Part shown: positions 1 to 64,000 of the stretch, one piece after another
Position numbering within the stretch: position 1 is the stretch's first letter
How the letters are laid out: each line of letters begins with the position of its first letter
Source of the DNA: Escherichia phage APECc02
Reading direction: 5' to 3' (one strand)
Sequence record: NC_041869.1
Length of the DNA: 64,000 bases
Program-made: the position numbers and the translations under genes
The notes under the pieces: generated by a model
The model's database searches: none
Told to the model about the DNA's origin: nothing
The model's input: only the letters and a program-made list of their open reading frames with translations

Positions 1-404
1 TCAGTTTTCTTTATAAACTCCTGCATGTAGGACTCAATAGCCTCATGCTTGGTGCACTCTGGATTAATGACAAGATTGAGATCTGATTCTGCTCGTGCAA
101 TGATCGTAGCTTTAGAGCATCTCCTCAAGAACTTTGTCATATCATCTCTGTAGTTTTTGTGGAGCGGGAAGTCGCTGTAGTCTTTCTCCAAATAGTCAGC
201 CATCCGGCGCAACGCCTCTGATAAACTGCAATCTGTATACTCGTTACAGTATTTCATCCAGTATTTAAGCACATACCCCTCAAAGGTATTAGTGCATTGT
301 GACAAAACACCCCTGCAACGACCAGTCAGATGGTCATGATCCAAACAAGGCTTACGAAGTGGCTCGCACAAGATCGGATCAAGACCATCCTGCTCCTCTG
401 ACAA
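1..404 (-). CDS. HNH / endonuclease VII-like nuclease, partial (C-terminus beyond window start; start codon unresolved)
   Basis: Minus-strand frame is open from 552 to the window edge and is not in the ORF track (no in-frame ATG upstream of the motif). My translation contains CEPLRKPCLDHDHLTGRCRGVLSQCTN, matching the DHDHxTGxxRGxLCxxCN signature of the intron ORF at 15837-16427. Possible TTG start at 402-404 or 528-530. Confidence 0.4.
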   Translation of the reverse strand, partial: MSEEQDGLDPILCEPLRKPCLDHDHLTGRCRGVLSQCTNTFEGYVLKYWMKYCNEYTDCSLSEALRRMADYLEKDYSDFPLHKNYRDDMTKFLRRCSKATIIARAESDLNLVINPECTKHEAIESYMQEFIKKT

Positions 405-481
405 TTCTTTTCGAAAGTTGGCTATGTCCTTAGAATCTTTTAACCACCCGTTATGAACGGGGGCTTTGACAGCTTTCTTTC

Positions 482-1111
482 TTATTTTACGCTTTGCGAT
501 AATCCCTCCAGATGCGCCCTGCCTATCCAATAAGCATCTGCGAGATCGGCCTTACCTTGTACCAAATTGATCCCATCTAGGAACCCAGGTTCAGATACTT
601 CGCAGGCCTTAACCATCAACTTTTTATCCATCGTAACAGGTTTCTTCACAGTATGCTCTTTACCTGTCTTTTTGTCAAGCTTTTTCTTCTCCTCGAAAGC
701 AAGTTCCTCAGGAAGATGACTACGAGCAAACTTTTTGGCAGTTGTTGGTGTCACTGTGTGGACCTTAAACAGGCCGTCATTTTCACAATCGGCTAAGGCA
801 TCCCAAAGCATAACTTCAAGACCGTAAAACAACCCAGCCAGTTCACGTGTGGCATCCCCGCGTGATCCAAAGGAAAGCCCTTCCATAACTACGGTGTCAA
901 CGCCGTGCGTGTGGATATAATATCTGACCTGTTTGCAGATCCAGTCAATACGCTCAGCAGCTGTTGCAAAAGAAACCGTCCCTGGTTTCTTCTCTTTTGC
1001 AGATGAGCTTTGAGTTCGTAACACAACCTTATGAACAGGCTTTCCATCGTCCCATACAACGCAAGCTGTGTGCGTCAACGACTGGTCTATGGATAATAGA
1101 CGCTCTCTCAT
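482..1111 (-). CDS. putative RuvC-like Holliday junction resolvase
   Basis: 209 aa; N-terminal LLSIDQS...ACVVWDDG and later TVVMEGL resemble the RuvC/RNase H-like catalytic acidic motifs; basic C-terminus. Motif-level only. Confidence 0.4.
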   Translation of the reverse strand: MRERLLSIDQSLTHTACVVWDDGKPVHKVVLRTQSSSAKEKKPGTVSFATAAERIDWICKQVRYYIHTHGVDTVVMEGLSFGSRGDATRELAGLFYGLEVMLWDALADCENDGLFKVHTVTPTTAKKFARSHLPEELAFEEKKKLDKKTGKEHTVKKPVTMDKKLMVKACEVSEPGFLDGINLVQGKADLADAYWIGRAHLEGLSQSVK

Positions 1112-1443
1112 GCTTCTTCGTCCTCCTCTCCTTCATCAGGAGCGTAAGCCTTATCTTTGAACAAGACGAGAGAGCAAAGCTTAACATCTGTTTCCACACT
1201 GGTGAACATGCATAACCGCTCGCCCTCAATCAGCTCACAATCCTCTTTTAAAACAGCAGACCATACACGGTCATCTGCGTAATCATCCGTGTACAGGATG
1301 TATGAAATGGTGTCATCTTCATACAACCGCCACATACCTGTGGCAACAACGAATGTATTTTTTGTTTTAAGTGTCCCTGTTGTGTGATCATCCTCAAAAA
1401 CAGCTTCCATAATTGCGTTATCTACAGAATTTTTAGTCATCAA
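1108..1443 (-). CDS. hypothetical protein
   Basis: 111-aa ORF, stop overlaps the downstream gene start (operon-like packing); no recognisable motif. Confidence 0.45.
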   Translation of the reverse strand: MMTKNSVDNAIMEAVFEDDHTTGTLKTKNTFVVATGMWRLYEDDTISYILYTDDYADDRVWSAVLKEDCELIEGERLCMFTSVETDVKLCSLVLFKDKAYAPDEGEEDEEA

Positions 1444-2579
1444 ATTGCTCCAACATTTCTAAGAACGTTAACAAGTTTTGTTTGATCATTGAATGTTCGC
1501 TTCATATACAAACAGTCAAAAATTATACTCATCCATTGACCTACGGAAATTCTACGATCAATACCATTGAAGTCAGTATACTTAACAACACCTTTCGGGA
1601 ACCACTTCTTGTACTGATCAATAATAGCCATCCACATCTCCTTTGGAGTGCTGCACTGAGACAGTAGGTAGAATGCTGAGGCATCTCCGAACTTACCCTT
1701 ACCGATAAGTCCCTGATACGGCTTGATGTTGTCAGCAGAGTCACCACACAGCATTTGGTATCCGAAGAACAGCATTCCGTAACCACCAACCTCTCCATTA
1801 GGCTTCATGAAGATGTTCCCCATACCGTTATCGATCAGCATAGGGGTTTCCCTTACAAAATCTCCCTTATCGTTTCGCATGGGATCGAACACAAGCCCCG
1901 GTAGTGTTCTTTGGTCCTTATCAATAGAGATAATAAACTTGTTGAACTTACCTGTTTTTTGGTAGTGGTTCCAACCTTCAAATTGCTGGATAGCTAACCA
2001 GTCATCAGCCTCGATACCGTTGATCACTTGAGCATTATACTGCTTTTGGAGATACTGTCTTGCATCTCCAAGCAGCAGTGGTCGAAGAGTATTGTTACGG
2101 TTGGCTTTGTATCTTTCCGGCATTGGAAGATCTAGTCTGAAGTTACCTGTGCCTCCCAACACCCCGACACATCGCTCTTCCGGAATACCAAGATAGTTAA
2201 GAACTGCATTTGCCTTACATTTTATTGTGTGCAAGCAGTTCTCTACAGGGTCAGGTGTTTGGATATCCAAGACATCAAAATCTTCACGTGTCCACGGAAT
2301 AAACTCCTTACCAGACTTTTTACATGCGGCTTCACGGTTGGTATTCTCAGCTTTTAGCCAACCACCAACGGTGTTCTTCTGACGCCCCCAGAACTCTGTT
2401 CGTGTTTTAAACATCTTCTTACGTCCGGAGGCTTTGTGTGTTACCTCAATTGTCCTTTTTTCACAACTTGCTGCAGCTTGATATGCAACCTGATCGAAGT
2501 CATAATAAACTATAGCGTCAGGTTCAAGAAGATCAGCCAGACAATCTATGGACTCAATAAGTGGATATTCTCTACTCAA
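1440..2579 (-). CDS. 5'-3' exonuclease / flap endonuclease (FEN-like)
   Basis: 379 aa; YKANR and INGIEADDWLAI motifs match the conserved YKAxR and G-[YF]-EADD motifs of PolI-type 5' nucleases. Confidence 0.7.
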   Translation of the reverse strand: MSREYPLIESIDCLADLLEPDAIVYYDFDQVAYQAAASCEKRTIEVTHKASGRKKMFKTRTEFWGRQKNTVGGWLKAENTNREAACKKSGKEFIPWTREDFDVLDIQTPDPVENCLHTIKCKANAVLNYLGIPEERCVGVLGGTGNFRLDLPMPERYKANRNNTLRPLLLGDARQYLQKQYNAQVINGIEADDWLAIQQFEGWNHYQKTGKFNKFIISIDKDQRTLPGLVFDPMRNDKGDFVRETPMLIDNGMGNIFMKPNGEVGGYGMLFFGYQMLCGDSADNIKPYQGLIGKGKFGDASAFYLLSQCSTPKEMWMAIIDQYKKWFPKGVVKYTDFNGIDRRISVGQWMSIIFDCLYMKRTFNDQTKLVNVLRNVGAI

Positions 2580-2880
2580 AGACCCTCCTGTTAGTTATTC
2601 TGCAAGATGGTTGGATGCTGTAATGGAATGCATCATCACTCTCTGCAATAAGTGACTCAACATCCCAATACTTTTCAAAAAGGAACGGATTAGACCCCCA
2701 GTGGTGGGTTATTTTCATCAAGGAGTCTGGTATCATATAACCACAGATCTTAATTACATCGCCAGGTTGAATTGTGTTTTCATGAAGGTTGCTTGCCTTC
2801 TTCAGAATCATACCTTTATGATTCTCGTTTGCATACAACTGGACAATATCTTTATCTTCAACAATAAAAATTTTAAGCAT
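2572..2880 (-). CDS. hypothetical protein
   Basis: 102-aa ORF in the co-directional early block. Confidence 0.45.
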   Translation of the reverse strand: MLKIFIVEDKDIVQLYANENHKGMILKKASNLHENTIQPGDVIKICGYMIPDSLMKITHHWGSNPFLFEKYWDVESLIAESDDAFHYSIQPSCRITNRRVFE

Positions 2881-2939
2881 ACCTAGTTCTCCTAGTTTAT
2901 AGATATCTGACCGATAATATCAGATTAATAACACTTTTG

Positions 2940-3233
2940 TCAAGACTTTTTAGTCTTTCTTGGAGAGCTTTTTGTTGATCTTTTCCTTTTGTGGTAGATT
3001 CCAAGTGCAGCGTTTTCTTGGGCGCACGTTTTAACAGTTCTCAGACAAGAGCTTTCAGCTTTAGGCAGGTTTAACTCCCACCAACCAAGCCAGTAAAGTT
3101 CTGATTCAGACAACTGCTCAGATTCAGCCTTCCGATACAAGGCTTGCATACCTCTGATGATATCGTCCAGAGGTGTATCGAATACAAAAGCTGTCTTATC
3201 GAATTTCTCTTTTACAGATCTCTTAGCCATCAA
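2940..3233 (-). CDS. hypothetical protein
   Basis: 97-aa ORF with a basic Lys/Arg-rich C-terminus. Confidence 0.45.
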   Translation of the reverse strand: MMAKRSVKEKFDKTAFVFDTPLDDIIRGMQALYRKAESEQLSESELYWLGWWELNLPKAESSCLRTVKTCAQENAALGIYHKRKRSTKSSPRKTKKS

Positions 3234-3687
3234 GGTAACCCTCTATCCACGAAAAGTCAGTCTTCCATTCTGGAACTTTACTAAGCTCGCGCCACTCTGC
3301 AAAGCAGTCTCGGTAATACGCCTCTGCCATACCTCTGGTGATCTTATTCACCTTAGCCAACTGATTAACTGCCTGAGCATACTTTCCACGGATATTTGCT
3401 AATCCAGGATGTACCGATGTGTGACAATCTGGGCACAACGCTATCAGTCCGACAAGCCGGATCACTCCCTCTTCGAAAGTGTAAAGTTCATGACACTCCA
3501 CTGGATGTTTGCTGCCTTTACCGCCGCACACCTCGCAAGTGTAGTTTGCCTCTCTGTAGCACTTCTTACGGATCTTATCCCACTCACTCTTCTTCACAGC
3601 GTTTCGGAGGTTATTATACCAAGCTGTTTCTGGGATCAGTTGCACAATAAGCCTGCGTTCAGACCTCATTAAACGTCCGTCTTCCAC
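3223..3687 (-). CDS. Cys/His-rich zinc-binding protein (possible HNH-like)
   Basis: 154 aa; CEVCGG...ECHE...CPDCHTSVH arrangement (CxxC ... H ... CxxCH). Confidence 0.4.
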   Translation of the reverse strand: MEDGRLMRSERRLIVQLIPETAWYNNLRNAVKKSEWDKIRKKCYREANYTCEVCGGKGSKHPVECHELYTFEEGVIRLVGLIALCPDCHTSVHPGLANIRGKYAQAVNQLAKVNKITRGMAEAYYRDCFAEWRELSKVPEWKTDFSWIEGYLDG

Positions 3688-3696
3688 GTATCCCCC

Positions 3697-3918
3697 TTAT
3701 TCAAAGAAATGGGTGCGAGGGCAGGAACCTGCCTCGCCTTGTTTCACAAGCTCGTAGAGCTCACCTTGGCTTGTCTCATAAAGGCAAATACGTTTACCAT
3801 TGTCCCGATACACATCGACAAGATACGCTGTTTCACCTGCAAACACGACACCACAGGCCAGACATGCTGCCATGAACAAAATTGCCAACAGAAAATCTTT
3901 CATGGTTAAACACTCCAT
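3697..3918 (-). CDS. small membrane or secreted protein
   Basis: 73 aa; hydrophobic N-terminal segment (FLLAILFMAACLACGVVFAG), Cys-containing C-terminal part; immediately downstream of the endolysin on the same strand (holin-like position, unproven). Confidence 0.4.
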   Translation of the reverse strand: MECLTMKDFLLAILFMAACLACGVVFAGETAYLVDVYRDNGKRICLYETSQGELYELVKQGEAGSCPRTHFFE

Positions 3919-3966
3919 AACATTTTATGAGGTAACAATACCACGTCCGTGTGGTTATGTCAATGA

Positions 3967-4437
3967 TCAATCCAGGACAATGCCGCCTGCCTTTTTAAAC
4001 ACCTCGATCAACTTCTCGATCTTCTGTTCATGCTGACCATATCCCGCGCCGGGTAACGAAGCCCAGCGGGAACGGCATTTGCGGATAGCTTCGTGGATAC
4101 GCCCTTCGTCAATGTCGGCGAGAGCCTTGCACTCACGGATCAGTTGCAACGCAATCTTGTCCTGACTGGCAGGGCCAAAATCTGGTAATCCTAACTGTTT
4201 CATGTAGTGTTTAGCAAACTTCTCCAAAACCTGGTAACGACCAGCAGCGGAGGAGGTAAGTTTAGCATTTAGCTTAACGTAAACACCTGGATGCTTGCTG
4301 TAATCGCTGAACAGCTTGCCGCCGACTATGACATCGTACCCCCGATCCTTGGTAGGTTGTCTACCATTATCTGTTCCTTCCGAATATGCGATCATATCCA
4401 AGAAAGCTTTTCGTTGAACATTTTTATCAAGTTTCAT
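3967..4437 (-). CDS. endolysin, lambda R-like lytic transglycosylase
   Basis: 156 aa; QRKAFLDMIAYSEGTDNGRQ...GYDVIVGG...AGRYQ...WASLPGAGYGQ closely parallels phage lambda R along its whole length. Confidence 0.85.
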   Translation of the reverse strand: MKLDKNVQRKAFLDMIAYSEGTDNGRQPTKDRGYDVIVGGKLFSDYSKHPGVYVKLNAKLTSSAAGRYQVLEKFAKHYMKQLGLPDFGPASQDKIALQLIRECKALADIDEGRIHEAIRKCRSRWASLPGAGYGQHEQKIEKLIEVFKKAGGIVLD

Positions 4438-4561
4438 TTTTCATACTCTCCAGTTTGCTCATAACTAACCCGATCAACAACACTGCATAGTGTGGTTATG
4501 TAGGTGCCAATTGAAAAACCATCATTCAATTGGCTACCGTTACCTACTAAACCATCCTACA

Positions 4562-5845
4562 TCATTCCAGAACCTCCCAAGTATCTGGGTTAACATTTCG
4601 GACGCAGATACCGACAGGGAATTGGTAGTTGTTGTCTTCTGTCCTTGCTTGATATTTGAAGGTGACAAACTTGCCGATCATTTCCTGCATCCTGTCATAG
4701 CTACGCTCCTCGTGCGTGCCTTTCATCTTCATTTTAACAACAACACCTTCCTTGTCAACACAGATAAGAACACCTTCATCATTCTTATCTTTCTCAACGT
4801 CAATAACTTTCACCTCTGCGTCGTTGAACTTTTTCCATTTCAATGCTTCAGATGTTCGCTGACCATACTCATATTTACCACAGAAGTTACGCATAATGGT
4901 ACCTTCATATCCTTCAGACATAAATATACCAACAGACTCTTCGCACCGATCAACCGTATATGCAAGCTCTGCATCAACAACCTTAATATGATCAAGCATC
5001 AAAGAAGTAATAGCACCGTTTGCCTCCATAAGATCCTTACAGCGACCAGACTCTGTTTCAGGATCCCACCACACCTTATCGCTAGGAATATCGAAAATAT
5101 GATACTCTAAGTCGTAGCTGCAGTACCCTCCGTAACGCAAATCATCACGAACAGGCTCAACATCAACAGGAATGTCCACCTTGTTGAAGTTTTTGTATGT
5201 TGCTAAACCTGCTTTAATCGCAGCCTGACGGCGTTTTTTATCTGCCTTGTAGTCTTTATCGATCTCGGCCTGAATTTCTTCCTGTGTGCGCCACCGTTTA
5301 GCAAGAGACACTATTTTCTGCAGAGGCAGACCATGAATATAGAGCTCTCCGTCGAGCTGTTTAATCCCGGTGGTTAGGTGGAAAGAGCGAAGTTGCTCCA
5401 GAAGCTTTCCTTGAATAGGGTAGGACTTATTACCACGGGAAATAAATTTAGGCTCACCATTCTGGAAAACAACAAGTAGACGAAGGCCATCTAACTTACG
5501 CAAGATCCAGCAAGGTAATTTAAGTGCCTTGCCACGCTTCAGGTAGTCATGCACCAACATGGGTAAAAGATCAACACCTTGCTCACAATCTTCCATACTC
5601 TCCACGTACCCGAGTCGGACCTGTTTTTCCCACTTACTGATCGCTTCCAGCTCGGCCTGTTGCTCAGCTGTAGTTTCATTGGCGCGACCCACGTTCTTAG
5701 GTGTGCAGATCGTCTCTTTGTATTGCAGTTTACCATCAAGCTTGCCAAACTCTACGATAACCTTATCACCATCCGTGAATACTTTCCACTGTTGGTAGCT
5801 GCCATCTTTGTTCAGTGCGTACAGTGTTGTTTTGATTTGATGCAT
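4562..5845 (-). CDS. ATP-dependent DNA ligase
   Basis: 427 aa; nucleotidyltransferase motif I KLDGLR (adenylated Lys), motif IV EGTIMR, motif V LKWKK. Confidence 0.85.
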   Translation of the reverse strand: MHQIKTTLYALNKDGSYQQWKVFTDGDKVIVEFGKLDGKLQYKETICTPKNVGRANETTAEQQAELEAISKWEKQVRLGYVESMEDCEQGVDLLPMLVHDYLKRGKALKLPCWILRKLDGLRLLVVFQNGEPKFISRGNKSYPIQGKLLEQLRSFHLTTGIKQLDGELYIHGLPLQKIVSLAKRWRTQEEIQAEIDKDYKADKKRRQAAIKAGLATYKNFNKVDIPVDVEPVRDDLRYGGYCSYDLEYHIFDIPSDKVWWDPETESGRCKDLMEANGAITSLMLDHIKVVDAELAYTVDRCEESVGIFMSEGYEGTIMRNFCGKYEYGQRTSEALKWKKFNDAEVKVIDVEKDKNDEGVLICVDKEGVVVKMKMKGTHEERSYDRMQEMIGKFVTFKYQARTEDNNYQFPVGICVRNVNPDTWEVLE

Positions 5846-6114
5846 TACTCGGCCTCTTCCTTAAAAATTTTAAACATCTCTTCTTTACTCATTACCAACC
5901 AGTCCCCCATAAAATCAACAAGCCAATCACCCTGGTACAAGACTAGGTTACCAAACGGCTCTACAAGCTCACACATGCGACGAAGATCTCTGGTCCGAAC
6001 AGGTGACGATGTAAACACACCTGTATCAATCCACCGTTGCAGATCAGATACTGATGAAGAGCTTCCGTCAAACTGGTGTGCTTCTACAGGTTTAGCAAGA
6101 TTAAATAACGGCAT
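5845..6114 (-). CDS. hypothetical protein
   Basis: 89-aa ORF, abuts the ligase gene. Confidence 0.45.
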   Translation of the reverse strand: MPLFNLAKPVEAHQFDGSSSSVSDLQRWIDTGVFTSSPVRTRDLRRMCELVEPFGNLVLYQGDWLVDFMGDWLVMSKEEMFKIFKEEAE

Positions 6115-6439
6115 TGCAGTCCTCCTTATCTAATAGATCTTTTATTGGGTAAACAAGCAGGTGTGGATCGTAATAATTTATAGTTTTATTCTGCCACACT
6201 ATGAACTTAATTACAACTAAATTTACCACATCTTTATCTCCATGTAGTCCAACACACAGATTTGTCCATATTTTGTGGTTGAATACTTTGCTGTCGATGT
6301 AGATCTTAGTGTCAAACTTATCCTCTATCCTGCCTATAAGTTTAACCAACTCTTTCATCTGATCCCCAAACACAGCATCGTTTTCAAGATCTCTAGAGTG
6401 CTTGTACATAACTATCTGCCTCACTTGCATACTTTCCAC
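6101..6439 (-). CDS. hypothetical protein
   Basis: 112-aa ORF, overlaps its neighbour by 14 nt. Confidence 0.45.
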   Translation of the reverse strand: MESMQVRQIVMYKHSRDLENDAVFGDQMKELVKLIGRIEDKFDTKIYIDSKVFNHKIWTNLCVGLHGDKDVVNLVVIKFIVWQNKTINYYDPHLLVYPIKDLLDKEDCNAVI

Positions 6440-6472
6440 AACAAGTAAAGCCGGGTAATCCCGGCCATGTTG

Positions 6473-7186
6473 TTAAATATACTCTGCTACATCCTTGAAG
6501 CTCGAAGGCTTCATGATCTTACCTTTACTGTCAAGGAATATGATAACTTTATTACCGTTGTAGAATTCTTCCTTAGCAACAAAACCTTCATATCGACCAT
6601 CAAAGCGTCGCTCAAGATCTTTAATCTCCAACTCTATGAGTTGTTCAGCAGGCATATCTGCACTGGCACCGTGTGAATACCGTAGATGGTTGACCCGTGC
6701 AAACTTGCTGTCATTCGATTTGAGAACCTTACGCATCATCCCGCACACATCGCCGCGAAGCTGGAACAGCAAAGCTGTTGACAACTCCGCTAAACGGTAA
6801 GCTGACGCTCTTTGCTTGGATGTGTTTTTCGCAGCGATCAGTGTGTCATAGAACTCACCGATCTTGAACTTAAGACCTTGTGGATTATCAAACAGGTTTG
6901 ACCACTTTTCGTGATTGTCATTAACAAGATAAGCTGCATAACTTGTGACAACGTGAAGATCGCAGGCCTCCTTTAGCAGGTGATCTCCACCATCACCTTT
7001 CTCCAGCTCTTCCAAAACTTCATTGAACTCTTCCTCAATGAAGCTAAGCTGTAATTCGAATGGTGTGTATGATTTTTTCACTTTAGCTGCCACACGGTTC
7101 CAGTTTTCCACCCAGTTGGCAGACCAAAGGTAGTTTTCAGGTTGGGATAGTTTTTCCAGGTTGTCAATTAATTTAGTATTCAGCAT
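6473..7186 (-). CDS. hypothetical protein, possible MazG-like all-alpha NTP pyrophosphohydrolase
   Basis: 237 aa; EEEFNEVLEELEKGDGGDHLLKEACDLH resembles the EExxE...E..D metal-binding helix pattern of MazG/HisE-type enzymes. Weak. Confidence 0.4.
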   Translation of the reverse strand: MLNTKLIDNLEKLSQPENYLWSANWVENWNRVAAKVKKSYTPFELQLSFIEEEFNEVLEELEKGDGGDHLLKEACDLHVVTSYAAYLVNDNHEKWSNLFDNPQGLKFKIGEFYDTLIAAKNTSKQRASAYRLAELSTALLFQLRGDVCGMMRKVLKSNDSKFARVNHLRYSHGASADMPAEQLIELEIKDLERRFDGRYEGFVAKEEFYNGNKVIIFLDSKGKIMKPSSFKDVAEYI

Positions 7187-7199
7187 TAAAGGTCTCCTT

Positions 7200-7961
7200 T
7201 TAAAGTTCCATAAAGTTTTCTACAGTCTCAATGAATGTTTTATCAGAGAAGGCATCAACCGCACCGTTAAACCAAACTGGGATGCCGCGATCCTCATACT
7301 GGTAAATATCACTACGTGAAATGCCATTCTCCTCTAGATGCTGTGAGTCGTATTTATTAACGATCAGTAGTTTGGTTCCCTTATTGCAGGCAGGGAATAG
7401 CTCCCAGTTAAAATTGATAACTGTGTTGGAGCACCCTACAAGGATAACCATATCATTGCTCGTAAGAGAAGTCAACAGGTCATACATGTCTGTATACTTC
7501 GGAGCTACTTCTCCGAAGAACACCACATTAGGCTTAACCCAGGTATACTTTCCTGCGTCTACCTCAGAGTATCCAATGTCCTTAATGACGTCACTTCCTT
7601 CATCGTCCTCATAGACTATTTCTGGCAAATACCCGTGGACATGTAAAATATCTTCATGTTTTACACCAGCACGCTCCAGCAAATCATCTACATTGGTGGT
7701 AAGGTTGATCACACGACCAGACCAGCGGGAATACCACTCAGCGATCCGAAGATGTGCAAGGTTAGGCTCAACACTGCCTAAAGCTACACGACGTGCATTG
7801 TAAAAGTCATGCACCTTATAGTAGTTCTTGGCAAAGGTGTGGATGTTGCACACCTCATCGATGCTGAAATTCTCCCACATTGCAGTGCTACCAGATCGGA
7901 AAGTGGGAATACCAGATTCAGCGCTCAAACCAGCACCGGAGATAATAATCAGTCGTCGCAT
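7200..7961 (-). CDS. Sir2-family (sirtuin-like) NAD-dependent deacetylase / ADP-ribosyltransferase
   Basis: 253 aa; the three sirtuin hallmark motifs are present: ISGAGLSAESGIPTFRS (GAGxSxxSGIPxFR), TTNVDDL (TQNID-like) and HVHGY (catalytic His-Gly). Confidence 0.8.
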   Translation of the reverse strand: MRRLIIISGAGLSAESGIPTFRSGSTAMWENFSIDEVCNIHTFAKNYYKVHDFYNARRVALGSVEPNLAHLRIAEWYSRWSGRVINLTTNVDDLLERAGVKHEDILHVHGYLPEIVYEDDEGSDVIKDIGYSEVDAGKYTWVKPNVVFFGEVAPKYTDMYDLLTSLTSNDMVILVGCSNTVINFNWELFPACNKGTKLLIVNKYDSQHLEENGISRSDIYQYEDRGIPVWFNGAVDAFSDKTFIETVENFMEL

Positions 7962-7969
7962 AAGTGTCC

Positions 7970-8320
7970 TCAGTAGATGTTTTGTTTAATCTCTATTCCA
8001 AACTTTTTAAACGAGTCAGCTGCAAGCATGAATTTACGAGCCGCTGATGGGTTAGAAGTATGCACGAAAATCTTCACGTTGTCAACTACAGGAGGCTTAC
8101 CAAATACAAATTTTTCCTCTAGGATGCAGAAGCAATCGTATCCTTCAAAAATTTCTCCCAAGTCGCTGTCAAAATGCCACTCAGAAACTCGTCTATAAAG
8201 CTTTCTCTTGTCATTGATGAAATCCATAAACTCAGAAGAGTTCTTCAGCCAAAGAGCATCTTGGAGCCCGTAATTTGACGGATCTCTCAAGTCATCCAGC
8301 CACACAATCAACTTCTTCAT
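7970..8320 (-). CDS. hypothetical protein
   Basis: 116-aa ORF packed between the Sir2 gene and the RNA-ligase-like gene. Confidence 0.45.
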   Translation of the reverse strand: MKKLIVWLDDLRDPSNYGLQDALWLKNSSEFMDFINDKRKLYRRVSEWHFDSDLGEIFEGYDCFCILEEKFVFGKPPVVDNVKIFVHTSNPSAARKFMLAADSFKKFGIEIKQNIY

Positions 8321-9252
8321 TGCATATAGTCCTCGTTGTGGAAATAGTAGTCAAGTATCTCGCGGCGTTCCTGCTCAAGGAGACAGTTCCACACATCTTC
8401 TGTGTAATTGCTACGAATGAAGTTTACCATGCCGTAAAACTCTTCGTCAACACGTTTAAAGATATCCTCATCCCAAATCTTCCAAGCTTTACCTCTCATT
8501 ACGGCCTTCCGTGCCAAATAGTACGGAGACTTGATCTTCAGCTGCAGATCATAAGGGTAGTAAGGCTTACGAATCATATACCCTTCACCTCTTGTTTCTG
8601 CAGCTAATTCTTTTGCATAACTGAACGGAATTTCACGCACAGTGTGAGGACGTTTTGCACCAAGGTATTTGGCAATCCCATCTAAAGCTGCCTCTGGTAG
8701 CATTATTCCAGAATCATTATATCTGCAACCTATCAAATATGCGCCATGATCTTCCTGAACAATATGCGGATCTGAAGGGTGACAAATTTCAAACATGAAT
8801 GTCATGTTTTCATTGCCCATAACCTTCTTGATAAGATCTAAATTACCACATTGCTCCTGGATGGTTTCCTTTGCGAGGTTACAATATGGAGAATCAAGAG
8901 ATCCGGTTGTTGAGAACAATAGTTCACCTTTATGAGAGGATACCACACCAAGGAATCCGTTCTTTTTCTCTACCGCCGTCACAAGCTTATTGTCAGGCAG
9001 GTTGGTGGAGTTTTCTCCCAAGTTAAACACTTTTGTGAAGGGCCATGCCACAACATTTCCTTCATTACCGACAACAATGCCTCGGCACTCCAGTAAACGA
9101 GGGGACAAATGCCATAAATTGTTGTAAAATACTTTTCTGGCATATTTATAGATCTTTAACCCAAGATCCGGGTAATATCTACTGGTTACAAGACCTTTGT
9201 CAACTAGGTCGTCTGCATTAAAATACTTCATCATACGTTCCTCATTTGTCAT
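8317..9252 (-). CDS. putative RNA ligase (covalent nucleotidyltransferase)
   Basis: 311 aa; motif I KKNGF (Kx[DN]G), motif IV EGYMIRK, motif V LKIK; a separate DNA ligase already exists at 4562-5845 and a PNK-like kinase lies next door. Confidence 0.6.
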   Translation of the reverse strand: MTNEERMMKYFNADDLVDKGLVTSRYYPDLGLKIYKYARKVFYNNLWHLSPRLLECRGIVVGNEGNVVAWPFTKVFNLGENSTNLPDNKLVTAVEKKNGFLGVVSSHKGELLFSTTGSLDSPYCNLAKETIQEQCGNLDLIKKVMGNENMTFMFEICHPSDPHIVQEDHGAYLIGCRYNDSGIMLPEAALDGIAKYLGAKRPHTVREIPFSYAKELAAETRGEGYMIRKPYYPYDLQLKIKSPYYLARKAVMRGKAWKIWDEDIFKRVDEEFYGMVNFIRSNYTEDVWNCLLEQERREILDYYFHNEDYMQ

Positions 9253-9295
9253 TTTGTCAGTCTATCCTGCCACACAAATAACCTAGTGTCAACAC

Positions 9296-9324
9296 TTGAA
9301 ATTAACAAAACAGTTAGGTATACT
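9296..9324 (+). promoter_or_regulatory. sigma70-like promoter (TTGAAA-N17-TATACT)
   Basis: Hexamers with 17-nt spacing in the divergent intergenic region upstream of the kinase gene. Confidence 0.5.
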
Positions 9325-9352
9325 ATCGTTGAAATTAAAACGGAGTATTACT

Positions 9353-9763
9353 ATGTCTAAAATGCTATATATCGTGCGTGGTCTACCAGGGTCTGGCAAA
9401 TCAACACTGGCAAATGCGCTATCTTTAGAAGGTCTGTATCCACATTTTGAGAACGACATGTTCTGGTACGACGATGATGGAAATTACAACTGGGATGCAA
9501 GTAAAGTAACACTTGCAGCAAAATGGTGCAAAGATAACGTAGAAGATATGATGCGTATGGGATACGACCGTATCGTGGTAAGTAATACGTTTACAAAAGA
9601 AAAATATGTGCAAGAATATATTGACATGGCGATCAGTCATGGGTATAGTTATACCGTGATCGTGGTTGAAAACCGCCATGGTAATAAAAGCATTCATGAT
9701 GTTCCAGACAGGGTTGTGGATCGTATGGAACGCCAGCTTAAAAATTGCATTAAACTTAAATGA
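9353..9763 (+). CDS. polynucleotide 5'-kinase (P-loop, T4 Pnk kinase-domain-like)
   Basis: Start moved to the ATG at 9353 (GGAG RBS upstream). Walker A GLPGSGKST and IVVSNTFT resemble the T4 Pnk N-terminal kinase domain. Confidence 0.7.
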   Translation: MSKMLYIVRGLPGSGKSTLANALSLEGLYPHFENDMFWYDDDGNYNWDASKVTLAAKWCKDNVEDMMRMGYDRIVVSNTFTKEKYVQEYIDMAISHGYSYTVIVVENRHGNKSIHDVPDRVVDRMERQLKNCIKLK

Positions 9764-9770
9764 GGAATGT

Positions 9771-10325
9771 ATGAAATACTTTGTAACAAGCGACACACAC
9801 TTTCTCCACCAGCGGGTCATGGAGTTCGACTCATGTCAAAAACACAGATCTCAGTATGATCACAATCTTGACAGTATGAATGCGGGAATCATCACCGAGT
9901 GGAACTCTGTTGTGTCACCTGCAGACACTGTGTTCCACCTGGGAGATATTGCGTGCACTAATGATAAGAATATCAACAAATTGCTCCCAGATGTTCTAAA
10001 TATGTTGAACGGACATATTATTCTTGTTCGTGGTAACCATGACACAAGGACGACTGTCAGAATTATGAAAGAGTTCGGTCATGAGGTTGTAGATTATTAC
10101 GAGCTTCGCCACAACAAGAATTTGATCTGTATGAGCCATTACCAGTTTGCAAAGTGGAACAGAAAGCCTCACGGATCAGTCCAACTGTTCGGTCATGCTC
10201 ACGGAACCACACAGCAGTTGTTTGGCAGGCAGTTTGATGTCGGTTGGGATGTGTGGGGGAGACTCTTACCATTAGAAGAGGCATACCGTATTGCAATGAG
10301 TCTTGCTATTGACAGCGGGGAGTAA
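9771..10325 (+). CDS. calcineurin-like metallophosphoesterase
   Basis: Start at the ATG at 9771 (GAGGA RBS). Metallophosphatase motifs SDTHF, GDIA, GNHD and GHAHG. Confidence 0.75.
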   Translation: MKYFVTSDTHFLHQRVMEFDSCQKHRSQYDHNLDSMNAGIITEWNSVVSPADTVFHLGDIACTNDKNINKLLPDVLNMLNGHIILVRGNHDTRTTVRIMKEFGHEVVDYYELRHNKNLICMSHYQFAKWNRKPHGSVQLFGHAHGTTQQLFGRQFDVGWDVWGRLLPLEEAYRIAMSLAIDSGE

Positions 10326-10372
10326 TCCCTGCTATTTTAAAGAAAATTGCCACACAAGGAGAATCAGGAGAT

Positions 10373-10723
10373 ATGAAAGATGGGGATAAGCTGCTATATC
10401 TTAAAGTCCCCCTTGAAATACTGTCTATGTCAAAAGTTTTGAATGACACAACTGGGGAGGTTGTTGTTCTTGACTTGTATGACAAGATCGTATACTGCTA
10501 CCTGCACAACTGGTATAAGCTTGGAGGAAGTTCACGCTTCACACCCAGCACAAGGAAAATTGCAGCAGATGTTGGGATAAAGAAAACAAAAGCAGCAGCG
10601 TGCGTTAAAACTTTAGAATGTGCAGGAGTGGTTGAAATATCCACACAAGGGAGAGGTAAAAGATGCACATTTTCCAAAGTTTTGCCACCAGAAGAGGTTA
10701 TTCGAATGTCAACAACTGGTTAG
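10373..10723 (+). CDS. putative DNA-binding protein (helix-turn-helix-like)
   Basis: 116 aa; segment STRKIAADVGIKKTKAAACVKTLECAGVVEI looks like an HTH/winged helix; gene ends 75 bp upstream of the palindromic repeat array. Confidence 0.4.
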   Translation: MKDGDKLLYLKVPLEILSMSKVLNDTTGEVVVLDLYDKIVYCYLHNWYKLGGSSRFTPSTRKIAADVGIKKTKAAACVKTLECAGVVEISTQGRGKRCTFSKVLPPEEVIRMSTTG

Positions 10724-10798
10724 ACCAGTAAAAACTTAAATATCTGTACTATAAGGATTCGTATGTTTTATGTTCGCTCTGGAACAGAGGTTAGTAAC

Positions 10799-10879
10799 TG
10801 TCCGTGATACGGACACTACTGTCCGTCACGCGGACACATCTGCCCGTAATACGGACACTAACTGTCCGTGATACGGACA
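10799..10879. repeat. array of four 17-bp palindromes TGTCCG-N5-CGGACA at 21-22 bp spacing
   Basis: Copies at 10799, 10820, 10841 and 10863; copies 1 and 4 are identical (tgtccgtgatacggaca), copy 3 has one arm mismatch. Confidence 0.8.
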
Positions 10880-10921
10880 CATAAAGAATATAACTAAAAT
10901 AACTAAATAATAAAAAATAAA

Positions 10922-10981
10922 AGATCTAGTACTTATGGTACTAAGTACATATACTTAACTTATGTAGAATATACTAGATCC
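10922..10981. repeat. AT-rich region with nested inverted repeats
   Basis: agatctagta ... tactagatc flanking inverted repeat, plus internal palindromes agtacttatggtact and gtactaagtac; immediately downstream of the repeat array. Confidence 0.4.
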
Positions 10982-11383
10982 TAAGTACCATGTTTTAAAT
11001 TTATTACTTACTATGGGTAGTGTCGGCCCTTCATTGGCACTCGCCTACGAGGGGCGAGATGCCGGGCCTCCCTGGTGCACACAATAACAGAAGTGCATAC
11101 ATGCAGGTCTGTTAACATGTGTGGGAGCGAAGCGATAGCGCAGGCCAAAGGCCGAGCACTGATGTGGACCACCGACGAAAGCTTGCCAGCGCCGTAAGGA
11201 GTCGGTTGAGAGTCTCCCGCGCGAGCTTGGATGAAGTTTATGTGTGGAAACGGACAAGAAGGCCCCTAAATCGCTCCACAGCTATATAAACTATACCAGG
11301 TAAGGCAATCGCACCAGTTTGATAGAAAAGCTCGTTACAAAGCGATACAGTGAGTTTTTCTATAACTTGAAGAGGAGGTAGTT

Positions 11384-11962
11384 ATGAGTCCACGCAAAGA
11401 TGACCGTGAAAAGATTGCAAAACGTTATCAGAATGAAGAACAGATGGAGAAAACTTTCAAGTGGAAGCCAGGTTTCCAGCGTAATCATTCTAACGCTCGT
11501 GATCGTAAGCATCCGGATAAGTGGTTAACACCGCCAAATGATGGCATTCAGGTTGGTGATGAGAAGGAGCTGTCACCTGGAAAAGATGGCAACTACATTC
11601 GAACTAAGGAAGCAGGTCCAAAGGATGACAGCTATCTTGTAGATAAGGTTCTTGACGGTGTTGATGTAGGTGTTGACACTGTACGAAACCTTTTTCTTGG
11701 TTGGTATCGCACAGGGTTTTTCGACATCAAGGCTATTCGTCGTGTTTGTGATATTAAAAAGTCTGCCTACGATGATGATTCCCTACATCGCACTCTGAGA
11801 CAATACTCAGAGAGATACGGTCATCCAGTTATCACTCTTGACGATATTAACGAAGTTATGTATCATGTAGAGGTTGTTGCAGGTAGGTTCGGTGATGCAT
11901 ATCTCGGTATTCTCTCTGCAAAGGATGAGGTAATGTTAAATAAGATTTACTATGAACGCTGA
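11384..11962 (+). CDS. hypothetical protein
   Basis: 192-aa ORF with GAGGAGG RBS upstream; first gene after the noncoding block. Confidence 0.5.
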   Translation: MSPRKDDREKIAKRYQNEEQMEKTFKWKPGFQRNHSNARDRKHPDKWLTPPNDGIQVGDEKELSPGKDGNYIRTKEAGPKDDSYLVDKVLDGVDVGVDTVRNLFLGWYRTGFFDIKAIRRVCDIKKSAYDDDSLHRTLRQYSERYGHPVITLDDINEVMYHVEVVAGRFGDAYLGILSAKDEVMLNKIYYER

Positions 11963-11971
11963 GGGGCGATT

Positions 11972-12161
11972 AATGAACAATCCGGTAGCAAAGAACTGTA
12001 ATAAATTCAACAAGTCTGCGATTCACACTGACAGGAAAAAGAGTTGGTTTCCTGACATTGACGAGGAGCTTGAGAGTTACTTTGAAGATTTAGTCACCAA
12101 TGCAGAGGAGGTTGCGATTAAAGAATACGCAGACAGGAGGGATAAGGCCGGAATCTGTTGA
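11972..12161 (+). CDS. hypothetical small protein
   Basis: About 63 aa from the ATG at 11972 (GAGGGG RBS); ORF track starts 20 nt earlier. Confidence 0.35.
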
Positions 12162-12186
12162 CAAAAATAATGTTACCTGATAAGAT
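12158..12186 (+). promoter_or_regulatory. sigma70-like promoter (TTGACA-N17-TAAGAT)
   Basis: Perfect -35 hexamer, 17-nt spacer; upstream of ORF 12238-12480. Confidence 0.5.
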
Positions 12187-12237
12187 CTGCAATATGATGT
12201 GATACAATTTTAACTTACGAGGTCTACAGGTAATGCT

Positions 12238-12480
12238 ATGTTTAAGGTTAAGCTCGTTTTTCGTTCCATGAATGAGGATTATTTAGAAGATGAAGGTGAA
12301 TTTCGTGCACTGGATGATGCAATAGATTTTGCCAACGACTTAGCTTGTATGAATACGGGTTATGGGCTATGCTGTTGGGATGGTGGTGTTCAGATCGGTG
12401 ATAGCAAGATCTTCTACTTCTACCCTGAGCCCGATAACAAACAAATTAAGTATGTTTTATTTATTTGTGCTTTACAATGA
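12238..12480 (+). CDS. hypothetical protein
   Basis: 80-aa acidic ORF downstream of a consensus promoter. Confidence 0.5.
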   Translation: MFKVKLVFRSMNEDYLEDEGEFRALDDAIDFANDLACMNTGYGLCCWDGGVQIGDSKIFYFYPEPDNKQIKYVLFICALQ

Positions 12481-12767
12481 GGTTGTTTTCGTGTATCATG
12501 ATGAATATCCAATTTAAAGATGAATTTGATGGCTTTATCTCCGGATGCTTTGAAACAGGGTTCGGAGAAGGCTGAGTTACCCTTAGAGGGCTTGATAGTG
12601 CACCACACTTAAAATGGTAGGGGCAGCCAGCACATGACGATGTGACCCCAGCCAACCTGTAATAAGGTCGAGCCAAAGCGCGGTAATGGGCTCTGGTAAC
12701 CCACTTGTTGGGTCTTGCTGGTCCAGGACGCTGGACAAGTCGCAGGGAATACCACCCTGCGGCGAAC

Positions 12768-12796
12768 TTGACAATCAGTATTTGCTATGATAAAAT
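12768..12796 (+). promoter_or_regulatory. sigma70-like promoter (TTGACA-N17-TAAAAT)
   Basis: Perfect -35 and near-consensus -10 about 30 nt upstream of the ATG at 12826. Confidence 0.55.
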
Positions 12797-12825
12797 CCAC
12801 CTATCACGTGATAATGGAGGAAACA

Positions 12826-13163
12826 TGGCGGATACAACTAAAAAGCGTCGCCGTAGAGGCAGACCTCTGAAAGAGGAGTCCAACGCCATTCAGCTAGAGA
12901 AGAACATCCTTGATATGAAGGAATCTTTTATAGCGATGGTTCCAGAAGCTCACAAAGTTTTAAGAGAGCTGATGTTGGACCCGAAAACCAAACAAAATAT
13001 TCGTCAAAGCATTGCAGAGTATGTTCTTGATAAGGCAGACCGAATGCAGGAAGAATATGATGAGATGTTTGGTGAAGAGGAAGAGGTGGTAGTAGAAGAG
13101 GCTGAAAAACCAGCACCTTTTATGCCATTTACCACAGAAATACAGCCTGTTGGCAATAGTTAA
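12826..13163 (+). CDS. hypothetical protein with basic N-terminus and acidic C-terminus
   Basis: Start moved to the ATG at 12826 (GGAGG RBS); KKRRRRGRP N-terminus, EEEEVVVEE tail. The track's 12705 start would run through the promoter. Confidence 0.5.
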
Positions 13164-13172
13164 AATATTTTC

Positions 13173-13201
13173 TTGACAAACTTTGCTTAACAGTGTAATA
13201 T
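13173..13201 (+). promoter_or_regulatory. sigma70 promoter (TTGACA-N17-TAATAT) for the tRNA cluster
   Basis: Consensus hexamers about 60 nt upstream of the first tRNA. Confidence 0.6.
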
Positions 13202-13259
13202 TGTAAACATGGTCTCCCACCTTTTCTGGCGGCTAAGGTGTAAAAGAAAGCCACCCAGT

Positions 13260-13334
13260 GCCCTGTTAGCTTAGTGGATAAAGCAGCGGCCTTCTAAGCC
13301 GTTGACACTGGTTCGAGTCCAGTACGGGGTGCCA
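13260..13334 (+). tRNA. tRNA-Arg (anticodon TCT)
   Basis: Hand-folded cloverleaf: acceptor gccctgt/acggggt (two G-U pairs), D stem gctt/aagc, anticodon loop cttctaa, T arm actgg-ttcgagt-ccagt, encoded CCA. Confidence 0.75.
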
Positions 13335-13338
13335 AATT

Positions 13339-13425
13339 GGGGAGTTATCCCGTAGAGGTAGCGGTGTAGACTGTAAATCTATTGTCATTGCGACTCGGGT
13401 GGTTCGACTCCACCACTCCCCACCA
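13339..13425 (+). tRNA. tRNA-Tyr (anticodon GTA), long variable arm
   Basis: Acceptor ggggagt/actcccc, anticodon loop ctgtaaa, T arm ggtgg-ttcgact-ccacc, encoded CCA; 87 nt type II. Confidence 0.75.
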
Positions 13426-13539
13426 AATTTACATTTTTAAATGCATAAATCATACAGATAATGGCATTGATATTTATCGTCGTTTATACTAGTCACTAAC
13501 TGCTCGAAAATCAGTGTCATTATCAGTATTGTTTATAAA

Positions 13540-13630
13540 TGAGGGTAGGGAGCAATGGTGCTCAAGCGGTCTTGAAAACCGTCCCGTTGAGGATGACTCG
13601 ATGATGGTTCGATTCCATTACCCTCAGCCA
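13540..13630 (+). tRNA. tRNA-Ser (anticodon TGA), long variable arm
   Basis: Acceptor tgagggt/accctca, anticodon stem-loop gcggt-cttgaaa-accgt, T loop ttcgatt, encoded CCA; 91 nt. Confidence 0.7.
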
Positions 13631-13728
13631 TATTGTTGACCTTGTAATTAAGCGAAAGCCGGAAGCAGAACCGGATTATCAAATGTTACAGTCGTCATCG
13701 CCGACTAGCAACATGGTCAACATACTGA

Positions 13729-13825
13729 GCTAGGTAAGCCCTTTGGCAAGGGCGAGGATTTTTAATCCTGAAAATAGACGAGGTAGTCGTTGAATACATA
13801 GGTGGTTCGATTCCATCACCTAGCA
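13729..13825 (+). tRNA. tRNA-like gene, identity ambiguous (anticodon possibly TTT, Lys)
   Basis: Perfect acceptor gctaggt/acctagc, D stem gccc/gggc, T arm ggtgg-ttcgatt-ccatc, but about 30 nt between anticodon arm and T arm, no position-26 spacer, no encoded CCA. Confidence 0.4.
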
Positions 13826-13832
13826 CCTTTTT

Positions 13833-13908
13833 GCTGATGTAGCACAATTGGTAGTGCAATTGATTTGTAATCAATAGGTTGCAGGTTCGAGTCCTGCTAT
13901 CAGCACCA
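13833..13908 (+). tRNA. tRNA-Thr (anticodon TGT)
   Basis: Acceptor gctgatg/tatcagc, D stem gcac/gtgc, anticodon arm attga-tttgtaa-tcaat, T arm gcagg-ttcgagt-cctgc, CCA; 76 nt. Confidence 0.8.
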
Positions 13909-13909
13909 T

Positions 13910-13984
13910 GGCCCTGTAGCTGGAAGGTTCAAGCAAGCGACTCATAATCGCCAGACGGTGGTTCAATTCCACCCAGGGCCACCA
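13910..13984 (+). tRNA. tRNA with CAT anticodon (Met, or Ile2 read via lysidine)
   Basis: Acceptor ggccctg/cagggcc, anticodon loop ctcataa, T arm ggtgg-ttcaatt-ccacc, CCA. The anticodon arm gcgactcataatcgc resembles bacterial tRNA-Ile2 as I recall it. Confidence 0.7.
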
Positions 13985-13995
13985 AATAATAAATA

Positions 13996-14072
13996 CTCCG
14001 CGTAGCTCAGCTTGGTAGAGCGCCTGATTTGGGATCAGGAGGTCGAGTGTTCGAATCACTCCGTGGAGACCA
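13996..14072 (+). tRNA. tRNA-Pro (anticodon TGG)
   Basis: Acceptor ctccgcg/cgtggag with C1-G72, D arm gctc-agcttggta-gagc, anticodon arm cctga-tttggga-tcagg, T arm gagtg-ttcgaat-cactc, CCA. Confidence 0.8.
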
Positions 14073-14118
14073 CTTTCAGTTATACTTTAAACATATACAA
14101 ACAAAAGGAACCTTTAAA

Positions 14119-14388
14119 ATGTATACACTTAAAATTGTAGAGCGTGTAAATCCAACCCATACTGTAGATTTTCGTGACGATTTCAATCCTCTGGCTGTAA
14201 ATCTTCGAGAGTCATATCATGAACTCAGCTGCGATGCAGTGGTGGTCTTTTTTGAAGACAACTCTGAAGGGGCAGTAGCTTGTGTTGTTGATAGTGAGCA
14301 GAAGTTTTATATTTACAGAGATGTAGATGCATACTTGATGAATGAAAATGCAGTTACTGTTAGAATCATCCACCGAGTGCCTCGATAA
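14119..14388 (+). CDS. hypothetical protein
   Basis: Start moved to the ATG at 14119 (AAGGAA RBS); the track start at 14029 lies inside tRNA-Pro. 89 aa. Confidence 0.45.
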   Translation: MYTLKIVERVNPTHTVDFRDDFNPLAVNLRESYHELSCDAVVVFFEDNSEGAVACVVDSEQKFYIYRDVDAYLMNENAVTVRIIHRVPR

Positions 14389-14440
14389 GTATTAGTCTCC
14401 TTTTAGTTAGTTTCGATCTATTTAGGTTACTCAATTTTAA

Positions 14441-14485
14441 CCCGCCCCGTTAGCTGTATAGCTGTATAGCTGCGGGGTTTTTTCG
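14441..14485 (+). terminator. putative rho-independent terminator
   Basis: GC stem cccgc/gcggg with a large loop holding a gctgtatagctgtatagctg tandem, then a 7-T run. Confidence 0.5.
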
Positions 14486-14501
14486 TTTCTGGAGCCTTAA
14501 A

Positions 14502-14900
14502 ATGATTTCAGTTTTAACATGGCTGAGTAGGTATAGAGGGATCATAAAAGGTTTAGTTTTTGCAGCTGCGCTAGGTACAGCTTATCTTGGGGCCGTATAT
14601 TGGTTTAACTCTAAGCTTAATGAAGCCTACCAAGAGGGTGTGTCAGCAACAGAGTTAAAGTGGGAACGGATCCTTGATCAGCAACAAAAGCAGGCCGACA
14701 AAATTAAAATGGGCCACGCAGAGGAGGTTAAAAACCTTGAAAAATCCCTTTCTGATCTGCAGGATAAATTAAATATGGCTGAGAAGGCAGGTAAAGAAAA
14801 GCAGATTATCTACCTCCAGTCACCTGAAGGCAAGAAGTCAACACTTCCTGATCAGCTTATAGATATTTATAATGAGAGTATCAATCAGGAGGATCAATGA
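14502..14900 (+). CDS. putative i-spanin (Rz-like)
   Basis: 132 aa; single N-terminal transmembrane segment (GLVFAAALGTAYLGAVYWF) then charged coiled-coil-like sequence; overlaps the next gene by 4 nt. Confidence 0.55.
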   Translation: MISVLTWLSRYRGIIKGLVFAAALGTAYLGAVYWFNSKLNEAYQEGVSATELKWERILDQQQKQADKIKMGHAEEVKNLEKSLSDLQDKLNMAEKAGKEKQIIYLQSPEGKKSTLPDQLIDIYNESINQEDQ

Positions 14901-15184
14901 GAGTTGCTACACTGTTTATTGCGTGCTTGTTATTATGTGGGTGTGCAACCAGCGTTGAGAGAGAATACAAGATTGACCCTCCGGATGTAGGAAGGTTGAT
15001 TGTTAAACCCCCGGAAGGTGCCATGAAACCACCTGCTAAAGCTATGCCTTTGAAGAAAGGTGCTCCAGATGCAGTAAATTCTGGCATTATGAGGGATAAT
15101 AATTTGTCTTGTAGCAATGATAGAGCTAAATTGATCATTTTGCAAGACTATATTAGAACACTGTTTCCAAAGGAGAGAGGTTAA
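14897..15184 (+). CDS. putative o-spanin (Rz1-like lipoprotein)
   Basis: 95 aa; signal peptide ending in a lipobox-like LLCGC, proline-rich mature part; stop overlaps the terminase start codon. Confidence 0.55.
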   Translation: MRVATLFIACLLLCGCATSVEREYKIDPPDVGRLIVKPPEGAMKPPAKAMPLKKGAPDAVNSGIMRDNNLSCSNDRAKLIILQDYIRTLFPKERG

Positions 15185-15618
15185 TGTCTAAGATTTCTAA
15201 GATTTACGGACCGTGTTCTGAAAAGCAGAAGATGATCCTCGAAAACGATGCAGATATTTTGGTAATCGGCGGTGCCGCAGGGTCTGGCAAGTCGTTCCTC
15301 TTGCAGTTGATGCCGCTTAAAATTATTGATGACCCACACAGCTCTGTGGTTATGTTCCGAAGAACAACCCCGCAGTTGGAAGGTGAGGGTGGACTATGGC
15401 CTAAAGCAGTAGCTATTTATAGTGATCTGCCTGAAAACATTAAGCCAAAGTTTAGAGAGAAGGATCATAAGTTCATTTTTCCACGGTTTGATCCGAGCAC
15501 TGGCAAGTGGGATAGAAGCAAAAAGGGAGCTGTTGTAAAATACTGCCACATGGAGTATGTACAAGATAAGCTTAACCATCAGGGGCTTGAGTACACCATG
15601 GTTTGCTTCGATGAGGGT
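15184..15618 (+). CDS. terminase large subunit, exon 1 (ATPase N-terminal part)
   Basis: Walker A VIGGAAGSGKSF; ORF stops immediately after the Walker B-like MVCFDEG, with the rest of the protein in another frame about 0.9 kb downstream. Confidence 0.75.
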
Positions 15619-16501
15619 TAATTTGTAGCTCTCGTAAAACCTCCCTAATTGCGGGGAAATCTTTATTATTGACACCACCAACCTGTTATGGTAACATAAT
15701 AGAGGCTTCGAAGAGAGATCGAAGGTATGGTAACAGTGTGTTAATTTAGATAATCCGCAGCGAAGCATCCGAGAGGATGAACGTTCAACGACTAGTCGAA
15801 AGACGTAGAATCAAGCGATTCGAAACGGGAGGGTGAATGTGTAATACTAAAAAATGTATGGATTGCCAAAGAGTTCTGCCTATTGATGATTTCTTTTTAT
15901 CATCTAAGAGCAAGGATGGATACTCAGGTACATGCAAGGAATGCTATATGTACTACAGGAAGGGTGGATCTCGTAAAAACAAAAATATGGTTAAGAGAGA
16001 TGACGCAGCATTGTTTATTCAAGACTTGCTGAAGAAAGGTGAACTTTTTGAATGCAAATCTTGTCATGAAAGTATGCTCGCTGATAGTTTTTACACAAAA
16101 CGTGACTATGGTAAAGTATATCTGGTTACGAACAGGTGTAAGATGTGTGAAAAGTTTTATCAGATTGAGAAGAAATTTCACATAACAAAAGATGAATACT
16201 ATCGTCTACTCTCAGATCAAGATCATAAGTGTGCCATTTGTAGAATATCTCTTAATGAGTATAGGACGCAAGGGTACAGAGATTTCTTTTGTGTTGATCA
16301 TGACCATAAAACTGGTGCTGTAAGAGGGTTGCTTTGTGATAAATGCAACAGAGCTTTAGGTTTCTTCCAAGAAGATGAGGAAACTATTCTTAGAGCGGCA
16401 GAGTATTTACACATTCATAAGATATAGTCTGGTCTGCATGGAGACATGCAGCTGCCTGAAAATGGCGGGGCAAGACTAGCGACCTTGCCCGAACATAAAC
16501 G
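15619..16501 (+). mobile_element. putative group I intron carrying an HNH homing endonuclease
   Basis: Intervening 883 nt between the two terminase parts; proposed 5' exon ends in T (15618) and intervening sequence ends in G (16501); free-standing HNH ORF inside; boundaries approximate. Confidence 0.55.
15837..16427 (+). CDS. HNH homing endonuclease (endonuclease VII-like motif)
   Basis: 196 aa; Cys-rich N-terminal zinc-finger-like region and CVDHDHKTGAVRGLLCDKCNRALG motif. Confidence 0.8.
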   Translation: MCNTKKCMDCQRVLPIDDFFLSSKSKDGYSGTCKECYMYYRKGGSRKNKNMVKRDDAALFIQDLLKKGELFECKSCHESMLADSFYTKRDYGKVYLVTNRCKMCEKFYQIEKKFHITKDEYYRLLSDQDHKCAICRISLNEYRTQGYRDFFCVDHDHKTGAVRGLLCDKCNRALGFFQEDEETILRAAEYLHIHKI

Positions 16502-17623
16502 ACACAGTTCGAATGGGAGCAGATAGACTATCTGATGTCTCGTCTGCGATCTCAGTCAAAGTATCCATCAAGAATGGTTATCAGCTGTAACCCTGATTCA
16601 GAACACATGCTTGCCAAACTGGTTAGGTGGTGGTTGGACGATGAAGGGTATCCAGATCCGGAGAAATGTGGTAAGAAAAGGTATTTTATCAGGCGTGACG
16701 GTGAATTTATCTGGGGAGACTCTAAAGAGGAGTTGATAGAGAAATACACCACGGTTAACGGACTGGGTGTGGAGATCAAGCCAAGACCGTTGTCATTCTC
16801 GTTTATAGGCGCAACAATATTCGATAATCCTGTCTGCTTGAGAGACAACCCAGAATACCTTGCTTTCCTTGAAGGTCTGCCTGAGCTTGAAAAAGCCCAG
16901 CTTCTTCATGGTAACTGGTTTGCAAAGCCTGAGGGTGCAAACTATTTTCAAAGATCTTTCCTTCGTGATGCCGATAGAGTACCTCTTGGATCAGTGTCTT
17001 GCAGGGCATGGGATAAAGCAGGAACCGAGAGAACTTCCGGTAATAAATTTCCTGACTTTACCGCCAGTGTCAAGGTAAGTAAAGATAGCGACGGCTTTTA
17101 TTACCTGTCCGGGGATTATTGTCCTGAGAACGTGGATGACGGGAGGTATTCCACAGGTCTGGAAGGCAAGTTCTGTAAAAAGGCTGGTGAACGAGATGTG
17201 ATCATCAGGAAACAGGCGCAGTTTGATGGTGATGATTGTATAATCGTATTCTCTGTGGACCCCGGTCAGGCAGGTAAGAGTGAGTTCTTAACCTCCTCCA
17301 GATCCTTGCTTGCCGAAGGGTTTAGGGTTGAAGAAGACCCAATGCCTTCCAACAAATCTAAACTGACAAGGTTCTCACCTTTTGCCAATCTTGCCCAACA
17401 AGGAATGGTGAGGATTGTAAAATCCAGTTTCCATCCTGATACTCTGGAAGCATTTCTGACTGAACTTGAAAAATTCAACGGGGAAAGATCAACATTTAAC
17501 AGAAAAGACGACTGGGCCGACTGTGTAGCTTCTGCGATTAATTTCCTGGAGAAAGAGGAGGTAGCACTTCCTTGTGTGATTCCATCAATCTCATCACCTT
17601 CTATGTTCAAGCGTTTTATCTAA
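16502..17623 (+). CDS. terminase large subunit, exon 2 (rest of ATPase plus nuclease domain)
   Basis: Frame open from 16499; RMVISCNP motif right after the junction, C-terminal DDWADCVASAINFL typical of terminase nuclease domains; the first ATG is only at 16535. Confidence 0.75.
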   Translation, partial: TQFEWEQIDYLMSRLRSQSKYPSRMVISCNPDSEHMLAKLVRWWLDDEGYPDPEKCGKKRYFIRRDGEFIWGDSKEELIEKYTTVNGLGVEIKPRPLSFSFIGATIFDNPVCLRDNPEYLAFLEGLPELEKAQLLHGNWFAKPEGANYFQRSFLRDADRVPLGSVSCRAWDKAGTERTSGNKFPDFTASVKVSKDSDGFYYLSGDYCPENVDDGRYSTGLEGKFCKKAGERDVIIRKQAQFDGDDCIIVFSVDPGQAGKSEFLTSSRSLLAEGFRVEEDPMPSNKSKLTRFSPFANLAQQGMVRIVKSSFHPDTLEAFLTELEKFNGERSTFNRKDDWADCVASAINFLEKEEVALPCVIPSISSPSMFKRFI

Positions 17624-17672
17624 GTGTTGCCAATCTTAATTAGATGTGGTAGAATAGAGTAATCGGAGATAC

Positions 17673-17700
17673 TAGCCCTCTAACACGAGGGCTATTTTGT
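17673..17700 (+). terminator. possible terminator or attenuator hairpin
   Basis: Stem tagccctc/gagggcta with a 6-nt loop, then TTTTGTT; sits between terminase and portal. Confidence 0.4.
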
Positions 17701-17725
17701 TATACTGTTTTGAGGGGTAAAGCTT

Positions 17726-19282
17726 GTGTCCAAAAAGAACCGCAGGAAACACAACGCCACAGCCAAAACTGTGAATAAATCTGGGAACGCAGGCGCACCA
17801 ACTCATAATGTTCGTATGAGTGAGATCGGTTCTGGCGCACTTTCCCAAATTATGGCAGAATCGCAATCTATGATGGTTGAGGAATTGCGTTGGCCTCAGC
17901 TGATTGCCACCGTGGAGACTATGAAATGTGATTCCACAGTTGCTACTGCCTTAGATACAAAATATGTTTTCATCACGAAAGCATTCAATGATTTTAAGAT
18001 CCTCTATAATGTTAAAAGTGAAGACTCTAAGAAAGCTGCCGAGCTTATAGAGTATTCTTTGCGTAATTTGGCAAACCAACAAACTCTTCGAGATATTGCA
18101 AGAAGCGCAGCTACCTTTAACGAGTATGGTTTTTCACTGTTTGAGAAAGTATACCGCAGAGAGAAAGAAGGTAAATATGCCGGGATGCTTCTTATTGATA
18201 AAATTGCATTCCGACCTCAGGCCAGTTTGTCCAGATCAGAGCCGTTTGTCTTTGACAAGAATAGTAGAACACTGACAGGTATTTATCAATCACCTAATGC
18301 ATTTCTAAACACTCAGAATGCACGCTGGGCTGGACCTCTTGCTGCAATGCCTTCAAAAGGCTTTAATGAGCCTGAAATTTTCATCCCTGCTAAAAAGCTT
18401 ATGCTCATGACCCTGTCAGGAACAGAATCTAACCCTGCAGGTGTGTCACCGATGATAGGTTGCTACAGATCTTTCCGTGAGAAAGTTCTGATTGAAAACC
18501 TTGAGGTTGTTGGCTGTTCCAAAGACCTTGGTGGTGTGCTTGAGCTGAAAATTCCTTCCAATATTTTGAACAAGGCCAGCATTGACCCGAATTCAATGGA
18601 AGGGAGAATGGTTGCAGACCTTATGCTTGACGCAGCAAACGCCCATAGTGGTGAGCAAAGTTTCTTTATACTTCCGTCTGATAGAGATAAGTCTGGTAAA
18701 GAGCTTTACTCCATGACCCTGAAGGGGGTTGACGGTATGGGTAAGCAGTATTCCACTAAAGATTTGATTGATGCCCGTAAGAAGGCGATTCTTGACCGTT
18801 TCGGTGCTGGCTTTATTAACCTCGGTAACGATAACGTTGGATCCTTCTCTCTGTCTGAGTCAAAACAGTCTATCCATGGTCATTTTGTTCAGCGTGATAT
18901 AGATATTATCACTGAGGCCTTCAATAAAGATCTTATTCCACAGCTTCTGGCATTGAATGGTATCATCCTTGAAGATGATGATATGCCTAAACTGAAACCT
19001 GGTCTGATTGAAGAAGTGGATATGGAGAGCTTCTCCAAGTTTGTCCAGAGGATCGGTGCTGTAGGTTACTTGCCAAAAACTCCTGCAGTAATTAATAAGA
19101 TTCTTGAAGTTGGCGGGTTTGATGAAAGATTTGACGAGGACATGGATCAGGAAGAGCTGATGAAGCTCTTGGGCCAGGACATTAGTAGGGCTGGTGATGG
19201 AATGGCTGCAGGATCCACTGGCAACGGCACTTCTAAGATGTCATCAACCAGAGATAATTCCATATCCAACATGGAAAATTAA
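17726..19282 (+). CDS. putative portal protein
   Basis: 518 aa, GTG start with GAGGGG RBS; size and position directly after the terminase, acidic C-terminus. Positional call. Confidence 0.6.
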   Translation: MSKKNRRKHNATAKTVNKSGNAGAPTHNVRMSEIGSGALSQIMAESQSMMVEELRWPQLIATVETMKCDSTVATALDTKYVFITKAFNDFKILYNVKSEDSKKAAELIEYSLRNLANQQTLRDIARSAATFNEYGFSLFEKVYRREKEGKYAGMLLIDKIAFRPQASLSRSEPFVFDKNSRTLTGIYQSPNAFLNTQNARWAGPLAAMPSKGFNEPEIFIPAKKLMLMTLSGTESNPAGVSPMIGCYRSFREKVLIENLEVVGCSKDLGGVLELKIPSNILNKASIDPNSMEGRMVADLMLDAANAHSGEQSFFILPSDRDKSGKELYSMTLKGVDGMGKQYSTKDLIDARKKAILDRFGAGFINLGNDNVGSFSLSESKQSIHGHFVQRDIDIITEAFNKDLIPQLLALNGIILEDDDMPKLKPGLIEEVDMESFSKFVQRIGAVGYLPKTPAVINKILEVGGFDERFDEDMDQEELMKLLGQDISRAGDGMAAGSTGNGTSKMSSTRDNSISNMEN

Positions 19283-19349
19283 AAATTATCAACACAGGGG
19301 GTTGCAAAACCTCCTTTGGCGTGATAAAATAATCCACATGGGGAATAAG

Positions 19350-19769
19350 ATGCCACAGGAAGAAATGATTTCCTACGAAATCATCTACGAACCTGACACT
19401 AAAGATGCTCACGGTGAGTGGATGAGTAAAGACACCATCAAAAAGGCTAAAGATAACTGGGACGCAGCATACGCCGCAGGCCTAGTTTCTGAAAACCTTT
19501 TTCACTTGACCTCTACAGATGCTTTCACTATTGAAAAGACGTGGATTCAAGAAGAGTTTGATGTTGTAGTAATTGGCACTGAGCAGGTCATCAAGGCTGG
19601 CTCTTGGGTTGCTAAAGTTAAATACAATAATCCTGAATTATGGGAAGCTAAGAAGGCTGGCATTGTTGGTGGCCTAAGCATTCAGGCAACAGGTAATGTT
19701 GATGAAGAAACTGGTGAAATTACCAACGTAAACTTCGGGATCAGTGTTGTAGAAGAGGGCAATGAATAA
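19350..19769 (+). CDS. hypothetical head assembly protein (possible prohead protease)
   Basis: About 139 aa from the ATG at 19350 (GGGGA RBS); lies between portal and scaffold; no catalytic motif recognised. Confidence 0.35.
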   Translation: MPQEEMISYEIIYEPDTKDAHGEWMSKDTIKKAKDNWDAAYAAGLVSENLFHLTSTDAFTIEKTWIQEEFDVVVIGTEQVIKAGSWVAKVKYNNPELWEAKKAGIVGGLSIQATGNVDEETGEITNVNFGISVVEEGNE

Positions 19770-20746
19770 TGTCTGAAAAAACGATTACTATTAAAGAGAA
19801 GGGGATTGCCCTGTGCCATAAGGCGCAAGGCTATAGCGCTAACAACAGACCTGTATCTCTTTTGATGAAGAGTGATCTTAAGCCTGAGCAGTTAACAGAC
19901 GATATTGTTAAGGCACTTCGCCAAGTTACTGTGGAGCTTAGTTTTGAAGAATACCTGCGTCGTTTCTTCGATATGTGGTATGATGATGCTAAAGCACTTG
20001 CACACATGCTCGGTTTTGAGATTGAAGAGGAGGCTTGGGCTAAAGAGCATCCTGATTGGGAATGGGCGCAAGCTGACGCAGAGTCTTGTATTGCATGGCT
20101 GGAAGAGCGTTGTGATAACGTGACCATTCATAAAGCTGCAAAAGAAGGTAAGCAGCTTAGCGTGGTAGATCAGTACAGCCTGTTAAAAACACAACAGATT
20201 TTTGAACAAGTAACCGCTGATCTCTTCGATAAAGAAGGGAACCTGATCAAGGCGGTACAGGAACCCGCTGAGGTGGATAAAACTGCCGAGGTGGATGATG
20301 TTGCAAAATCCGCAAATACCGAGGAGAATCCGGTGGACGTAACCAAAACTAAAGAGTATCTGGATCTGCTGAAGCAAGTAGAAGAGCTGAAAGCAACCCA
20401 GAGTAAAGCTGAAGAAATCATCAAGGCCCAGGTTGAAGTTGAAAAAGCTAAAATGCTGACTAAGGCTCAAGCTTTAAGCTTTGTTGGTGAAGAAGATCAT
20501 GCAACCCTGGTTGACTTCATGCTGGAAAAAGCTAACGAACCTATCGTAGCTATGCTGGAGAAAGCTCAAGCAAAAATTGAAGAGCTGGAAGCAGAGGTGC
20601 ATAAAACCAAAGAAGAGTTTGCCACCACTGAACATGGTAATGATGGCGAACCTGTTGTGGATGATATTGCGAAATCCGCAGAAGAAATTCTTGCTGAAAA
20701 CGTTGCAAAAGCACTTGCTCGTGCACGTGCAGAATCTACCAAATAA
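19769..20746 (+). CDS. putative scaffolding protein
   Basis: 325 aa, highly acidic with long Glu/Lys/Ala-rich helical stretches, immediately upstream of decoration and capsid genes. Confidence 0.6.
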   Translation: MSEKTITIKEKGIALCHKAQGYSANNRPVSLLMKSDLKPEQLTDDIVKALRQVTVELSFEEYLRRFFDMWYDDAKALAHMLGFEIEEEAWAKEHPDWEWAQADAESCIAWLEERCDNVTIHKAAKEGKQLSVVDQYSLLKTQQIFEQVTADLFDKEGNLIKAVQEPAEVDKTAEVDDVAKSANTEENPVDVTKTKEYLDLLKQVEELKATQSKAEEIIKAQVEVEKAKMLTKAQALSFVGEEDHATLVDFMLEKANEPIVAMLEKAQAKIEELEAEVHKTKEEFATTEHGNDGEPVVDDIAKSAEEILAENVAKALARARAESTK

Positions 20747-20765
20747 GACATTAACGGGGAAATAA

Positions 20766-21155
20766 ATGATTACCGCTCAATATTCTGATATCGTGCTCGG
20801 CAAAGTTGATTCTAGCGATGCTGGCTACAATTTTAAAGAGATGGAAATTACACTGACAGAGCACCATCATGCTGGTACTGTTGTAACAGAAACTGGCACT
20901 ATCGCTAACGATGATGGCTCAGACGTTTATGGTGTTCTTGTAGACCGAGCTCTGGTAAAAGATGCAGGAAAAGTTCATCTCGCTGAGCCTCTGCAAACAG
21001 GTCAGAAATATAAACTGGTTGTTGCAGTTCACGGTGTTACCTTTGCAAAAGATAAGCTGCTAGGGTCTAACGGTGAAGCAGCTAAGCAGGCTGTTCTTGA
21101 AAAGCTGGAAGCTCTGGGTAACAAAGTTCACGTCCAGACTCTTGGTGAAGAGTAA
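20766..21155 (+). CDS. putative head decoration protein
   Basis: 129 aa, directly upstream of the major capsid gene (lambda D/E-like arrangement). Positional. Confidence 0.4.
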   Translation: MITAQYSDIVLGKVDSSDAGYNFKEMEITLTEHHHAGTVVTETGTIANDDGSDVYGVLVDRALVKDAGKVHLAEPLQTGQKYKLVVAVHGVTFAKDKLLGSNGEAAKQAVLEKLEALGNKVHVQTLGEE

Positions 21156-21203
21156 GCCCTAAATTGTTCGGGAAAATATTTAAGTTTTACTTTGGAGAAA
21201 TAA

Positions 21204-22211
21204 ATGATTACTCGTAAAGATGAATTTGGCATTGTTGATTTAGGTGCTACTCTGGACCTTGTTCCGCGTCAATTCCGACTGATTACTGGTATGGATCTGT
21301 TCGAAACCCGTCTCGGCACCTCAACAATTGCTCAGATTGAGCGTGTTGATGAAGTTGTAACCGACATTCCGGCACGCCGTCGTGGTGGTGAGCGTAACTA
21401 CGTTGGTAGTGAACGTGCTCAGGTTAAAAACCTGAACATCCCGTTCTTCCCTCTGGACAAAGGCATCACCGCAGCAGATGTTCAGAACTTCCGTCGTTAC
21501 TTCACCCCTGATGCTCCGAAAACTGTTCAGGACGTAGTAACCCGCGTTGTTCGCCGTATCCGTGTTTCTCATGAAGCACTGCGTGAGAAAGCGCTGTTCC
21601 AGGCTATTCTGGGTAAATCCTATGCACCTGGTGACACAACCTGTCAGTATGACTACTACACTCTGTGGGGTGTGTCTCAGAAGTCTGTTGAGATTGACCC
21701 TGCAAAAGCAGATCAGGATCCGATGGAGGTTCTGGAAGAAGCTCGTCTGCACATCGCGCTGCAAGCTGGCGATAACGCAGCTGGCTATCGTATTGTAGCC
21801 CTGTGCTCACCAGAGTTCTTCAGTGCTATTACCCATCACCCTCTGGTAGAACTGGCATACACCTATTACGGCTCTGCTCAGGAACCTCTGCGTCGCCGTC
21901 TGGGTGCTGGCGGTCAAGACAGCGTATACCGTGTGTTTGAGCATAAAGGTATCACCTTTATCGAAGATATCTCTGGCAATATTCCTAAGAAAGAAGCTCG
22001 CATTCTGCCGATGGGTATTGATCAGATGTTCCAGCTGCACTTTGCTCCGGCAGACGATGTTAACGAAGCAAACACTCCAGCACAGGAACTGTACATGTGG
22101 TATAAACACTCTGCATACCTGCGTGAAGAGAAGATTGAATCTGAAACTTCCATGCTGGCAGTTAACACCCGCCCAGAGCTGGTTGTTAAAGTAACTCTGA
22201 AAAGTGAATAA
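21204..22211 (+). CDS. major capsid protein
   Basis: 335 aa; strongly biased high-expression codon usage (ctg, cgt, ggt), follows the scaffold, ends at a strong terminator. Confidence 0.7.
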   Translation: MITRKDEFGIVDLGATLDLVPRQFRLITGMDLFETRLGTSTIAQIERVDEVVTDIPARRRGGERNYVGSERAQVKNLNIPFFPLDKGITAADVQNFRRYFTPDAPKTVQDVVTRVVRRIRVSHEALREKALFQAILGKSYAPGDTTCQYDYYTLWGVSQKSVEIDPAKADQDPMEVLEEARLHIALQAGDNAAGYRIVALCSPEFFSAITHHPLVELAYTYYGSAQEPLRRRLGAGGQDSVYRVFEHKGITFIEDISGNIPKKEARILPMGIDQMFQLHFAPADDVNEANTPAQELYMWYKHSAYLREEKIESETSMLAVNTRPELVVKVTLKSE

Positions 22212-22236
22212 TCACTAAGGTGATTCATCCCATATG

Positions 22237-22266
22237 GGGAGGGGGTTCTCCCCTCCCCTTTTTATT
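22237..22266 (+). terminator. rho-independent terminator
   Basis: ggggaggggg-ttct-cccctcccc stem-loop followed by a T run. Confidence 0.8.
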
Positions 22267-22290
22267 TATTAGGGTTTACCAGGAGTGTCC

Positions 22291-23137
22291 CGTGAAGAGA
22301 GCTGTATATCCAGTTGAGTATGATCCTCTATTAAGAGTTTTCAACAATCAGTTAAGTTTTTATCAATTTTTAGCACAATATAATCCAGAAATCAATGTTG
22401 GTTTATCAGCCCTGCTGCCACCAACAGAATTCGTTATCGGCAGTGTTCACTATCCATGTAGAACGATTGTAGACTTCTTCGAGAAGATTGCAAAACATAC
22501 AGGCCTGCCAATTGATACTGGTATTTCAACTATCCGTATGGGTGTTATTCTTCTGTTCTTCACAGAGAACCTTGATGAAAGCACTTTAACACTGCAAAGC
22601 GGGGATGTCAATATCACACTCACCCCGTCAGTGTTTAAAGAGGTAGATGCGGCTTTCCAAGTTTCCGTGGCAGAGGGCCATCTATGGGACCCTGTAGGGA
22701 TGCCTAAAAAAGTGACCATAAACGATGAGCAATGCAACATTGTTTATGAAGAAGATACCCAAACTTTCACCATTGAGTGGCCTAAGAAACGTTCTCAGGT
22801 TGTAAATCTTGGGCTGGTTTCTACGATAGCTCCACCGCCTGAACCAGAGCCTGAGCCGCCTGTAGGCCCTACTGAACCCAGTGGTGACGGTGAAGAATCT
22901 CCAGATCCGGCTGCACCGGAAGGCACTGAGCAGGATCCTGAACAGGCACAAGAATCAAGATCTTCTCGCAGTGATGTTGATGCCCTACTACAGCAGGCCG
23001 CAGCTCTTAACAACGAAGATGACAAAAGTGGTTCAAAAGATGCACTCCAAACCTTCGCCAAAGAGTACGGTGTTACCTTAAGTAAGGCAAAAACTTTCCA
23101 AAATATGATGAAAGATTTTGAGGCTGCACTGGCATAA
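22291..23137 (+). CDS. hypothetical structural protein with Pro/Glu-rich low-complexity segment
   Basis: GTG start at 22291 with AGGAG RBS; contains APPPEPEPEPPVGPTEPSGDGEESPDPAAPEG. Confidence 0.45.
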
Positions 23138-23147
23138 TTTTGTTAAG

Positions 23148-23180
23148 GCCCCTTCCAAATCAGGAATGGGGCTTTATTTT
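23148..23180 (+). terminator. putative terminator
   Basis: gcccc/ggggc stem followed by TTTATTTT. Confidence 0.5.
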
Positions 23181-23196
23181 TACGAGGTATTTTCAA

Positions 23197-23817
23197 ATGG
23201 CATGGTATGAAGATGAAGAGATTATCACGTCCCCGCCTAACCATGATGGTGTAGTTGATACCCCAGAAGAACCACCAAAAGAAGATCCTGTACCTCCGGA
23301 ACCTGATCCAGACCAACCTCTTATTAATATTATGAGGTTGTTGCTTGGCAATGTTGATGAGGAAACCCTCCCTGACGAGGTAATTAAAACATTCCTTGAC
23401 ATGGAGAAGCTGAAACTAAATTATCCGGCAGACCCTGATAAGCTACCTCTGCTTAAGTACAATGTGCTTGTGCAGCTTGTGCGGTGGCTGATGATGCAGG
23501 AAGTGTCCAGCGGTAATGCAAGTATAACTTCCCGTCTGGAAAAAATAGGTGATGAGACCATAGAGATTCGTGGTGGATCTTCCTACGCCCAATGGAAAGA
23601 CTTTCTTGATTGGCTGCTGGCACACCCTGACTATGTAGATTCTGAGCTGGATGCTTACAGCAGAATGATTATCATTGGTGGTGTTCGTGTAGACGAAGGA
23701 ATTCGGGTTAAATTTAATGAAAACAGCAACGGACCGTTCGATGTCCAGGGGATTACACCTATCAGTGGTCTAAATAACCAACCTCCTCGCCACCCAAGAC
23801 GCAAACGCAGTTTTTAA
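23197..23817 (+). CDS. hypothetical structural protein with Pro/Glu/Asp-rich N-terminal linker
   Basis: ATG at 23197 (GAGG RBS); PPNHDGVVDTPEEPPKEDPVPPEPDPDQP segment. Confidence 0.45.
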   Translation: MAWYEDEEIITSPPNHDGVVDTPEEPPKEDPVPPEPDPDQPLINIMRLLLGNVDEETLPDEVIKTFLDMEKLKLNYPADPDKLPLLKYNVLVQLVRWLMMQEVSSGNASITSRLEKIGDETIEIRGGSSYAQWKDFLDWLLAHPDYVDSELDAYSRMIIIGGVRVDEGIRVKFNENSNGPFDVQGITPISGLNNQPPRHPRRKRSF

Positions 23818-23823
23818 AAATTG

Positions 23824-23852
23824 TTGCTTTTGATGTATCTTTGTGGTAAAAT
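23824..23852 (+). promoter_or_regulatory. putative promoter (TTGCTT-N17-TAAAAT, TGG upstream of -10)
   Basis: Shares the tggtaaaata -10 context seen at several other intergenic sites. Confidence 0.45.
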
Positions 23853-23870
23853 ACATTAGTGAGGGATATA

Positions 23871-24329
23871 ATGCTAAAGGTTAAATGTCAAACAAGGTTC
23901 AACCTAAAGCGCTTAGATCGCTTCTACAAAGACCTTGTGAGACTTGAAAGTAAAACAATAACCTACGGCTTTTATGACGAACCTCACCCGTCAGGCTTAA
24001 ATATGGCAACATTGGCAGCCATTCACAACTTCGGTTGGAACGGGCTGCCTGTTCGCAATTTCATGGAGACAGCCTTTGCATTTCATAGTGCTCAACTGCA
24101 GACTTTGACAGAAAAATTGTTGAGAGCTATGGCTAGAGGATCAAGTGCAGAGGCTATTCTTAAGCAGATGGGGGACACAGGGGCCAAAGCTATCCAGTTT
24201 GTTATTGAGGCTGGGCAGTTTAGTAATCCTACTGTTAGTGAGCAGTGGGCACAAGAAAAGGGCTTCAACGAGGCTATGCGGCATTACGATGTGCTGCTTG
24301 AATCTGCAACCTTTAAAATCGGACAGTAA
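23871..24329 (+). CDS. hypothetical protein (head-tail region)
   Basis: ATG at 23871 with GAGGGA RBS; about 152 aa. Confidence 0.45.
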   Translation: MLKVKCQTRFNLKRLDRFYKDLVRLESKTITYGFYDEPHPSGLNMATLAAIHNFGWNGLPVRNFMETAFAFHSAQLQTLTEKLLRAMARGSSAEAILKQMGDTGAKAIQFVIEAGQFSNPTVSEQWAQEKGFNEAMRHYDVLLESATFKIGQ

Positions 24330-24344
24330 AAATAAGGGGGTTGA

Positions 24345-24770
24345 GTGGCAGCAGGTTATAAGCTGATAGGAAAGAACAGACTAATACCTCGTAAAACATT
24401 CAAAGGTCGCCACAGAGTGTATAACAAAACAGTTGGTGGCCCTTTTGCCAACGAGGGGTTAGAACTTGAGTATGAAGAGTTCGATGTCTTAGAGTGCGTT
24501 GTGCAGCCGTTGACAGGAAGGGCAGCTAAAGATTACTCCTCTCAAATAAACCCTGAAGGTGACAGACAGTACGAGGCTTTTACAGTTTACTCCTCAACCA
24601 AGTTGTATAGTCCGGATGAAGGAACATATGCAATGGCTGACCAAATTCAGCTGCCCGACATCCGTGGTGACTTGAAATGGTTTACTGTTTTAAAATGCGA
24701 TGCATATGTTACCTCTGGTGGTGGGAGATATAGATTTTTTGTGGTAGAAGAGCCTGAAGGAGAAAACTGA
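24345..24770 (+). CDS. hypothetical protein (head-tail region)
   Basis: 141-aa ORF; stop overlaps the next start. Confidence 0.45.
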   Translation: MAAGYKLIGKNRLIPRKTFKGRHRVYNKTVGGPFANEGLELEYEEFDVLECVVQPLTGRAAKDYSSQINPEGDRQYEAFTVYSSTKLYSPDEGTYAMADQIQLPDIRGDLKWFTVLKCDAYVTSGGGRYRFFVVEEPEGEN

Positions 24771-25321
24771 TGGAAGCTTTCGAAAAAGTTTTTTCTGATC
24801 TTGAAACAACCATTGCTAAGCTCGTCAAGGTTGCCACAGGAAGAACTGTAGTTCTGGCAGAAAGCTTTACCATACCTAAGCCGGAAGGTGAGTTTGTACT
24901 TTTACAAACCTTGGCGATCAATCCAACCACTTGGGAAGATAATGAGTTTCAAGACGCGGAGGGTAATGCCTACGTCACCCACAGTTACACTGTTACTTAT
25001 CTGTTAACAGCTTATCGTGGCAGGGCATATGCTGCACTTAGCAGAGTATTGCAAGCAATAAACCTTCCGATGTTTTATGACAAGTATTTCCCTCTGGGAT
25101 CGTGCTTTGCCTACTCTAACAATTCAACAATCTCACCTCAAAGAGTGCCGTTGAATAAGCAGACGTATGAAAATAGAGCCACTGTGATGCTGACATTTAA
25201 CGTAAGGTTTGTTGAAACAGACATTGGGGCTTTTGAGGATCTTCAGGGAATTAAGGCTGAAATAACCACACACTTCCCTTCACCCAATTCTGGTAAAGCG
25301 GTTACAGACAGTGGTCAGTAA
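24770..25321 (+). CDS. hypothetical protein (head-tail region)
   Basis: 183-aa ORF between capsid and tail genes. Confidence 0.45.
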   Translation: MEAFEKVFSDLETTIAKLVKVATGRTVVLAESFTIPKPEGEFVLLQTLAINPTTWEDNEFQDAEGNAYVTHSYTVTYLLTAYRGRAYAALSRVLQAINLPMFYDKYFPLGSCFAYSNNSTISPQRVPLNKQTYENRATVMLTFNVRFVETDIGAFEDLQGIKAEITTHFPSPNSGKAVTDSGQ

Positions 25322-25393
25322 TCGTTATAATTGTGTAGTGTAATGATTACACTGCGTGTTTGATATCCGTGCACAGATATTAAGAGGAAACAA

Positions 25394-26770
25394 ATGCCAT
25401 ATTTAGATAAAGTGGTAGATGTTACAGTTAACCTCGGAACCCAGCCTATTGACACTGTAGGTTTCGAAACTCCCCTGTTCATCGCTATCCACAACAACTT
25501 TACTGAGCGAGCTCGCGTATACGCTGAGCTGGATCAGATGGTGGAAGATGGTTTCGCACAAGGCTCTGCAGCGTATGAGTTTGCAGCAAAAGCTTTTGGT
25601 GGTGTATTCCCTCCACAATACGTTATGATCGGCAGACAGGCCAAAGAAAAGACCACTGTAGATTTTAAAGGTATTGCTGCCGCAGCTGATACCGATGTCG
25701 TAATGACTATTGCAAAAGGTAGCTACAATACTTCTTTGATAGTGCCTATCTCTGGTGGAACAGGTGCAACTCAGATTGCAGAGTCAATGAAGACTAAAAT
25801 TGAAGCAGATGATAGCTTGAACGATATCACTGTAGAGGCTGCTGAAGGTGTTCTCACCATCACGGGTGATTGTACTGTTGGTTATCATACTGGCAACTAT
25901 ACAATCAAAAATATCGCCAATGCTGAAAAACCTTCTACAGTAGTTGATAAGATCAATGCTGAGCGTGACAATTGGTACTTCCTGTGCCATGAAGACCACA
26001 CCGACATTGAAGCATGTGCTAAGTGGGCTCAGGCTAACTACAAGCTGCATGTCTACTCTACTGCAGAAGATGTGACTGGTAAAGATAATAACATCGCCAC
26101 CAAACTGATGGCTGCACAATATGACAGTGTTGGCATGTACGATCCTCGTGCTGATAAAGATTTTCCAGAGGGTGGTATCGTAGGCGCTATGGCATCCAAC
26201 GATCCGTCTTACGGTGACAGCTTGCACTTAAAACAGATGCCGGGTGTGATTGCACCATCTCTGACTTTAACTCAGCGTATGGCGATTTGGGAAAACCACG
26301 TTAACTTCTACAGGATGATTAACGGTGTCGGTGCTTTCTGGGAAGGCAAGTGTGCTTCAGGTCAGTATGCAGACGCTATTCGTTTTGCACACTGGATCAA
26401 GTTCAGATCTGAAGAATCCATGTTTGGGTACATGCATCGTCGCTCCAATATGGGTTTAAGCATGAAGATGTCTGATGATGATCTTCCGGTTATCAAGTCT
26501 GTCCTGATGAACAACCCAATCAACACTGGCATTAAGAATGGTGCGATCCTGACAGGTTTCGACGAAGACAATAATGTATTCTACGACCCGATCATCACAG
26601 TTCCTAAACGTGCAGAAATCCCAACCAATCAGTTGGCTGCTCGTGTTCTGGAAGGTGTGAAAGTAGAACTGGTGTATAACAACGCCCTGCACTTCGTTCG
26701 TATCCGGATCAATGTCCTTCTGGACAAAGTTGGTTCTAAATCCACCAATGCTGTTGCAATGACTGAATAA
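25394..26770 (+). CDS. putative tail sheath protein (alternative: large major tail protein)
   Basis: 458 aa, followed by a 157-aa tube-sized gene, a strong terminator, the chaperone pair and the tape measure gene. Order-based. Confidence 0.5.
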   Translation: MPYLDKVVDVTVNLGTQPIDTVGFETPLFIAIHNNFTERARVYAELDQMVEDGFAQGSAAYEFAAKAFGGVFPPQYVMIGRQAKEKTTVDFKGIAAAADTDVVMTIAKGSYNTSLIVPISGGTGATQIAESMKTKIEADDSLNDITVEAAEGVLTITGDCTVGYHTGNYTIKNIANAEKPSTVVDKINAERDNWYFLCHEDHTDIEACAKWAQANYKLHVYSTAEDVTGKDNNIATKLMAAQYDSVGMYDPRADKDFPEGGIVGAMASNDPSYGDSLHLKQMPGVIAPSLTLTQRMAIWENHVNFYRMINGVGAFWEGKCASGQYADAIRFAHWIKFRSEESMFGYMHRRSNMGLSMKMSDDDLPVIKSVLMNNPINTGIKNGAILTGFDEDNNVFYDPIITVPKRAEIPTNQLAARVLEGVKVELVYNNALHFVRIRINVLLDKVGSKSTNAVAMTE

Positions 26771-26780
26771 GGAAGCCTAG

Positions 26781-27254
26781 ATGGAAACTCAAATTTTAAC
26801 TCCTTATGCGTATGACCCTAAAAAGGTCAAACTGTATCTGATGCAGCAGCGTGTCACTGGCTTCGCTGCTGACACCAAGATTGTTGTTTCAAGAAACGAA
26901 GACAACATTTACCCTCACGTCGGTGTGGATGGTGAAATGTCTGCGGCTCTGTCTCGTAACCAATCTGGTGTTATGACCGTGTCTTTGCAGAACACTTCTG
27001 TATGGAACGCTTACCTTTCTGACTGGCAGAAACAGGCATCGATTACTGGTCTGGTATTCTTCCCAGTTCTGCTGGAAGGTAGCCAGGGTCCTGGTATTTC
27101 CACAATTGGTTGGATCCAGAAACAGCCTGACCTGACTTACGGAACCGAAGTAGGTCAACTGGACTGGGATATCGGTATTCTGGATGCATGGCTCAACCGT
27201 GATAACATCACTGGTGCTCTTACTGGCCTCGCAGGTCTTGCAGGTATTATCTAA
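26781..27254 (+). CDS. putative tail tube protein
   Basis: 157 aa immediately after the sheath-like gene, terminator downstream. Confidence 0.45.
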   Translation: METQILTPYAYDPKKVKLYLMQQRVTGFAADTKIVVSRNEDNIYPHVGVDGEMSAALSRNQSGVMTVSLQNTSVWNAYLSDWQKQASITGLVFFPVLLEGSQGPGISTIGWIQKQPDLTYGTEVGQLDWDIGILDAWLNRDNITGALTGLAGLAGII

Positions 27255-27272
27255 GGGCACACTTTAGCATAA

Positions 27273-27300
27273 GCCTCACCTTCGGGTGGGGCTTTTTGCT
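27273..27300 (+). terminator. rho-independent terminator
   Basis: gcctcacc-ttcg-ggtggggc hairpin plus TTTTT. Confidence 0.8.
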
Positions 27301-27344
27301 TTTATGGTTTTGACACACGTTCTTGAATTGCTTGGAAGGTTAAA

Positions 27345-27373
27345 TTGACAATGCACCATAATCATGGTAAAAT
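27345..27373 (+). promoter_or_regulatory. sigma70-like promoter (TTGACA-N17-TAAAAT)
   Basis: Perfect -35, 17-nt spacer, TGG immediately upstream of the -10. Confidence 0.6.
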
Positions 27374-27416
27374 ACACAAATATGGTGCACAACATGACTA
27401 ATAAGGATGCTATAAA

Positions 27417-27890
27417 ATGGCTATAAACTTTAGACCTACAACAGAGATTGATTTAGCAGGGCACAACTTTGTGATCACCCACTGGGGACCGATGAAAGCA
27501 ATGAAAAACATGCCTAAAATCGGTAAGATTGTGGCTGTCCCGCTAGGTGCTATCGGTGGATCTATTATCTCAGGCGGTCAGAACATGGCAGAGGTCCTTC
27601 CTACAGCTCTGGCTTACCTGTTCCAAGAACTTGATGATAACTCTATCGAAGAGTTATTTAAAATTTTGTTCGAAGATATTACCGTAGATGGTGTGGATAA
27701 GCTTAACCCGGATGTTGTGTTTGCAGGGCATCTGCTGGAGATGATTAAGCTGGCAGGTAAGGTTCTGGAGGTTAACTACGGCTGTTTTTTCACACAAGAC
27801 GGTTTAGGAAGCCTTCTGGAGATGTTACAGCAGATGGGTATGATTCAGCAGGTGAACAACCTGGATCAGACTCCGGAAGAGCAGGAATAA
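27417..27890 (+). CDS. tail assembly chaperone (G-like)
   Basis: 157 aa, acidic C-terminus, immediately upstream of the tape measure gene, with a slippery heptamer near its 3' end. Confidence 0.6.
   Translation: MAINFRPTTEIDLAGHNFVITHWGPMKAMKNMPKIGKIVAVPLGAIGGSIISGGQNMAEVLPTALAYLFQELDDNSIEELFKILFEDITVDGVDKLNPDVVFAGHLLEMIKLAGKVLEVNYGCFFTQDGLGSLLEMLQQMGMIQQVNNLDQTPEEQE
27785..27791 (+). promoter_or_regulatory. -1 programmed frameshift slippery heptamer T TTT TTC
   Basis: Canonical X XXY YYZ heptamer in the zero frame of the chaperone ORF; the -1 frame is open from 27776 to 28150. Confidence 0.6.
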
Positions 27891-28150
27891 GCAAGGTTGT
27901 TGTGAGGGCCAGTGAGTGGGCAGCCAAGAACAGTTCACTCAACTGGTTCGACTTTCTTTGGTGTAGGGTGCTCAAGAATTTCAAAGGGGAAAATTTTGAA
28001 TCGCTAAATCTTGCAGATATGGCGTATTTCCTGAAGCTCTGTGAGTATCTTGATATCGAAGAATTCCTAGATACCGTCCAAAACAGGGAAATGGAGCGGG
28101 AGCAGAAGGCTGCCGCAGCTGCTGCGAAAGCTAAGCGCAGGAGAGGATAA
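27788..28150 (+). CDS. frameshift extension of the tail assembly chaperone (GT-like fusion C-terminal part)
   Basis: -1 frame ORF overlapping the chaperone 3' end; Ala/Lys/Arg-rich basic C-terminus (AAAAAAKAKRRRG); the track lists only the 27902-28150 part. Confidence 0.5.
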   Translation, partial: FHTRRFRKPSGDVTADGYDSAGEQPGSDSGRAGISKVVVRASEWAAKNSSLNWFDFLWCRVLKNFKGENFESLNLADMAYFLKLCEYLDIEEFLDTVQNREMEREQKAAAAAAKAKRRRG

Positions 28151-28155
28151 TCTAA

Positions 28156-28190
28156 GGGCCGGATTCCTTTTCTGGGATCTGGCCCTTTTT
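28156..28190 (+). terminator. putative terminator
   Basis: gggcc...ggccc hairpin followed by TTTTT. Confidence 0.6.
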
Positions 28191-28204
28191 ATTATGAGGA
28201 AACC

Positions 28205-30541
28205 ATGGCTACAAACAAAATAGTTGCCACAACAGTCAACAAGATTGGCTTTGAGATAGAGAACTCCTCCTACAAAAAAGCTGTAGAGAAAATTCGCAGT
28301 ATTGGGAGGGAGTTCAGGAAACTGGGCGAGGATTTTAACTCAGCCAACCCCATGAGTAGATGGCAGGCGGTAGCTGTTAAAACCCAGCAGACAATGCAGC
28401 GGGTTGCCAGACAGCAATCTCAGGCAAATGCTAAACTGCACAGAGAGAGCGTAGCACAGGCCAAGAAAGAGGCTGCAGTAAGGGCTGCAATAGAACGTAG
28501 GGAGAATGCGAGACGTAAACAAGCTGTAGGTAATCTTACCGCTAAAAATCCAGAAATGGCTAGGATGCGTAAGTTCTACCAGCAGCAAGCTAAAGAGGCC
28601 AAAAAGGCTGCCAAATCTGCACCAGTGTCTTACGGTGGTTATAAGGCACCTAAGGCAAGAGTTTTGGCTAATGCCAAATCTTTCAAATATATCCCAGGTA
28701 ACCCTAATATGGGTGGTGTGGCTTCCGACCCTAACCTTGTGAAAGCTCAGACAGCCGCTATGAATCGTTATCATAGACAGCTAAGAAGAGACAGTAAAGC
28801 TGGTATGGATAATAGGCTTATGTCGGATCGTGAGGCAAGGAGAACCCACCTCTACAACTCCGCGATAAGACTTTCTGCCAAGTATGGGGCCGGATTCCGT
28901 GGAAGCTTGCCAGGATACTCAGAGTTAGAGTCCAGGTTTGCTCGCGGGGAGATGAAGAAGTCAACCTTTAACGCCCACCTGTCAGCGCTGCAGTCTGGGT
29001 TTAAAAGCGCCACCAGCCAAACGCTTACACTAGGCGATGCCATGAGAGACTTACGTAGATCTGTTATTAATGCAACAGCTGCGTATACAGCTTTTTCTGG
29101 ATTTGCTGCGGTTAACAGATCCGGTCACATGATGGAGGGGGCAAGTGCTGCTCTTACTGCTGTCACTGGAGATCCAAACAAAGCCAACAGTGAGGTTGCG
29201 TTTGTCCAGCAAGAGGCTATGCGTCTTGGTTTTGATCTCAAATCTGGTCTTCAAGGTTACGCCCAGATGTCGGTAAACGCCAAAAACCAGATGACAAATC
29301 AGGAAGTGCATGAGCTGTTTTCTGCATACTCCCAGTATGCTGCTGCTTATGGTGCCGATGAGGTAAAATACCAGCGCGGTATTATGGCTATCCAACAGAT
29401 GCTTGGCAAGGGACAAGTAATGTCCGAAGAACTGAAGCAACAACTTGCTGAAGCATTGCCTGGTGCATACGAACCTTTTATCAAGGCCACCAAAGAGGCT
29501 TTTGGTCTTTCTGAACTCTCCATGGATCAGTTCATGGACATGATGAAGAAAGGTGAGGTTAAAACAGCCAAGATCATGAAGTATGTGGCTAAGTACATGA
29601 ACGAGGCATCTGCAGCTGGTTATGAAAGAATGCAGAAGTCTAACGTGCTGGCAGAAAACAGACTGAAAACCTTCATCGAACTGACTCGTCAGAAACTGTT
29701 CACCCGTTGGTCTGACGAACTAACAGAGTTCTATTATACACTAATCCGCACTGGTGAGACTCTGCAATTTGTGTGGGATGCCTCTGGTGATTTTGTTAGC
29801 GGGTTTGTGAGAGGCCTTAACTGGGTAGTTGGTGAACTAAACAACACTATAGTCAAGATCCGCATGTTTTTCCTTGAATGGGGGATTAAATGGGGATTCA
29901 TAACAGCTAAGACGAAGGAATATTCTGAAGAGCTTCATGACACCTTTAGCTATGCTAAATGGGCAGGGTTTGCTGCTGCCATCATGCTGGTAGTCAACGC
30001 CCTAACAAAAGGTTTTGTCATGGCATCCATGCTTGTAAAAACCTTTAAATTCCTTAACTCTCTAAGGGGTGCAGCTGGAGCAGCGGGTGCCGCTACTACA
30101 GAAGGATCTGGTGGTGGAGCTCCGGCAGGAAAAGGTGGGGGTGGCCTCAAGACACCTGGTGGCAAAGTTGGTCTGCTCGGTAAGCTGGGCATTATCGGTA
30201 CAATACTAAGCGCCGGGGAATTATTTAATGACCGTTACAACCCACTAAGTGAAAGAAATCAGCAGCTAGATACTATCAGCGATATGATTCGCAAAGATAT
30301 CATATCGGGAGGTAACGGGTTTGTTAATCCTTTGGACACCTTACCTGGCGGGACTCTTCCGTTGCCGGGTGGCCCTGGTTTTGCTTCTCAATTAAGAACT
30401 ATGGAAATGCTACCTTTAGAGATCAGTGATGGGAAAATCACGATTTCAATAGATGAGGGTGAGTTTAACAAAATATTTGATGCAAAACTTGAGTGGGAGA
30501 ACAATAAAGATATCAACTTCATGTCTACCGACCTTTGGTAA
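28205..30541 (+). CDS. tape measure protein
   Basis: 778 aa, long Ala/Gln/Lys-rich helical regions, Gly-rich segment near the C-terminus, follows the chaperone pair. Confidence 0.7.
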   Translation: MATNKIVATTVNKIGFEIENSSYKKAVEKIRSIGREFRKLGEDFNSANPMSRWQAVAVKTQQTMQRVARQQSQANAKLHRESVAQAKKEAAVRAAIERRENARRKQAVGNLTAKNPEMARMRKFYQQQAKEAKKAAKSAPVSYGGYKAPKARVLANAKSFKYIPGNPNMGGVASDPNLVKAQTAAMNRYHRQLRRDSKAGMDNRLMSDREARRTHLYNSAIRLSAKYGAGFRGSLPGYSELESRFARGEMKKSTFNAHLSALQSGFKSATSQTLTLGDAMRDLRRSVINATAAYTAFSGFAAVNRSGHMMEGASAALTAVTGDPNKANSEVAFVQQEAMRLGFDLKSGLQGYAQMSVNAKNQMTNQEVHELFSAYSQYAAAYGADEVKYQRGIMAIQQMLGKGQVMSEELKQQLAEALPGAYEPFIKATKEAFGLSELSMDQFMDMMKKGEVKTAKIMKYVAKYMNEASAAGYERMQKSNVLAENRLKTFIELTRQKLFTRWSDELTEFYYTLIRTGETLQFVWDASGDFVSGFVRGLNWVVGELNNTIVKIRMFFLEWGIKWGFITAKTKEYSEELHDTFSYAKWAGFAAAIMLVVNALTKGFVMASMLVKTFKFLNSLRGAAGAAGAATTEGSGGGAPAGKGGGGLKTPGGKVGLLGKLGIIGTILSAGELFNDRYNPLSERNQQLDTISDMIRKDIISGGNGFVNPLDTLPGGTLPLPGGPGFASQLRTMEMLPLEISDGKITISIDEGEFNKIFDAKLEWENNKDINFMSTDLW

Positions 30542-30553
30542 TAAACTGTGCAA

Positions 30554-30578
30554 GGGGGCTCCGGCCCCCTTTATTTTA
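30554..30578 (+). terminator. rho-independent terminator
   Basis: gggggc-tccg-gccccc hairpin plus T run. Confidence 0.8.
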
Positions 30579-30584
30579 TCGGTG

Positions 30585-30613
30585 TTGTAAAAACGGCTAT
30601 TTTATGATACAAT
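30585..30613 (+). promoter_or_regulatory. putative promoter (TTGTAA-N17-TACAAT)
   Basis: Hexamers with 17-nt spacing right after the terminator. Confidence 0.45.
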
Positions 30614-30646
30614 ATCTAGATGGTATCGGAGTGTCCTGGAGAGGTT

Positions 30647-31531
30647 ATGCCAAGCAATATAGTTGATGAAAAAGACCTGTACAAGCCTCAAGAGGTTAAA
30701 TCTCCAAAGGCTGAAAAGGCAGAGCAGCAAACTGAAAGCGATGTAAAGTACACTATGTTTGTCAGCGGTCTTAACTATGGCGGTCGCAATACGGGGATGA
30801 AGGGTAAAAACTTTACTAACGATCTTGCCATTATCTTCGATCAGGTTGAGAATTACTCTTTCAAACATTCTGTTGATAAGACTGGGTTTGCGGTGGAAGA
30901 TAAATCTACCCTGTCAGACCACGCCGTAATTAAAGATGGTGTATTTTCTTTTACTGGTAGGGTAAATACATCCCCACACATAATCTATGAGCAAAACTAC
31001 ATTGATAGGAATACTGACTCTAAAAACCCTGCAGCATCTATGCGACCAGGCGCTGCATTGGAGGCTTTGACTGAGATTATCAATAAGCGACAGTTGGTTT
31101 CTTTGGTTACCGAGGAGAGACTTCTTGAGAACTACATCATAACCAGTCTTTCTGCCAACAAGTCTGTTGGTGAAGGCGCTGCAATGGTGTTTGATGTAGA
31201 ACTTACAGAGTTCCGCACATTCTACTTGAATAAGGTTGTTAATGCAACTGTATACAGCAATCCTAAGAAAGTAGGCAAGACCCAACAAAAAGGCGCTGTC
31301 AACGACTGTAAGAATGGTAGTAACGTAGGTAACAAGAGGGACACAGGAGCATTCGCAGACACTGCATCCACAAACGCTGCAGAGGAGTGGCAGCCATACA
31401 AATCTATGATGTGGACAGATGAAAACGGTGTTACCCAATCGGCTGCGGATTGGTATTATCAGGAATATGGAAGACCTTCTACCATAGTCCCATCTGAGCA
31501 GGGAAACTACAACAAAGTTAACGGGAAATAA
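30647..31531 (+). CDS. hypothetical baseplate or distal tail protein
   Basis: ATG at 30647 with GGAGAGG RBS; first gene after the tape measure. Confidence 0.45.
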   Translation: MPSNIVDEKDLYKPQEVKSPKAEKAEQQTESDVKYTMFVSGLNYGGRNTGMKGKNFTNDLAIIFDQVENYSFKHSVDKTGFAVEDKSTLSDHAVIKDGVFSFTGRVNTSPHIIYEQNYIDRNTDSKNPAASMRPGAALEALTEIINKRQLVSLVTEERLLENYIITSLSANKSVGEGAAMVFDVELTEFRTFYLNKVVNATVYSNPKKVGKTQQKGAVNDCKNGSNVGNKRDTGAFADTASTNAAEEWQPYKSMMWTDENGVTQSAADWYYQEYGRPSTIVPSEQGNYNKVNGK

Positions 31532-31543
31532 GGGGAGCGTATA

Positions 31544-31924
31544 ATGGAGCTTAAAGATTGGTGCATAATCACCTTTGTGTGGGACATTGACGGCTTTCCT
31601 GACCAAACCATGCGTGTTGTTTTAGACAATGAAACGTATGAAATGCGTATGCAATGGAATGAGAGGGATGAGTCCTGGTGGTTATCTCTTGGTCCAGTAG
31701 GTGATAGCCCTTTAGTAACCAGAAAAGTAACAGCTTGTCAAGATATTTTAGACGGGCTGCATTACAGAGATGATTTACCGAAAGGAAGACTGATGGTGCT
31801 GTCGTTTAAAGACGATCAATATTGGGGTAGAGTTGGAAGATATAACCTTGGGGCGAGATCTGAGCTACAACTTGTATACGGCACCCCGGTTGATCTTTAC
31901 AAGGAACAGCAAGGGTTAGAATAA
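31544..31924 (+). CDS. hypothetical tail protein
   Basis: 126-aa ORF; stop overlaps the next start. Confidence 0.45.
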   Translation: MELKDWCIITFVWDIDGFPDQTMRVVLDNETYEMRMQWNERDESWWLSLGPVGDSPLVTRKVTACQDILDGLHYRDDLPKGRLMVLSFKDDQYWGRVGRYNLGARSELQLVYGTPVDLYKEQQGLE

Positions 31925-32928
31925 TGGCAGAGTACAGACGTAGAACATGGCGATTATTGTTTGGTCGTCCTGTAGAACATGGCGGCAAATCAAAAACCAA
32001 TATCCCAAAATCTGTTGAAAAGAAAGGGGAGAGTGATTCCGGAGTTTATGAAGTTAGCTCGGACACTGGTGCTGCCAATATAGAGTTTGACATACAAAAG
32101 GACAATACCAAAGAGCCAAACAAAGGTTATGTGACAGTTTACAACCTGTCTGACGATACAGTTAACTATCTGGACATGCATCAGGCTGATGCCCTTGCAG
32201 TTATGTTTGAAGCTGGCTATGATGATGAGAACCAGTTAATATTCTCCGGAACTGTGGAGTTTGTTGAAGACAGATGGGAAGGTCCGACCAGAAAAACTAA
32301 GTTCATCTTCGGGGATGGCACTGAGAACATCATTAAGTGCCAAAGCACAAGATCTTATCAGAAAGGCACACCTCTGAACTCTGTGCTTAATGACCTGCTG
32401 AAGGATATGAACTTGCCAAAAGGTAGGGTTGTTGGTTTTGGAAACCAGACTTTGCAATACTCTATGGCTTTCTCTGGAAACACTGCAGAGAACCTCCGCA
32501 GGTTTGCAAGGCTGACCAACTCCACATTTAGCGTTCAGGATGGGGCTTTGTATTGGACCAAGGTTGGAAAAAGGTTCAAAGACTCTGTGTTTGAAATAAG
32601 TGCAGAGTCTGGGATGCACGGATCTCCTACCCCTAAAAACCCAGAACCTGCTAAAAAACGAAAAGCTAAAGCTGCTGCCAAAGGTGGTTCGACATCTAAA
32701 AAGAAAAAGAAAAACCCGAGAGAGGATGTTGGCCTTACTGTAACCACATGCCTTAACGGAGCTATCCTCCCAGAGTCCACTATTTATCTTAAAAGCAAGC
32801 AATATACAGGCTTCTATAAGGTGATCACGGTGCATCATAAGGGCACCATAGAAGGTGGTGATTACACTACAGAGCTTGGCCTTGGGGAAACAGTGGGTGG
32901 AGTTGTTGACAAAACTGAGGAGGTATAA
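31924..32928 (+). CDS. hypothetical baseplate protein
   Basis: 334 aa with an internal Lys-rich low-complexity stretch (KKRKAKAAAKGGSTSKKKKKNPRE). Confidence 0.45.
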   Translation: MAEYRRRTWRLLFGRPVEHGGKSKTNIPKSVEKKGESDSGVYEVSSDTGAANIEFDIQKDNTKEPNKGYVTVYNLSDDTVNYLDMHQADALAVMFEAGYDDENQLIFSGTVEFVEDRWEGPTRKTKFIFGDGTENIIKCQSTRSYQKGTPLNSVLNDLLKDMNLPKGRVVGFGNQTLQYSMAFSGNTAENLRRFARLTNSTFSVQDGALYWTKVGKRFKDSVFEISAESGMHGSPTPKNPEPAKKRKAKAAAKGGSTSKKKKKNPREDVGLTVTTCLNGAILPESTIYLKSKQYTGFYKVITVHHKGTIEGGDYTTELGLGETVGGVVDKTEEV

Positions 32929-33605
32929 TGGCAATAAATAGGAAAGATGCTGCTGTAAGATCCTTTATAGAAAAAATAATGAGGGACTACCACACCAGTA
33001 TCAGGGCCAGAGTTGTCAGTGTAGACTACAGTATCCCTTCTGCAGCCGTGCAGCCAATTGCTGAAACCACGTTTGATGACGGGGATGTAGAGAGATACCC
33101 TCTTATCTATGACGTTCCAATTCAGGTGATGTCTGCAAACAGCGGAAAGGCAAGGTTAACACTCCCTATTAAGGCTGGAGATGTTGTAGGATTGCAGTTT
33201 TCAGAGAGAAATGAAAACAATAACGACGATCAACAAACTCACGGTCTGTTTCCGGGGTGGGCAATAACCTCTGTTCATTCAGACTCAAACGCTTTACAGA
33301 TCGATCCTGATAACGTAGAGTTATGGAATGATAGGGTTTATTTTAAACTGACACCTTCTGGAGATTTTGAGCTTCAAACACCCGGTGGGACATTACGGTG
33401 CGACAGCAGCGGGGAGTTTTCTTTCACTAACGGGGCTGCCAATTTGCGAGCTGCTGTGGATGGGAATATCAGAATGAATGGTGCTACAATAGACCCATCT
33501 GGTAGAATTATAACTGCTGCTGGCGTGGATTTGGATTCATTCTATGCAGAATATAAAGGTCATACCCACTCTTGCCCTGATGGCGAGACAAGTGGACCAC
33601 ACTAA
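32928..33605 (+). CDS. hypothetical baseplate protein
   Basis: 225-aa ORF, start overlaps the previous stop. Confidence 0.45.
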   Translation: MAINRKDAAVRSFIEKIMRDYHTSIRARVVSVDYSIPSAAVQPIAETTFDDGDVERYPLIYDVPIQVMSANSGKARLTLPIKAGDVVGLQFSERNENNNDDQQTHGLFPGWAITSVHSDSNALQIDPDNVELWNDRVYFKLTPSGDFELQTPGGTLRCDSSGEFSFTNGAANLRAAVDGNIRMNGATIDPSGRIITAAGVDLDSFYAEYKGHTHSCPDGETSGPH

Positions 33606-33617
33606 TAGAGGGCTTTA

Positions 33618-34334
33618 ATGGCTACGCTTTATAGTGATATATTGATGGACCCACAGACAGGCGATTTGGCGATAGACAAAGGTCTTGAGTTGATAGATTC
33701 AAACCAGGTAAGTCTGCGCCAGCGCTTGTGGATGAGGTTTAATACGTGGAAGGGGAGCTGGTACTTTGACGAACTGTTTGGCTTCCCTTATATGGACTTT
33801 CTCAGTAAGAAGGTCATGAAGACTGTTCTTGATAACAAGATCATGGAAGTGGCAAGACAAGAGCCGGATGTGCTAAACATCATAAACTTCCAGTCTACCA
33901 TGGACCGAAGATCGAGAACATACCAAGCGTTCTTTGAGGTTGTTACCAAAGAGAACGAGATTGTAAGGCTGGCTTTCGTAGGTCTTGATCAGTTCACCTA
34001 CCCACAACCTGATTCTGGGACAACCTCTCTCTGTGATGATGAGGGTTGGATTAAGTGGGCTAATAAACTGTACTACCTGATCAACTTCAGATTACCTAGA
34101 ACCGGAGATGCCACATGGTGGAACCAGTATGCTGGTCCTGAGATGGAAAACCCGATCCCTGTAGGCTCTCTGTTGACTCAGGATAAAGATCTGCTGATGA
34201 CTGAGGCAGAACAAACCATTAACCGCAATACCTGGACGCTTGCTCCAGATGAGCGCGAATACTCTGGTGTTATTGCTACCTCCAATGATGAGGCTATTGC
34301 CAACCAGTCTGGTCGTGCTATTGATGTTAACTAA
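33618..34334 (+). CDS. hypothetical baseplate protein
   Basis: 238-aa ORF in the co-directional tail block. Confidence 0.45.
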   Translation: MATLYSDILMDPQTGDLAIDKGLELIDSNQVSLRQRLWMRFNTWKGSWYFDELFGFPYMDFLSKKVMKTVLDNKIMEVARQEPDVLNIINFQSTMDRRSRTYQAFFEVVTKENEIVRLAFVGLDQFTYPQPDSGTTSLCDDEGWIKWANKLYYLINFRLPRTGDATWWNQYAGPEMENPIPVGSLLTQDKDLLMTEAEQTINRNTWTLAPDEREYSGVIATSNDEAIANQSGRAIDVN

Positions 34335-34343
34335 GGAGAAATC

Positions 34344-35012
34344 ATGGCTGTAGCTTATCCTACAATACCAATTCCAGATCTTGAAGATGCAGAAACAGTC
34401 CTGAGTGATGACTTCTTGGTTGTCAACCAGACTGATGGGACAAGAAAGGCTAAGATTGACGATGTTGTCAACGATCTTAGCATTACTAAGATAGTCTATT
34501 TCACAGAAGGTGGTTATCTTAAGAGCAAGAAGGACTTTGCTTATGACCCAGAGACTAAGCGCTACTACACGTGGAACGGGGATTATCCTAAAATAATCCT
34601 ACCAGACTCCACTGTAGAGGGTGCTGGGGGCGTGTCTGCAAATGCCTGGTCTGTTTTTGGTGAGCTTGCTGCAACTTCTTCTGGCAGAATAGTTGATTAC
34701 GGATCTATCGGTGGTCAGCTTGATATGGATCTTGAAGTTGCGGATACCTTTAAGGTTCGACTAACTTCAAATACTACAATCTCTTTTGAAAATCAAACAG
34801 AAGGTCTTGAAGGGGTGGCGAGAACTATAACCGTATGCATTACTCAGACCTCTGGCGGCAACAAAGTCTATTGGCCTGGTAATGTTAAATGGTCCTACGG
34901 AAGAGATCCTATCCTAACATTTACAGCTGGTGCAACAGATATTTTCAAGTTGGAAACCTACGACAACGGGTTAACTTGGTACGGGGCACTGATTATCGCA
35001 GGAGCTATCTAA
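34344..35012 (+). CDS. short fibre or anchor-domain protein
   Basis: 222 aa; first ~110 aa parallel the N-terminus of the 1479-aa fibre (shared DDFLVV.Q.DGTR.AKI.DVV ... EGG ... AY ... W.G..P ... GG ... AW pattern). Confidence 0.5.
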   Translation: MAVAYPTIPIPDLEDAETVLSDDFLVVNQTDGTRKAKIDDVVNDLSITKIVYFTEGGYLKSKKDFAYDPETKRYYTWNGDYPKIILPDSTVEGAGGVSANAWSVFGELAATSSGRIVDYGSIGGQLDMDLEVADTFKVRLTSNTTISFENQTEGLEGVARTITVCITQTSGGNKVYWPGNVKWSYGRDPILTFTAGATDIFKLETYDNGLTWYGALIIAGAI

Positions 35013-35013
35013 G

Positions 35014-37611
35014 ATGCGTATTCAACATAACATTGATAACGTATTTCAGATGATTGAGGGGCACAGGAAGTGCCTCGATAACAACACAGGTATTACCAAC
35101 ACCCCTACACAAAATAAGCTAGTAAACCCTGATGGTCTTATAGCTGCAGGGTGGGCAGGTAATAAGATAAATAATGATTGGGCAATGCATGAGTCCCAAG
35201 CTGTGTTGATTCTGGGATACATTGAAGCATACAGGGCATCGAAAAGCGATTTCTATCTGGATAGGGCAAAAGATGCTTGGGAAGCTTACAATAGCCATCT
35301 TCTGGGTGCATATGCAGTAGAAAGTAAAATGCAAAGATTGTCCCACTACCCTCTATCCACAGATGGGGTTCCATCACATGGTGGGTTTAAAGATGTGGTG
35401 GTGTCTTTTACCAACGGTAGAGGAAAAATCCCAGCTGGATCTCCGACATGGGGGGAATACCTTGACAAGGCATTCCAAGCGTATAACGGTGTGTTAGGAA
35501 GAAACACTGTAGACTCTGATGTTTACGGTGGCACAGATGCTAACCCAGATTGGACAACATCCGGATTAAGTTGGTGGGTTGAGTGGTACATAGCATGGGA
35601 TGGTAACCGCTATTGGGCTAACGGTAGCATAGCCGACAGTGGTCATACGTCTGTAGAGTTCGGCACAATCCAATTACAAGATAAGGGTGTTACAGGAAGC
35701 CACAAGGTAACCTATTGTGTGAGATTACCTCAAGAGCAAGGTGGATCGGTGATACCTGCAGGATCCCCTGTAATTGTAAATCCCATAAACGTGGTTGCAG
35801 ATAATCAGGCCCCAGAGTTGGACGGGGAAGAAATGTGGTGTGACGCTTGTTATCAACTCTACACCTTGACAGGTGAGGAAAAGTATTACACCGCGTTTAA
35901 ACAGTCTTACAACAAATTGCTTAATTTCAGTGATATAAACGCCTACGACAAACTGTTTAGGAAGACCACGTTGATTAAGGCACCGTTTACAGATGGTACT
36001 TGTCTTGTTGCAGGAACAGTTCCTGTCATGAGCAGGGACAGTGACGGGTATATCAATTTTAGAATGAACGCACGCCAGCCTTGCGAAATAATTCAAAAAG
36101 GGACTACATACAAAATAGGCAGAGATGCTGAAATTGTTATGAATTTCGGAGGAGAAGGGGTTCTGTTCCAGCCACATTTCATCCTTAATGATGGCAACAA
36201 TAACAAAAAACAGTACAGGATAGGGGTTCCTTTTGGAGGGGCAGGGGTAACAGAAATAGTTGCCAAGGTTACTGATTTCGTAGAGGTAGTTGGTAAAGAC
36301 GGTAATCCGTATCTCTTACCTAAAGAGGAAAACATTGCCGTAAGCGGTGGTGCTGGTGTTAGTATGCAGTATGATACCGACATCTACAACCACTCTGACA
36401 ACTTCACCCGTTGTAATATAGCAAGAGGTAAAGTAACTTTCAATTTTGGAAGAGAGATTTCTTTAAACTCAGTAACTTATCGATCAGATGATGAGATGGT
36501 AAGGGTCAAATTTCTTGACAAAGATAGGTGGTTATGGTATGCTGATCTATATGCCACTAATGGACAATGGATAACAGAAACTCTTACTCTAGGAGACTTC
36601 AAACTAGATCCGACACAACCTCATCACACCGAAGAAGAGATTAAACCTTTCTTTGCTAATCCTAAGGGGCTCACCTCTGTAGATTTCAGCCTAAGCGACA
36701 GACAGATAGGTAATGGCTTGTTTGATCTATATTGCGTCAACACACTGCCGCAATTTTATATTGCAGATAGGGATGCTTATCTAATCTGGTTTAGCGTATG
36801 GATGGCAAGCAAGACAGAATCAACCGCTAAGGTTGGCGATTGCTATGTCAGAAACTACAAGCAAGGTGCATACAGGCACACACCAGGTGTGTTCCCTGCC
36901 GGAAAGGTGATAGATAAGGAAAACTATCTCTTAGAGGAAAAGCCAAATTGGCCCTACCCTGGCATGCAATACCCAGCAGTATACTGCATGGGTGCAGAAA
37001 ACATAGATCGCCATAGATTGTCAAATACAATAGGCTTTCTGTATGACGCTCAAGTCTGGTATAATAATACATTTAAGACAGAGGGTCCAGTTGCCTCGCG
37101 TTATGTATGGCAGAGAGGTAATGAAGGGCTGACTGGTTGGTGGGAGATGGTAGATAACTCTAAGCTCCAGTCAAGATCTTTTGTTGCTGCGTGCCGCACA
37201 ATCTATGAGCTCAAGAAACATAAAGAACCTGTTGATGAAAGATTATTCCTGTTCTGCCAGAAATGGGCATGGTTCCTCAACAGATTCCAGTCATCTCATT
37301 CAGGAAATCTACCTACAGACTTTAACACCTCTGGGGGATATTCTTATCAGGACAGAGGAGACAGGATGTGGGTGGTAGGTGAATGGCTTGCAGGTTGCTG
37401 CTGGCTAGGTCTGTGCGGGTATTCAGAGACAATACCTCAAATAGATATTGTTGTAGAGGCCTGTGTGAAGCTACTGCAAAAGCACCACTTCATTAATGGG
37501 GATAATGTTTTAAACGGCTGCTGGGCAGTTTCTGATCCGGTTGGCTATCACTCTGGCGAAATCCTTCGCGGTCTGGGCCTTTATGCTCAATACCGTGGAT
37601 TGTACCTTTAA
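35014..37611 (+). CDS. large hypothetical tail protein
   Basis: 865-aa ORF, Trp/Tyr/Gly-rich, followed by a GC hairpin. Confidence 0.45.
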   Translation: MRIQHNIDNVFQMIEGHRKCLDNNTGITNTPTQNKLVNPDGLIAAGWAGNKINNDWAMHESQAVLILGYIEAYRASKSDFYLDRAKDAWEAYNSHLLGAYAVESKMQRLSHYPLSTDGVPSHGGFKDVVVSFTNGRGKIPAGSPTWGEYLDKAFQAYNGVLGRNTVDSDVYGGTDANPDWTTSGLSWWVEWYIAWDGNRYWANGSIADSGHTSVEFGTIQLQDKGVTGSHKVTYCVRLPQEQGGSVIPAGSPVIVNPINVVADNQAPELDGEEMWCDACYQLYTLTGEEKYYTAFKQSYNKLLNFSDINAYDKLFRKTTLIKAPFTDGTCLVAGTVPVMSRDSDGYINFRMNARQPCEIIQKGTTYKIGRDAEIVMNFGGEGVLFQPHFILNDGNNNKKQYRIGVPFGGAGVTEIVAKVTDFVEVVGKDGNPYLLPKEENIAVSGGAGVSMQYDTDIYNHSDNFTRCNIARGKVTFNFGREISLNSVTYRSDDEMVRVKFLDKDRWLWYADLYATNGQWITETLTLGDFKLDPTQPHHTEEEIKPFFANPKGLTSVDFSLSDRQIGNGLFDLYCVNTLPQFYIADRDAYLIWFSVWMASKTESTAKVGDCYVRNYKQGAYRHTPGVFPAGKVIDKENYLLEEKPNWPYPGMQYPAVYCMGAENIDRHRLSNTIGFLYDAQVWYNNTFKTEGPVASRYVWQRGNEGLTGWWEMVDNSKLQSRSFVAACRTIYELKKHKEPVDERLFLFCQKWAWFLNRFQSSHSGNLPTDFNTSGGYSYQDRGDRMWVVGEWLAGCCWLGLCGYSETIPQIDIVVEACVKLLQKHHFINGDNVLNGCWAVSDPVGYHSGEILRGLGLYAQYRGLYL

Positions 37612-37646
37612 CATAGGGGGCTGTTTGCCCCCTTTCAGGAGAAAGA

Positions 37647-40600
37647 ATGGCTGATATTAAAGTTGTCAGAATCGAATCTCTTCCTGCCACTACCGCAGTG
37701 ACAGAGGATGATTACCTGGTTGTTCAACAACCAGACCTGACCCGTCGTGTAAAAATTGGCGATGTTGTCCATGTGGATGGGACTGTTTCTCATGTAATCT
37801 CCTTTAAGGAAGGTGGTAAGTTAAACGGCCCAATGGATTTTGCCTACTTCGAAGAGGAAGACCTCTACCTGCGTTGGAAAGGCGAATTTCCACACACTGT
37901 TCCTGCACTATCTTCACCGTACTCCGATGGTGGGATTACTGACGCTGCATGGATGGTATATACAGATCCGTCCTTAAGGGAGGAGCTGGAATCTACCATT
38001 GGCGCATCTATGATCATGACAGCCGAAGGGCAGTCTGTCCAGGATGTAATGGATGTTACTGTTCAAACAGCTAACGATGCTAAAGCACTTGCACAGCGTG
38101 TGGATTTTGGTACAGTGCACACTGTAGGTGATGTTATTCACCTTGATAACTTTGTAGGTCCTGCAGTTATTGAAGAGGGAAGAACCACCAACTACCCTTC
38201 TGTAGCAGCTGGTGAAAAATTTCTGAACGGTGTGGTATCTCGTCGTGATACTACAACTGTTGATGGTATTTTCCGTGGCGCTACCTCCGGGGCCATGTAT
38301 ACCATTGCAGTAACCAATGGTGTAGCAACAACAAAAAGAATAGCACTTCGTGATGAATTTAAACGCCTGGAGGCAAACAGCCCAACAAGAACAGTTATCC
38401 GTGCTGGAGATGATTTAAACACGGCAGGGTACTTGCAGCTTGATGCAACAGGCCGCTGGGGTATGTGGAACCAACAAACAGCCTCGTGGCAACCTCTTGC
38501 TATAGAGCAAGGCGGTACAGGAGCCAGGGATGCCGCAGGTGCACGTATTAACTTAGGGGCTTTCTATAAGCAACGTGCAGCCCTTGAGCCAAATTTCAAT
38601 ATCAATAACTTGACTGGTAATCAGGATGGTGTATACTACCAGCCGATGACTGCTTATGCAACCGAGGCAAATGGTTACCCTGCAGGTTCTGGTGCTGGTC
38701 ACTTGATTGTTTGGCAGAACAATGCTAACGGCGGTACAGGTTGTCGTCAGGAATACTATCCATTCTCTAACGTAGATGTTTGGTATTTGAGAACCTATCA
38801 AGCCAACACAAACCAGTGGACTGCATGGCAGCCGATGGTCAGACCTCGTAACGATGATACCTTTAGATCGCACATCGGTCTCGGGTCTAGAAATTCCCCT
38901 ACCTTCGGGCACCTTTACCTGTCTCAAAGTTCTGCTGATGTTAAGTCAGCATCAGGTATTGTTAACGGGGACAAATACAGCGCTGACGGTGTCCTTGAGC
39001 ATGGTTATAGGATCTACTCTGAGGTAAGAAACGACAATAAGGCTTGGTTGACAATCCACCTGCACAAAGGTGCAAAAGGATCTGAAACCCATAGATATTT
39101 AGGTTTCCGCGAAGACGGTGTATTAGACTGCCCTAAATACATGCAGGTTGGGGATCTTACTGGTCAGCTGACAAACTGGGGACTTGGAGAGTGGATACGT
39201 AGTTCAGGAGCAGAAAGAGGCTTCTGGGGATCTAAGAAAGCCGCCAAGATGGTTATCTGGGATGGCGGGATGGACGAATCCGGTAACGGCACTCTGGAAT
39301 GGGGTGTTTATAACAACCGGAAGGCCAAGTGGGAACCTCTACCTCAAGCCGCAGGTGGCACCGGGGCTACAACTCTAGTAGATGCTCAGAATCTGTTCAA
39401 AGTTCCTATAGCAGCAGGTGTGAAAGACTTCTTAACACTGCCAAGAACCGCAGGGATGGAAGATGGGAAATACTACCCGATCATCGTTAGAACAGATCCG
39501 TACTATGCTCCAGCAACTGGTACTGATATTACCATAGTTACCAGATCGTCATCTGGAAATGACCCTATGAACTGTGCTACCTTACAGTGTCACTATAGAA
39601 CTGGTGGTTGGACAGACAGAGGAGACTCTTTCTACGGGGTAGTAAATTTCTACCAGAATGAAAAAGCAATTCTTGGGATGGTTGCTCCAACAAGGGGTAA
39701 ACAAGAATATGTTGCTTTCTATGCAGAGGCGCGTGCTTTCCCTGTCAGCATATACGCAAGTAGAAATGTTGTCGAGGTGTTTACCAGGGAGCAAGATTAC
39801 CAGGTTGGCTCTGTAACAGACAATCAGGACGGTGTTAAGTTCGTTGCACCTCTCCAGTCAGCAGATTTGAATCTTGCTGTTCTTGGAGATAATAATACCA
39901 ACACCAGACCTATTGTTGACTTCAAAGGGACTTCAGGGTTCTACACTGGTGGCGGCACACAGTGGCACTATATAGGCACTGCTGAACGCTATGCTGTGAT
40001 GAGCAAAATGAATATGCCAAAAGTCGAGCTATGGGCAGACGGTCTTGACTATTTGTGCTACGGCAGTCCTAGAAAGGCGTTATTCTCTAATGCAGGCTTC
40101 CAGTGTGCATCAGATGGGACAGAGGATCTGACTAACGGTACGTTTACCTCTAAATGCGGTAATGGTGCTGGTCTCAAAGGTCAGGCAGAGTTCAGATCTA
40201 CTCCAGAGGCTGGTCAAGTTATTGTTCGTGATGTTGTAGGTTCTGCTCACAGATTCTACAACTTCAACAAAGATGGCACTTTCTCAGCTCCTGGTGGTTT
40301 TGTATGCCACACAGGTGCAGACTGGAACAACCAGTTCGGGAATAACAACCCTTCTAAAATAATGGCTGGTAACGTCAACGGACCTGAAGGTTCCATGGTT
40401 GTAGCAGGGTTGTCGGTTGGTTTTTCTGGAAACTACGCTTTCCAGATGGCAGGTCGTTTAGACCAGCTGTATACTCGTTCCATAGAGCAGGGAAACCACA
40501 GAGCGTGGAACAAAGTTATTCAGCACCGTGGTCAAGGGTTGGGAACTAATGACCTTAACGACTACAAGGCAGATCGTGAAGGGATTTACCATCAAGAGGC

Positions 40601-42086
40601 AAATGCCAACGCCACAGCGGAAAGAAATTACCCACCAGGACAGCAGATGGCTGGTACGCTGATCGTTCTTAGAAACTCCGCTAACGAAGGAACAGGTTGT
40701 ATCCAGATATATAAAATGTATCTTGGTGGAACATGGGAAAGGTATTACAATAACCTTGGCAGCGGAATGGCTTGGAGTCCTTGGAAGAGAACAAGCTTCC
40801 CAGAAAACACAACTGCTCCAGTTATGCCTGACTTGTGGTTGCCTTTAACCTCTAACCTAAAACCTGCATTGGGTGAAGGTGAGATGGTCTTCTCCAGACC
40901 TTCCACAGCAACCTATTTCACTAAGCGGGGTGTTATGGCTGTTGCACAAGCAAACCAACCACGTTTTGAAAGAGATGGGTTGCTTATCGAGGGGCAAAGG
41001 ACAAACCTCATGCTCAACAGTGAGGACCCAAGCAAGTGGGGTGCACAGCAAGCGATTACTGTCGGTAGCACTGTAACAAATACTAACGGCACAAAAGGCG
41101 CAAGATTTACAGTAAACACCACATCCGGTGTAGAAACAACAGCGTTAAACCTTGCCACTGTTCCAGCCACTAGGGGTGCCGATGTGACAGGTGCTGAGAA
41201 ATTCTGTACTGGGTCTATTATTGCAAGGGGAGGTAAAGCGAACCAGAGATTACGTGTAAGATTCGACATGTATGACGGATCCACCACAGTATTCCAAGGT
41301 GACGCTTATGTTAACCTGTCAACACTTGAAGTTAAAACAACAGGGGATGCAGCTGGGAGAATTAAAGTAAAAGCTGAGAGATGGCAAACAGCCGGACCTG
41401 CTTGGGTAAGGATTGCCGCTACGTTTGAGGCAGCGGCCTCTGACAAGAATATCGGTTGCCAGTTCCAGATTGCCCCGCCGGAGAGTTCTCAACATGCCGT
41501 AGGGGATTGGGTTGACGTTGCAATACCTCAGTTTGAGTTGGGATCTTGTGAGTCCTCGTTTATCCCTACAGGGTCTTCACCTGTAACCAGGGCGGCAGAT
41601 CTTTGTAAATTTCCAATGACGGATAACCTAGCGCCCAGACCGTTCACTATCGCCGCTACGGTTGATGCCAACTGGAGAGGCTGGGGCAAAGCTCCTAACG
41701 CAGCTCCTAGGGTTATTGATACAGAAGGTCATCAATCCGGTGCTGCATTTATCATGGGGTTTGGCTCTGCAACAAATATTGCAGATGATGGTTATCCATA
41801 CTGCGATATTGGTGGGTCAACCAGACGTGTCTATGAGATGGCTAAAGCGCGTAAATTGAAGATTGGGTTCAGGATAAAAGGGGACGGTAAAACATGCTCT
41901 TTTGCTAATGGATTGGTAAGTACGGAAACACAGTCTTCTTGGGAGTTCCTGGCAGGAGGCGCTTTCCTCCGCATTGGTGGTAAAACGGCGACAGGTGAAA
42001 GACACCTATTTGGTCATATTAAGGACATAAGAGTTTGGAACTCTGCGTTGACAGATACTCAACTCATGATGGGGAGTGTTGAATAA
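37647..42086 (+). CDS. large tail fibre protein
   Basis: 1479 aa; N-terminal anchor shared with 34344-35012; two copies of the fibre collar-like motif (WQPLAIEQGGTGARDAAGARINLG and WEPLPQAAGGTGATTLVDAQNLF); internal duplicated ~70-aa segment. Confidence 0.65.
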   Translation: MADIKVVRIESLPATTAVTEDDYLVVQQPDLTRRVKIGDVVHVDGTVSHVISFKEGGKLNGPMDFAYFEEEDLYLRWKGEFPHTVPALSSPYSDGGITDAAWMVYTDPSLREELESTIGASMIMTAEGQSVQDVMDVTVQTANDAKALAQRVDFGTVHTVGDVIHLDNFVGPAVIEEGRTTNYPSVAAGEKFLNGVVSRRDTTTVDGIFRGATSGAMYTIAVTNGVATTKRIALRDEFKRLEANSPTRTVIRAGDDLNTAGYLQLDATGRWGMWNQQTASWQPLAIEQGGTGARDAAGARINLGAFYKQRAALEPNFNINNLTGNQDGVYYQPMTAYATEANGYPAGSGAGHLIVWQNNANGGTGCRQEYYPFSNVDVWYLRTYQANTNQWTAWQPMVRPRNDDTFRSHIGLGSRNSPTFGHLYLSQSSADVKSASGIVNGDKYSADGVLEHGYRIYSEVRNDNKAWLTIHLHKGAKGSETHRYLGFREDGVLDCPKYMQVGDLTGQLTNWGLGEWIRSSGAERGFWGSKKAAKMVIWDGGMDESGNGTLEWGVYNNRKAKWEPLPQAAGGTGATTLVDAQNLFKVPIAAGVKDFLTLPRTAGMEDGKYYPIIVRTDPYYAPATGTDITIVTRSSSGNDPMNCATLQCHYRTGGWTDRGDSFYGVVNFYQNEKAILGMVAPTRGKQEYVAFYAEARAFPVSIYASRNVVEVFTREQDYQVGSVTDNQDGVKFVAPLQSADLNLAVLGDNNTNTRPIVDFKGTSGFYTGGGTQWHYIGTAERYAVMSKMNMPKVELWADGLDYLCYGSPRKALFSNAGFQCASDGTEDLTNGTFTSKCGNGAGLKGQAEFRSTPEAGQVIVRDVVGSAHRFYNFNKDGTFSAPGGFVCHTGADWNNQFGNNNPSKIMAGNVNGPEGSMVVAGLSVGFSGNYAFQMAGRLDQLYTRSIEQGNHRAWNKVIQHRGQGLGTNDLNDYKADREGIYHQEANANATAERNYPPGQQMAGTLIVLRNSANEGTGCIQIYKMYLGGTWERYYNNLGSGMAWSPWKRTSFPENTTAPVMPDLWLPLTSNLKPALGEGEMVFSRPSTATYFTKRGVMAVAQANQPRFERDGLLIEGQRTNLMLNSEDPSKWGAQQAITVGSTVTNTNGTKGARFTVNTTSGVETTALNLATVPATRGADVTGAEKFCTGSIIARGGKANQRLRVRFDMYDGSTTVFQGDAYVNLSTLEVKTTGDAAGRIKVKAERWQTAGPAWVRIAATFEAAASDKNIGCQFQIAPPESSQHAVGDWVDVAIPQFELGSCESSFIPTGSSPVTRAADLCKFPMTDNLAPRPFTIAATVDANWRGWGKAPNAAPRVIDTEGHQSGAAFIMGFGSATNIADDGYPYCDIGGSTRRVYEMAKARKLKIGFRIKGDGKTCSFANGLVSTETQSSWEFLAGGAFLRIGGKTATGERHLFGHIKDIRVWNSALTDTQLMMGSVE

Positions 42087-42418
42087 TGAATATTTTTACC
42101 CTTGGATTCACTGACAGGGAGGACTTTAACGGTTTCATGGATGAAATCGGCTTTTATGAGAATGAGGTGTTGCAAAACACCCTTCTTGTAGAGGTTGTCG
42201 GGTTCATTTACACAGAGACTGGAGACACTTATGAGGCCGAAGATGAATTTGGCAACATGGTTGTCTACCCGGTTTGCGAGAAAAGTGAATTGTTTTATGT
42301 TAACGTTCTGGCTCTGGACGAGGATGCAGAAAACATCGTCTCTAAAAGCGGAAAAGTTGTAGATCCGATAAGGTTGAACATGTTCGACCCATCAGTATCC
42401 ACCTTGGAAGCACTTTAA
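42086..42418 (+). CDS. hypothetical protein (possible fibre-associated)
   Basis: 110-aa acidic ORF overlapping the fibre stop, followed by a terminator. Confidence 0.4.
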   Translation: MNIFTLGFTDREDFNGFMDEIGFYENEVLQNTLLVEVVGFIYTETGDTYEAEDEFGNMVVYPVCEKSELFYVNVLALDEDAENIVSKSGKVVDPIRLNMFDPSVSTLEAL

Positions 42419-42425
42419 AGTATTG

Positions 42426-42450
42426 CCCTCGCTTCGGCGGGGGTTTTTTG
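42426..42450 (+). terminator. rho-independent terminator
   Basis: ccctcgc-ttcg-gcggggg hairpin plus TTTTTT. Confidence 0.8.
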
Positions 42451-42456
42451 TTTGTA

Positions 42457-42485
42457 TTGCGTATTAACTTAAAATCTGGTAAAAT
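42457..42485 (+). promoter_or_regulatory. putative promoter (TTGCGT-N17-TAAAAT, TGG upstream)
   Basis: Same tggtaaaata -10 context as the other late-region promoters. Confidence 0.45.
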
Positions 42486-42516
42486 AACTATCATAATTGT
42501 TTAACCTGGAGGCATA

Positions 42517-43107
42517 ATGTTTTTATGGGAAAGGCCTAGATACCTTCCAGATATTAGATTAGAGTTGCTGGCAGATATTGTCACGTTTAAAAGTCCGTTT
42601 ACAGGTAAAACGCAAAAAGTAACCTATGCCACGCCTAACTGGAAAGGCACTTTGACGGTCTCCAATATCAGCGAGTCACAGTTACTAGAGCTTAAGAGCT
42701 TTGTTGATCAGGTGTATAAAGATGGGAACATCTTTCTTATTAAAACTTACGGTCACTCGGTAACAGCTAACGAGCCAATCGCCCTTGGGCCTACTGGTAA
42801 CGACGATTTTTTGAAGACTGTTGGGTGGGAGCCAAACAGAGACATAGCCAGAGCCGGGGATAAAATATCTGTCAATGATGAATTGAAAGTGGTAACAGCT
42901 CCAGTGCGTAGCGATGGTGTTGGGTCTGCTGTTATAGGCATATCTCCAAGACTTAGAAAACCTATTGCCGCAGGGGACACCATGAAGATAATAACTCAAT
43001 CTCCGAAGGGTAGGTTTCATATCAGAGATATTTATAAAATTAAGCAAAAAGTCGATGCTATGCAAAAAGGTGATAATATAGTTATCAACTTCTTTGAGGA
43101 TTTCTAA
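42517..43107 (+). CDS. hypothetical distal tail protein
   Basis: 196-aa ORF, first of four tightly overlapping genes before the 1199-aa protein. Confidence 0.4.
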   Translation: MFLWERPRYLPDIRLELLADIVTFKSPFTGKTQKVTYATPNWKGTLTVSNISESQLLELKSFVDQVYKDGNIFLIKTYGHSVTANEPIALGPTGNDDFLKTVGWEPNRDIARAGDKISVNDELKVVTAPVRSDGVGSAVIGISPRLRKPIAAGDTMKIITQSPKGRFHIRDIYKIKQKVDAMQKGDNIVINFFEDF

Positions 43108-43660
43108 GATGATCAGAGCGCCATTAGATAATTTATTTCTTGAAAAGCTGGAGCTTGATGGTGTTGAGATCTTAATTGCTGCAAAGCTGGAGCTACCGAC
43201 AGGAACTGTCAGGGTGTGCTCAGGCACTGGTGTTGTAGTAATTGAGGGGCAACATTTTATAGGGATAGGTGGATCAGCAACATTAACCGCTGTGTCTGAG
43301 AAAGATGCCACCAACTTCGGATCTGTGGTAGCGACATTGAACGGGTTTGATCCTAAGTATGTGGGTGATCTGCTAAAGACTGAGTATTCTGGTTGTCGTG
43401 CCACGTTGTACATTACCGCTATGGAGAATGGTCTGCCTGTTACAACTAATGGCTTGTTTGACGGCCTTATAACAGATATGGCTATTCAGACAGGTGAGAA
43501 TAGCGCTTTGTCCATATCCATCTCTTCCATCTTTAACAGTTGGTTAAGAGGTTTTCCTTATCGGTACACGGAGGAAAGCCACAGCTCAAGAAACGATAAT
43601 GACAGATTTTTTAAATATGTGGATCAGGTGGCGAGCCGCCCGATCATTTGGGAGGTTTAA
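43094..43660 (+). CDS. hypothetical distal tail protein
   Basis: 188-aa ORF overlapping both neighbours. Confidence 0.4.
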   Translation: MRISKMIRAPLDNLFLEKLELDGVEILIAAKLELPTGTVRVCSGTGVVVIEGQHFIGIGGSATLTAVSEKDATNFGSVVATLNGFDPKYVGDLLKTEYSGCRATLYITAMENGLPVTTNGLFDGLITDMAIQTGENSALSISISSIFNSWLRGFPYRYTEESHSSRNDNDRFFKYVDQVASRPIIWEV

Positions 43661-44085
43661 TGAGCACACACCCTCGTTTAGTGGATTGGCAAGAAAGATT
43701 GTGGAAAGTGTTTGACGAAGAGGCCACCATACCTTTTGAATGGGGATTCCACGATTGTTGCACCTTTGCAGCTAAGTGTGTTGATGCCCAATACGGAACA
43801 GATTTTCTTTCTAACTTCGAAGGAACGTATAAAACAGAGTTGGAAAGCAAAAGATGGTGCATGCTTCGTTTCAAAACTACACACCTGCCTACTATTTTTG
43901 ATCTCTTTATGACTCGACTGGATACTCCTAAACAGGTTCAGCGTGGCGATATTGTTATTTTCGAAGGTCTGAACGGGCTCACCGCTGGTGTGTTCTGGAA
44001 CAACCAGATTTGGGCGAAAGGTGATAAAGGGGTCTTTATGTTCGACATGAAAGATTCTATCGTTGTTGATGTCTGGAGGTATTAA
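43660..44085 (+). CDS. hypothetical protein, possible NlpC/P60-like cysteine peptidase
   Basis: ATG at 43660 with GGGAGG RBS; FHDCCTFAAKC could carry a papain-like catalytic Cys. Weak. Confidence 0.35.
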   Translation: MSTHPRLVDWQERLWKVFDEEATIPFEWGFHDCCTFAAKCVDAQYGTDFLSNFEGTYKTELESKRWCMLRFKTTHLPTIFDLFMTRLDTPKQVQRGDIVIFEGLNGLTAGVFWNNQIWAKGDKGVFMFDMKDSIVVDVWRY

Positions 44086-47000
44086 TGCCAATTGCAATGA
44101 TTGATAACATCGTTGCTTCTGCAAGATCTTCAAGTTATGACTGGAACGCATCCAAGGCAGCTCTGGCTGACAGCCTGAACACTGTGACCACCAGAACTTT
44201 GGATAAGATTTTTGAGGGCAACAAATCTTACAGAAGTCAGCAAGATAGACAAAAGCTTCTCAGATCTTCTGCTGCACCTTGCTCTGTAGTGTATGGAAAG
44301 ACACGCACATCTGGATTGCTTGCGTTTTTGGAGCAGGATAGCGACAGAACCCTCCATTGTGCTATTGTTCTTGCCAATCACCCTCTGGAAGGTATAGAAG
44401 ATATACTTATCGACGGTAATCCTATTTCCTCGTATGGAGATCTGGTATCGTGGGAGCTACATAACGACAGAAAAACATCTGATCCTTTCATGGGTACACA
44501 CTGCCCATCATGGTCACCTGACATGATAGGTAGAGGGATCAGTTGGCTACGTGCCAGCTTCAGGTTTGACCCTAACAAGTTTCCTTTTGGGTTGCCAAAC
44601 GTTACACTCGTTAAGGTTGGTAAAAAATGCTATGATCCTCGCATCAGTAAAGAGGTGTATACCAATAACGCGGCCTTGGTGATTCTAGACTATTTAAGAA
44701 CGTACCTTAAATGTCCTGACGAAACCATCAACTGGGAGTCCTTCAAGGAGGCTGCTAACATATGCGACGAGGCGGTAAAAAACGCAGACGGAACCAGTGA
44801 GCGCCGATACACCATTAATGGCGAGTTTGACATGGACGAGGCTCCGGCAAGCATTATGGCAGAAATGCTGAAAGCTTGTGGCGCAGATCTCAGCTATGTA
44901 GCTGGTAAGTATGGTTTGCTGGTTGGTGCATACTATGGCCCGGCAACAATGACGCTGAGTGAGGATTGTGTCTGTGGTGAGGTCAAGATCTATCCGGAAG
45001 CCTCATTTGACAAAAGATCCAACACAATAACTGGCAGATTCACTAGTCCGACCAAAGGGTATTCTGAAACAGATTTTCCATCAGTGTTTGTCCCAGAGTG
45101 GATAGAGAAGGATGGAGAAAGAAAGATAATCGATATAGACTATCGCTTTGTTACCAGTCCTTATCAAGCTCAGCGTGTTTCTGCAATCTTCCTAAGACGT
45201 GCCAGAGCTGGCAGGATTATTGAAGTCACCTGCAATATGCGAGGTTTCAAATTTAAACCTGGTCGTTACGTTACAATGGACCTCCCAAGTATTGGTATAG
45301 TGGGCCAAGAAATGAGAGTTCTTGAATGGGAGTTTACCAAAAAGGGTGGTGTCAAGGTAAAACTTCGTCAAGATGCTAAAGAGTGGAATGATGCCACAGG
45401 ACAACTTCCGGATTCTGGCGATGTAGATATTCCAATATCTCCATCTGGTGTAGCTCAACCGCAAAACTTCAGATATTCCGTTCTCCAAGCTGGAGAAGTA
45501 ACTCACGGTGTTTTGGCTTGGGACAACGTTGGGACCTACGCTCAAAATATTGTGCAGGTAAGAAAGAACGGAGAGATTGTTTGGACAGCACAAACAGTTG
45601 AGCAGTTTGTCCGAGTAGAAGGCTTGACCAAAGGGTCATACACAGCAACCGTGGTTGCAACATCTTATAAAGGTGGCGTATCTCCGGAAGCATATTGTGA
45701 GTTCAACATTCAGGCACCTGAAGCTCCTGTTTCTGTGGAGGTTAAACAGGGATACTTTGCTATTACCCTGATCCCGCACAGCAGAGACTTGGCTAGTGTA
45801 AGCACCCAGTACGACTTTTGGACATCTGGGATGACAAGATTGCCAGATACCAGTGATGCAACCGTTACTTCAAAAGCCACTCGTATGGGTGTTGGTTCAA
45901 CTTGGACATCTGAAGGTCTGCAGAACGATAAGATTTATTACTGGTATATCAGGACAACAAATGCTTTTGGTTCATCTGCTTTTGTGGAGTGTGCAGCCCA
46001 CTGTTACACATCCATAGAAGATCTTATGCCACAGATTGATGCTGAGTTCAAAAAGACAGAGACTTATAAAGAGCTTACCGCCAATCTTGATAATGCAGTC
46101 AAGGAAATGGATAAAAATGTTGGTGCAGTCAATGACCGTGTTACTAGCATTTTTGAAGAGCTTGGGGATACAATAGAGGGTGTTGTCAGAGAGACGACAG
46201 AAAAATTTACAGGGGTTAATGGAGAAATTTCTGCCCTTAACAGTAAGCTGGTAGCAGCTCAGCAATCCTTTGACGATAAACTTGCAGCAGAGTCTGGTAG
46301 GCTTGGGTCACTAATCGAGACAACAAATAGATCAACCGTTGATCTTGTTAATCGTAAAACTCAAGCATTGAGTGAGCAAATAACTGCAACGCAAGGTACT
46401 CTGCGGGAAGAGTTGAAGAACACTGAGAGCAAACTTAACTCCTCTATTCAAGAAACCAACAAGGCAACAACCGATCTGCTAAATAAGACAACGGAAGCTA
46501 TTAAGCAGGATCTGGTGGCAGCTACAGGGAAGATCACCAAGCTGGAAGATGATGTGCAGAAAGAGGTTGCCAATCTGCAAGCATCTATTCAAGAAACTAA
46601 TAGTACAACAGTTGATCTTGTTAATAATACAGCCACAGCGATCCGTCAAGAACTTACCTCTGCAAAACAAGAAATTGTTGACGAAATGGGTAATATTGAT
46701 GAGCTCAGGGCTACAGTATCTAATACCTCTAAAGCTGTAACAACACTTGAGGGTAAAATAGATGCTCAGTGGGGAGCTAAGATTCAGGTAGACTCCGCAG
46801 GGAATAAATATGTTGCAGGTATCCAGCTGGGGATGGAAGGATCTGGGGGCCAAGTTCAATCCTACTTCATGGTTAGTGCAAACAATTTTGCGGTATACAA
46901 CCCCGGAAATGGAACAGCAACCCTTGCTTTCGCAATCAAGAACAACCAAGCGTTCTTGAAAGACGCTTTTATAGAGAATGGCACGATCTCCTCTGCCAAG

Positions 47001-47684
47001 ATCGCACAAGAAATTTCGTCAAACAACTACGACGGCAACGGGTACCATAAATACGGTTGGTATATTAACAAGAACGGGCACGCCCAATTCATGGATGTGT
47101 GGGTGAAAGGCAACATCAACGCCAGTTCTGGTAACTTCACAGGGGCAGTTAACGCCACTAGTGGTACCTTCCGTGGGGATGTTTATGCCAATAATGGTAG
47201 CTTTAGAGGCACCATAGATGCAACCGGAGGTACCTTCCGTGGTCGTGTAGAGGCTTCTGTTATCCGCGCTAACCAGTTCGAAGGTGCAATTGTTGCACAC
47301 AGGACTTACGGGGATTGTGCCCCAGTATATAACTCCCAGCAAAGGGTTTGCCGTTGGAGGTGGAGATACGTAGATAACGTTTCAGGTCAGGGTAAGAACG
47401 TAACATTCTTCTTTAAACTGAATGGTACTCTTGCCAGCTCCCAACTGAATGCATGGATAGCTGGTCATCAGATCCTTGCTGGCAAGAAGTATTTTAACGA
47501 CAACAACGGCATGTGTGCGGTAGGGATAACAGGTCTGGGTGAACAAACTATAGACATTGTTATCGAGATTTACACACCGTGGTCAACGTCGAGCGTGACA
47601 GGTGTCACAATCTCCTGTCCTACTGTGATAGTAAGTCGTTCAAACTCTAGCTTCCAGGGACCTTGGAACGAGTCTCACGACTAA
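44085..47684 (+). CDS. large tail tip / host-specificity-like protein
   Basis: 1199 aa; three tandem repeats (ETTNRSTVDLVNRKT, QETNKATTDLLNKTT, QETNSTTVDLVNNTA) in a coiled-coil-like region and C-terminal GNFTGAVNATSGTFRGDV...GGTFRGRV repeats. Confidence 0.55.
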   Translation: MPIAMIDNIVASARSSSYDWNASKAALADSLNTVTTRTLDKIFEGNKSYRSQQDRQKLLRSSAAPCSVVYGKTRTSGLLAFLEQDSDRTLHCAIVLANHPLEGIEDILIDGNPISSYGDLVSWELHNDRKTSDPFMGTHCPSWSPDMIGRGISWLRASFRFDPNKFPFGLPNVTLVKVGKKCYDPRISKEVYTNNAALVILDYLRTYLKCPDETINWESFKEAANICDEAVKNADGTSERRYTINGEFDMDEAPASIMAEMLKACGADLSYVAGKYGLLVGAYYGPATMTLSEDCVCGEVKIYPEASFDKRSNTITGRFTSPTKGYSETDFPSVFVPEWIEKDGERKIIDIDYRFVTSPYQAQRVSAIFLRRARAGRIIEVTCNMRGFKFKPGRYVTMDLPSIGIVGQEMRVLEWEFTKKGGVKVKLRQDAKEWNDATGQLPDSGDVDIPISPSGVAQPQNFRYSVLQAGEVTHGVLAWDNVGTYAQNIVQVRKNGEIVWTAQTVEQFVRVEGLTKGSYTATVVATSYKGGVSPEAYCEFNIQAPEAPVSVEVKQGYFAITLIPHSRDLASVSTQYDFWTSGMTRLPDTSDATVTSKATRMGVGSTWTSEGLQNDKIYYWYIRTTNAFGSSAFVECAAHCYTSIEDLMPQIDAEFKKTETYKELTANLDNAVKEMDKNVGAVNDRVTSIFEELGDTIEGVVRETTEKFTGVNGEISALNSKLVAAQQSFDDKLAAESGRLGSLIETTNRSTVDLVNRKTQALSEQITATQGTLREELKNTESKLNSSIQETNKATTDLLNKTTEAIKQDLVAATGKITKLEDDVQKEVANLQASIQETNSTTVDLVNNTATAIRQELTSAKQEIVDEMGNIDELRATVSNTSKAVTTLEGKIDAQWGAKIQVDSAGNKYVAGIQLGMEGSGGQVQSYFMVSANNFAVYNPGNGTATLAFAIKNNQAFLKDAFIENGTISSAKIAQEISSNNYDGNGYHKYGWYINKNGHAQFMDVWVKGNINASSGNFTGAVNATSGTFRGDVYANNGSFRGTIDATGGTFRGRVEASVIRANQFEGAIVAHRTYGDCAPVYNSQQRVCRWRWRYVDNVSGQGKNVTFFFKLNGTLASSQLNAWIAGHQILAGKKYFNDNNGMCAVGITGLGEQTIDIVIEIYTPWSTSSVTGVTISCPTVIVSRSNSSFQGPWNESHD

Positions 47685-47692
47685 CCTTTAAA

Positions 47693-47720
47693 GCCCCGCT
47701 TCGGCGGGGTTTATTTTTAT
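47693..47720 (+). terminator. rho-independent terminator
   Basis: gccccgc-ttcg-gcggggt hairpin plus T-rich run. Confidence 0.8.
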
Positions 47721-47727
47721 GCTCAGA

Positions 47728-47756
47728 TTGACTATTGTTACAAAATTTGGTAAAAT
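47728..47756 (+). promoter_or_regulatory. sigma70-like promoter (TTGACT-N17-TAAAAT)
   Basis: Near-consensus hexamers with TGG upstream of the -10. Confidence 0.55.
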
Positions 47757-47789
47757 ACCTTGTAGAGATTTTCATACCGGAGGAGTGAC

Positions 47790-49280
47790 GTGGCTAAGTA
47801 TGGATTGACAGAGGCTGGTTTCGTTATACCAACCCTAAATGACCTAATCGTTGAAACTAAGCAAAGCCTGATCCGTGCTTTTGGCGAAAACTTCAACGTA
47901 CAGAGTAACTCCGTTGCAGATAAGCTGACCACTATCTTCAACGAGCGAGAGTATCAACTTATTCTTATGGCAGCATCTGTATACGCATCACAGACGCTGT
48001 ATGGGGCAGAAGGTATTTATCTGGATGAGCTTCTTGGAAGACAGGGTATTTACCGAAGAGGCCGTTCTAAATCATCAGGTACCTGCCAGTTGACGATCAA
48101 CACAACTGTGCCGTACAATATGATTTATGATTCCAAAACTTATACGCTGGATAGTGGCAACTTTGTTCTTAGCAATGATGTGCAAGTGGCAGGGAATCTT
48201 ATTGCTCACAGAATAAATGCTCCAGACCTGAGGATTGGTAAATACAACTTTCAAATTACCAACCAGACAGATGGAAGTATCAAAACAAAAAGTTTGGTTT
48301 TAACAGATAAGGCTCTGGACTCTTCTGATCTGCCAAGCTTTTACGGAGAGATTAAGCAATTCATTGTCGATAATACAACCCTGTTGAACGACGATTTGAT
48401 TCAGATCGATATGTTGACAGGAACGTTGTGGATAGGGTACAATTCGAATCTTGATCAAGTTGGACTTAATAGTAGGGTAGATTTCAGAGTATCCCCGATT
48501 GTAGGGGAAAGAACTATCACCCTGGATGTTATCGCTAACGAGGCTGGTGAGCTGTCAAGAGAGGCAGAAACCGTGACAACAATGTCACCTACTCCCAGTG
48601 GATTTATCAAGCTTACCAACAGAGAAAGATTCAATGAGGGCAGGGATGTTGAGAAAGACTCAGAGTATCGCTTAAGAGCTTCCAGCACAAAACAGTTAAC
48701 ATCTAAGGCTACCCGTCCTGCAATCCTTAGCGCTGTAAGCGAGGTGAAAGGTGTTGAGAAAGTGAGAGTGTTCTCTAACAATACCGATAAAACTGATGCT
48801 AAAGGTATACCTCCTTACAAGTTCCAAGTGGTTGTGTTTGGTGGTGCAACGGAGGACATTTGCCAAGCACTTTACCAAACTATAGCCTGTACGAACAGGA
48901 CTTATGGTAATATTTTCTACGATGTCACTACATCTGACGGTCAAACTGAAAGAATTTATTACTCCAAGGCAAATACCTACCGCTTGGATGTAAGAATTAC
49001 CTACTCCGGTGCTGCGCTTTCCACAACCGAAAAAGATGCCATTGTAGAGGCTCTTTTGCAGGTTGTTAACGGACTGGATGTTGCAGATACGTTATACAAT
49101 ATCCAATTGGTCGGTGCTGCATCCGCTGCTGTGTCAATAGGCAGATTTAATAGACTGGTAATTCAAGTTAAATCCGTAGGAGCTTCTGATGAAGCTTACA
49201 CTACAAACGATATTGTTGCGAACATGACCGAGGTGTTTGACCTCGACGAAAGTAATATAACTTTCCAACAAACTATTTAA
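47790..49280 (+). CDS. hypothetical baseplate wedge protein (possibly J-like)
   Basis: 496 aa, GTG start with GGAGG RBS; assignment from size and position upstream of the fibre genes only. Confidence 0.4.
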   Translation: MAKYGLTEAGFVIPTLNDLIVETKQSLIRAFGENFNVQSNSVADKLTTIFNEREYQLILMAASVYASQTLYGAEGIYLDELLGRQGIYRRGRSKSSGTCQLTINTTVPYNMIYDSKTYTLDSGNFVLSNDVQVAGNLIAHRINAPDLRIGKYNFQITNQTDGSIKTKSLVLTDKALDSSDLPSFYGEIKQFIVDNTTLLNDDLIQIDMLTGTLWIGYNSNLDQVGLNSRVDFRVSPIVGERTITLDVIANEAGELSREAETVTTMSPTPSGFIKLTNRERFNEGRDVEKDSEYRLRASSTKQLTSKATRPAILSAVSEVKGVEKVRVFSNNTDKTDAKGIPPYKFQVVVFGGATEDICQALYQTIACTNRTYGNIFYDVTTSDGQTERIYYSKANTYRLDVRITYSGAALSTTEKDAIVEALLQVVNGLDVADTLYNIQLVGAASAAVSIGRFNRLVIQVKSVGASDEAYTTNDIVANMTEVFDLDESNITFQQTI

Positions 49281-49291
49281 GGCGGCGAGAT

Positions 49292-49978
49292 ATGGCAGAG
49301 ATTAAGTCGGATGTTAACCACATCCACACTCTGCCAGATTTTGTTCAGGGGGGTCTTGACTACCTGCCTGGAGATTTTCTGGCTGAGAAGGTTAATTTAG
49401 TCACATTCTTAACCGTATACCTTAAAAGGTTGGAGGATGTTGATAAGATGCTGGTAGGTTTGGCTGAAGGAAGATTGCTTAACAATGCCAGCGGAAGATA
49501 CCTTGACGAAGTTGGTAATCAACTTGGTATTCTTAGGAATGGACTTTCAGATGCTGATTTTCGTGCCACACTAATTATTCAGCAGGCCGCAGCATCAAGG
49601 GGCGGGACTCGCGAAGATGTCATCTCCACCTTGCGACAATTGTTCGGAAGAGACAATTTCGATACGTGGAAAGGAGACAACTTCAGGTTTGACATAAATA
49701 TTAGAAAAACTTGCTTTGACATATTGCAGTCTATAGATCAGATCTTAGATATGCTACCATTGCCTTGTCATTTGCGTCTTACAGAATCGCAAGGGCAAGC
49801 TTTTGGTTTTGAAGGGGACTCTACAGCTCTTGGCTTCGGATCAGTGTGGGAAGAAAACCAATTCGGAGTTGGTGGGCTGGCTACTTTGCTATATGTTCCT
49901 GACGTAAGACCTGATTGGGACACCACAACCATTTATTGTGAAAGTATTACAGTAAACGCAACTAGACAGGAGGGTTAA
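49292..49978 (+). CDS. hypothetical baseplate protein
   Basis: 228-aa ORF; stop overlaps the next start. Confidence 0.4.
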   Translation: MAEIKSDVNHIHTLPDFVQGGLDYLPGDFLAEKVNLVTFLTVYLKRLEDVDKMLVGLAEGRLLNNASGRYLDEVGNQLGILRNGLSDADFRATLIIQQAAASRGGTREDVISTLRQLFGRDNFDTWKGDNFRFDINIRKTCFDILQSIDQILDMLPLPCHLRLTESQGQAFGFEGDSTALGFGSVWEENQFGVGGLATLLYVPDVRPDWDTTTIYCESITVNATRQEG

Positions 49979-52050
49979 TGGCAACAGCTGTTTTTAAACC
50001 TTACCGTGATTACTCTACAATGGCTGCACAGTTTCACTACCGAACAGTTCAGGATACTGCCGTTCCTGGTAGGGATTATAATCATGTTGAGGGCGATGTA
50101 ACTATCCCAATTGGGGCAACCAGTATTGAGATCCCCGTGGAAATTGTTGACAAATTACCCAACAGGTTACCAAGAAGCTTCTTTATGGAGTTTTCATCAA
50201 AATCTCAAGGGGTGATGATTGGGACACAAAGGGCGAAATGTACAATAGTTTCAGATGAGAATCTTGACAGGATATCCTGGGATACTGTTGAGGAGAGAAT
50301 GTTTCACCCAAGATATTGGGTTACAACCACTCAGCAGACTGAAAGTACCTGTATTGTTGCAGATGACAACTGTTGTATTAACCGTTTAGTGTCAAGAACA
50401 TATGGAGGTATGGCTGGGTGCATTTGGGAAACAGTTGACAAGTATGACCATTTCGGTATTGGGTTTGATGATCACTATGAGATGAGAAACACCAAGCTTT
50501 GGTTCAGAATGTCAATAACCAATGCCAGCAACTTCTCCACTCCTGAAAAGATGATTATGACTGTAGACCTTGTTGATGGCACAATCATCTATGTTCCTTT
50601 AGCTCAATATGCTGTCAGCATCTCAGAGGATAAGAATGTTGCAGAGATTCATATTGATTTCGAGGACTGCGTCGGGATGGATCAGAACAACAACATGATG
50701 GGTGTTGATCCTCGGCAGGTGAGAAGGATTTTAATACCGCTTATGCCTAAAGACTGGGTAAGTAATAGCACAGACCCGAGAACGGAAAATGTAGAGTGTG
50801 AGTTGCGCCTAGATCTGCTTCAGCCAGACACGGGCTGGAAAATGATGCAACTTAACAATATTCAGGTTAAAGAGCACGACGTCGGGATCTGCACCGCATA
50901 TGACGATATGTGGAACGTATCTCCTTTAAGGGTGTTGAACAATATCAAGCGTCTGGGCTATACCGGAACCATAAACCACTATGTTGGTATGAGTCATTAT
51001 TATGACTACACATGGTCAGGAACCCAATGGTCTATAAACAGAACAGGGGCGCTAAACGCTGCAGCTTATAAATGGCATGATGATTTTATGTACAATGCCA
51101 AACGACACAACTTCGACGTTATGCAGTCTGTAAGTTTTGAGCTTTACAGCGATGCCTGTCCGTTGGAATGGACCCAAAGAGACTGGAACGATAACTACGC
51201 TAAAACAGGGTATACACCTTGTAGCTACCTCCTGTCTCCAACCATTGAAGAGGGTATGAATTTCCTTACGGCAGTATTTAAGAATTTTGCATCAGCCGCT
51301 ATGAGAAACAACCTGCCAGTGATTATGCAGGTTGGTGAACCGTGGTGGTGGTTCAATACCGATACTCGTAGACCTTGTATTTATGATTACCCTACAAAAC
51401 AGGCGTTTTATGATGAGACAGGTGAGTATGCATTAGATATTGGGACTATTGACGATCCTAAAACTGGCGGTGTTTACGACAAGTATGTAGCATTTTGTCG
51501 TGGTAAGCTTGGCGCTCGTATTGCGGCTATTTCAAAGGCAATAAAGGCACACGCTGCATCAGCTCAGATGACAGCTTTACTGTTTTTCCCAACTATTATG
51601 GAAACCGAGCTTACGCAAAAGCTGAACCTTGCCGACCAATATAAAAAAGAAGCAGGTGCTCTTGATTTCTTCTGCACCGAGTGCTACGATTGGGTGATGC
51701 AGGGAGGTATTGAAAAGGCAAAAGAGTCTGTAAACATACCTATCGTTAAGTTAGGTTGGCAACCGTCTGAAATACAATACCTTGCAGGGTTCGTTCCTAG
51801 TAAAGAGCTTGCTCCGGTATATGGCTACGACCCAACCAGGAATTACCAAGAATTTTTATGGAGATGTATTTGCGGAAACATGGCAACTATAGAGTATAGA
51901 TATCCTGAGGTAAAACAGTATGTGTGGGCATACCCGCAAGTAATGTCTGACAGCATCACTGTTACCGCTAGAGATTCTACCGTGCTTCATATGGGGCAGG
52001 TTGCTCTGAAAGGGTATGTAGAAGATGTTGTCCCGCCAGACTTCTCATAA
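49978..52050 (+). CDS. large tail protein, possible glycoside-hydrolase-like domain
   Basis: 690 aa; Trp-rich segment MQVGEPWWWFNTD reminiscent of TIM-barrel glycosidase active-site regions. Speculative. Confidence 0.4.
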   Translation: MATAVFKPYRDYSTMAAQFHYRTVQDTAVPGRDYNHVEGDVTIPIGATSIEIPVEIVDKLPNRLPRSFFMEFSSKSQGVMIGTQRAKCTIVSDENLDRISWDTVEERMFHPRYWVTTTQQTESTCIVADDNCCINRLVSRTYGGMAGCIWETVDKYDHFGIGFDDHYEMRNTKLWFRMSITNASNFSTPEKMIMTVDLVDGTIIYVPLAQYAVSISEDKNVAEIHIDFEDCVGMDQNNNMMGVDPRQVRRILIPLMPKDWVSNSTDPRTENVECELRLDLLQPDTGWKMMQLNNIQVKEHDVGICTAYDDMWNVSPLRVLNNIKRLGYTGTINHYVGMSHYYDYTWSGTQWSINRTGALNAAAYKWHDDFMYNAKRHNFDVMQSVSFELYSDACPLEWTQRDWNDNYAKTGYTPCSYLLSPTIEEGMNFLTAVFKNFASAAMRNNLPVIMQVGEPWWWFNTDTRRPCIYDYPTKQAFYDETGEYALDIGTIDDPKTGGVYDKYVAFCRGKLGARIAAISKAIKAHAASAQMTALLFFPTIMETELTQKLNLADQYKKEAGALDFFCTECYDWVMQGGIEKAKESVNIPIVKLGWQPSEIQYLAGFVPSKELAPVYGYDPTRNYQEFLWRCICGNMATIEYRYPEVKQYVWAYPQVMSDSITVTARDSTVLHMGQVALKGYVEDVVPPDFS

Positions 52051-52062
52051 TCAGGAGATAAA

Positions 52063-53103
52063 ATGTCAAAACCTAGTTTTCCATTAGAGATTTGGGCAGA
52101 GGAGGATCAGGTTCTGCCTAACACCCACAGACAGAACAGGCTACGCCCGATTGATGATTTGTGGAGAAAAGGTTGGGATCTTGGTCAAAAGCCCTCATGT
52201 GAAGAACTTAACTATATTTTCAATATGCTCGGGACTTGGGCAAAATACATTGCTGACGAGCAGATCCCCGCTCAAGAAGGCCGTTATCTGGTACGTGATA
52301 ATAACTTGAGCGATCTTTTGAACATCCCTGTTGCCCGTAGAAACCTTGGGATTATCACTAAGGAAGAGGCAGACGCCAGGTATGTAAAAGTTACAGGTGA
52401 TACAATGACAGGCCCCTTGGGGTTGCAACGTATCAACTTTAAAGCTGCCGAGACAGATAAGGCTTGGATAGAGACAACTATTGGCCCAGATAAGACAACT
52501 CTCGACTTTGGGTTAAGTGATAATACCGGGTCGTTTGATGATGGTGGTACATCTACAGTGGATGCGTTCCGTTGGAGATTCCAGCCAACTCAGCCGGATA
52601 TTAATCCAGAGTTCACTTTGATGTACCTTAACGCGATCACGGCTAACCGTGCGCTGTTGAAAGTGGTAGGCAATGTTGAAGTTGTCGATAACATGAGGTG
52701 CAATAACCTTACTATCAGCAATACAGCGACATTCACCAACTGTAATGTGGCTAGTCAGTTGACGGCTGGGTCAGTGTATGTTAATGGTGGTGCAAGTTGT
52801 GACAGTATGGTTGTAAGAAGCCAGCACTGTGTTGTCGGTAACAGAAATGTGGTTCGCTCTGTGAACGGAGTGACGGCTAACGGTAACGGTGATGTAACGA
52901 TCACTATCCCGCAGACAGGTGTGCAAGACATCAGAATCGGTGCAAGACTTGTGGACGGAGTTTCTGAATCTCCAATCCGCAACGGCTACGTTGTCACAGG
53001 CTGGCATTTCGGTGACAAAAAAGAGATGCGTGGTTCAACCTACTGGGCAGGACCTTTACAAAAACTTGTAAATGGTCAATGGATCACTGTTAATTATGCA
53101 TAG
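52063..53103 (+). CDS. tail fibre protein (paralogue 1)
   Basis: 346 aa; collar-like motif ARRNLGI...EADARYV...GDTMTGPL; C-terminus YWAGPLQKLVNGQWITVNYA; followed by a Tfa-type chaperone gene. Confidence 0.7.
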   Translation: MSKPSFPLEIWAEEDQVLPNTHRQNRLRPIDDLWRKGWDLGQKPSCEELNYIFNMLGTWAKYIADEQIPAQEGRYLVRDNNLSDLLNIPVARRNLGIITKEEADARYVKVTGDTMTGPLGLQRINFKAAETDKAWIETTIGPDKTTLDFGLSDNTGSFDDGGTSTVDAFRWRFQPTQPDINPEFTLMYLNAITANRALLKVVGNVEVVDNMRCNNLTISNTATFTNCNVASQLTAGSVYVNGGASCDSMVVRSQHCVVGNRNVVRSVNGVTANGNGDVTITIPQTGVQDIRIGARLVDGVSESPIRNGYVVTGWHFGDKKEMRGSTYWAGPLQKLVNGQWITVNYA

Positions 53104-53117
53104 ATCGGAGGACTAGC

Positions 53118-53702
53118 ATGAAAATACTTCAAGAGTTTAAACTTTACCAACCGGGATCTGGCGAATACCGCACCAACAAGGAAACCAAGGAGCTGACCCC
53201 TCAAGAGGTTGAGGATTACACAGCATACACTGGGTATTTTTTACGTAATGATGATGGCGATTGGTATGTGCAGTCACGAACATTGCGACAAGAAAATCCG
53301 GGTTGTATCTTCCTACTTGTTGACGAGAAGGGAATTCTTAAGACATCTACAGAAGAACCTGATGCCTTATGGCCTGCTCCAGGTCTTCGTGTGGTTATCG
53401 CCAAAAAAGAAGAGGTACCAGAAAACATTATGCTTCACCACGACGCTTTGCGTTTAGTTGGTGATGAATTTGTCACAGATAATGAATTCTTTGTTCAACA
53501 GGCAGAGGGTGTCATAGAGACAGAACTTGCTTGGGCTACTGCTAGAATTGGTGCCTATCAAGACGTGATTGACCTTGAATATGATCTTACTGATGACCAG
53601 AAACGTAACATCAGAGATTTGAAAATGTACAGGGTAAAACTTCTTGAAATAGATACATCTAAAGCCCCTGACATTTTCTTCCCGGAGCGACCTACCCTCT
53701 AA
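53118..53702 (+). CDS. tail fibre assembly chaperone (Tfa-like)
   Basis: 194 aa; C-terminal LAWATARIGAYQDVIDLEYDLTDDQKRNIRDLKMYRVKLLEIDTSKAPDIFFPERP matches the conserved Tfa C-terminal domain pattern. Confidence 0.7.
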   Translation: MKILQEFKLYQPGSGEYRTNKETKELTPQEVEDYTAYTGYFLRNDDGDWYVQSRTLRQENPGCIFLLVDEKGILKTSTEEPDALWPAPGLRVVIAKKEEVPENIMLHHDALRLVGDEFVTDNEFFVQQAEGVIETELAWATARIGAYQDVIDLEYDLTDDQKRNIRDLKMYRVKLLEIDTSKAPDIFFPERPTL

Positions 53703-53713
53703 GAGGAGGTGTT

Positions 53714-54028
53714 GTGGAGTTGGATTTGGCGGCATTGTACGGTATCTGCATGGGTACCGTTGTCCCGATCTGTGTATGGGCTTTCAACCAGTGGCACACC
53801 AAATGGAAAGGCATTTCCAAGAGGTTGGATGAACTGGAGAAAGACCTCATCTTAGTGAAAAACAGTATGGTTACAAAAGATAAACTTGATTCCGTTATCG
53901 AGACCCGGTTAAGCAAGCTAGAGGCCGATATTAACGACCTTAAGCAGGATGTCAGGACAGATGTCTCCGGTATCCGAGCTGATGTACAAAAGATTTTGCA
54001 CATGCTCGTAGAGCATAGTAAAAGGTAA
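53714..54028 (+). CDS. small membrane protein with coiled-coil
   Basis: 104 aa; N-terminal hydrophobic segment (LAALYGICMGTVVPICVWAF) then heptad-like charged sequence. Confidence 0.45.
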   Translation: MELDLAALYGICMGTVVPICVWAFNQWHTKWKGISKRLDELEKDLILVKNSMVTKDKLDSVIETRLSKLEADINDLKQDVRTDVSGIRADVQKILHMLVEHSKR

Positions 54029-54038
54029 ACAAAGGTCA

Positions 54039-54068
54039 GAACGGAAAGGACTCCGTTCTTGCATTTTG
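54039..54068 (+). terminator. putative terminator
   Basis: gaacgga/tccgttc hairpin followed by a T-rich stretch. Confidence 0.55.
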
Positions 54069-54087
54069 TTCTCTAAAGTGTTAAAAT
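54059..54087 (+). promoter_or_regulatory. putative promoter (TTGCAT-N17-TAAAAT)
   Basis: Overlaps the terminator tail; upstream of the second fibre paralogue. Confidence 0.45.
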
Positions 54088-54117
54088 AGTCCTAAGGAAT
54101 TTTCTCAGGAGAACGCG

Positions 54118-55161
54118 ATGACTAAACCAGTTATCCCTCTTGATATTTGGGCCAATCAGGATGTTGTGCTTGAAAATACGGGAGAGTTGAATAAGTCTCA
54201 ACCAAAAAAAGAAGAGAGATTGAAAGGTTGGGATATGGCACAAAGAGTGGCATGTGAAGTTGTTAACTTTGAACTTCACATGCTTTCTGCGTGGTTAAAG
54301 CATCTAACAGAAGATGTTGTCCCAGGATGGGATAATAGATTCTTAAGGGTCACTAATAATCTAGCAGACGTTCCAGACAAAGCTGCTGCACGTCAAGTTC
54401 TCAATGTATACTCGCCTGAAGAAATGGACGATTTGTATGTTGACAAGTCTGGAGACATAATGACTCAGACTCAAACTTTAGGTCTTCAAAGAATCGAGTT
54501 TGCATCTGCGTCAACAGACAATGCGGCAATATATACCACCATAACTCCAGACAAGACGACGATGGATTTCTGGATTATGGACAACATCGGTGGTGCTGAC
54601 GGCACAGACCTTGATGATCCTTCTCACCAAATAGACGGGTTCCGTTGGAGATTTCAACCTTCTGGTGGGCAGCCTGTGTTTTCGGCTATGAAGCTCAATG
54701 CTATAACTGCCAACCGTGCAAGACTGGCCATCCAAGGAAATCTTGAATGCAACGATGCAAAAAGTTCCTCTGCAAATGCCAATGCGGTCACGATACCAAG
54801 AGCCACTGTTAACGGACAACAATCCTGCGGAAGCGCTCAAATAGGTGGAAGAGTTGATTGTAACGATGAAACAGTCAGGGGTCAATATGCAACAGTTGGT
54901 GGAAGAAACGTGGTCCGCAGGGTAAATGGTAACGGCGCAGACAGTAGTGGTAACCTTACTATCCCTATGCCCAGCAGAGGGGTTGATGATGTAAGGATAG
55001 CAAACCGTTTCAAAACCACCTACAGAGAGTCAAGAGTCTACCCTGGACATGTGATGTGCTCTGGTAACTACGCTTATAAACACCCTTATCAAGGTGATTA
55101 CTGGACAGGTGCTATCCAAAAACTTGTAAATGGTCAATGGATCACTATATCTTATGCTTAA
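54118..55161 (+). CDS. tail fibre protein (paralogue 2)
   Basis: 347 aa; N-terminus and C-terminus (YWTGAIQKLVNGQWITISYA) parallel 52063-53103, central region diverged. Confidence 0.7.
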   Translation: MTKPVIPLDIWANQDVVLENTGELNKSQPKKEERLKGWDMAQRVACEVVNFELHMLSAWLKHLTEDVVPGWDNRFLRVTNNLADVPDKAAARQVLNVYSPEEMDDLYVDKSGDIMTQTQTLGLQRIEFASASTDNAAIYTTITPDKTTMDFWIMDNIGGADGTDLDDPSHQIDGFRWRFQPSGGQPVFSAMKLNAITANRARLAIQGNLECNDAKSSSANANAVTIPRATVNGQQSCGSAQIGGRVDCNDETVRGQYATVGGRNVVRRVNGNGADSSGNLTIPMPSRGVDDVRIANRFKTTYRESRVYPGHVMCSGNYAYKHPYQGDYWTGAIQKLVNGQWITISYA

Positions 55162-55172
55162 AAAGAGGGTAA

Positions 55173-55439
55173 ATGAAACTAACTCAGTTTTTATGGGGAC
55201 TGGTTGCGGCATCTGATGACCCTACGAAAGTGTCCCAAACTAAGCTATGGTCGAACATAGGCATGGCGGTGATGACTGGGGTGTTTATTCATATGGGGTA
55301 TAATGATACGCTTCCTGAATGGTATGCGTGGATATACGCGCCTTCAGTAGCTTGCCCCCAGCTTATTAGCAAATTCATCTCGCTCCGGTGGGGTTGCCAG
55401 CACCCTGACCACGTTAAAAACGAAGAGCAAAAAGCTTAA
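55173..55439 (+). CDS. small hydrophobic protein
   Basis: 88 aa with two hydrophobic stretches (FLWGLVAA; IGMAVMTGVFIHMG). Confidence 0.4.
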   Translation: MKLTQFLWGLVAASDDPTKVSQTKLWSNIGMAVMTGVFIHMGYNDTLPEWYAWIYAPSVACPQLISKFISLRWGCQHPDHVKNEEQKA

Positions 55440-55448
55440 GGAGAAATC

Positions 55449-57209
55449 ATGGCGCAAGACATGACAAGCTTTGAGCAGGCGGTAGATCAAGTAATTGTTG
55501 ATTCTGAACGTTTGCACTTGGTTGTCAACGGTAACGCTGTGGATGAAGTTGTCGTAGAGGATGGGACCACCATCCCTACGGTACGAAAAGCCATGCTTGA
55601 CAACCTTTATTTTAAAACGCCACCGATCCCTTGGGCGTATGGTGCATCCACAACAGTTTTTAACCAGCTGTACGAGTTTAAAGGGGACACAGGCCCTCAG
55701 TGGTGGTACGCTCCCGCAGCATCAAAATCTAACCCGGTTAGAATGCCAGCAGATCCTTCACAATCTCCAAACTGGAGATTATATACCGACTCTGCAGTAA
55801 TGGCAAAATACTACGCAAAACTTAACAGCCCGAGGTTCGAAGGTGACCCACGAGTACCTACACCTCCAATGGACGATAAGTCAGAGTCCATAGCAAACAC
55901 AGAGTTTGTTGTTGACTATGTTGATAGCATATTTAAAGCCATGGAGGGGATGAAAGTTACTGTAGGGTCTTTGGTGGTAAAAGGTCTTACAGAACTCGCT
56001 AACACTATAGTTGGTGGCACCCTTACCTTACATGGACCTGTTAATGGGGCAGATTCTACTGCACGCTTTAGGAATCTAATCCTCACGGCAAATACTTCTA
56101 CACTTACTTTTGCGTGGAGCGATCCTAAGCATGCAGACTGGAGAAGTACAGAGCTGCAACCTCATGAAGTGTCCACCCACAGGGTTATAGCTGACAGGGT
56201 TATAGCTGACACTATAACTTCTGGGAAACCAGTGGCTAATAATAACGATGTGCATTTTGATGGTCTGGGTAATAACTTTTTTGACTACGTGTACATTCGT
56301 GGTAATGCCATGAAGGCAGCAACCGAACCGACATTGCAGGTCGATGGGACCACCAGGGTTAAGAACCTTGAGGTGACAGGTACCGTTACAGGGATAACAT
56401 ACTCTGTCGATGGCACCATGATCTACCCTAGCTATATTGAAAGCACGGGTGATGCATTGATAAATGGCGATTTGGAGGTTGGCGGGTCTGTAGTTATTCG
56501 AGGTACAGCCTCTATCCAAAATATAGCTCTGAATACTCTAAGAGTCAATGAGCGTGCAACTTTTGAAGGAGAAGGGCTTACAGCCAATAAAGGTACAATT
56601 ACCGAGCTAACCACCACCACTTTAACTGCAACAACTGCAAACTCTGAAAACTGCAACATTACCAGAAACTTGCAGGTAAATGGAGATGTTAGTTTAAACG
56701 CCGCAGGGACTGGCACCACCCACCTTCACAACCTTGAAATATCCGGCACAGTGACCGGGTGGCTGCCAGACTTCTCTAATGTCAACTTTGTCTGTAATGG
56801 CATTAACTCCAGTGGTAAGATAACCACCTCTCAAGAAATTGAGGCGGGTAAAACCATTACTGCCCCTACTTTCCACGCAGGAAAGGTAGATTTTGACTTA
56901 GAGGAGGTTGACGCGTCCAGTGGGACATGGACACCTAACGGGCAGGCCAGCATGTATGTTGTCCACGCGAAAGGGGATTTTACAATAGGACAGTGGCCTG
57001 GGACATCAGCGGAAGATAAACCTTATCCATTCACTGCAGTTATCTATGTCATTCAGGATGCTGTAGGTCACAACGTGACTTTGCACGATAAGTATGCTAT
57101 CCTGTCGGCAACACCTGTTATTAACAACAAGGCTAACAGTGTTACCTTGCTGCAATTAACGTATTGTGGTGTTGGTGATATTGTAGACGTAGTAATTGCA
57201 CAACGTTAA
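55449..57209 (+). CDS. tail fibre / tailspike-like protein
   Basis: 586 aa; N-terminal motif SPRFEGDPRVPTPPMDDKSESIANTEFV, repetitive Thr/Gly/Asn-rich beta-type segments. Confidence 0.55.
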   Translation: MAQDMTSFEQAVDQVIVDSERLHLVVNGNAVDEVVVEDGTTIPTVRKAMLDNLYFKTPPIPWAYGASTTVFNQLYEFKGDTGPQWWYAPAASKSNPVRMPADPSQSPNWRLYTDSAVMAKYYAKLNSPRFEGDPRVPTPPMDDKSESIANTEFVVDYVDSIFKAMEGMKVTVGSLVVKGLTELANTIVGGTLTLHGPVNGADSTARFRNLILTANTSTLTFAWSDPKHADWRSTELQPHEVSTHRVIADRVIADTITSGKPVANNNDVHFDGLGNNFFDYVYIRGNAMKAATEPTLQVDGTTRVKNLEVTGTVTGITYSVDGTMIYPSYIESTGDALINGDLEVGGSVVIRGTASIQNIALNTLRVNERATFEGEGLTANKGTITELTTTTLTATTANSENCNITRNLQVNGDVSLNAAGTGTTHLHNLEISGTVTGWLPDFSNVNFVCNGINSSGKITTSQEIEAGKTITAPTFHAGKVDFDLEEVDASSGTWTPNGQASMYVVHAKGDFTIGQWPGTSAEDKPYPFTAVIYVIQDAVGHNVTLHDKYAILSATPVINNKANSVTLLQLTYCGVGDIVDVVIAQR

Positions 57210-57218
57210 TATATCTAA

Positions 57219-57243
57219 CCGCTCCTGACGGGGCGGTTTTCTT
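57219..57243 (+). terminator. rho-independent terminator
   Basis: ccgctcc-tgac-ggggcgg hairpin plus TTTT. Confidence 0.65.
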
Positions 57244-57257
57244 ATCTGGAGAACACA

Positions 57258-58623
57258 ATGCTTCCAATCCCTTTGCTAAAACTTGGTCGTCATTTCCTCG
57301 ATAAGAGGGGTGGAATTAAGGAACTTGCTGTTCTGTCATACCCAATAGACAACAGTGATGGTACAAGCAACACAGTATCCTATGTAAATAGCTTAGCTAT
57401 ACTTTTTGATGATGGTCAGCTTAATATTACTGGCTATAATAGGTTCGGAGAGTGTCGGACTGGAGATCTTGATACAATAAACTATCCTAATGAGGCAGCT
57501 TGGAACGTAGACCATGTTTGGAGAGCTGACCGTGCATTTGTAATCCGCACATTCGATAATAAATTTTTCTATATTGGTTGCACAGCTGGTCTTATCGGGA
57601 TCGGAGGCAGCAGGTGGAAACGATGTTTGTGTCAGAGAGTGGGCACCTTTGCCGGAACAGATCGTAACAGGGTTGCATTTGGACACCCATCCTGAGAGAC
57701 TTGTTGAAGTAATGGGTGGCGTAAACAATACAGTGTGGGTAATTGCTGCACCAGAGGCTGATGGTATGCTTCACCTGTACGGCTCTGGCAATAATACTTA
57801 CGGCTCTCTTCATGTTGACAAAAGTCAACACGCTACTCCAGTTAAGATCGGTGAAACATCTGAAAGTCCAGAGACAGGTCCTTGGAAAAATCCAAGAATT
57901 AATTGTGAAGTTCATGACAACTCGGTTATTTTTGGTGGTCCTAACGGATTCTGGATTGCAGGTTACGATTTCTTAAGAAATAACAGCAAAAACACACTAG
58001 TTTATCCAGCCGAGCATGTGACTCTTGACCAGTTTAAAGGCATCCCGGTGGGCGAGACATGGAAAGGGTTCATGTGTGGACCTAATGGTGCAATTATAGC
58101 CACAGAAAGGATGCACAAACCTGATGACCAACAGCTTGTTAATGTGTTTTATGGTCAGGATGTTTGGGGTGACGACACGTGGAGAAGCCTTAACATCACC
58201 TATACCCATGAAGTAATTATGGCTCGCGGGTACGGGACTAGTGGAATTTTCTTCAATAATGGTACAAAACAGTACCGTGGTTTCTCCAGAAACCTGTGTA
58301 ACGATATTGGTGCTCAATCTGCTAATAATAGTCCTAGGGCCAATTTTATTCATTACAGAGCGCTGGCAACAGCTAAGTTTGTTGAACAGACAGAGCCAGT
58401 AAGCTGGACAGAAAGCGTTTATTTTCAAGGGATCCACAGGGAAGGTTTCTTAGGCACATTCTGTGTGGTAAATGGAAAGCTTTGGTGGTCAGGAATACCA
58501 CGTGGTAGTTTTTCAGGATCTAATAACCTCTTTAGCGGCAGACTTAACAGCCAAGGGTTGCTAAAGTTTTCTCAGGTATTAAATGGAATCTACCTGTCCA
58601 AAGTATTTCATGGAAGCAAATAG
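57258..58623 (+). pseudogene. RCC1-like repeat protein gene, reading frame disrupted by a +1 change near 57606-57620
   Basis: ATG 57258 with GGAG RBS. Frame 0 carries repeat-like GYNRFGECRTGD and FFYIGCTAGLIGIGG then stops at 57695; frame +1 is open from 57562 and continues the same repeat type (LHLYGSGNNTYGSLHV) to 58623. Confidence 0.45.
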
Positions 58624-58739
58624 GTGATAACAAGCTGCTGGTTACCCCTGCCTGTCAGTTCAACGCAACTCTTAACGTTGATCCTGCTGTTGCGGCAAAC
58701 TCAGCTAAAGCTTCTGACTTCTCTGTGTCTAACACTGCT

Positions 58740-59930
58740 ATGGCAGATGTGAGGAAGATTGACACGCTGAACGCCAGAATTACCTGTAAAAACACTTATG
58801 GCACATTCCAAATCATCAACAACTTCACAGATGCTGATTCTAAGGTAGTGAGGACAGCAAGCCAGACTCTGAGTTTAGGGACTCTGGCCTATGCGGCCCT
58901 GATCACCGAACAGTCGGCAACACTCCAAGGAGGCGGTGTAGGCAAGTCCATTGCAACACCTGTGTGGAAGCCGAATGAGTGGGTTGTGTTTGATTTGACT
59001 GTGGACTTCTCCAGTGATAATAACTGGACATGGGTAAGGAATTGTTTGTCACAGTTGATGGGCGGTCCAAGCTCCGTTAGTGATAGTCACGACTCTACTG
59101 ACCCGAGTGTGTTCCAGGTAGGTAAAACTCACCCAGAGACTGGAGAAACGTTGCCTGACAGGAAGTATGCGTTGGTTTGCATCTCTTACGGGAAGGCAGA
59201 TGTCACCTTCTCAGGGACACACACTTATAACGGAACCTACAATTTCTCAAGGAAGTATAGTCTCAAAGCAGGGAACATTATAGACGAGGTTGGTGCACTG
59301 TATAATCCTGGCAACGGCATAGGGATTGTGGGTGGTCAACTGCAGATGCAGGAACCTTCTATTACCCCTTCCAACGTATCTGGGATTAGAAAGACTTGGG
59401 AAAGTAGCAATACCAACATTGCAACAGTGGATGCTACCACAGGACTGGTAACATTTAAAGCTACTGGGAATGTCACCATAAAGTTTGTAGTTACAGATGA
59501 TGCAGGCCGCAAAACGTCCTCAACATCATTCACTGTCAAACAGATGGCACCTCAGTGGTTTATTTGGGAAGGAAATCCTCTTGACGGGGCCTACCCTAGA
59601 CCTGCAGGAACGTCTAATATGAGGGTCTTTACCGGTCCGGTAATGAACAATCCGACCACAACCACCAACCCTACATTTTTTGGTGCTTACATACCTGAAA
59701 TTATTGGCCTACCAAGGAACCAGATACAACTGCTTTTCGGAGCAGGTGTTGATGGTCTAGCCACTTTTGGGTACAGTGACAACATTGATGCAGCCAGAAG
59801 CTCGGGTTGGATTGGATTTAAGTTTCAGTGGAACCCTGGTGGTAGAACATTAGGTCTTGCAAGCATAGGTGTTATGCTACCTGGTAACCAGCAATACCAT
59901 CTCGAAGCTTATACAAACTTCCCTAGTTAA
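58740..59930 (+). CDS. Ig-like domain-containing protein (possible fibre or decoration protein)
   Basis: ATG at 58740 (GTG at 58725 is an alternative); ATGNVTIKFVVTDDAGRKTSSTSFTV resembles a bacterial Ig-like (BIG2-type) strand pattern; frame is open upstream into the previous gene. Confidence 0.5.
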   Translation: MADVRKIDTLNARITCKNTYGTFQIINNFTDADSKVVRTASQTLSLGTLAYAALITEQSATLQGGGVGKSIATPVWKPNEWVVFDLTVDFSSDNNWTWVRNCLSQLMGGPSSVSDSHDSTDPSVFQVGKTHPETGETLPDRKYALVCISYGKADVTFSGTHTYNGTYNFSRKYSLKAGNIIDEVGALYNPGNGIGIVGGQLQMQEPSITPSNVSGIRKTWESSNTNIATVDATTGLVTFKATGNVTIKFVVTDDAGRKTSSTSFTVKQMAPQWFIWEGNPLDGAYPRPAGTSNMRVFTGPVMNNPTTTTNPTFFGAYIPEIIGLPRNQIQLLFGAGVDGLATFGYSDNIDAARSSGWIGFKFQWNPGGRTLGLASIGVMLPGNQQYHLEAYTNFPS

Positions 59931-59946
59931 CAGGAGGAAAATAAAA

Positions 59947-59972
59947 AGGGGCCAAACGGCCCCTTTCTTTTT
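59947..59972. terminator. bidirectional rho-independent terminator
   Basis: ggggcc-aaac-ggcccc hairpin flanked by an A run upstream and a T run downstream; separates convergent gene blocks. Confidence 0.8.
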
Positions 59973-59976
59973 ATAA

Positions 59977-60177
59977 TTAGTAATATTCCCAACACGACCC
60001 ATCTTCAGACGGCTGGACACGCTTACCTTCATGATCGACATAGGTGTAACCACAGCCTTCACAGATAACAGGTGCCGCATAACCTTCCTTCCACTGCTTC
60101 TCCGTGATCAATCCTTTCAGATCTCCGCAGTCACGACCAAACAACTCTTCAGAACAGTCTTTACAAAAATCAGCCAT
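59977..60177 (-). CDS. small zinc-ribbon-like protein
   Basis: 66 aa with CKDC ... CEGC pairs. Confidence 0.45.
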   Translation of the reverse strand: MADFCKDCSEELFGRDCGDLKGLITEKQWKEGYAAPVICEGCGYTYVDHEGKRVQPSEDGSCWEYY

Positions 60178-60243
60178 CTCTATCAGTCTCCATATTTAAC
60201 CAATCTATATTACATATTGCCGAAGAAACAGTATTTCATTTCA

Positions 60244-60462
60244 TCACAGATCTCCAACAACTTCCCAAATACCCCAGTGAGCATCTATATCCTTGATAAA
60301 GTATCTTTCTCCACGGTTTGTCCACACACCTATCCCAACTTTACCATCTATCCCATTGTATACATCTGCCTCATACTCTTTGCCCGGTGTAAAGTGTACA
60401 CCCATCATAAGGGCTGTTATTCCGTTAGGATTTTTAAATTTAACAAATTTTACTTTGCTCAT
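60244..60462 (-). CDS. hypothetical protein
   Basis: 72-aa ORF; stop adjacent to the next gene. Confidence 0.4.
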   Translation of the reverse strand: MSKVKFVKFKNPNGITALMMGVHFTPGKEYEADVYNGIDGKVGIGVWTNRGERYFIKDIDAHWGIWEVVGDL

Positions 60463-60463
60463 A

Positions 60464-60793
60464 TTACTTAATCCTTGCAGTTACAGTAGCGCTATACCCC
60501 ATGTAGTTATGAGACATAAAGAATGTAAGCCCTTTAAGTTCAGGATTCTTTCTAAGAAATCGTTTCAATTTTCGAATGCAATTAACACCATGATCATAGT
60601 TTGAGAAATTAAATTTAATACCCTGCTCCATCATAGTGCACACTTCTTCATGGGTATGCCATTGTCTATCGTGGTCACAAAACCAGTAACCAATACCTTC
60701 TTTTTCTTGGATATGCAATCCCCAAAATACTTTATGCATTGGATATTTTGGTTTTCTACCATGATAATGTAGTTTAATATTCACATGTGCCAT
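60464..60793 (-). CDS. hypothetical protein
   Basis: 109-aa His/Trp-rich ORF. Confidence 0.4.
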   Translation of the reverse strand: MAHVNIKLHYHGRKPKYPMHKVFWGLHIQEKEGIGYWFCDHDRQWHTHEEVCTMMEQGIKFNFSNYDHGVNCIRKLKRFLRKNPELKGLTFFMSHNYMGYSATVTARIK

Positions 60794-60962
60794 TTTTTGT
60801 TACTCCGTTCTGTATCTGTGATAATGAGAATAGCAAACTGGGGTGTGTGCTGTCAACAACATTTTTTAAGCGTTTTGGGGAAGTTTTTTGAAAGGTGGGT
60901 GTAATCACAAGAGAGGGTGGAGTTATTGAAGGCACAGGCCTCTTTTGAGGCCTTAAAATCGA

Positions 60963-61343
60963 TTATGACACTTTGACGTAGCGCTCTGACAGAGCTGGAA
61001 AGCCAAAAGCAGTACCTACACTGCCGTACGCTATCCACCATTGAAGTTCATCGTGACACCATTTTCCGATCAGAAAGGTGCTTGGGTAGCGGGTCAGTAT
61101 TTTGGCATAAGCTTTAGGGTCTGCATCCTCTGGGATAATGATGCTTGGAACATCTTTGTTATGACCACAGCAGCAGTTTAGAGTTTTCAATCCTGCCGCC
61201 CATAGACTCATGATAGGCTTAGCCATGCACTTATCAAGGCACACACGTTTTTTGCCGTCTCGAAGTTTTTTAGGCACATCGACGATAACATTTGGATGCT
61301 TGGCACCTTTCACTTTCCAATTATAGGATTTACACTTGCACAT
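60963..61343 (-). CDS. hypothetical Cys-rich protein
   Basis: 126 aa with clustered cysteines (MCKCK, NCCCGH). Confidence 0.4.
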   Translation of the reverse strand: MCKCKSYNWKVKGAKHPNVIVDVPKKLRDGKKRVCLDKCMAKPIMSLWAAGLKTLNCCCGHNKDVPSIIIPEDADPKAYAKILTRYPSTFLIGKWCHDELQWWIAYGSVGTAFGFPALSERYVKVS

Positions 61344-61550
61344 TTAATCAGTCTCCGTCTAGAAAGCAATACTTTACTTAAAATCTTTGTCACCTATTAC
61401 GATTGCACGAATCCACTCATTGTGATGTTCAATGGCGGTAAGGTGTAACATAATGCAGTGATTGTCATTACTAAACACGGTGCGGTAAGCTTTGGCAGCA
61501 CCATGATATAACTTCCACATCAGGTAATGATATCTTCGCCTCATGACTCT

Positions 61551-62021
61551 TTACTCCGGTTCAGGGTCTGGGTAATCTTCAATAATAAAGGGCCATCCGT
61601 TCCGCTTAGCCTCAGACTTATACTCAATCTCCTTCATTGCAAACTCTAACTGATTCTTAGCCGGAATACATGCCGGAGAATCATCAATCCAGATATCTGG
61701 GTAGATATCAAACTGCGCCAGATAGGCTGCCTTCTGAACACCACCAGTATAAAACACACCAACATCAAGCTCCTTGCGCCAATACTCAATGTCTACATTG
61801 TCTTGAGTAATGAATCGGAAAGTCACAAGGTAGACTGTCCACCCCTCCTTCTTCAGATCCCTGGTCAGGCGGGAGAAGATGAAAGGGCTCGCATTAAACG
61901 TTCCATCAAAGTCAATGGCAATGATGTGCGTGCCGTGGCGAGTCTCATATGGATTGCTCGTGGTAAGATTGCTGTAATTAAAAGGGACTTCTTCCCCGCA
62001 GTAGCTGTAGTCCATATTCAC
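61551..62021 (-). CDS. hypothetical protein, possible HAD-like phosphatase
   Basis: 156 aa; IIAIDFDGTF resembles HAD motif I (DxDGT). Weak. Confidence 0.35.
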   Translation of the reverse strand: MNMDYSYCGEEVPFNYSNLTTSNPYETRHGTHIIAIDFDGTFNASPFIFSRLTRDLKKEGWTVYLVTFRFITQDNVDIEYWRKELDVGVFYTGGVQKAAYLAQFDIYPDIWIDDSPACIPAKNQLEFAMKEIEYKSEAKRNGWPFIIEDYPDPEPE

Positions 62022-62293
62022 ACCTTCTCGTTGATAAATTTACGGGCGGTTTGGTGAGTTGTTTCTGCTGTCTTCAGAATGATATTAATTTTATTGTCAA
62101 GATCATTCATCTCTGCAGTTAATTCAGGAATCTCTCCGGCATGCATGGTAAAATCATACATAGACATGCCCAGAATCTCATTGATGCGGCGGTTGCATTC
62201 TGCAGCACGCTGGTTCATTTTCCAAGCTAACACCAAAGCCTCCTGCGTAGCCTCTAGTGCAAAATCTAATACGTCGGCCTCTTCTTTCGTCAT
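62018..62293 (-). CDS. hypothetical protein
   Basis: 91-aa helical ORF overlapping its neighbour by 4 nt. Confidence 0.4.
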   Translation of the reverse strand: MTKEEADVLDFALEATQEALVLAWKMNQRAAECNRRINEILGMSMYDFTMHAGEIPELTAEMNDLDNKINIILKTAETTHQTARKFINEKV

Positions 62294-62352
62294 CTCAGTC
62301 TCTCCTGTTGTATTGTTGTTGGTAGGTGCATGAATACCTTATAACTCACCTT

Positions 62353-62919
62353 TTATTCAAACTGTAATAGCAAGTCCACTACCGCGCTAGGTCTGTCAAC
62401 AAATTCCCCAGGTCCACATGCCCACAGAGGGTATCCGTCTACATACCGCCAAATCCAACCTGCGGTGTGGAGTTCGAGCAGGGCAGTGCCGTCCTTACTG
62501 TCAACCACTCTTTCCCACAGTGTTGGGCAGCGAAGCTTGAGAATCGGATCACCCCCCTTATACCCGTCCATGTAGATACCCATTGCAAAGTTCAGCATCA
62601 TCTTTTTGTGCACTGATCTCTTACTGAGGGTGCTCATCACTTCCTCTTTGTGAATGTTTGTAAGCTTCTCTTTGGCTACCCGCAGATCGTTGCAACCATT
62701 GTTCAGCAGATCTTCCAAACACTTAATCCGAAGGTCGTGAATGTCTTTGTCGTGTACCGTTGGCACAGGGTCGTAGCGGTATAGCACTGTTGATACGAGG
62801 TTGCTCGGGTGTGGGTCTGACAGCAACCCATAGCCCCAATACTCTTCTGTATCTGAAAGGACAAGACACCCAATGTCTCTGTCAAGCTTTCCTGTGTTGT
62901 AAGCCACATTGACCGCCAT
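62353..62919 (-). CDS. hypothetical protein
   Basis: 188-aa ORF. Confidence 0.45.
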   Translation of the reverse strand: MAVNVAYNTGKLDRDIGCLVLSDTEEYWGYGLLSDPHPSNLVSTVLYRYDPVPTVHDKDIHDLRIKCLEDLLNNGCNDLRVAKEKLTNIHKEEVMSTLSKRSVHKKMMLNFAMGIYMDGYKGGDPILKLRCPTLWERVVDSKDGTALLELHTAGWIWRYVDGYPLWACGPGEFVDRPSAVVDLLLQFE

Positions 62920-62921
62920 GA

Positions 62922-63167
62922 CTATAGCTCCACTAGCAAAGTGCTTTCAAAGTGACGTTCATGCAGACCGTTGTAAGGGACCACTTCCACAACGCCATCA
63001 CGGACATATGGGGCCATCATGGTGGTATAATCTCCAAACGGGTTGGTATTGTCACTAACCACAACCACCTTCTGCCCTTCCTTGGCAGAGTGCCAAATAG
63101 ATCTGCACTTCATCAGGTGTTCGAGAGCCCCAGGTAAAATTTTGTTACGTTCTTTACGGGTCTTCAT
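62922..63167 (-). CDS. hypothetical protein
   Basis: 81-aa ORF tightly packed with neighbours. Confidence 0.4.
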   Translation of the reverse strand: MKTRKERNKILPGALEHLMKCRSIWHSAKEGQKVVVVSDNTNPFGDYTTMMAPYVRDGVVEVVPYNGLHERHFESTLLVEL

Positions 63168-63613
63168 AACAGGTATAGCTCCTTATGAAAGTGATCTTTT
63201 AATTTCTCACTGAGAAACTTCTTGATACCTTCCTCTAAAGTGTTTTCGATGTAGTCCAGCTTAACTGCTTCGATGGACATATCATAGATCGCCAGCTCTA
63301 AGCTGTCAAGTCCCATCATAGCATGAACCATAAGATTTTCATCTTCAGATACATTCAGGGGACTTCCTATGACATCTGGAGGCAGAATAGTTTCCCAATT
63401 ATTCTGGGTGGTAGTTCTCCCTCCCTCTGCTTTACGGCGCAGTTCGAATGTGTTCTTAGTGTAGAACACTTCATAAGAAACGATACGACTGTCGCTCTCA
63501 TAATAAACGAAGTTCAGGTAGGAGCCTAGCCGCAGTCGGCAAACTTCCACCCCAAACCATTGTTTCTTATAAGAATTTAGGCTAATGCTGTCGCATTCAC
63601 GTTTGCTCAACAC
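63164..63613 (-). CDS. hypothetical protein
   Basis: 149-aa ORF overlapping the previous gene by 4 nt. Confidence 0.45.
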   Translation of the reverse strand: MLSKRECDSISLNSYKKQWFGVEVCRLRLGSYLNFVYYESDSRIVSYEVFYTKNTFELRRKAEGGRTTTQNNWETILPPDVIGSPLNVSEDENLMVHAMMGLDSLELAIYDMSIEAVKLDYIENTLEEGIKKFLSEKLKDHFHKELYLL

Positions 63614-63629
63614 GGCTCTCTCCTTTTTG

Positions 63630-63863
63630 TTAATCTTCGTAAATCAAGATTTCTGCTTTAGGTTTTCGTGCTTTCAGGTCCAGCTCTATCCAGTGCACCA
63701 TAGCTGTTTCAAGAAAAACAGCTTGGATGCATCCGTCCTCAGCGTGCCCTACCAACATAACAAGATCTTCACCTTCGTCATCTGCATCACGAACATAAAG
63801 AATCTCTCCAGATTCAAAGTCTTTCACAACCTGATTGTTGGATAATTTACGAATTTTTGCCAT
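63630..63863 (-). CDS. hypothetical protein
   Basis: 77-aa acidic ORF. Confidence 0.4.
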   Translation of the reverse strand: MAKIRKLSNNQVVKDFESGEILYVRDADDEGEDLVMLVGHAEDGCIQAVFLETAMVHWIELDLKARKPKAEILIYED

Positions 63864-63864
63864 A

Positions 63865-64000
63865 TCAGAAACCCTCTAAAAAGCTCTTGTAGAAAACAAT
63901 CTCAGTATCCACACCAGTCACGATCTTGTCGTTCCTGATTTCATCGGTAAGATAGGTGTCAAAACGCAGAACCTGTGTGGTGTTGTCACACATCCACTCT
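63865..64000 (-). CDS. hypothetical protein, partial (N-terminus beyond window end)
   Basis: Minus-strand frame open from the window end to a stop at 63865-63867; protein-like translation (...VTGVDTEIVFYKSFLEGF). Confidence 0.35.
   Translation of the reverse strand, partial: EWMCDNTTQVLRFDTYLTDEIRNDKIVTGVDTEIVFYKSFLEGF

Follow-up and report, generated by a model that had tools for sequence, protein, structure and literature searches.

The 64,000-nt stretch of the Escherichia phage APECc02 genome analysed here (NC_041869.1; the window) contains, at 11022–11375, an element that on comparative evidence is conserved, folded and non-protein-coding, and that is most likely an RNA of ~350 nt. An earlier note on this DNA had proposed a structured noncoding RNA in a GC-rich, ORF-poor island at 11020–11383, of a class that could not be told from sequence alone. 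Covariation of a 5′ hairpin (P1) and of a core helix, together with a substitution pattern of the non-coding kind, supported that reading, and the class is indeed not assignable from sequence: cmscan placed the island in no Rfam family. We regard the island as a candidate for a new RNA family, linked to a putative origin module and with a core defined clearly enough to test. Existing records carry either no annotation or small ORFs over these conserved 350 nt, in a group of phages (rV5-like) that are common therapeutic and biocontrol candidates. The core is shared with small plasmid-like elements of E. coli, and this satellite link makes the island more interesting than an ordinary orphan RNA motif.

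Location, conservation and coding potential of the island

The GC content is 0.56 over 11000–11199 and 0.54 over 11100–11299, versus 0.345–0.44 in the flanks (0.345–0.375 directly upstream, 0.41–0.44 downstream), bearing out the compositional contrast described earlier. The island also lies where it had been placed, between a repeat array (10795–10880) and a 192-aa ORF starting at 11384. The surrounding interval (10700–11500) is 99.9% identical to Escherichia phage AlexBoehm, a Vequintavirus (rV5-like phages); AlexBoehm (Bas56) is in the BASEL collection and grows on E. coli K-12. The upstream local gene order comprises an RNA ligase gene on the minus strand and genes for a polynucleotide kinase-like ATPase and then a phosphoesterase, upstream of the gene for a 116-aa winged-helix protein (10373–10723, plus strand; homologue of rV5 ORF79), itself outside the folded element. 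This protein matched Pfam HTH_36 and DUF6945, both below the cut-off, and PHROG 12838, 'replication initiation protein' (E = 8.5e-80); records annotate it as either a transcriptional regulator or a replication initiation protein. The array consists of four repeats of 21–22 nt with internal palindromes (TGTCCGTGATACGGACA; spacing 21/21/22, family D1) and carries a repeat_region annotation in phage pangalan. The repeats are candidate binding sites for the winged-helix protein, either iterons or operators. Each of the four is a 17-bp palindrome, with 21-bp phasing. Because such palindromes would suit the operators of a dimeric repressor equally well, the label 'replication initiation protein' is insecure; that the repeats form an origin is suggested at the level of annotation. 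The AT-rich spacer with inverted repeats that follows (10881–11019) is a candidate DNA-unwinding or promoter region. A scan found no consensus sigma-70 promoter in this spacer, and a promoter/terminator scan at the island found neither a sigma-70 site nor a terminator.

Downstream of the island stands the ORF77 homologue (11384–11962, plus strand, 192 aa; PHROG 12226, function category 'unknown'), which served as the coding control, and further on are seven tRNA genes (13260–14072). At 13729–13827 there is a 99-nt tRNA-like gene to which ARAGORN assigned a 4-base anticodon (atcc) and Rfam a low score (35.5 bits); records annotate it as tRNA-Lys or tRNA-OTHER, and it may contain an insertion or an intron, or be frameshift-suppressor-like. 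A second GC-rich (0.50–0.53) unannotated block occupies 12570–12770, upstream of a consensus promoter (TTGACA-17-TAAAAT, ~12769–12797). It has ~65 invariant columns over six phages, including the diverged relative L003, no Rfam match, and hairpins with compensatory changes (e.g. GGUCCAGGACGCUGGACA to GGCUCAGGACGCUGAGCA); this block is probably another structured RNA.

When 50,697 phage records were searched by low-stringency blastn, matches to the island were confined to Vequintavirus, where it is full-length in all 117 records at 90–99.7% identity. With a covariance model of the core, a diverged copy was recovered from a Logan contig; the phage concerned shares ~71% identity with Vequintavirus in conserved genes. 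A degenerate pattern recovered three further contigs of this sister lineage (118–141 kb) in IMG/VR. The blocks common to the two phage lineages (UUGUGUGGGAG, UAAUGUGG, CGAAA...GCCGNNAGGAG and CGUUACARAGCG) are spread along the entire length, so the island is one unit. Its borders were examined against L003, a diverged IMG/VR relative. Identity starts abruptly at GTCGGCCC (11022) and reaches the start of ORF77, close to the borders first proposed; upstream of 11022 everything in L003 is unrelated, a different protein being encoded there, with the island kept. The bases directly 5′ of P1 are not conserved. Profile HMM and covariance model searches found no second copy of the core in the rest of the AlexBoehm genome, nor any in the syntenic loci of a Phapecoctavirus, a Seunavirus and a Klebsiella phage. 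Neither the core pattern nor the satellite capsid gave a hit when a single representative genome per species was scanned. An entry of 137,565 bp filed as an E. coli plasmid (CP057073.1) contains the island (99.7% identity); from this match and its size it seems to be the genome of an rV5-like phage, perhaps owing to a carrier state or a contaminated culture.

The absence of a convincing ORF, also claimed earlier, was borne out. The 70-aa antisense ORF is present (11045–11257, minus strand) and shows no gene-like behaviour; a 56-aa sense ORF (11119–11289, plus strand) corresponds to ORF78 of rV5, and AlexBoehm has two small CDSs annotated here. Neither small ORF carries a coding signal, and neither has a match in Pfam or PHROGs. 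In eight phage copies, substitutions in the ORF78 frame fell 24/26/26 on the three codon positions, versus 60/40/203 in the ORF77 control, and the ORF78 frame had 14 synonymous versus 48 non-synonymous codons where ORF77 had 181 versus 99. Across the island, substitutions were spread evenly over codon positions in every frame, and in the satellites the open stretches through the core vary in frame and extent. We conclude, on sequence grounds, that these substitution patterns exclude a protein-coding reading of the island. It is true that ORF78 is open in 9/9 phage copies and annotated in several records, that the AUG-UGG of a possible micro-ORF (conserved AUGUGG, 11162) is retained in nearly all lineages, and that in the sister lineage a strong Shine-Dalgarno sequence precedes it. 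However, ORF78 lacks third-position bias and its codon changes are mostly non-synonymous, the in-frame translations are unrelated across lineages (ESLPAP versus EKRSCR, lengths 11–41 aa), and the conserved nucleotides covary as base pairs. With database matches absent as well, it is very improbable that the island encodes one or more small proteins from ORF78 or the micro-ORF.

Fold of the element and its comparative support

The 5′ edge of the conserved block is formed by P1 (11025–11068, plus strand), a GC-rich hairpin of 16 bp with a 6-nt asymmetric internal loop (UUCAUU); the self-complementary stretch cgcc-tacgagg-ggcg pointed out in the earlier note is its top. All 16 pairs are maintained (100% of cells paired), and the MFE structure (−28.1 kcal/mol) accounts for 78% of the ensemble. 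The P1 of the satellite L005 has only two stem substitutions, both compensated (G-C to U-A). P1 is followed by a variable hairpin region (11072–11115, plus strand; 52–95% identity), from which 18 nt are deleted in rV5 and Pr121LW and which is replaced in L003.

The core domain (11118–11223, plus strand) is a multi-branch fold with small hairpins and a core hairpin. It is closed by pairing of UGUGUGGGAG (11118–11127) with CUCCCGCGCG (11214–11223), a 10-bp helix with three G.U pairs. These closing pairs are kept in 8/8 phage copies, save for isolated breaks in the two innermost predicted pairs; in L003 an insertion compensates, together with a C-to-U change. On the plus strand the MFE and centroid structures of the core domain are the same fold (−40.1), whereas the minus-strand ensemble is diffuse. 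The core hairpin (11171–11206, plus strand) has a 6-bp helix, 11171–11176 with 11201–11206, enclosing 24 nt (GAAAGCUUGCCAGCGCCGNAAGGA, 11177–11200) that are invariant in Vequintavirus and the type-A satellites. At 11194–11197 is a GNRA tetraloop, GUAA, GGAA or GGGA depending on the lineage. The helix itself exists in three versions: ACCGAC/GUCGGU in Vequintavirus, GCUGCC/GGCAGC in the satellites and GACGGC/GCCGUC in the sister phage lineage. Among these three lineages 100% of cells were paired and 4/6 pairs were compensatory, compared with 14–56% paired in controls in which the partner strand was slid. Covariation across the phage lineages and satellites, the check proposed earlier, thus supports both P1 and the core helix.

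The 3′ domain (11224–11320, plus strand) includes the shared blocks CCCCUAAAU and UAAGGCAA, present also in the satellites, and a second UGUGUGG (11241–11247), which could alternatively pair with CCGCGCG. The element ends in a 3′ hairpin (11322–11363, plus strand) whose 12–13 bp include G.U pairs and whose pairs and loop (CGUUACAAAGCGAU) are conserved; the ORF77 start codon follows ~20 nt further on. The folding energy of this hairpin is −12.3 kcal/mol (z = −2.63) on the plus strand and −7.3 on the minus strand. The sister lineage, in which ORF77 gives way to an HNH gene downstream, retains the loop block CGUUACARAGCG. P1 and the 3′ hairpin hold further G.U pairs, and A.C pairs are absent from the supported helices in the window sequence. 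G.U without A.C pairing identifies the plus strand, the sense strand of all flanking genes, as the one that folds. By folding energy the whole island stands out only moderately (z = −3.06 on the plus strand, −2.60 on the minus strand), and the core alone is no more stable than its shuffles (z = −0.53), so the case for structure rests on the comparative evidence. As the compensatory changes set apart few clades, they stand for a small number of independent events, some 6–8. RNAalifold misaligned the core over the two phage lineages and was used for conserved blocks only.

Comparison with known families gave no assignment. With Rfam 15, only tRNAs in the window reached the gathering score; the best hit over 10700–11500 was rli43 (23.9 bits; gathering score 100), which covers chiefly the AT-rich spacer, and the satellite copy returned nothing at E ≤ 1. 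A hammerhead ribozyme (CUGAUG...GAAA, 11158–11180) was considered and rejected: CUGAUG is not conserved, being CUAAUG or CCAAUG in relatives, and Rfam gave no match. The satellite sequence CCGGAAGGAGGCAGC resembles what we take to be domain IV of SRP (4.5S) RNA, but no SRP match was obtained even at E = 10, and the phage version, GUAAGGAGUCGG, differs. A presumed resemblance to CRISPR repeats (types I-E and I-F) rests on 5–7 nt only. A type III antitoxin or pseudo-ToxI mimic, for which tandem repeats of ~34–36 nt would be expected, was likewise rejected, such repeats being lacking; direct repeats inside the island are limited to one 13-mer, recurring at a spacing of 123 nt.

Satellite-like plasmids and the changing neighbours of the element

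A host origin of the island was rejected, since blastn against 5,426 complete E. coli genomes gave no chromosomal match and hit small plasmids only. The core was found in circular E. coli 'plasmids' of 13.2–13.7 kb, plus one trimer of 39.6 kb, and in metagenome contigs of similar size (~13.5 kb). The satellite members are L005 (NZ_CP020521.1), L006, L007, L009, L021–L023 and L026–L028; pE275a_13 (NZ_CP035869) is an example of a type-A plasmid. They encode a major capsid protein and a 706-aa tape measure, pieces of which are homologous to window genes, together with a Dit-like protein 54% identical to the product of window 30776–31333 and a 152-aa protein 48% identical to the product of window 23958–24299. 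Their rep-type protein, like the phage winged-helix protein, matches Pfam HTH_36 below the cut-off. Terminase and replisome genes are absent from the satellite annotations. The capsid family comprises 18 clusters, all from E. coli, on contigs of 13.4–14.3 kb. These 13.5-kb elements look like plasmid-persisting satellites of rV5-like phages, and literature searches found no description of satellite-like 13.5-kb elements. The analysis thereby brings out a plasmid-like E. coli family resembling satellites of lytic phages.

Each satellite has ~2.9 kb and ~1 kb of noncoding DNA. In L005 the element lies in a noncoding stretch of ~1.7 kb (12025–13689), part of the ~2.9 kb left unannotated across the record start. 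The satellite element stands directly after iterons and AT-rich DNA and is oriented toward the rep operon. Its 5′ part is modular, made of small hairpins and UGUGUGGG units in varying number, and satellite copies differ by deletions between the UGUGUGGG repeats. In the type-B satellites (L026–L028) the layout is kept and another hairpin, with no phage match, replaces the core; the core is therefore not indispensable to a satellite. The octamer TGTGTGGG occurs in 10–11 copies per satellite (L005, L007) versus 0.3 expected, oriented along local transcription, and in 8 copies in the window versus 2.5 expected. A separate polar DNA signal was considered for it and not adopted. Inside the element its copies supply the 5′ side of helices whose other strand is CCCACA or CCCGCGCG; the number of modules varies through deletions between its copies, and many of the phage occurrences look incidental.

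In every context, that is, in the window, L003, the satellites and the sister lineage, the element follows a repeat array and AT-rich DNA. The repeats themselves vary: the window and L003 each have their own version, the satellites have at least five iteron types and the sister lineage has two, and the repeat-binding protein also differs between contexts (L003 has other repeats and another protein). The downstream neighbour changes too. ORF77 follows in Vequintavirus only; in the sister lineage a promoter-like site and then an HNH endonuclease gene follow, and in the satellites consensus promoters, then small ORFs and rep. Since repeats and binding protein are swapped and the downstream gene varies, the element belongs to the origin/control module and not to any particular gene. 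A leader of ORF77 was rejected because an ORF77 homologue (51%) has no island upstream (the AlphaFold model of ORF77 was unusable, pLDDT 45.6), and a gene-specific 5′ leader or riboswitch because a constant downstream gene was not found.

A more general cis-acting leader (attenuator, protein-binding switch or processive antitermination RNA) would govern transcription or translation of any gene that follows, through two mutually exclusive pairings of CCCGCGCG, and several features are consistent with one. CUCCCGCGCG can pair either with UGUGUGGGAG upstream (11118–11127) or with UGUGUGG downstream (11241–11247); in the satellites L021 and L023, UGUGUGGG comes immediately after CCCGCGC, and in L006 an inserted module precedes UGUGCGGG. 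The element also heads rightward operons in phage and satellites. However, the downstream genes differ between lineages, and in the satellites and the sister lineage promoter-like consensus sites intervene between the element and the next gene. In addition, the 3′ hairpin leaves the ORF77 ribosome-binding site uncovered with no terminator after it, and L003 does not preserve the pairing predicted between the P1 loop and the Shine-Dalgarno sequence of ORF77. On this evidence a leader function is unlikely.

Possible roles of the element

Our proposal, which we hold tentatively, is that a factor shared by helper and satellite recognises a single modular plus-strand element at 11022–11375, tied to the origin/control module. 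An RNA of ~350 nt would be produced as early transcription proceeds rightward out of the repeat/AT-rich control region, either within that transcript or beside it. It would consist of a 5′ clamp hairpin (P1), the variable hairpin, the core domain, and a 3′ domain ending in the conserved hairpin, and the invariant, GNRA-capped 24-nt surface of the core would be read by the common factor. The most plausible candidate for this factor would be the phage replication machinery, for example a phage-encoded primase-helicase or another part of the replisome; the phage does encode its own primase/helicase. The element might then help to start or prime replication at the adjoining origin as an origin transcript, a primer or a loading site, and satellites would have copied it so as to be replicated in helper-infected cells. 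Recruitment of the replisome or priming is the role that we prefer, with a shade more reserve than the proposal as a whole. Recognition by a shared replisome would explain why the element persists through exchanges of initiator/iteron modules, why it stands beside the origin of satellites that have no replisome genes, and why the core type differs between satellite types. If this holds, the core is a possible handle for locating or engineering the phage replication origin.

Known origin primer and activator RNAs offer a partial parallel. As with ColE1 RNA II, the T4 R-loop origins and lambda oop RNA, a structured element lies beside AT-rich, origin-like DNA; it points away from the AT-rich part and is several hundred nt long with multiple hairpins. 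It differs in having no sequence or Rfam similarity to these RNAs, and the neighbouring region is iteron-type with its own winged-helix protein. Inspection short of a systematic search showed no antisense partner, RNase H site or G-rich/C-rich hybrid segment. Iteron replicons such as pSC101, P1, F and RK2 generally need no RNA, which counts against an origin-RNA role.

It is possible, though doubtful, that the element works as a molecular key. A phage factor specific to the lineage, replisome or regulator, would read the core, and through the copy that a satellite has next to its own origin, helper infection would turn on the satellite's replication or expression. The alternative core hairpin of type-B satellites would in that case mark a different helper specificity. 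Should the shared core prove to be the contact between helper and satellite, it would provide a tractable example of helper recognition at the nucleic-acid level.

The element could instead fold as single-stranded DNA, as an ssi signal or a loading site for a primosome or primase on the plus strand. That strand would be the lagging-strand template of a fork moving rightward from the AT-rich region, and the satellites would have copied the site. Strand-specific, covarying hairpins near a putative origin, on the strand that would be the lagging-strand template, recall the ssi and primosome sites of the G4 type, RSF1010 ssiA/ssiB and ColE1 pas, and the geometry is like that of the ssi sites downstream of the ColE1, pAMbeta1 and RSF1010 origins. 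If a primase specific to the replicon read the site, its presence in both helper and satellite would be accounted for, and the phage primase/helicase would be available as the recogniser. The position and orientation beside repeats and AT-rich DNA are the same in each context; with DNA folding parameters the island gave z = −2.80, and it has many small hairpins with 3-nt loops and the heptamer GCGAAGC (11129–11135), an unusually stable DNA mini-hairpin. However, the supported helices are rich in G.U pairs, a common feature of RNA that carries a cost in DNA, and conserved blocks run through ~350 nt, far more than the ~40–140 nt of known ssi signals. The second covarying GC-rich island, 1.2 kb downstream, has no adjoining repeat array, which suggests that the region simply encodes RNAs. 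Folding as single-stranded DNA thus appears unlikely.

Still less likely is a free, trans-acting stable RNA, such as a decoy for an RNA-binding protein of host or phage or an anti-defence RNA, which would lie near the origin only because early transcription starts there. Sharp borders of the conserved block, the 5′ clamp hairpin and the invariant exposed surface, including a Shine-Dalgarno-like AAGGAG, would suit such an RNA, as would the RNA-rich neighbourhood (the candidate RNA at 12570–12770 and the seven tRNA genes). The related phage PhiTE reportedly has an RNA mimicking the ToxI antitoxin (PMC3475682), which we count in its favour. However, tandem repeats of the ToxI type are absent, and strict linkage to repeats and AT-rich DNA across swapped modules would be left unexplained. 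A search of the phage genome for antisense targets of the invariant stretch found few 11-mers, about the level expected by chance. Among phage-borne RNAs of unknown function, GOLLD, ROOL and T4 species 1/2 are comparable in being GC-rich relative to the genome and near a tRNA cluster. The island is smaller, and no Rfam model, in a library that presumably includes GOLLD and ROOL, matched it even at E = 10. To our knowledge, sharing with satellites has not been described for RNAs of this type.

To return to the tentatively favoured element read by a common factor, its occurrence in both helper and satellite also invites comparison with packaging signals. The P4/P2 cos and PICI pac/cos sites likewise place helper noncoding sequence in a small element with homologues of helper structural genes. 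A pac recognition site, copied by the satellites for packaging, would be in line with reports that Vequintaviruses are circularly permuted, headful packagers (PMC8407724, PMC13211470), and with the lack of an annotated terminase in the satellites, for which a helper-like signal would be needed. However, a fold that is strand-specific, with G.U pairing, and lies beside a replication module would be unexpected for a duplex terminase site; the core is missing from type-B satellites, and other pieces shared between satellites and phage, in a 2.5-kb gap of AlexBoehm, are equally good candidates. A pac site here is therefore extremely improbable. The satellites also differ from P4 and the PICIs in being plasmid-like and in encoding their own capsid, tape-measure and Dit-like proteins. 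The AlexBoehm gap (90469–92994; 41070–43595 in L016) is unannotated, lies outside the window where two gene arms converge, and contains repeated CTCTTCAGG motifs and chains of small hairpins. It shares pieces of 24–51 nt with the noncoding DNA of the satellites, and is a possible second cis site, e.g. pac.

Follow-up and report, generated by a model that had tools for sequence, protein, structure and literature searches.

Which RNA polymerase reads the late genes of Escherichia phage APECc02, and from which start points, is the question raised by a short element recurring between these genes. The element was studied in a window of 64,000 nucleotides (record NC_041869.1), representing DNA of a Vequintavirus, an rV5-like E. 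coli myovirus. The initial annotation had described at least nine intergenic sites of the form TTGNNN-N17-TA(A/T)AAT and had suggested that host sigma70 RNA polymerase transcribes the late genes from them as discrete units. The motif is indeed present at the positions described, with an abundance far above chance as judged by shuffle counts, and its placement ahead of the tRNA cluster and within the structural module is correct.

Strict matches to TTGNNN-N17-TA(A/T)AAT amounted to eight versus 1.87 expected in the window, and eight or more were obtained in 0 of 100 shuffles. Seven of these are located on the plus strand (12768, 19302, 23824, 27345, 42457, 47728 and 54059), and the number of at least nine is reached only if one mismatch in the −10 element is permitted; the first site, 12158, has TAAGAT and thus falls outside the strict pattern. 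Searches allowing up to one mismatch yielded 23 matches to TGGTAAAATA (6.0 expected) and 13 matches to TTG-N17-TGNTAAAAT, which contains the TGnTAAAAT box (2.53 expected), both counts being reached in none of 100 shuffles. The plus strand holds 11 of the latter 13 matches, adding 12158, 15669, 17627 and 30585 to the strict set, and each of these 11 lies between genes or in an intron and is co-directional with genes. Moreover, 7 of the 8 late-strand copies of TGNTAAAAT reside in intergenic DNA, which makes up approximately 7.7% of the sequence (binomial p = 1e-7). The context tggTAAAATa, attributed to five sites, is found in four exact TGGTAAAATA copies (23844, 27365, 42477 and 47748), whereas the fifth copy at 54079 reads TGTTAAAATA and requires a mismatch. 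Several perfect TTGACA hexamers had also been noted, and these were found at 12158, 12768, 15669 and 27345.

These counts bear on the notion that the sites arose by chance from AT-rich intergenic sequence and the T-tracts of terminators and have no function, which is scarcely credible. In its favor, some of the −35 TTG or TTT triplets overlap terminator T-tails, and a generic sigma70 −35/−10 scan of the window remained at chance level (28 sites vs. 26.2 expected). The generic scan was judged uninformative, having missed 42457 and 54059 because their −35 elements match in just three of six positions. The enrichment comes from the TG-extended −10 element and not from generic −35/−10 pairs, and neither the shuffle results nor the 11 of 13 matches on the coding strand are compatible with a chance origin.

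Regarding promoter architecture, the "tgg" context corresponds to the TGn of the sigma70 extended −10 element. TG occupies −15/−14, one base 5' of the hexamer, in 11/11 window sites, and in all 11 the hexamer itself conforms to TAnnnT, positions −11 and −7 being A and T, respectively; seven sites carry TAAAAT and the rest TAAGAT, TAACAT, TAGAAT and TACAAT. Window sites picked by the −10 element alone feature TTG at a distance of 17 bp in 7/7 cases, versus a background of 2.2%. The distance between the −10 end and the start codon is 18–52 nt, with Shine-Dalgarno sites, the exceptions being 15669 (approximately 140 nt) and 17627, where a terminator intervenes before the start.

Judging from this arrangement, the sites are probably sigma70 extended −10 promoters that the holoenzyme of the host RNA polymerase recognizes. 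Sigma region 2 would read TAAAAT, which matches TATAAT in five of six positions and keeps the critical A −11 and T −7, while region 3.0 would read the TG at −15/−14 and region 4 the minimal −35 TTG at optimal 17-bp spacing. In many classical extended −10 promoters, the −35 element is missing. Unlike these, the window sites retain TTG, and their −10 element is uniformly TAAAAT instead of being spread around TATAAT. The E. coli sigma70 extended −10 (TGn) class shares with them the TG one base 5' of TAnnnT, the 17-bp spacer and the placement at leader distance; a definition of the extended −10 class is given in PMC3950348.

All sites are located on the plus strand. Site 12158..12186 (TTGACA-N14-TGA-TAAGAT), a hybrid of a perfect −35 and an extended −10 element, precedes a small ORF (12238-12480) in the pre-tRNA block, and site 12768..12796 (TTGACA-N14-TGA-TAAAAT) precedes ORF 12825-13163 and the tRNA cluster (13260-14072). 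Site 15669..15697 (TTGACA-N14-TGG-TAACAT) is positioned within a group I intron splitting the terminase large subunit gene (15609..16451, plus strand; Rfam RF00028, 46.3 bits, E = 1.6e-9, model covered over its full length). It is located 5' of ORF 15837-16424, which is of the Endonuclease VII type, and appears to be the promoter of the intron-borne endonuclease. In RudolfGeigy, TerL is annotated as a three-piece join. Site 17627..17655 (TTGCCA-N14-TGG-TAGAAT), between terminase and portal, is questionable because a terminator hairpin (17673-17694) with T-tract, beginning approximately 20 nt downstream, separates it from the portal start at 17726.

Within the structural module, site 19302..19330 (TTGCAA-N14-TGA-TAAAAT) is placed 19 nt 5' of the prohead protease start (19350) and is common to 5/5 genera, its conserved −35 across genera being TTGCAAAA; it would head a protease-scaffold-decoration-major capsid operon. 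Likewise conserved in 5/5 genera, site 23824..23852 (TTGCTT-N14-TGG-TAAAAT(A)), 18 nt 5' of the neck/tail-completion gene (start 23871), would head an operon extending through sheath and tube. Site 27345..27373 (TTGACA-N14-TGG-TAAAAT(A)), restricted to Vequintavirus, follows a terminator (27267-27299) by 45 nt and precedes the tail chaperone gene at 27417. Site 30585..30613 (TTGTAA-N14-TGA-TACAAT), whose orthologues in other genera read TGnTAAAAT, is found 13 nt past terminator 30552-30571 and 5' of the tail-tube initiator gene (start 30647). Furthermore, site 42457..42485 (TTGCGT-N14-TGG-TAAAAT(A)) is located 12 nt past terminator 42425-42444 and 5' of the tail fibre gene at 42517, and site 47728..47756 (TTGACT-N14-TGG-TAAAAT(A)), again conserved in 5/5 genera, 15 nt past terminator 47691-47712 and 5' of the baseplate wedge gene at 47790. 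Finally, site 54059..54087 (TTGCAT-N14-TGT-TAAAAT(A)) precedes the short tail fibre gene at 54118, its −35 element overlapping the tail of a weak terminator hairpin (54035-54062).

A position directly after terminators, described initially as frequent, thus applies to 5/11 sites and not to the remainder. At these five sites, directly 3' of intrinsic terminators, transcription may resume for the next gene set, namely chaperones, baseplate hub, tail fibres, baseplate wedge and short fibre, and seven to nine sites in total would represent start or re-start points within the co-oriented block at 9.3–60 kb. Five late-strand terminators are followed by a motif promoter and six are not, these being a strong one 3' of the major capsid gene (22236..22258, plus strand) and those at 14445-14477, 17673-17694, 23146-23174, 28154-28187 and 57217-57238. 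The proposed discrete units hold for the five terminators followed by a promoter and are overstated for the other six; therefore, much of the module must be transcribed through leaky terminators, the promoter-less ones probably being attenuators that set protein ratios.

Long read-through RNAs, probable in view of the many late-strand terminators lacking a promoter behind them, also allow the motif to be regarded as an RNA-level or protein-binding signal, i.e., an mRNA processing or stability site or an operator. The motif is strictly strand-specific and located in 5' leaders of read-through transcripts, and an HTH_36/DUF6945 protein, the sole DNA-binding hint obtained, is encoded at 10373-10720 just 5' of the late block. 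This explanation is nevertheless very unlikely: the HTH match is weak and under Pfam curated cut-offs, the motif has no dyad symmetry, two blocks at a fixed 17-bp gap represent sigma70 geometry unexpected for an RNA motif or a dimeric operator, and the position directly after terminators fits re-initiation.

For evaluation of conservation, Vequintavirus was compared with Seunavirus, a Certrevirus-like phage, Mydovirus and LTH01, the last two being covered by DNA pattern search only. In these five genera of the Vequintavirinae, the motif recurs at four orthologous loci, namely 5' of the genes for prohead protease, neck protein, tube initiator and baseplate wedge, where the flanking proteins are 42–60% identical across genera. 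Core identity at orthologous sites was 0.95 versus 0.42 for the spacer, the core figure being partly built in since the core pattern itself served to find the sites. TTG at 17 bp was present in 5/8 comparable sites of PVP-SE1 and POP18, and the −35 becomes TTT at some orthologous sites. Across genera, the third −10 position is A in 27/29 sites and T in none, and TATAAT was never seen; such uniformity of TAAAAT exceeds what would be expected from generic selection by sigma70. Orthologues of the promoters at 27345, 42457 and 54059 were not found in the other genera examined, in which the tube-chaperone gap contains only a conserved terminator. In PVP-SE1, POP18 and LTH01, a further copy of the motif coincides with the start codon of the w55173 orthologue (ATG-YTA-AAA-T); it was left uncounted, as coding constraint is probable there. 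In the late block of the Felix O1-type control, the motif is absent, with neither strand bias nor intergenic enrichment. Retention at orthologous positions in five genera, including one genome of 53% GC, and absence from the control complete the case outlined above: a chance origin is refuted by statistics and conservation.

The motif is already known, the same sites having been reported as putative late promoters in the rV5 genome paper (Kropinski et al. 2013, Virol J 10:76), Table S4C of which lists the motif TggTAaAAtA. The rV5 genome is approximately 98% identical and carries the same elements: the sequences of P030, P036, P040, P051, P056, P074 and P075 match 54059, 47728, 42457, 27345, 23824, 12768 and 12158, respectively. 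The first five of these (Table S4) are identical or near-identical to the window sites and match the published motif, and P074, P075, P051 and P036 appear in that paper as sigma70-like promoters. P064 corresponds to 17627, with −10 TACAAT in rV5 versus TAGAAT in the window, and P048 was aligned differently here, the tube-initiator promoter being placed at 30585-30613. No convincing site was obtained for P055, which falls inside coding sequence and has a poor −10 (TAGAAG). The rV5 authors set the motif against TATAAATA, the late consensus of T4, and did not equate it with a TGn extended −10; a fixed −35 TTG, other genera and the contrast to an early class, all covered here, are not part of their analysis. 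New in this study are the recurrence across genera, the absence from the Felix O1-type phage, the confinement to the late/tRNA block, the distinct early class and the negative Pfam result. The motif is not described in the Septuagintavirus, CB7 and Felix O1 papers. In the literature on Vequintavirinae, no start-site, RNA polymerase-binding, RNA-seq or timing data were found, and the RNA-seq of a daunorubicin preprint concerns a T5-like phage.

Genome-wide distribution was determined for A135, the complete genome of a close relative. The full architecture occurs there in eight copies, seven of them within the late/tRNA block, whereas TTGACA-N16-18-TANNNT occurs at 50 sites, the intergenic co-directional ones being mostly located in early/middle regions. 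Unbiased site calling in A135 revealed TG in 7/9 late versus 3/29 early/middle sites (p = 3e-4) and TAAAAT in 4/9 versus 0/29 (p = 0.002). The third −10 position of the phage's early promoters is mostly T (11/16). By these sequence features, the early/middle promoters are a separate class characterized by TTGACA, a TAT-type −10 and rarely TG.

Two promoter classes in one genome raise the possibility, considered unlikely, of a dedicated late class, in which host RNA polymerase would recognize TGnTAAAATa only once its preference has been altered by a phage-encoded factor. Such a factor could be a co-activator or a novel sigma-appropriator, or it might bind sigma region 4 or the beta-flap in the way of T4 AsiA or gp39 of Thermus phage P23-45, and would shut off TTGACA-type early and host promoters while favoring extended −10 promoters. 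T4 AsiA represents a case related to the gp39 switch. A precedent is provided by Thermus phage P23-45, whose middle/late promoters are extended −10 promoters lacking a −35 and escape the sigma4-displacing gp39, which binds sigma4 and the beta-flap (Tagami et al. 2014, PMC3950348). Like the phage studied here, P23-45 has no RNA polymerase of its own and keeps its structural genes behind extended −10 promoters, early and host promoters being of the −10/−35 type. Moreover, small sigma4-displacing phage proteins are still being discovered (bioRxiv 10.64898/2025.12.17.695035), and the rV5 authors, who termed the motif a putative late promoter, noted an Srd-like gp11 (Kropinski et al. 2013). TAAAAT, usually followed by A, is near-invariant in five genera with no drift to TATAAT, and the decay of the −35 to TTT at some orthologous sites indicates that it is not strictly required.

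On the other side, the −35 is absent in P23-45, whereas selection for TTG at a distance of exactly 17 bp is strong here, which argues for continued engagement of sigma region 4, and ordinary sigma70 contacts explain all elements. A batch Pfam scan of approximately 154 non-structural A135 ORFs identified no sigma, gp55, AsiA or MotA domains and no gp33 or gp45 families, a result to be read with Pfam being blind to novel RNA polymerase-binding proteins and with very divergent gp55, gp33 or gp45 able to escape it. Pfam also recognised no beta-flap or sigma region 4 binder in A135, such proteins being small, fast-evolving and usually without families. The rV5 paper likewise reported no gp33/45/55 homologues, its authors having come to the same view (Kropinski et al. 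2013). T4 late promoters, which depend on gp55/gp33/gp45, resemble the window sites in having an A/T-rich −10-region box before structural genes of a large myovirus, but the upstream TG and the −35 TTG are foreign to them. Their consensus TATAAATA was not enriched (4 copies vs. 2.27 expected), and all copies are on the minus strand, antisense within the late block, with one just outside it. Reading the TTGC-type −35 as a MotA box, (a/t)(a/t)(a/t)TGCTT(t/c)A centred at −30, was rejected, in keeping with the negative Pfam result for MotA and AsiA, TGCTT being present only in 23824 (TTGCTTTTG) and missing from the remaining ten sites.

The claim that host sigma70 transcribes the late genes is accordingly backed by the architecture, by TTG in 7/7 sites and by the negative Pfam result for a phage sigma domain in A135, but plain sigma70 leaves the timing unexplained: with TTG, TG and a −10 close to consensus, such promoters would be expected to be active from the first minute, and unmodified sigma70 therefore does not explain lateness. 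From the sequence, we infer that RNA polymerase would start at these sites and that a phage factor may be dispensable. One tentative and rather improbable proposal is a Vequintavirinae-wide late class, TTG-N14-TGnTAAAATa, spanning at least five genera and switched by a small phage protein acting on the sigma70 holoenzyme.

As a discovery, the motif itself adds little, since it was published in 2013, and the present result is a sound rediscovery. It provides a testable promoter map of the structural module, distinguishing conserved from genus-specific promoters and including terminators with re-initiation. It also sharpens the question of what makes these promoters late, given their apparent strength for unmodified sigma70 and the negative Pfam search of A135 for known phage sigma and anti-sigma factors. 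For genome engineering, conserved cassettes composed of a terminator and TTG-N14-TGnTAAAAT indicate natural places for insertion as well as late-expression signals that are portable. Collections for phage therapy and biocontrol make wide use of rV5-like phages. If the dedicated class proved true, it would represent a new late-transcription control system in this large, therapeutically used phage group.

A 12-kb stretch of the window is 98% identical to many Vequintavirus (rV5-like myovirus) Escherichia phages, e.g., EmilHeitz, phita32 and HdK5. Based on GC skew and the ORF map of the window, a co-oriented plus-strand block extends from approximately 9.3 to 60 kb, with gene identities taken from the annotations of its relatives HdK5 and RudolfGeigy. 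This late block comprises small ORFs and seven tRNA genes, followed by spanins, split terminase and portal, by prohead protease, scaffold, decoration protein and major capsid protein, by neck genes, sheath, tube and tape measure, and by baseplate and tail fibres. At its head, a 116-aa ORF (10373-10720) showed sub-threshold matches to DUF6945 (E = 2.3e-5) and HTH_36 (E = 8.2e-5) and was the sole DNA-binding candidate noticed near the late block. Furthermore, ARAGORN reported a 99-nt tRNA without assigned identity at 13729-13827, featuring a four-base anticodon (atcc). This tRNA, labelled tRNA-OTHER in HdK5, reached just 35.5 bits with the Rfam tRNA model and may be intron-containing or otherwise unusual.

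The strict pattern TTGNNN-N17-TA(A/T)AAT matched eight times in the window (1.87 expected), and all seven matches on the plus strand carried TGnTAAAAT. Allowing up to one mismatch, TTG-N17-TGNTAAAAT yielded 13 matches (2.53 expected; no count as high in 100 shuffles), and TGGTAAAATA yielded 23 (6.0 expected), four of them exact. The 11 relaxed plus-strand matches start at 12158, 12768, 15669, 17627, 19302, 23824, 27345, 30585, 42457, 47728 and 54059; all are intergenic or intronic and share the direction of the next gene. The initial annotation, in proposing at least nine sites, was thus slightly high for the strict set of seven, the relaxed set numbering eleven, and instead of five sites sharing tggTAAAATa four exact copies were counted; the remaining sequence features that it described are all present.

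A generic −35/−10 scan of the window stayed at chance level (28 vs. 26.2 expected) and flagged an upstream TG at 47728 only. In the sites picked by TGNTAAAAT alone, TTG was located exactly 14 nt 5' of the TG in seven out of seven cases, corresponding to a 17-bp spacer, the background frequency of TTG on the late strand being 0.022. The elements end 18-52 nt 5' of start codons bearing Shine-Dalgarno sequences. The actual signal is the TG-extended −10, and the 'tgg' ahead of TAAAAT is the TGn of this sigma70 promoter element. A −35 TTG, a 17-bp spacer, the TG and the −10 hexamer together represent the full geometry read by sigma70 regions 4, 3.0 and 2; PMC3950348 describes this promoter class.

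Distribution of these late-class sites was evaluated genome-wide in A135, a complete, unannotated 143-kb relative that is 94-99% identical to the window. This genome (MG065690.1, 'Campylobacter phage A135') and 18 'Campylobacter' records show 94-99% identity to E. coli Vequintaviruses, and their host label is probably wrong, e.g., due to co-isolated coliphages. A135 contains 24 copies of TGNTAAAAT, and a TTG at 17 bp accompanies eight. Of these eight, seven are the window's sites, all within the late/tRNA block; the remaining one (72048, TTGTAA-N14-TGCTAAAAT) belongs to the early/middle region and falls inside a called ORF. TTGACA-N16-18-TANNNT occurs at 50 sites across A135, those that are intergenic and co-directional being located mainly in the early and middle regions. 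When promoters were called in refined intergenic DNA of A135 by the generic pattern TTGNNN-N16-18-TANNNT, without consulting the late motif, TG was present at 7/9 late vs. 3/29 early/middle sites (Fisher p = 3e-4) and TAAAAT at 4/9 vs. 0/29 (p = 0.002). Moreover, the early promoters listed for rV5 feature an invariant TTGACA and T at the third −10 position in 11 of 16 cases; among 29 late-class sites from the different genera, 27 have A at this position and none has T. Besides the extended −10 sites 12158 and 12768, which lie farther upstream of the tRNA cluster, an early-type promoter lacking TG (TTGACA-N17-TAATAT, 13176-13204), which is the rV5 'PtRNA', was predicted approximately 55 nt 5' of tRNA-Arg.

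Judging from this geometry, the late-class sites probably represent sigma70 extended −10 promoters read by the host holoenzyme. Extended −10 promoters were described for middle and late genes of Thermus phage P23-45 (PMC3950348); these lack a −35 element and involve the gp39 specificity switch, whereas the late-class sites differ by their conserved −35 TTG. Since this TTG is conserved, sigma region 4 would still be engaged, as the sequence argues. The T4-type late promoter TATAAATA is not used. However, extended −10 sigma70 promoters should act at once, and plain sigma70 therefore leaves the timing unexplained. Recognition involving a phage factor would agree with the tight uniformity of TAAAAT and with the clear split between late and early classes; Pfam searches of approximately 154 non-structural A135 ORFs detected no sigma, gp55, AsiA or MotA domains, and such a factor is considered unlikely. 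Start-site or expression data for Vequintavirinae were not found in the searchable literature.

Host sigma70 reading had been proposed together with transcription of the late genes as discrete units, and this second part was not fully borne out. Mapping of the window's late strand revealed 12 intrinsic terminators in intergenic DNA. Five of them (27267, 30552, 42425, 47691, 54035) are followed by a late-class promoter within 50 nt, and six, located after the tRNA block, the terminase, the major capsid gene, the 22292 gene, the chaperones and 57209, leave no space for a promoter ahead of the next gene. The last terminator (59945-59966) closes the block. Accordingly, the module is probably composed of re-initiation cassettes mixed with leaky attenuators.

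Two sites are atypical. Site 15669 (TTGACA-N14-TGGTAACAT) resides within a group I intron (15609-16451; Rfam RF00028, full-length model, E = 1.6e-9, 46.3 bits, slightly below the gathering score of 50) interrupting the terminase large subunit gene (15184-17623), the orthologue of which was annotated by BASEL as a three-piece join. The site precedes an intron ORF (15837-16424) encoding an Endonuclease VII domain (Pfam E = 1.3e-21), and the predicted promoter would serve this homing endonuclease. The function of site 17627 (−10 at 17650-17655) is doubtful: a terminator hairpin (17673-17694) with T-tract comes approximately 20 nt after it rather than before, directly ahead of the portal start at 17726. 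The same promoter-then-terminator order exists in rV5 (P064, t064ABC), and the arrangement (17627-17704) could give rise to an RNA of ~40 nt, serve as an attenuator or have no function.

The rV5 genome paper (Kropinski et al. 2013, Virol J 10:76) lists 33 sigma70-like promoters, 11 with extended −10 regions, and reports the MEME motif TggTAaAAtA in eight copies 5' of late genes 27-66. Therein, the motif is set beside the T4 late consensus, and gp33/45/55 homologues are stated to be absent. Promoters P075, P074, P056, P051, P040, P036 and P030 of its Table S4 match window sites, and P064 is the counterpart of 17627 with one −10 difference. The late-class sites thus constitute a rediscovery.

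Conservation was evaluated in phages of other genera whose sheath proteins share 51-59% identity with that of the window, namely PVP-SE1 (Seunavirus), Mydo (Mydovirus), POP18 (Certrevirus-like, 53% GC) and LTH01. In the window, RudolfGeigy, PVP-SE1 and POP18, TGNTAAAAT occurs in 5-8 copies on the late strand and 0-1 on the opposite strand. The full pattern (up to one mismatch) was found six times in Mydo (1.5 expected) and seven times in LTH01 (1.7 expected), nearly always on the late strand. Four positions are common to all five genera. These lie 5' of the prohead protease, where the −35 is always TTGCAAAA, of the neck gene orthologous to window gene 23871, of the tail-tube initiator and of the baseplate wedge. 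Identity between sites of the window and their counterparts in other genera amounts to 95% for the core and 42% for the spacer, the sites having been picked by the core pattern itself. In some genera, the −35 at two of the four shared positions reads TTT, merging into the T-tract of the upstream terminator.

Counterparts of 27345, 42457 and 54059 were not found outside Vequintavirus in the genera compared. The tube-chaperone gap of other genera contains only a conserved terminator, its hairpin GCCACATGGACGTGGC and T-tract being kept between PVP-SE1 and POP18; the window's gap features promoter 27345 and a terminator unlike theirs. Furthermore, in PVP-SE1, POP18 and LTH01, the orthologues of gene 55173, a small gene preceding the tail fibre gene, have a copy reading TTGAGA/TTGATA-N14-TG(T/C)TAAAAT across their start codon (ATG-YTA-AAA, Met-Leu-Lys). 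The window's gene 55173 lacks this copy (ATGAAACTA), which is either an internal fibre-gene promoter or a coding coincidence.

In intergenic DNA of the Felix O1-type control, Felixounavirus LF110P2, CTTTTAA recurs in 6/17 gaps and TATAAGG/CTATAAG in 3-4 gaps, words that may represent a different regulatory motif of that group. The Felix O1-type late block, used as negative control, showed neither strand bias nor intergenic enrichment of the late-class motif, and the late-class promoters are therefore regarded as specific to the subfamily. The element itself had been described in silico before, and the evidence for its conservation beyond the genus adds modestly to this.

Follow-up and report, generated by a model that had tools for sequence, protein, structure and literature searches.

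A covarying three-way-junction RNA fold shared by rV5-like coliphages, T4-like phages and phage tRNA arrays

The window analysed here is a 64,000-nucleotide stretch of the genome of Escherichia phage APECc02 (sequence record NC_041869.1). The feature under study is an intergenic island on its + strand, surrounded by about 6 kb of sequence that is 97–98% identical to the rV5-like coliphages (Vequintavirus); in phage rV5, this island lies between ORF75 and promoter P74 with its gene ORF74, and a tRNA cluster follows just downstream. On the upstream side, a promoter with the sequence TTGACA-17-TAAGAT (12158–12186, +; 10/12 in a promoter scan), annotated as P75 in the rV5 GenBank record, precedes ORF75 (12238–12480, +), which encodes a hypothetical protein of 80 amino acids (phrog_5676). 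A weaker promoter-like site, TTTACA-17-TATCAT (12471–12499, +), is a consensus match only (scan score 10/12) and could provide a second transcript start just upstream of the RNA described below. An ORF of 32 codons (12477–12575, +), which the records of phages ime and JLBYU08 list as a CDS, overlaps the stop codon of ORF75 (ATGA). On the downstream side, the island is limited by P74 (12768–12796, +), followed by ORF74 (12825–13163, +; 112 amino acids, phrog_3330, no Pfam match), which starts at 12825 and not at 12826. The tRNA cluster (13260–14072, +; ARAGORN and Rfam) comprises Arg, Tyr, Ser, one odd tRNA-like gene, Thr, Met and Pro; ARAGORN places these seven tRNAs there and none in 12481–12767. 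PHROG and Pfam searches with the flanking proteins gave no clue to function.

The original prediction, made from the sequence alone, described about 290 bp (12481–12767) as a GC-rich stretch without a plausible ORF, containing two perfect hairpins and ending at a consensus promoter, and considered a small RNA or a processed leader possible. Composition, hairpins and promoter are as described: the GC content is 0.51–0.53 at 12575–12799 compared with 0.35–0.41 in the flanks, both hairpins are present, and the promoter, TTGACA-17-TAAAAT with a TG extension, scores 11/12 and coincides with the predicted P74 of the rV5 annotation. The absence of an ORF did not hold, as the first ~95 bp of the interval (about one third) are covered by the 32-codon ORF. 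Because that ORF is annotated in relatives, we take the noncoding island to be 12576–12767 (192 bp), within which the ORFs listed on either strand are all shorter than 75 amino acids and each overlap others. The coding status of the 32-codon ORF is itself doubtful, since the sister group of rV5 (the L037 group) retains only eight codons of it; a 21-nt block inside it (12517–12537) is identical in the same group. The folding energy of the island does not go beyond that of shuffled sequences (the z-scores of the + and − strands are −1.85 and −1.79, respectively), and the values for sub-domains lie between −1.6 and +1.3. The signal of the island that is above chance is its conservation, not its folding energy.

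This conservation is unevenly distributed. The 5′ domain of rV5-type RNAs, CCCTTAGAGGGCTTGATAGTGCACCACACTTAAAATGGTA (12580–12619, +; 40 nt), has hardly changed between the rV5-like contigs and the divergent L037/L230/L270 group, adjacent coding sequence having diverged. The 3′ region (12697–12767, +) is specific to rV5 and contains three hairpins, seen both in the sequence and in a minimum-energy fold: CCC/GGG (12700–12712), TCCAG-GACG-CTGGA (12722–12735) and CGCAGGG-AATACCA-CCCTGCG (12741–12761), the last of which is followed by GCGAACTTGACA. In the sister group, these are replaced by hairpins of other sequence, and the sequence of the second and third, the two that had been noted at the outset, is conserved only among close rV5 relatives. 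These two are not intrinsic terminators because no T run follows them, and no GC-rich hairpin with a T run was found anywhere in 12481–12767. Sites of the CsrA type (GGA) can be picked out by eye in the 3′ regions, although GGA is too frequent for this to mean anything. The proposal of a small RNA thus stands in part: a conserved and covarying RNA element, co-directional with its neighbours, does lie here, but the hairpins and GC content on which the proposal was based are the least conserved parts of the island, and the core at 12651–12696 and the hairpin at 12620–12649 had been missed.

The main feature of the island is the 46-nt core (12651–12696, +), present in one copy; the tRNA array begins 564 nt downstream of it on the same strand. 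We searched 50,697 phage records by sensitive BLAST with 12400–12830 as the query. Matches were obtained in 679 records, of which about 117 are full-length and rV5-like, and more than 500 others match only query positions 249–291 (12648–12690 in the window), at 91–97% identity. The core-only matches come from T4 and T4-like phages of Escherichia, Shigella, Yersinia, Salmonella and Citrobacter, and from Pseudomonas phage PsgM04F. The core is ~95% identical to an intergenic element of the T4-like phages (93–95% over 12648–12690) and ~90% identical to an element located within the tRNA array of PsgM04F (97% over 35 nt). A second query, of the type found in Enterobacter phage PG7, added 402 further phage records, from Klebsiella, Enterobacter, Serratia and Erwinia phages. 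The number of chance matches to a 35-nt core pattern expected in the window, estimated from shuffles, is 0.

Exact-pattern scans were extended to IMG/VR, a metagenome collection and 185,579 bacterial and archaeal species genomes. In the viral and metagenomic sets, many phage contigs proved to carry the element. The core has no match in 5,426 complete E. coli genomes, and the 119 pattern matches in the bacterial and archaeal genomes are ascribed to chance because they all lack the adjacent hairpin (H2, below) and lie in GC-rich coding sequence. Within the limits of the strict patterns used, the distribution is therefore phage-only. A relaxed pattern, CCTGTAANAAGGN{9,16}CGGTAA, recovered much more divergent members, and with a covariance model built on the core we collected 58 strong copies (28–71 bits) in unrelated phage contigs. 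There is one copy per locus, except in L041, L042 and L328, which carry two in tandem. The window contains exactly one strong match, at 12651–12696 (64.6 bits, E = 1.4e-22 for the 64 kb searched). Contigs of the L299/L301 type also satisfy the relaxed pattern and have a terminator at the end of the element; they reach only 16–19 bits and were left out of the family.

All members share a 5′ hairpin, S1, that is variable in sequence and length, and a three-way junction, the evidence for which comprises the covariance model, the identity with T4-like phages and pair counts. In the window, S1 (12620–12649, +) has an outer stem pairing GGGG (12620–12623) with CCCC (12646–12649) and an inner hairpin, CACAT-GACG-ATGTG (12631–12644, +). 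The junction, also on the + strand, is closed by P3, in which the four nucleotides before H2 (GCCA, 12651–12654) pair with the four after GGUAA (TGGG, 12687–12690). H2 consists of ACCT (12655–12658), the hexaloop GTAATA (12659–12664) and AGGT (12665–12668). It is followed by a joining strand, CGA (12669–12671), by the helix Pa′, in which GC (12672–12673) pairs with GC (12680–12681), and by a second joining strand, GGTAA (12682–12686). Across the family, Pa′ is a helix of 2–3 bp (G-Y...R-C) with a loop of 3–6 nt. The joining strands C-R-A and GGUAA hardly vary and the junction has ~10 invariant unpaired nucleotides, an invariance that is partly by construction, since the search patterns fixed GGTAA and most of H2. 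The copy in the window displays the features that define the family, namely H2 with its hexaloop, Pa′ followed by GGUAA, the P3 pairing and placement on the same strand as a tRNA array.

Pairing in these helices is maintained while the bases change. In an alignment of 59 sequences (A6), which was fitted to the model and so favours the structure, and in which the helices are short (2–5 bp), the covariation score is 0.260, compared with 0.105 in shuffles (0/500 as high) and at most 0.135 when pairing partners are slid. The inner pair of P3 is formed in 59/59 distinct sequences (AU 34, UA 13, CG 7, UG 4 and GC 1), the second pair of Pa′ in 53/53 (CG 43, UA 8 and GC 2), and H2 is paired in 100% of the 59 sequences, with AU, GU or GC as its outer pair. 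When 11 T4-like sequences were aligned independently with MAFFT, pairing was present in 97.5% of cells, compared with 21–57% in slid registers, and one S1 pair (9:56) occurs as GC in six sequences, CG in four and AU in one. A single-sequence objective search for S1 was no different from shuffles, and support for this hairpin therefore rests on compensatory changes within classes. Between the rV5-like phages and their sister group, the outer stem changes from GGGG/CCCC to GGAAC/GTTCC and the inner stem from CACAT/ATGTG to CTACG/CGTAG; among T4 relatives, GGGAA/TTCCC becomes GGGAG/CTCCC; and within the class of Pseudomonas phages, GAGTG/CACTC becomes GAATG/CATTC. G–U pairs are found on the + strand only. 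The element is a conserved, strand-specific and covarying RNA fold.

The hexaloop of H2 is also constrained. The variants observed are GUAAUA, GUAAAA, GUGAAA, GUAACA, GCAAAA, GGAAUA, GUGAUA, GUAGCA, GUAGAA and AUAAUA; they follow the rule G-N-R-A-N-A, with GUAGCA and AUAAUA rarer. This pattern points to a GNRA-like loop that would make a tertiary contact. The first nine loop variants all have UAA, UGA or UAG at positions 2–4, and a tmRNA-like arrangement in which H2 displays a stop codon was considered; it is broken by GGAAUA (L247) and GCAAAA (L328), and no tmRNA-like tag peptide was found in the island. A GNRA-like hexaloop fits the data better than a displayed stop codon. Two elements of an earlier structural model were likewise abandoned: a CC/GG helix closing a 7-nt loop, which is broken in L333, L344 and L352 (G-Y/R-C covaries), and a helix S3 (GAGCC/GGCUC), for which no consistent register was found. 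The segment after GGUAA can alternatively pair with GAGCC in 74% of cells.

An explanation that involves no RNA would make the conserved sequence coding (the N terminus of Vs.8 in T4, small ORFs in rV5), a DNA site or a product of chance. Existing annotations lean this way, in that vs.8 is annotated in NC_000866 at 64253–64912, overrunning the motif at 64860–64895, and some rV5-like records extend ORF74 upstream to 12705. The T4-like sequences argue against it: in 10 of 12 representatives, a stop codon interrupts the reading frame between the core and the conserved ATG of vs.8, one close T4 relative has a 1-nt shift in the spacing between motif and vs.8, and in another Tequatrovirus record vs.8 begins at the conserved ATG. 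Substitutions are compensatory in the helices and are not concentrated at third codon positions. Judged by these comparisons, the N-terminal extension of Vs.8 would not qualify as coding sequence, and the T4 annotation of vs.8 over the motif is probably wrong. The G–U pairs and the strict co-orientation described below speak against a DNA site, and the expectation of 0 in shuffles against chance. We regard an origin other than RNA as highly improbable.

The motif is always co-oriented with the neighbouring genes. A tRNA gene lies on the same strand within 1 kb (41–715 nt) at 29 of 41 loci outside the T4-like phages, and no locus has one on the opposite strand. In PsgM04F, the tRNA array contains the motif, which has tRNA-Thr on one side and a strong promoter on the other. 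The T4-like loci are different, with no tRNA within 1 kb in 17 of them. In T4, the motif lies between denV and vs.8, and in the T4-like phages it is 82–91 nt before the conserved vs.8 start, a spacing that is kept across three subclasses while the upstream gene varies. Such a fixed distance to vs.8, far from tRNAs, would suit a cis-acting role there. In the sister group of rV5, a consensus promoter (TTGACA-17-TATACT) is located directly upstream of the RNA; in contigs L038 and L348, an intrinsic terminator lies just downstream of the motif; and in the class of Pseudomonas phages, the unit is bracketed by long complementary flanks.

These arrangements bear on whether the motif is a cis-regulatory leader, that is, a riboswitch-like aptamer or protein-binding operator controlling translation or termination of the next gene. 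The constant spacing to vs.8 is where this explanation fits best. The order in L038 (motif, terminator, ribosome-binding site, gene) is compatible with it, as are the mutually exclusive pairings available after GGUAA (with P3 or with GAGCC), reminiscent of an expression-platform switch, and the highly conserved junction nucleotides, which are typical of aptamers. More generally, the motif resembles three-way-junction aptamers and riboswitches in that its compact junction is conserved, its peripheral stems vary and alternative pairing is possible. It differs from riboswitches in lacking a conserved downstream gene, the motif often being followed by a promoter, a terminator or tRNAs. At many loci, the next genes are tRNAs or there is none, and the downstream proteins are unrelated: no vs.8 homologue was found near the motif in the window or at the other loci, and ORF74 and vs.8 fall into separate PHROGs. 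For ORF74 in the window, the leader role that had been suggested originally is unlikely because P74 intervenes between element and gene; a promoter follows the motif in PsgM04F as well. No Rfam riboswitch model matched the island at E values up to 10. Taken across the family, we consider control of the next gene in cis unlikely.

The promoter upstream of the RNA in the sister group, the terminators in L038 and L348, the strong promoter directly after the motif in the window and in PsgM04F, and the complementary flanks in the Pseudomonas phages are signals expected of an independent gene or of an element at the 3′ end of a transcript. Our preferred explanation, to which we assign a probability of about 0.5, is that the motif is a separate structured non-coding RNA that derives from early or tRNA-operon transcripts and whose invariant junction would be recognized by a conserved partner. 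Applied to the window, the best reading is that 12620–12696 is a member of this widespread phage-only motif, contained within a + strand RNA covering 12576–12767.

The motif has no match among catalogued RNA families. Searching the whole window with Rfam 15 (4,227 models) at gathering thresholds returned only the tRNAs; at E ≤ 10, nothing was found in the island when 10600–13300 was searched, and the 192-nt island alone gave three noise matches of 9–12 bits. The island can thus be assigned to no Rfam family, and Rfam likewise returned nothing at the motif of the T4-like and other loci. Small ribozymes (hammerhead, twister and HDV-like theta) occur in phage genomes and next to phage tRNAs. The motif is like them in being small and intergenic, often near tRNAs, and in having a junction of several helices in which unpaired bases are invariant. 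A self-cleaving ribozyme, or a processing signal at which polycistronic early or tRNA-operon transcripts are cut, would therefore be in keeping with a three-way junction of this size with ~10 invariant unpaired nucleotides, with its placement between genes or tRNAs in long transcripts, and with the long complementary flanks in the Pseudomonas phages, which resemble processing stems. Yet no Rfam ribozyme model matched in the 192-nt search at E values up to 10; the junction strands (C-R-A, GGUAA and none) do not fit a hammerhead core and, to our knowledge, are unlike those of every class of self-cleaving ribozyme; the sequence suggests no cleavage site; and the nearest tRNA lies anywhere from 41 to more than 700 nt away, unlike the arrangement of ribozymes that trim tRNA ends. 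We judge cleavage or processing at the motif to be quite unlikely.

Resemblance to host RNAs was assessed directly. The motif shares the short word GUGCGGUAAG with RNase P RNA (E. coli M1, 185–194), and words with rRNA, namely the GUAAUA loop of 23S rRNA (1093–1098), the GCGGUAAU of the 16S rRNA 530-loop and the GUAACAAGGU of the 16S 3′ end. In Smith–Waterman comparisons with E. coli 16S, 23S and 5S rRNA and M1 RNA, alignments were no better than those of shuffles (p = 0.05–1.0), and rRNA mimicry was set aside. A relation to RNase P RNA was dropped too, as the shared word is not significant and not collinear, and Rfam found no RNase P RNA in the window. The GGUAA strand might fold locally like its counterparts in RNase P RNA and rRNA, which we treat as a lead only.

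Another form of mimicry would be an RNA decoy directed against a host defence system or factor, the motif imitating an antitoxin RNA or the part of a tRNA that is targeted by anticodon nucleases. Consistent with this, the motif is found only in virulent, tRNA-encoding phages of several families and hosts. One motif-bearing contig, L313, also contains an abiF RNA (above the Rfam gathering score) beside a tRNA, and RNA motifs linked to defence are therefore found in phage tRNA arrays. The sequence with which the H2 loop starts (CUGUAA) may resemble the anticodon loop of tRNA-Tyr, and we counted this in favour of a decoy. However, the loop variants GCAAAA, GGAAUA, GUGAAA and AUAAUA keep no fixed anticodon, and because none of the 185,579 bacterial and archaeal genomes yielded the motif core when it was searched as a strict pattern, no host RNA is visible that it could mimic. 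A decoy seems to us very unlikely.

In the preferred explanation, a discrete folded RNA rather than a leader of ORF74, the RNA of the window would arise from P75 by read-through or start at the weak promoter-like site at 12471, and would form the 3′ end of the upstream transcription unit, just before P74. The invariant unpaired nucleotides and the hexaloop would together build a tertiary fold recognized by the conserved partner. Because of the genomic location of the motif, this partner most likely belongs to the tRNA and translation metabolism of the host or the phage. We give slightly less than an even chance to the more specific proposal that the motif represents an undescribed, phage-specific class of three-way-junction RNA, residing in the tRNA arrays of many unrelated large, virulent phages and in the denV–vs.8 spacer of T4, and acting as a new ribozyme, a ligand or tRNA sensor, or a decoy for a host factor of translation or defence.

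The motif is apparently undescribed so far. Searches of full-text papers with its RNA and DNA strings returned no match, and topical literature searches nothing relevant; a 2023 catalogue of viral RNAs (~10,000 candidates) might include it. Phage tRNA arrays, usually annotated as tRNAs and ‘hypothetical proteins’, also carry this recurrent, constrained RNA fold, which is present in several hundred sequenced phages or more, T4 included. It may offer a new handle on roles of tRNA islands beyond codon supply, and recognizing it would correct the T4 vs.8 annotation and spurious small ORFs in rV5-like and Pseudomonas phages. With a core of ~46 nt, it is a small, defined RNA for structure determination and for a partner search. 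Should the motif prove to have catalytic, sensing or anti-defence activity, it would constitute a new class of RNA.

Among known RNAs, the nearest counterparts are T4 species 1 and 2 (rnaC and rnaD) and GOLLD and ROOL, all of them orphan structured RNAs encoded beside phage tRNA genes and none of them similar to the motif. GOLLD and ROOL are phage-associated structured non-coding RNAs of 500–800 nt that often lie beside tRNAs and are represented in Rfam; the motif, by comparison, has a core of ~46 nt (~80–190 nt with flanks) and no Rfam match. The T4 RNAs are likewise small, stable structured RNAs of a virulent phage, in their case co-transcribed with tRNA genes. Homology of the motif to rnaC or rnaD was rejected, there being none in sequence or structure: rnaC has a tRNA-like T arm at its end, and rnaD contains nothing of the core. 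Moreover, rnaC and rnaD are limited to T4 relatives, whereas the motif crosses phage families, and in T4 it lies ~6 kb away from them. Both rnaC and rnaD are annotated as misc_RNA only.

The structured RNA motif, the core of which lies at 12651–12696 on the plus strand of the window, is present in some phages as two tandem, diverged copies. These are found in three of the collected phage loci: L041 (5091–5134 and 5202–5247), L042 (9024–9069 and 9138–9181) and L328 (833–878 and 919–963). In the second copy, the Pa' loop is the shorter one (GUC-CGC-GAC or GCC-CGC-GGC). A different small element, observed in contigs L299, L301 and L310 and in about 12 similar ones, also fits the relaxed pattern. 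It is made up, in order, of a hairpin, CCTGTAAWAAGG, GGAATGTTGCGGTAA and an intrinsic terminator, is located in short viral contigs that have no tRNAs, and scores only 16–19 bits with the covariance model of the motif core. It may be a distant relative of the motif or an unrelated sRNA.

In T4, the motif (locus L292, 1861–1896, minus strand) precedes the conserved start of vs.8. The vs.8 coding sequence annotated in the T4 reference (NC_000866.4, 64253–64912) extends across the motif, and its 5' part therefore appears to be too long by about 40 codons. Read from the conserved start, vs.8 encodes a protein of 179 amino acids with a P-loop and weak similarity to terminase ATPase domains.

Among the motif carriers of the Pseudomonas-phage class, a recurring cassette, CACAACAGGTAAGAGCATT followed after about 48 nt by AGTGCTCTTATCGTTGTG, separates the tRNA/ncRNA operon units (L030, 1929–2227; L002, 2370–2640; and L035). 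The ends of the cassette are complementary to each other, and the side of the motif on which it is found differs among the phages. It is as if units had been shuffled between processing hairpins.

In three metagenomic phage contigs, a reading frame resembling a tmRNA tag, ANEE(M/V)YLAVA-stop, occurs 261–287 nt upstream of the motif (L030, 1812–1845; equivalent positions in L032 and L035), with its stop codon inside a hairpin loop. On the other side of the motif, some 220 nt downstream, a T-arm, GGTTCGACTCC, is followed by CCACCA. Rfam gives weak matches to the tmRNA and permuted-tmRNA families, and ARAGORN calls no tmRNA. Tag frame and T-arm may together represent an unusual, perhaps interrupted, phage tmRNA.

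Within the tRNA cluster of the window lies an odd tRNA-like gene of 97–99 nt (13729–13827). ARAGORN gives it a four-base anticodon (atcc) without assigning an amino acid, and its score with the Rfam tRNA model is only 35.5 bits; the same gene is found in the related contigs L018 and L344. In L313, a phage contig that also has the motif, an Rfam abiF RNA match (3624–3655, minus strand; 45.4 bits versus a gathering score of 37) immediately adjoins tRNA-Asn, a placement suggesting that phage tRNA arrays carry defence-related RNA motifs.

A 21-nt block, AAAGATGAATTTGATGGCTTT, at 12517–12537 of the window is identical between the rV5-like phages and their divergent sister group, the L037 group. In the latter, the block ends 5 nt upstream of the −35 element of the consensus promoter of the RNA. 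The promoter at the equivalent position in the window is decayed. Rather than coding sequence, the block could be a protein-binding or UP-like element.

Further upstream, four direct repeats of 21–22 bp (TAACTGTCCGTGATACGGACAC and variants), spaced by 21–22 bp, occupy positions 10795–10880. They lie a short way downstream of a gene (10373–10723) matching 'replication initiation protein' PHROGs, and the GC content drops to 27% in the segment after them (10880–11000). Repeats and flanks look like an iteron-type replication origin. The adjacent segment, 11000–11300, is the first GC-rich island of the original prediction (GC 0.53–0.57). It has no long ORF, a search of Rfam gave no match to it, and it is conserved in Vequintavirus only (117 records, 90–99.7% identity). 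The rV5 annotation lists it as ORF78, and in most relatives it carries no annotation. This island is unrelated to the RNA motif.

The large terminase gene of the window is split (15184–16427): an N-terminal P-loop fragment (15184–15621) is followed by an ORF of 196 amino acids with many Cys/His motifs, for which the annotation in relatives is recombination endonuclease VII or HNH. In the rV5 record, the terminase is joined from three pieces. Finally, MG0656xx records named 'Campylobacter phage' (for example, MG065654 and MG065666) share 97–99% identity over 6 kb with the window, an rV5-like E. coli phage sequence, and are probably mislabelled or contaminant genomes.
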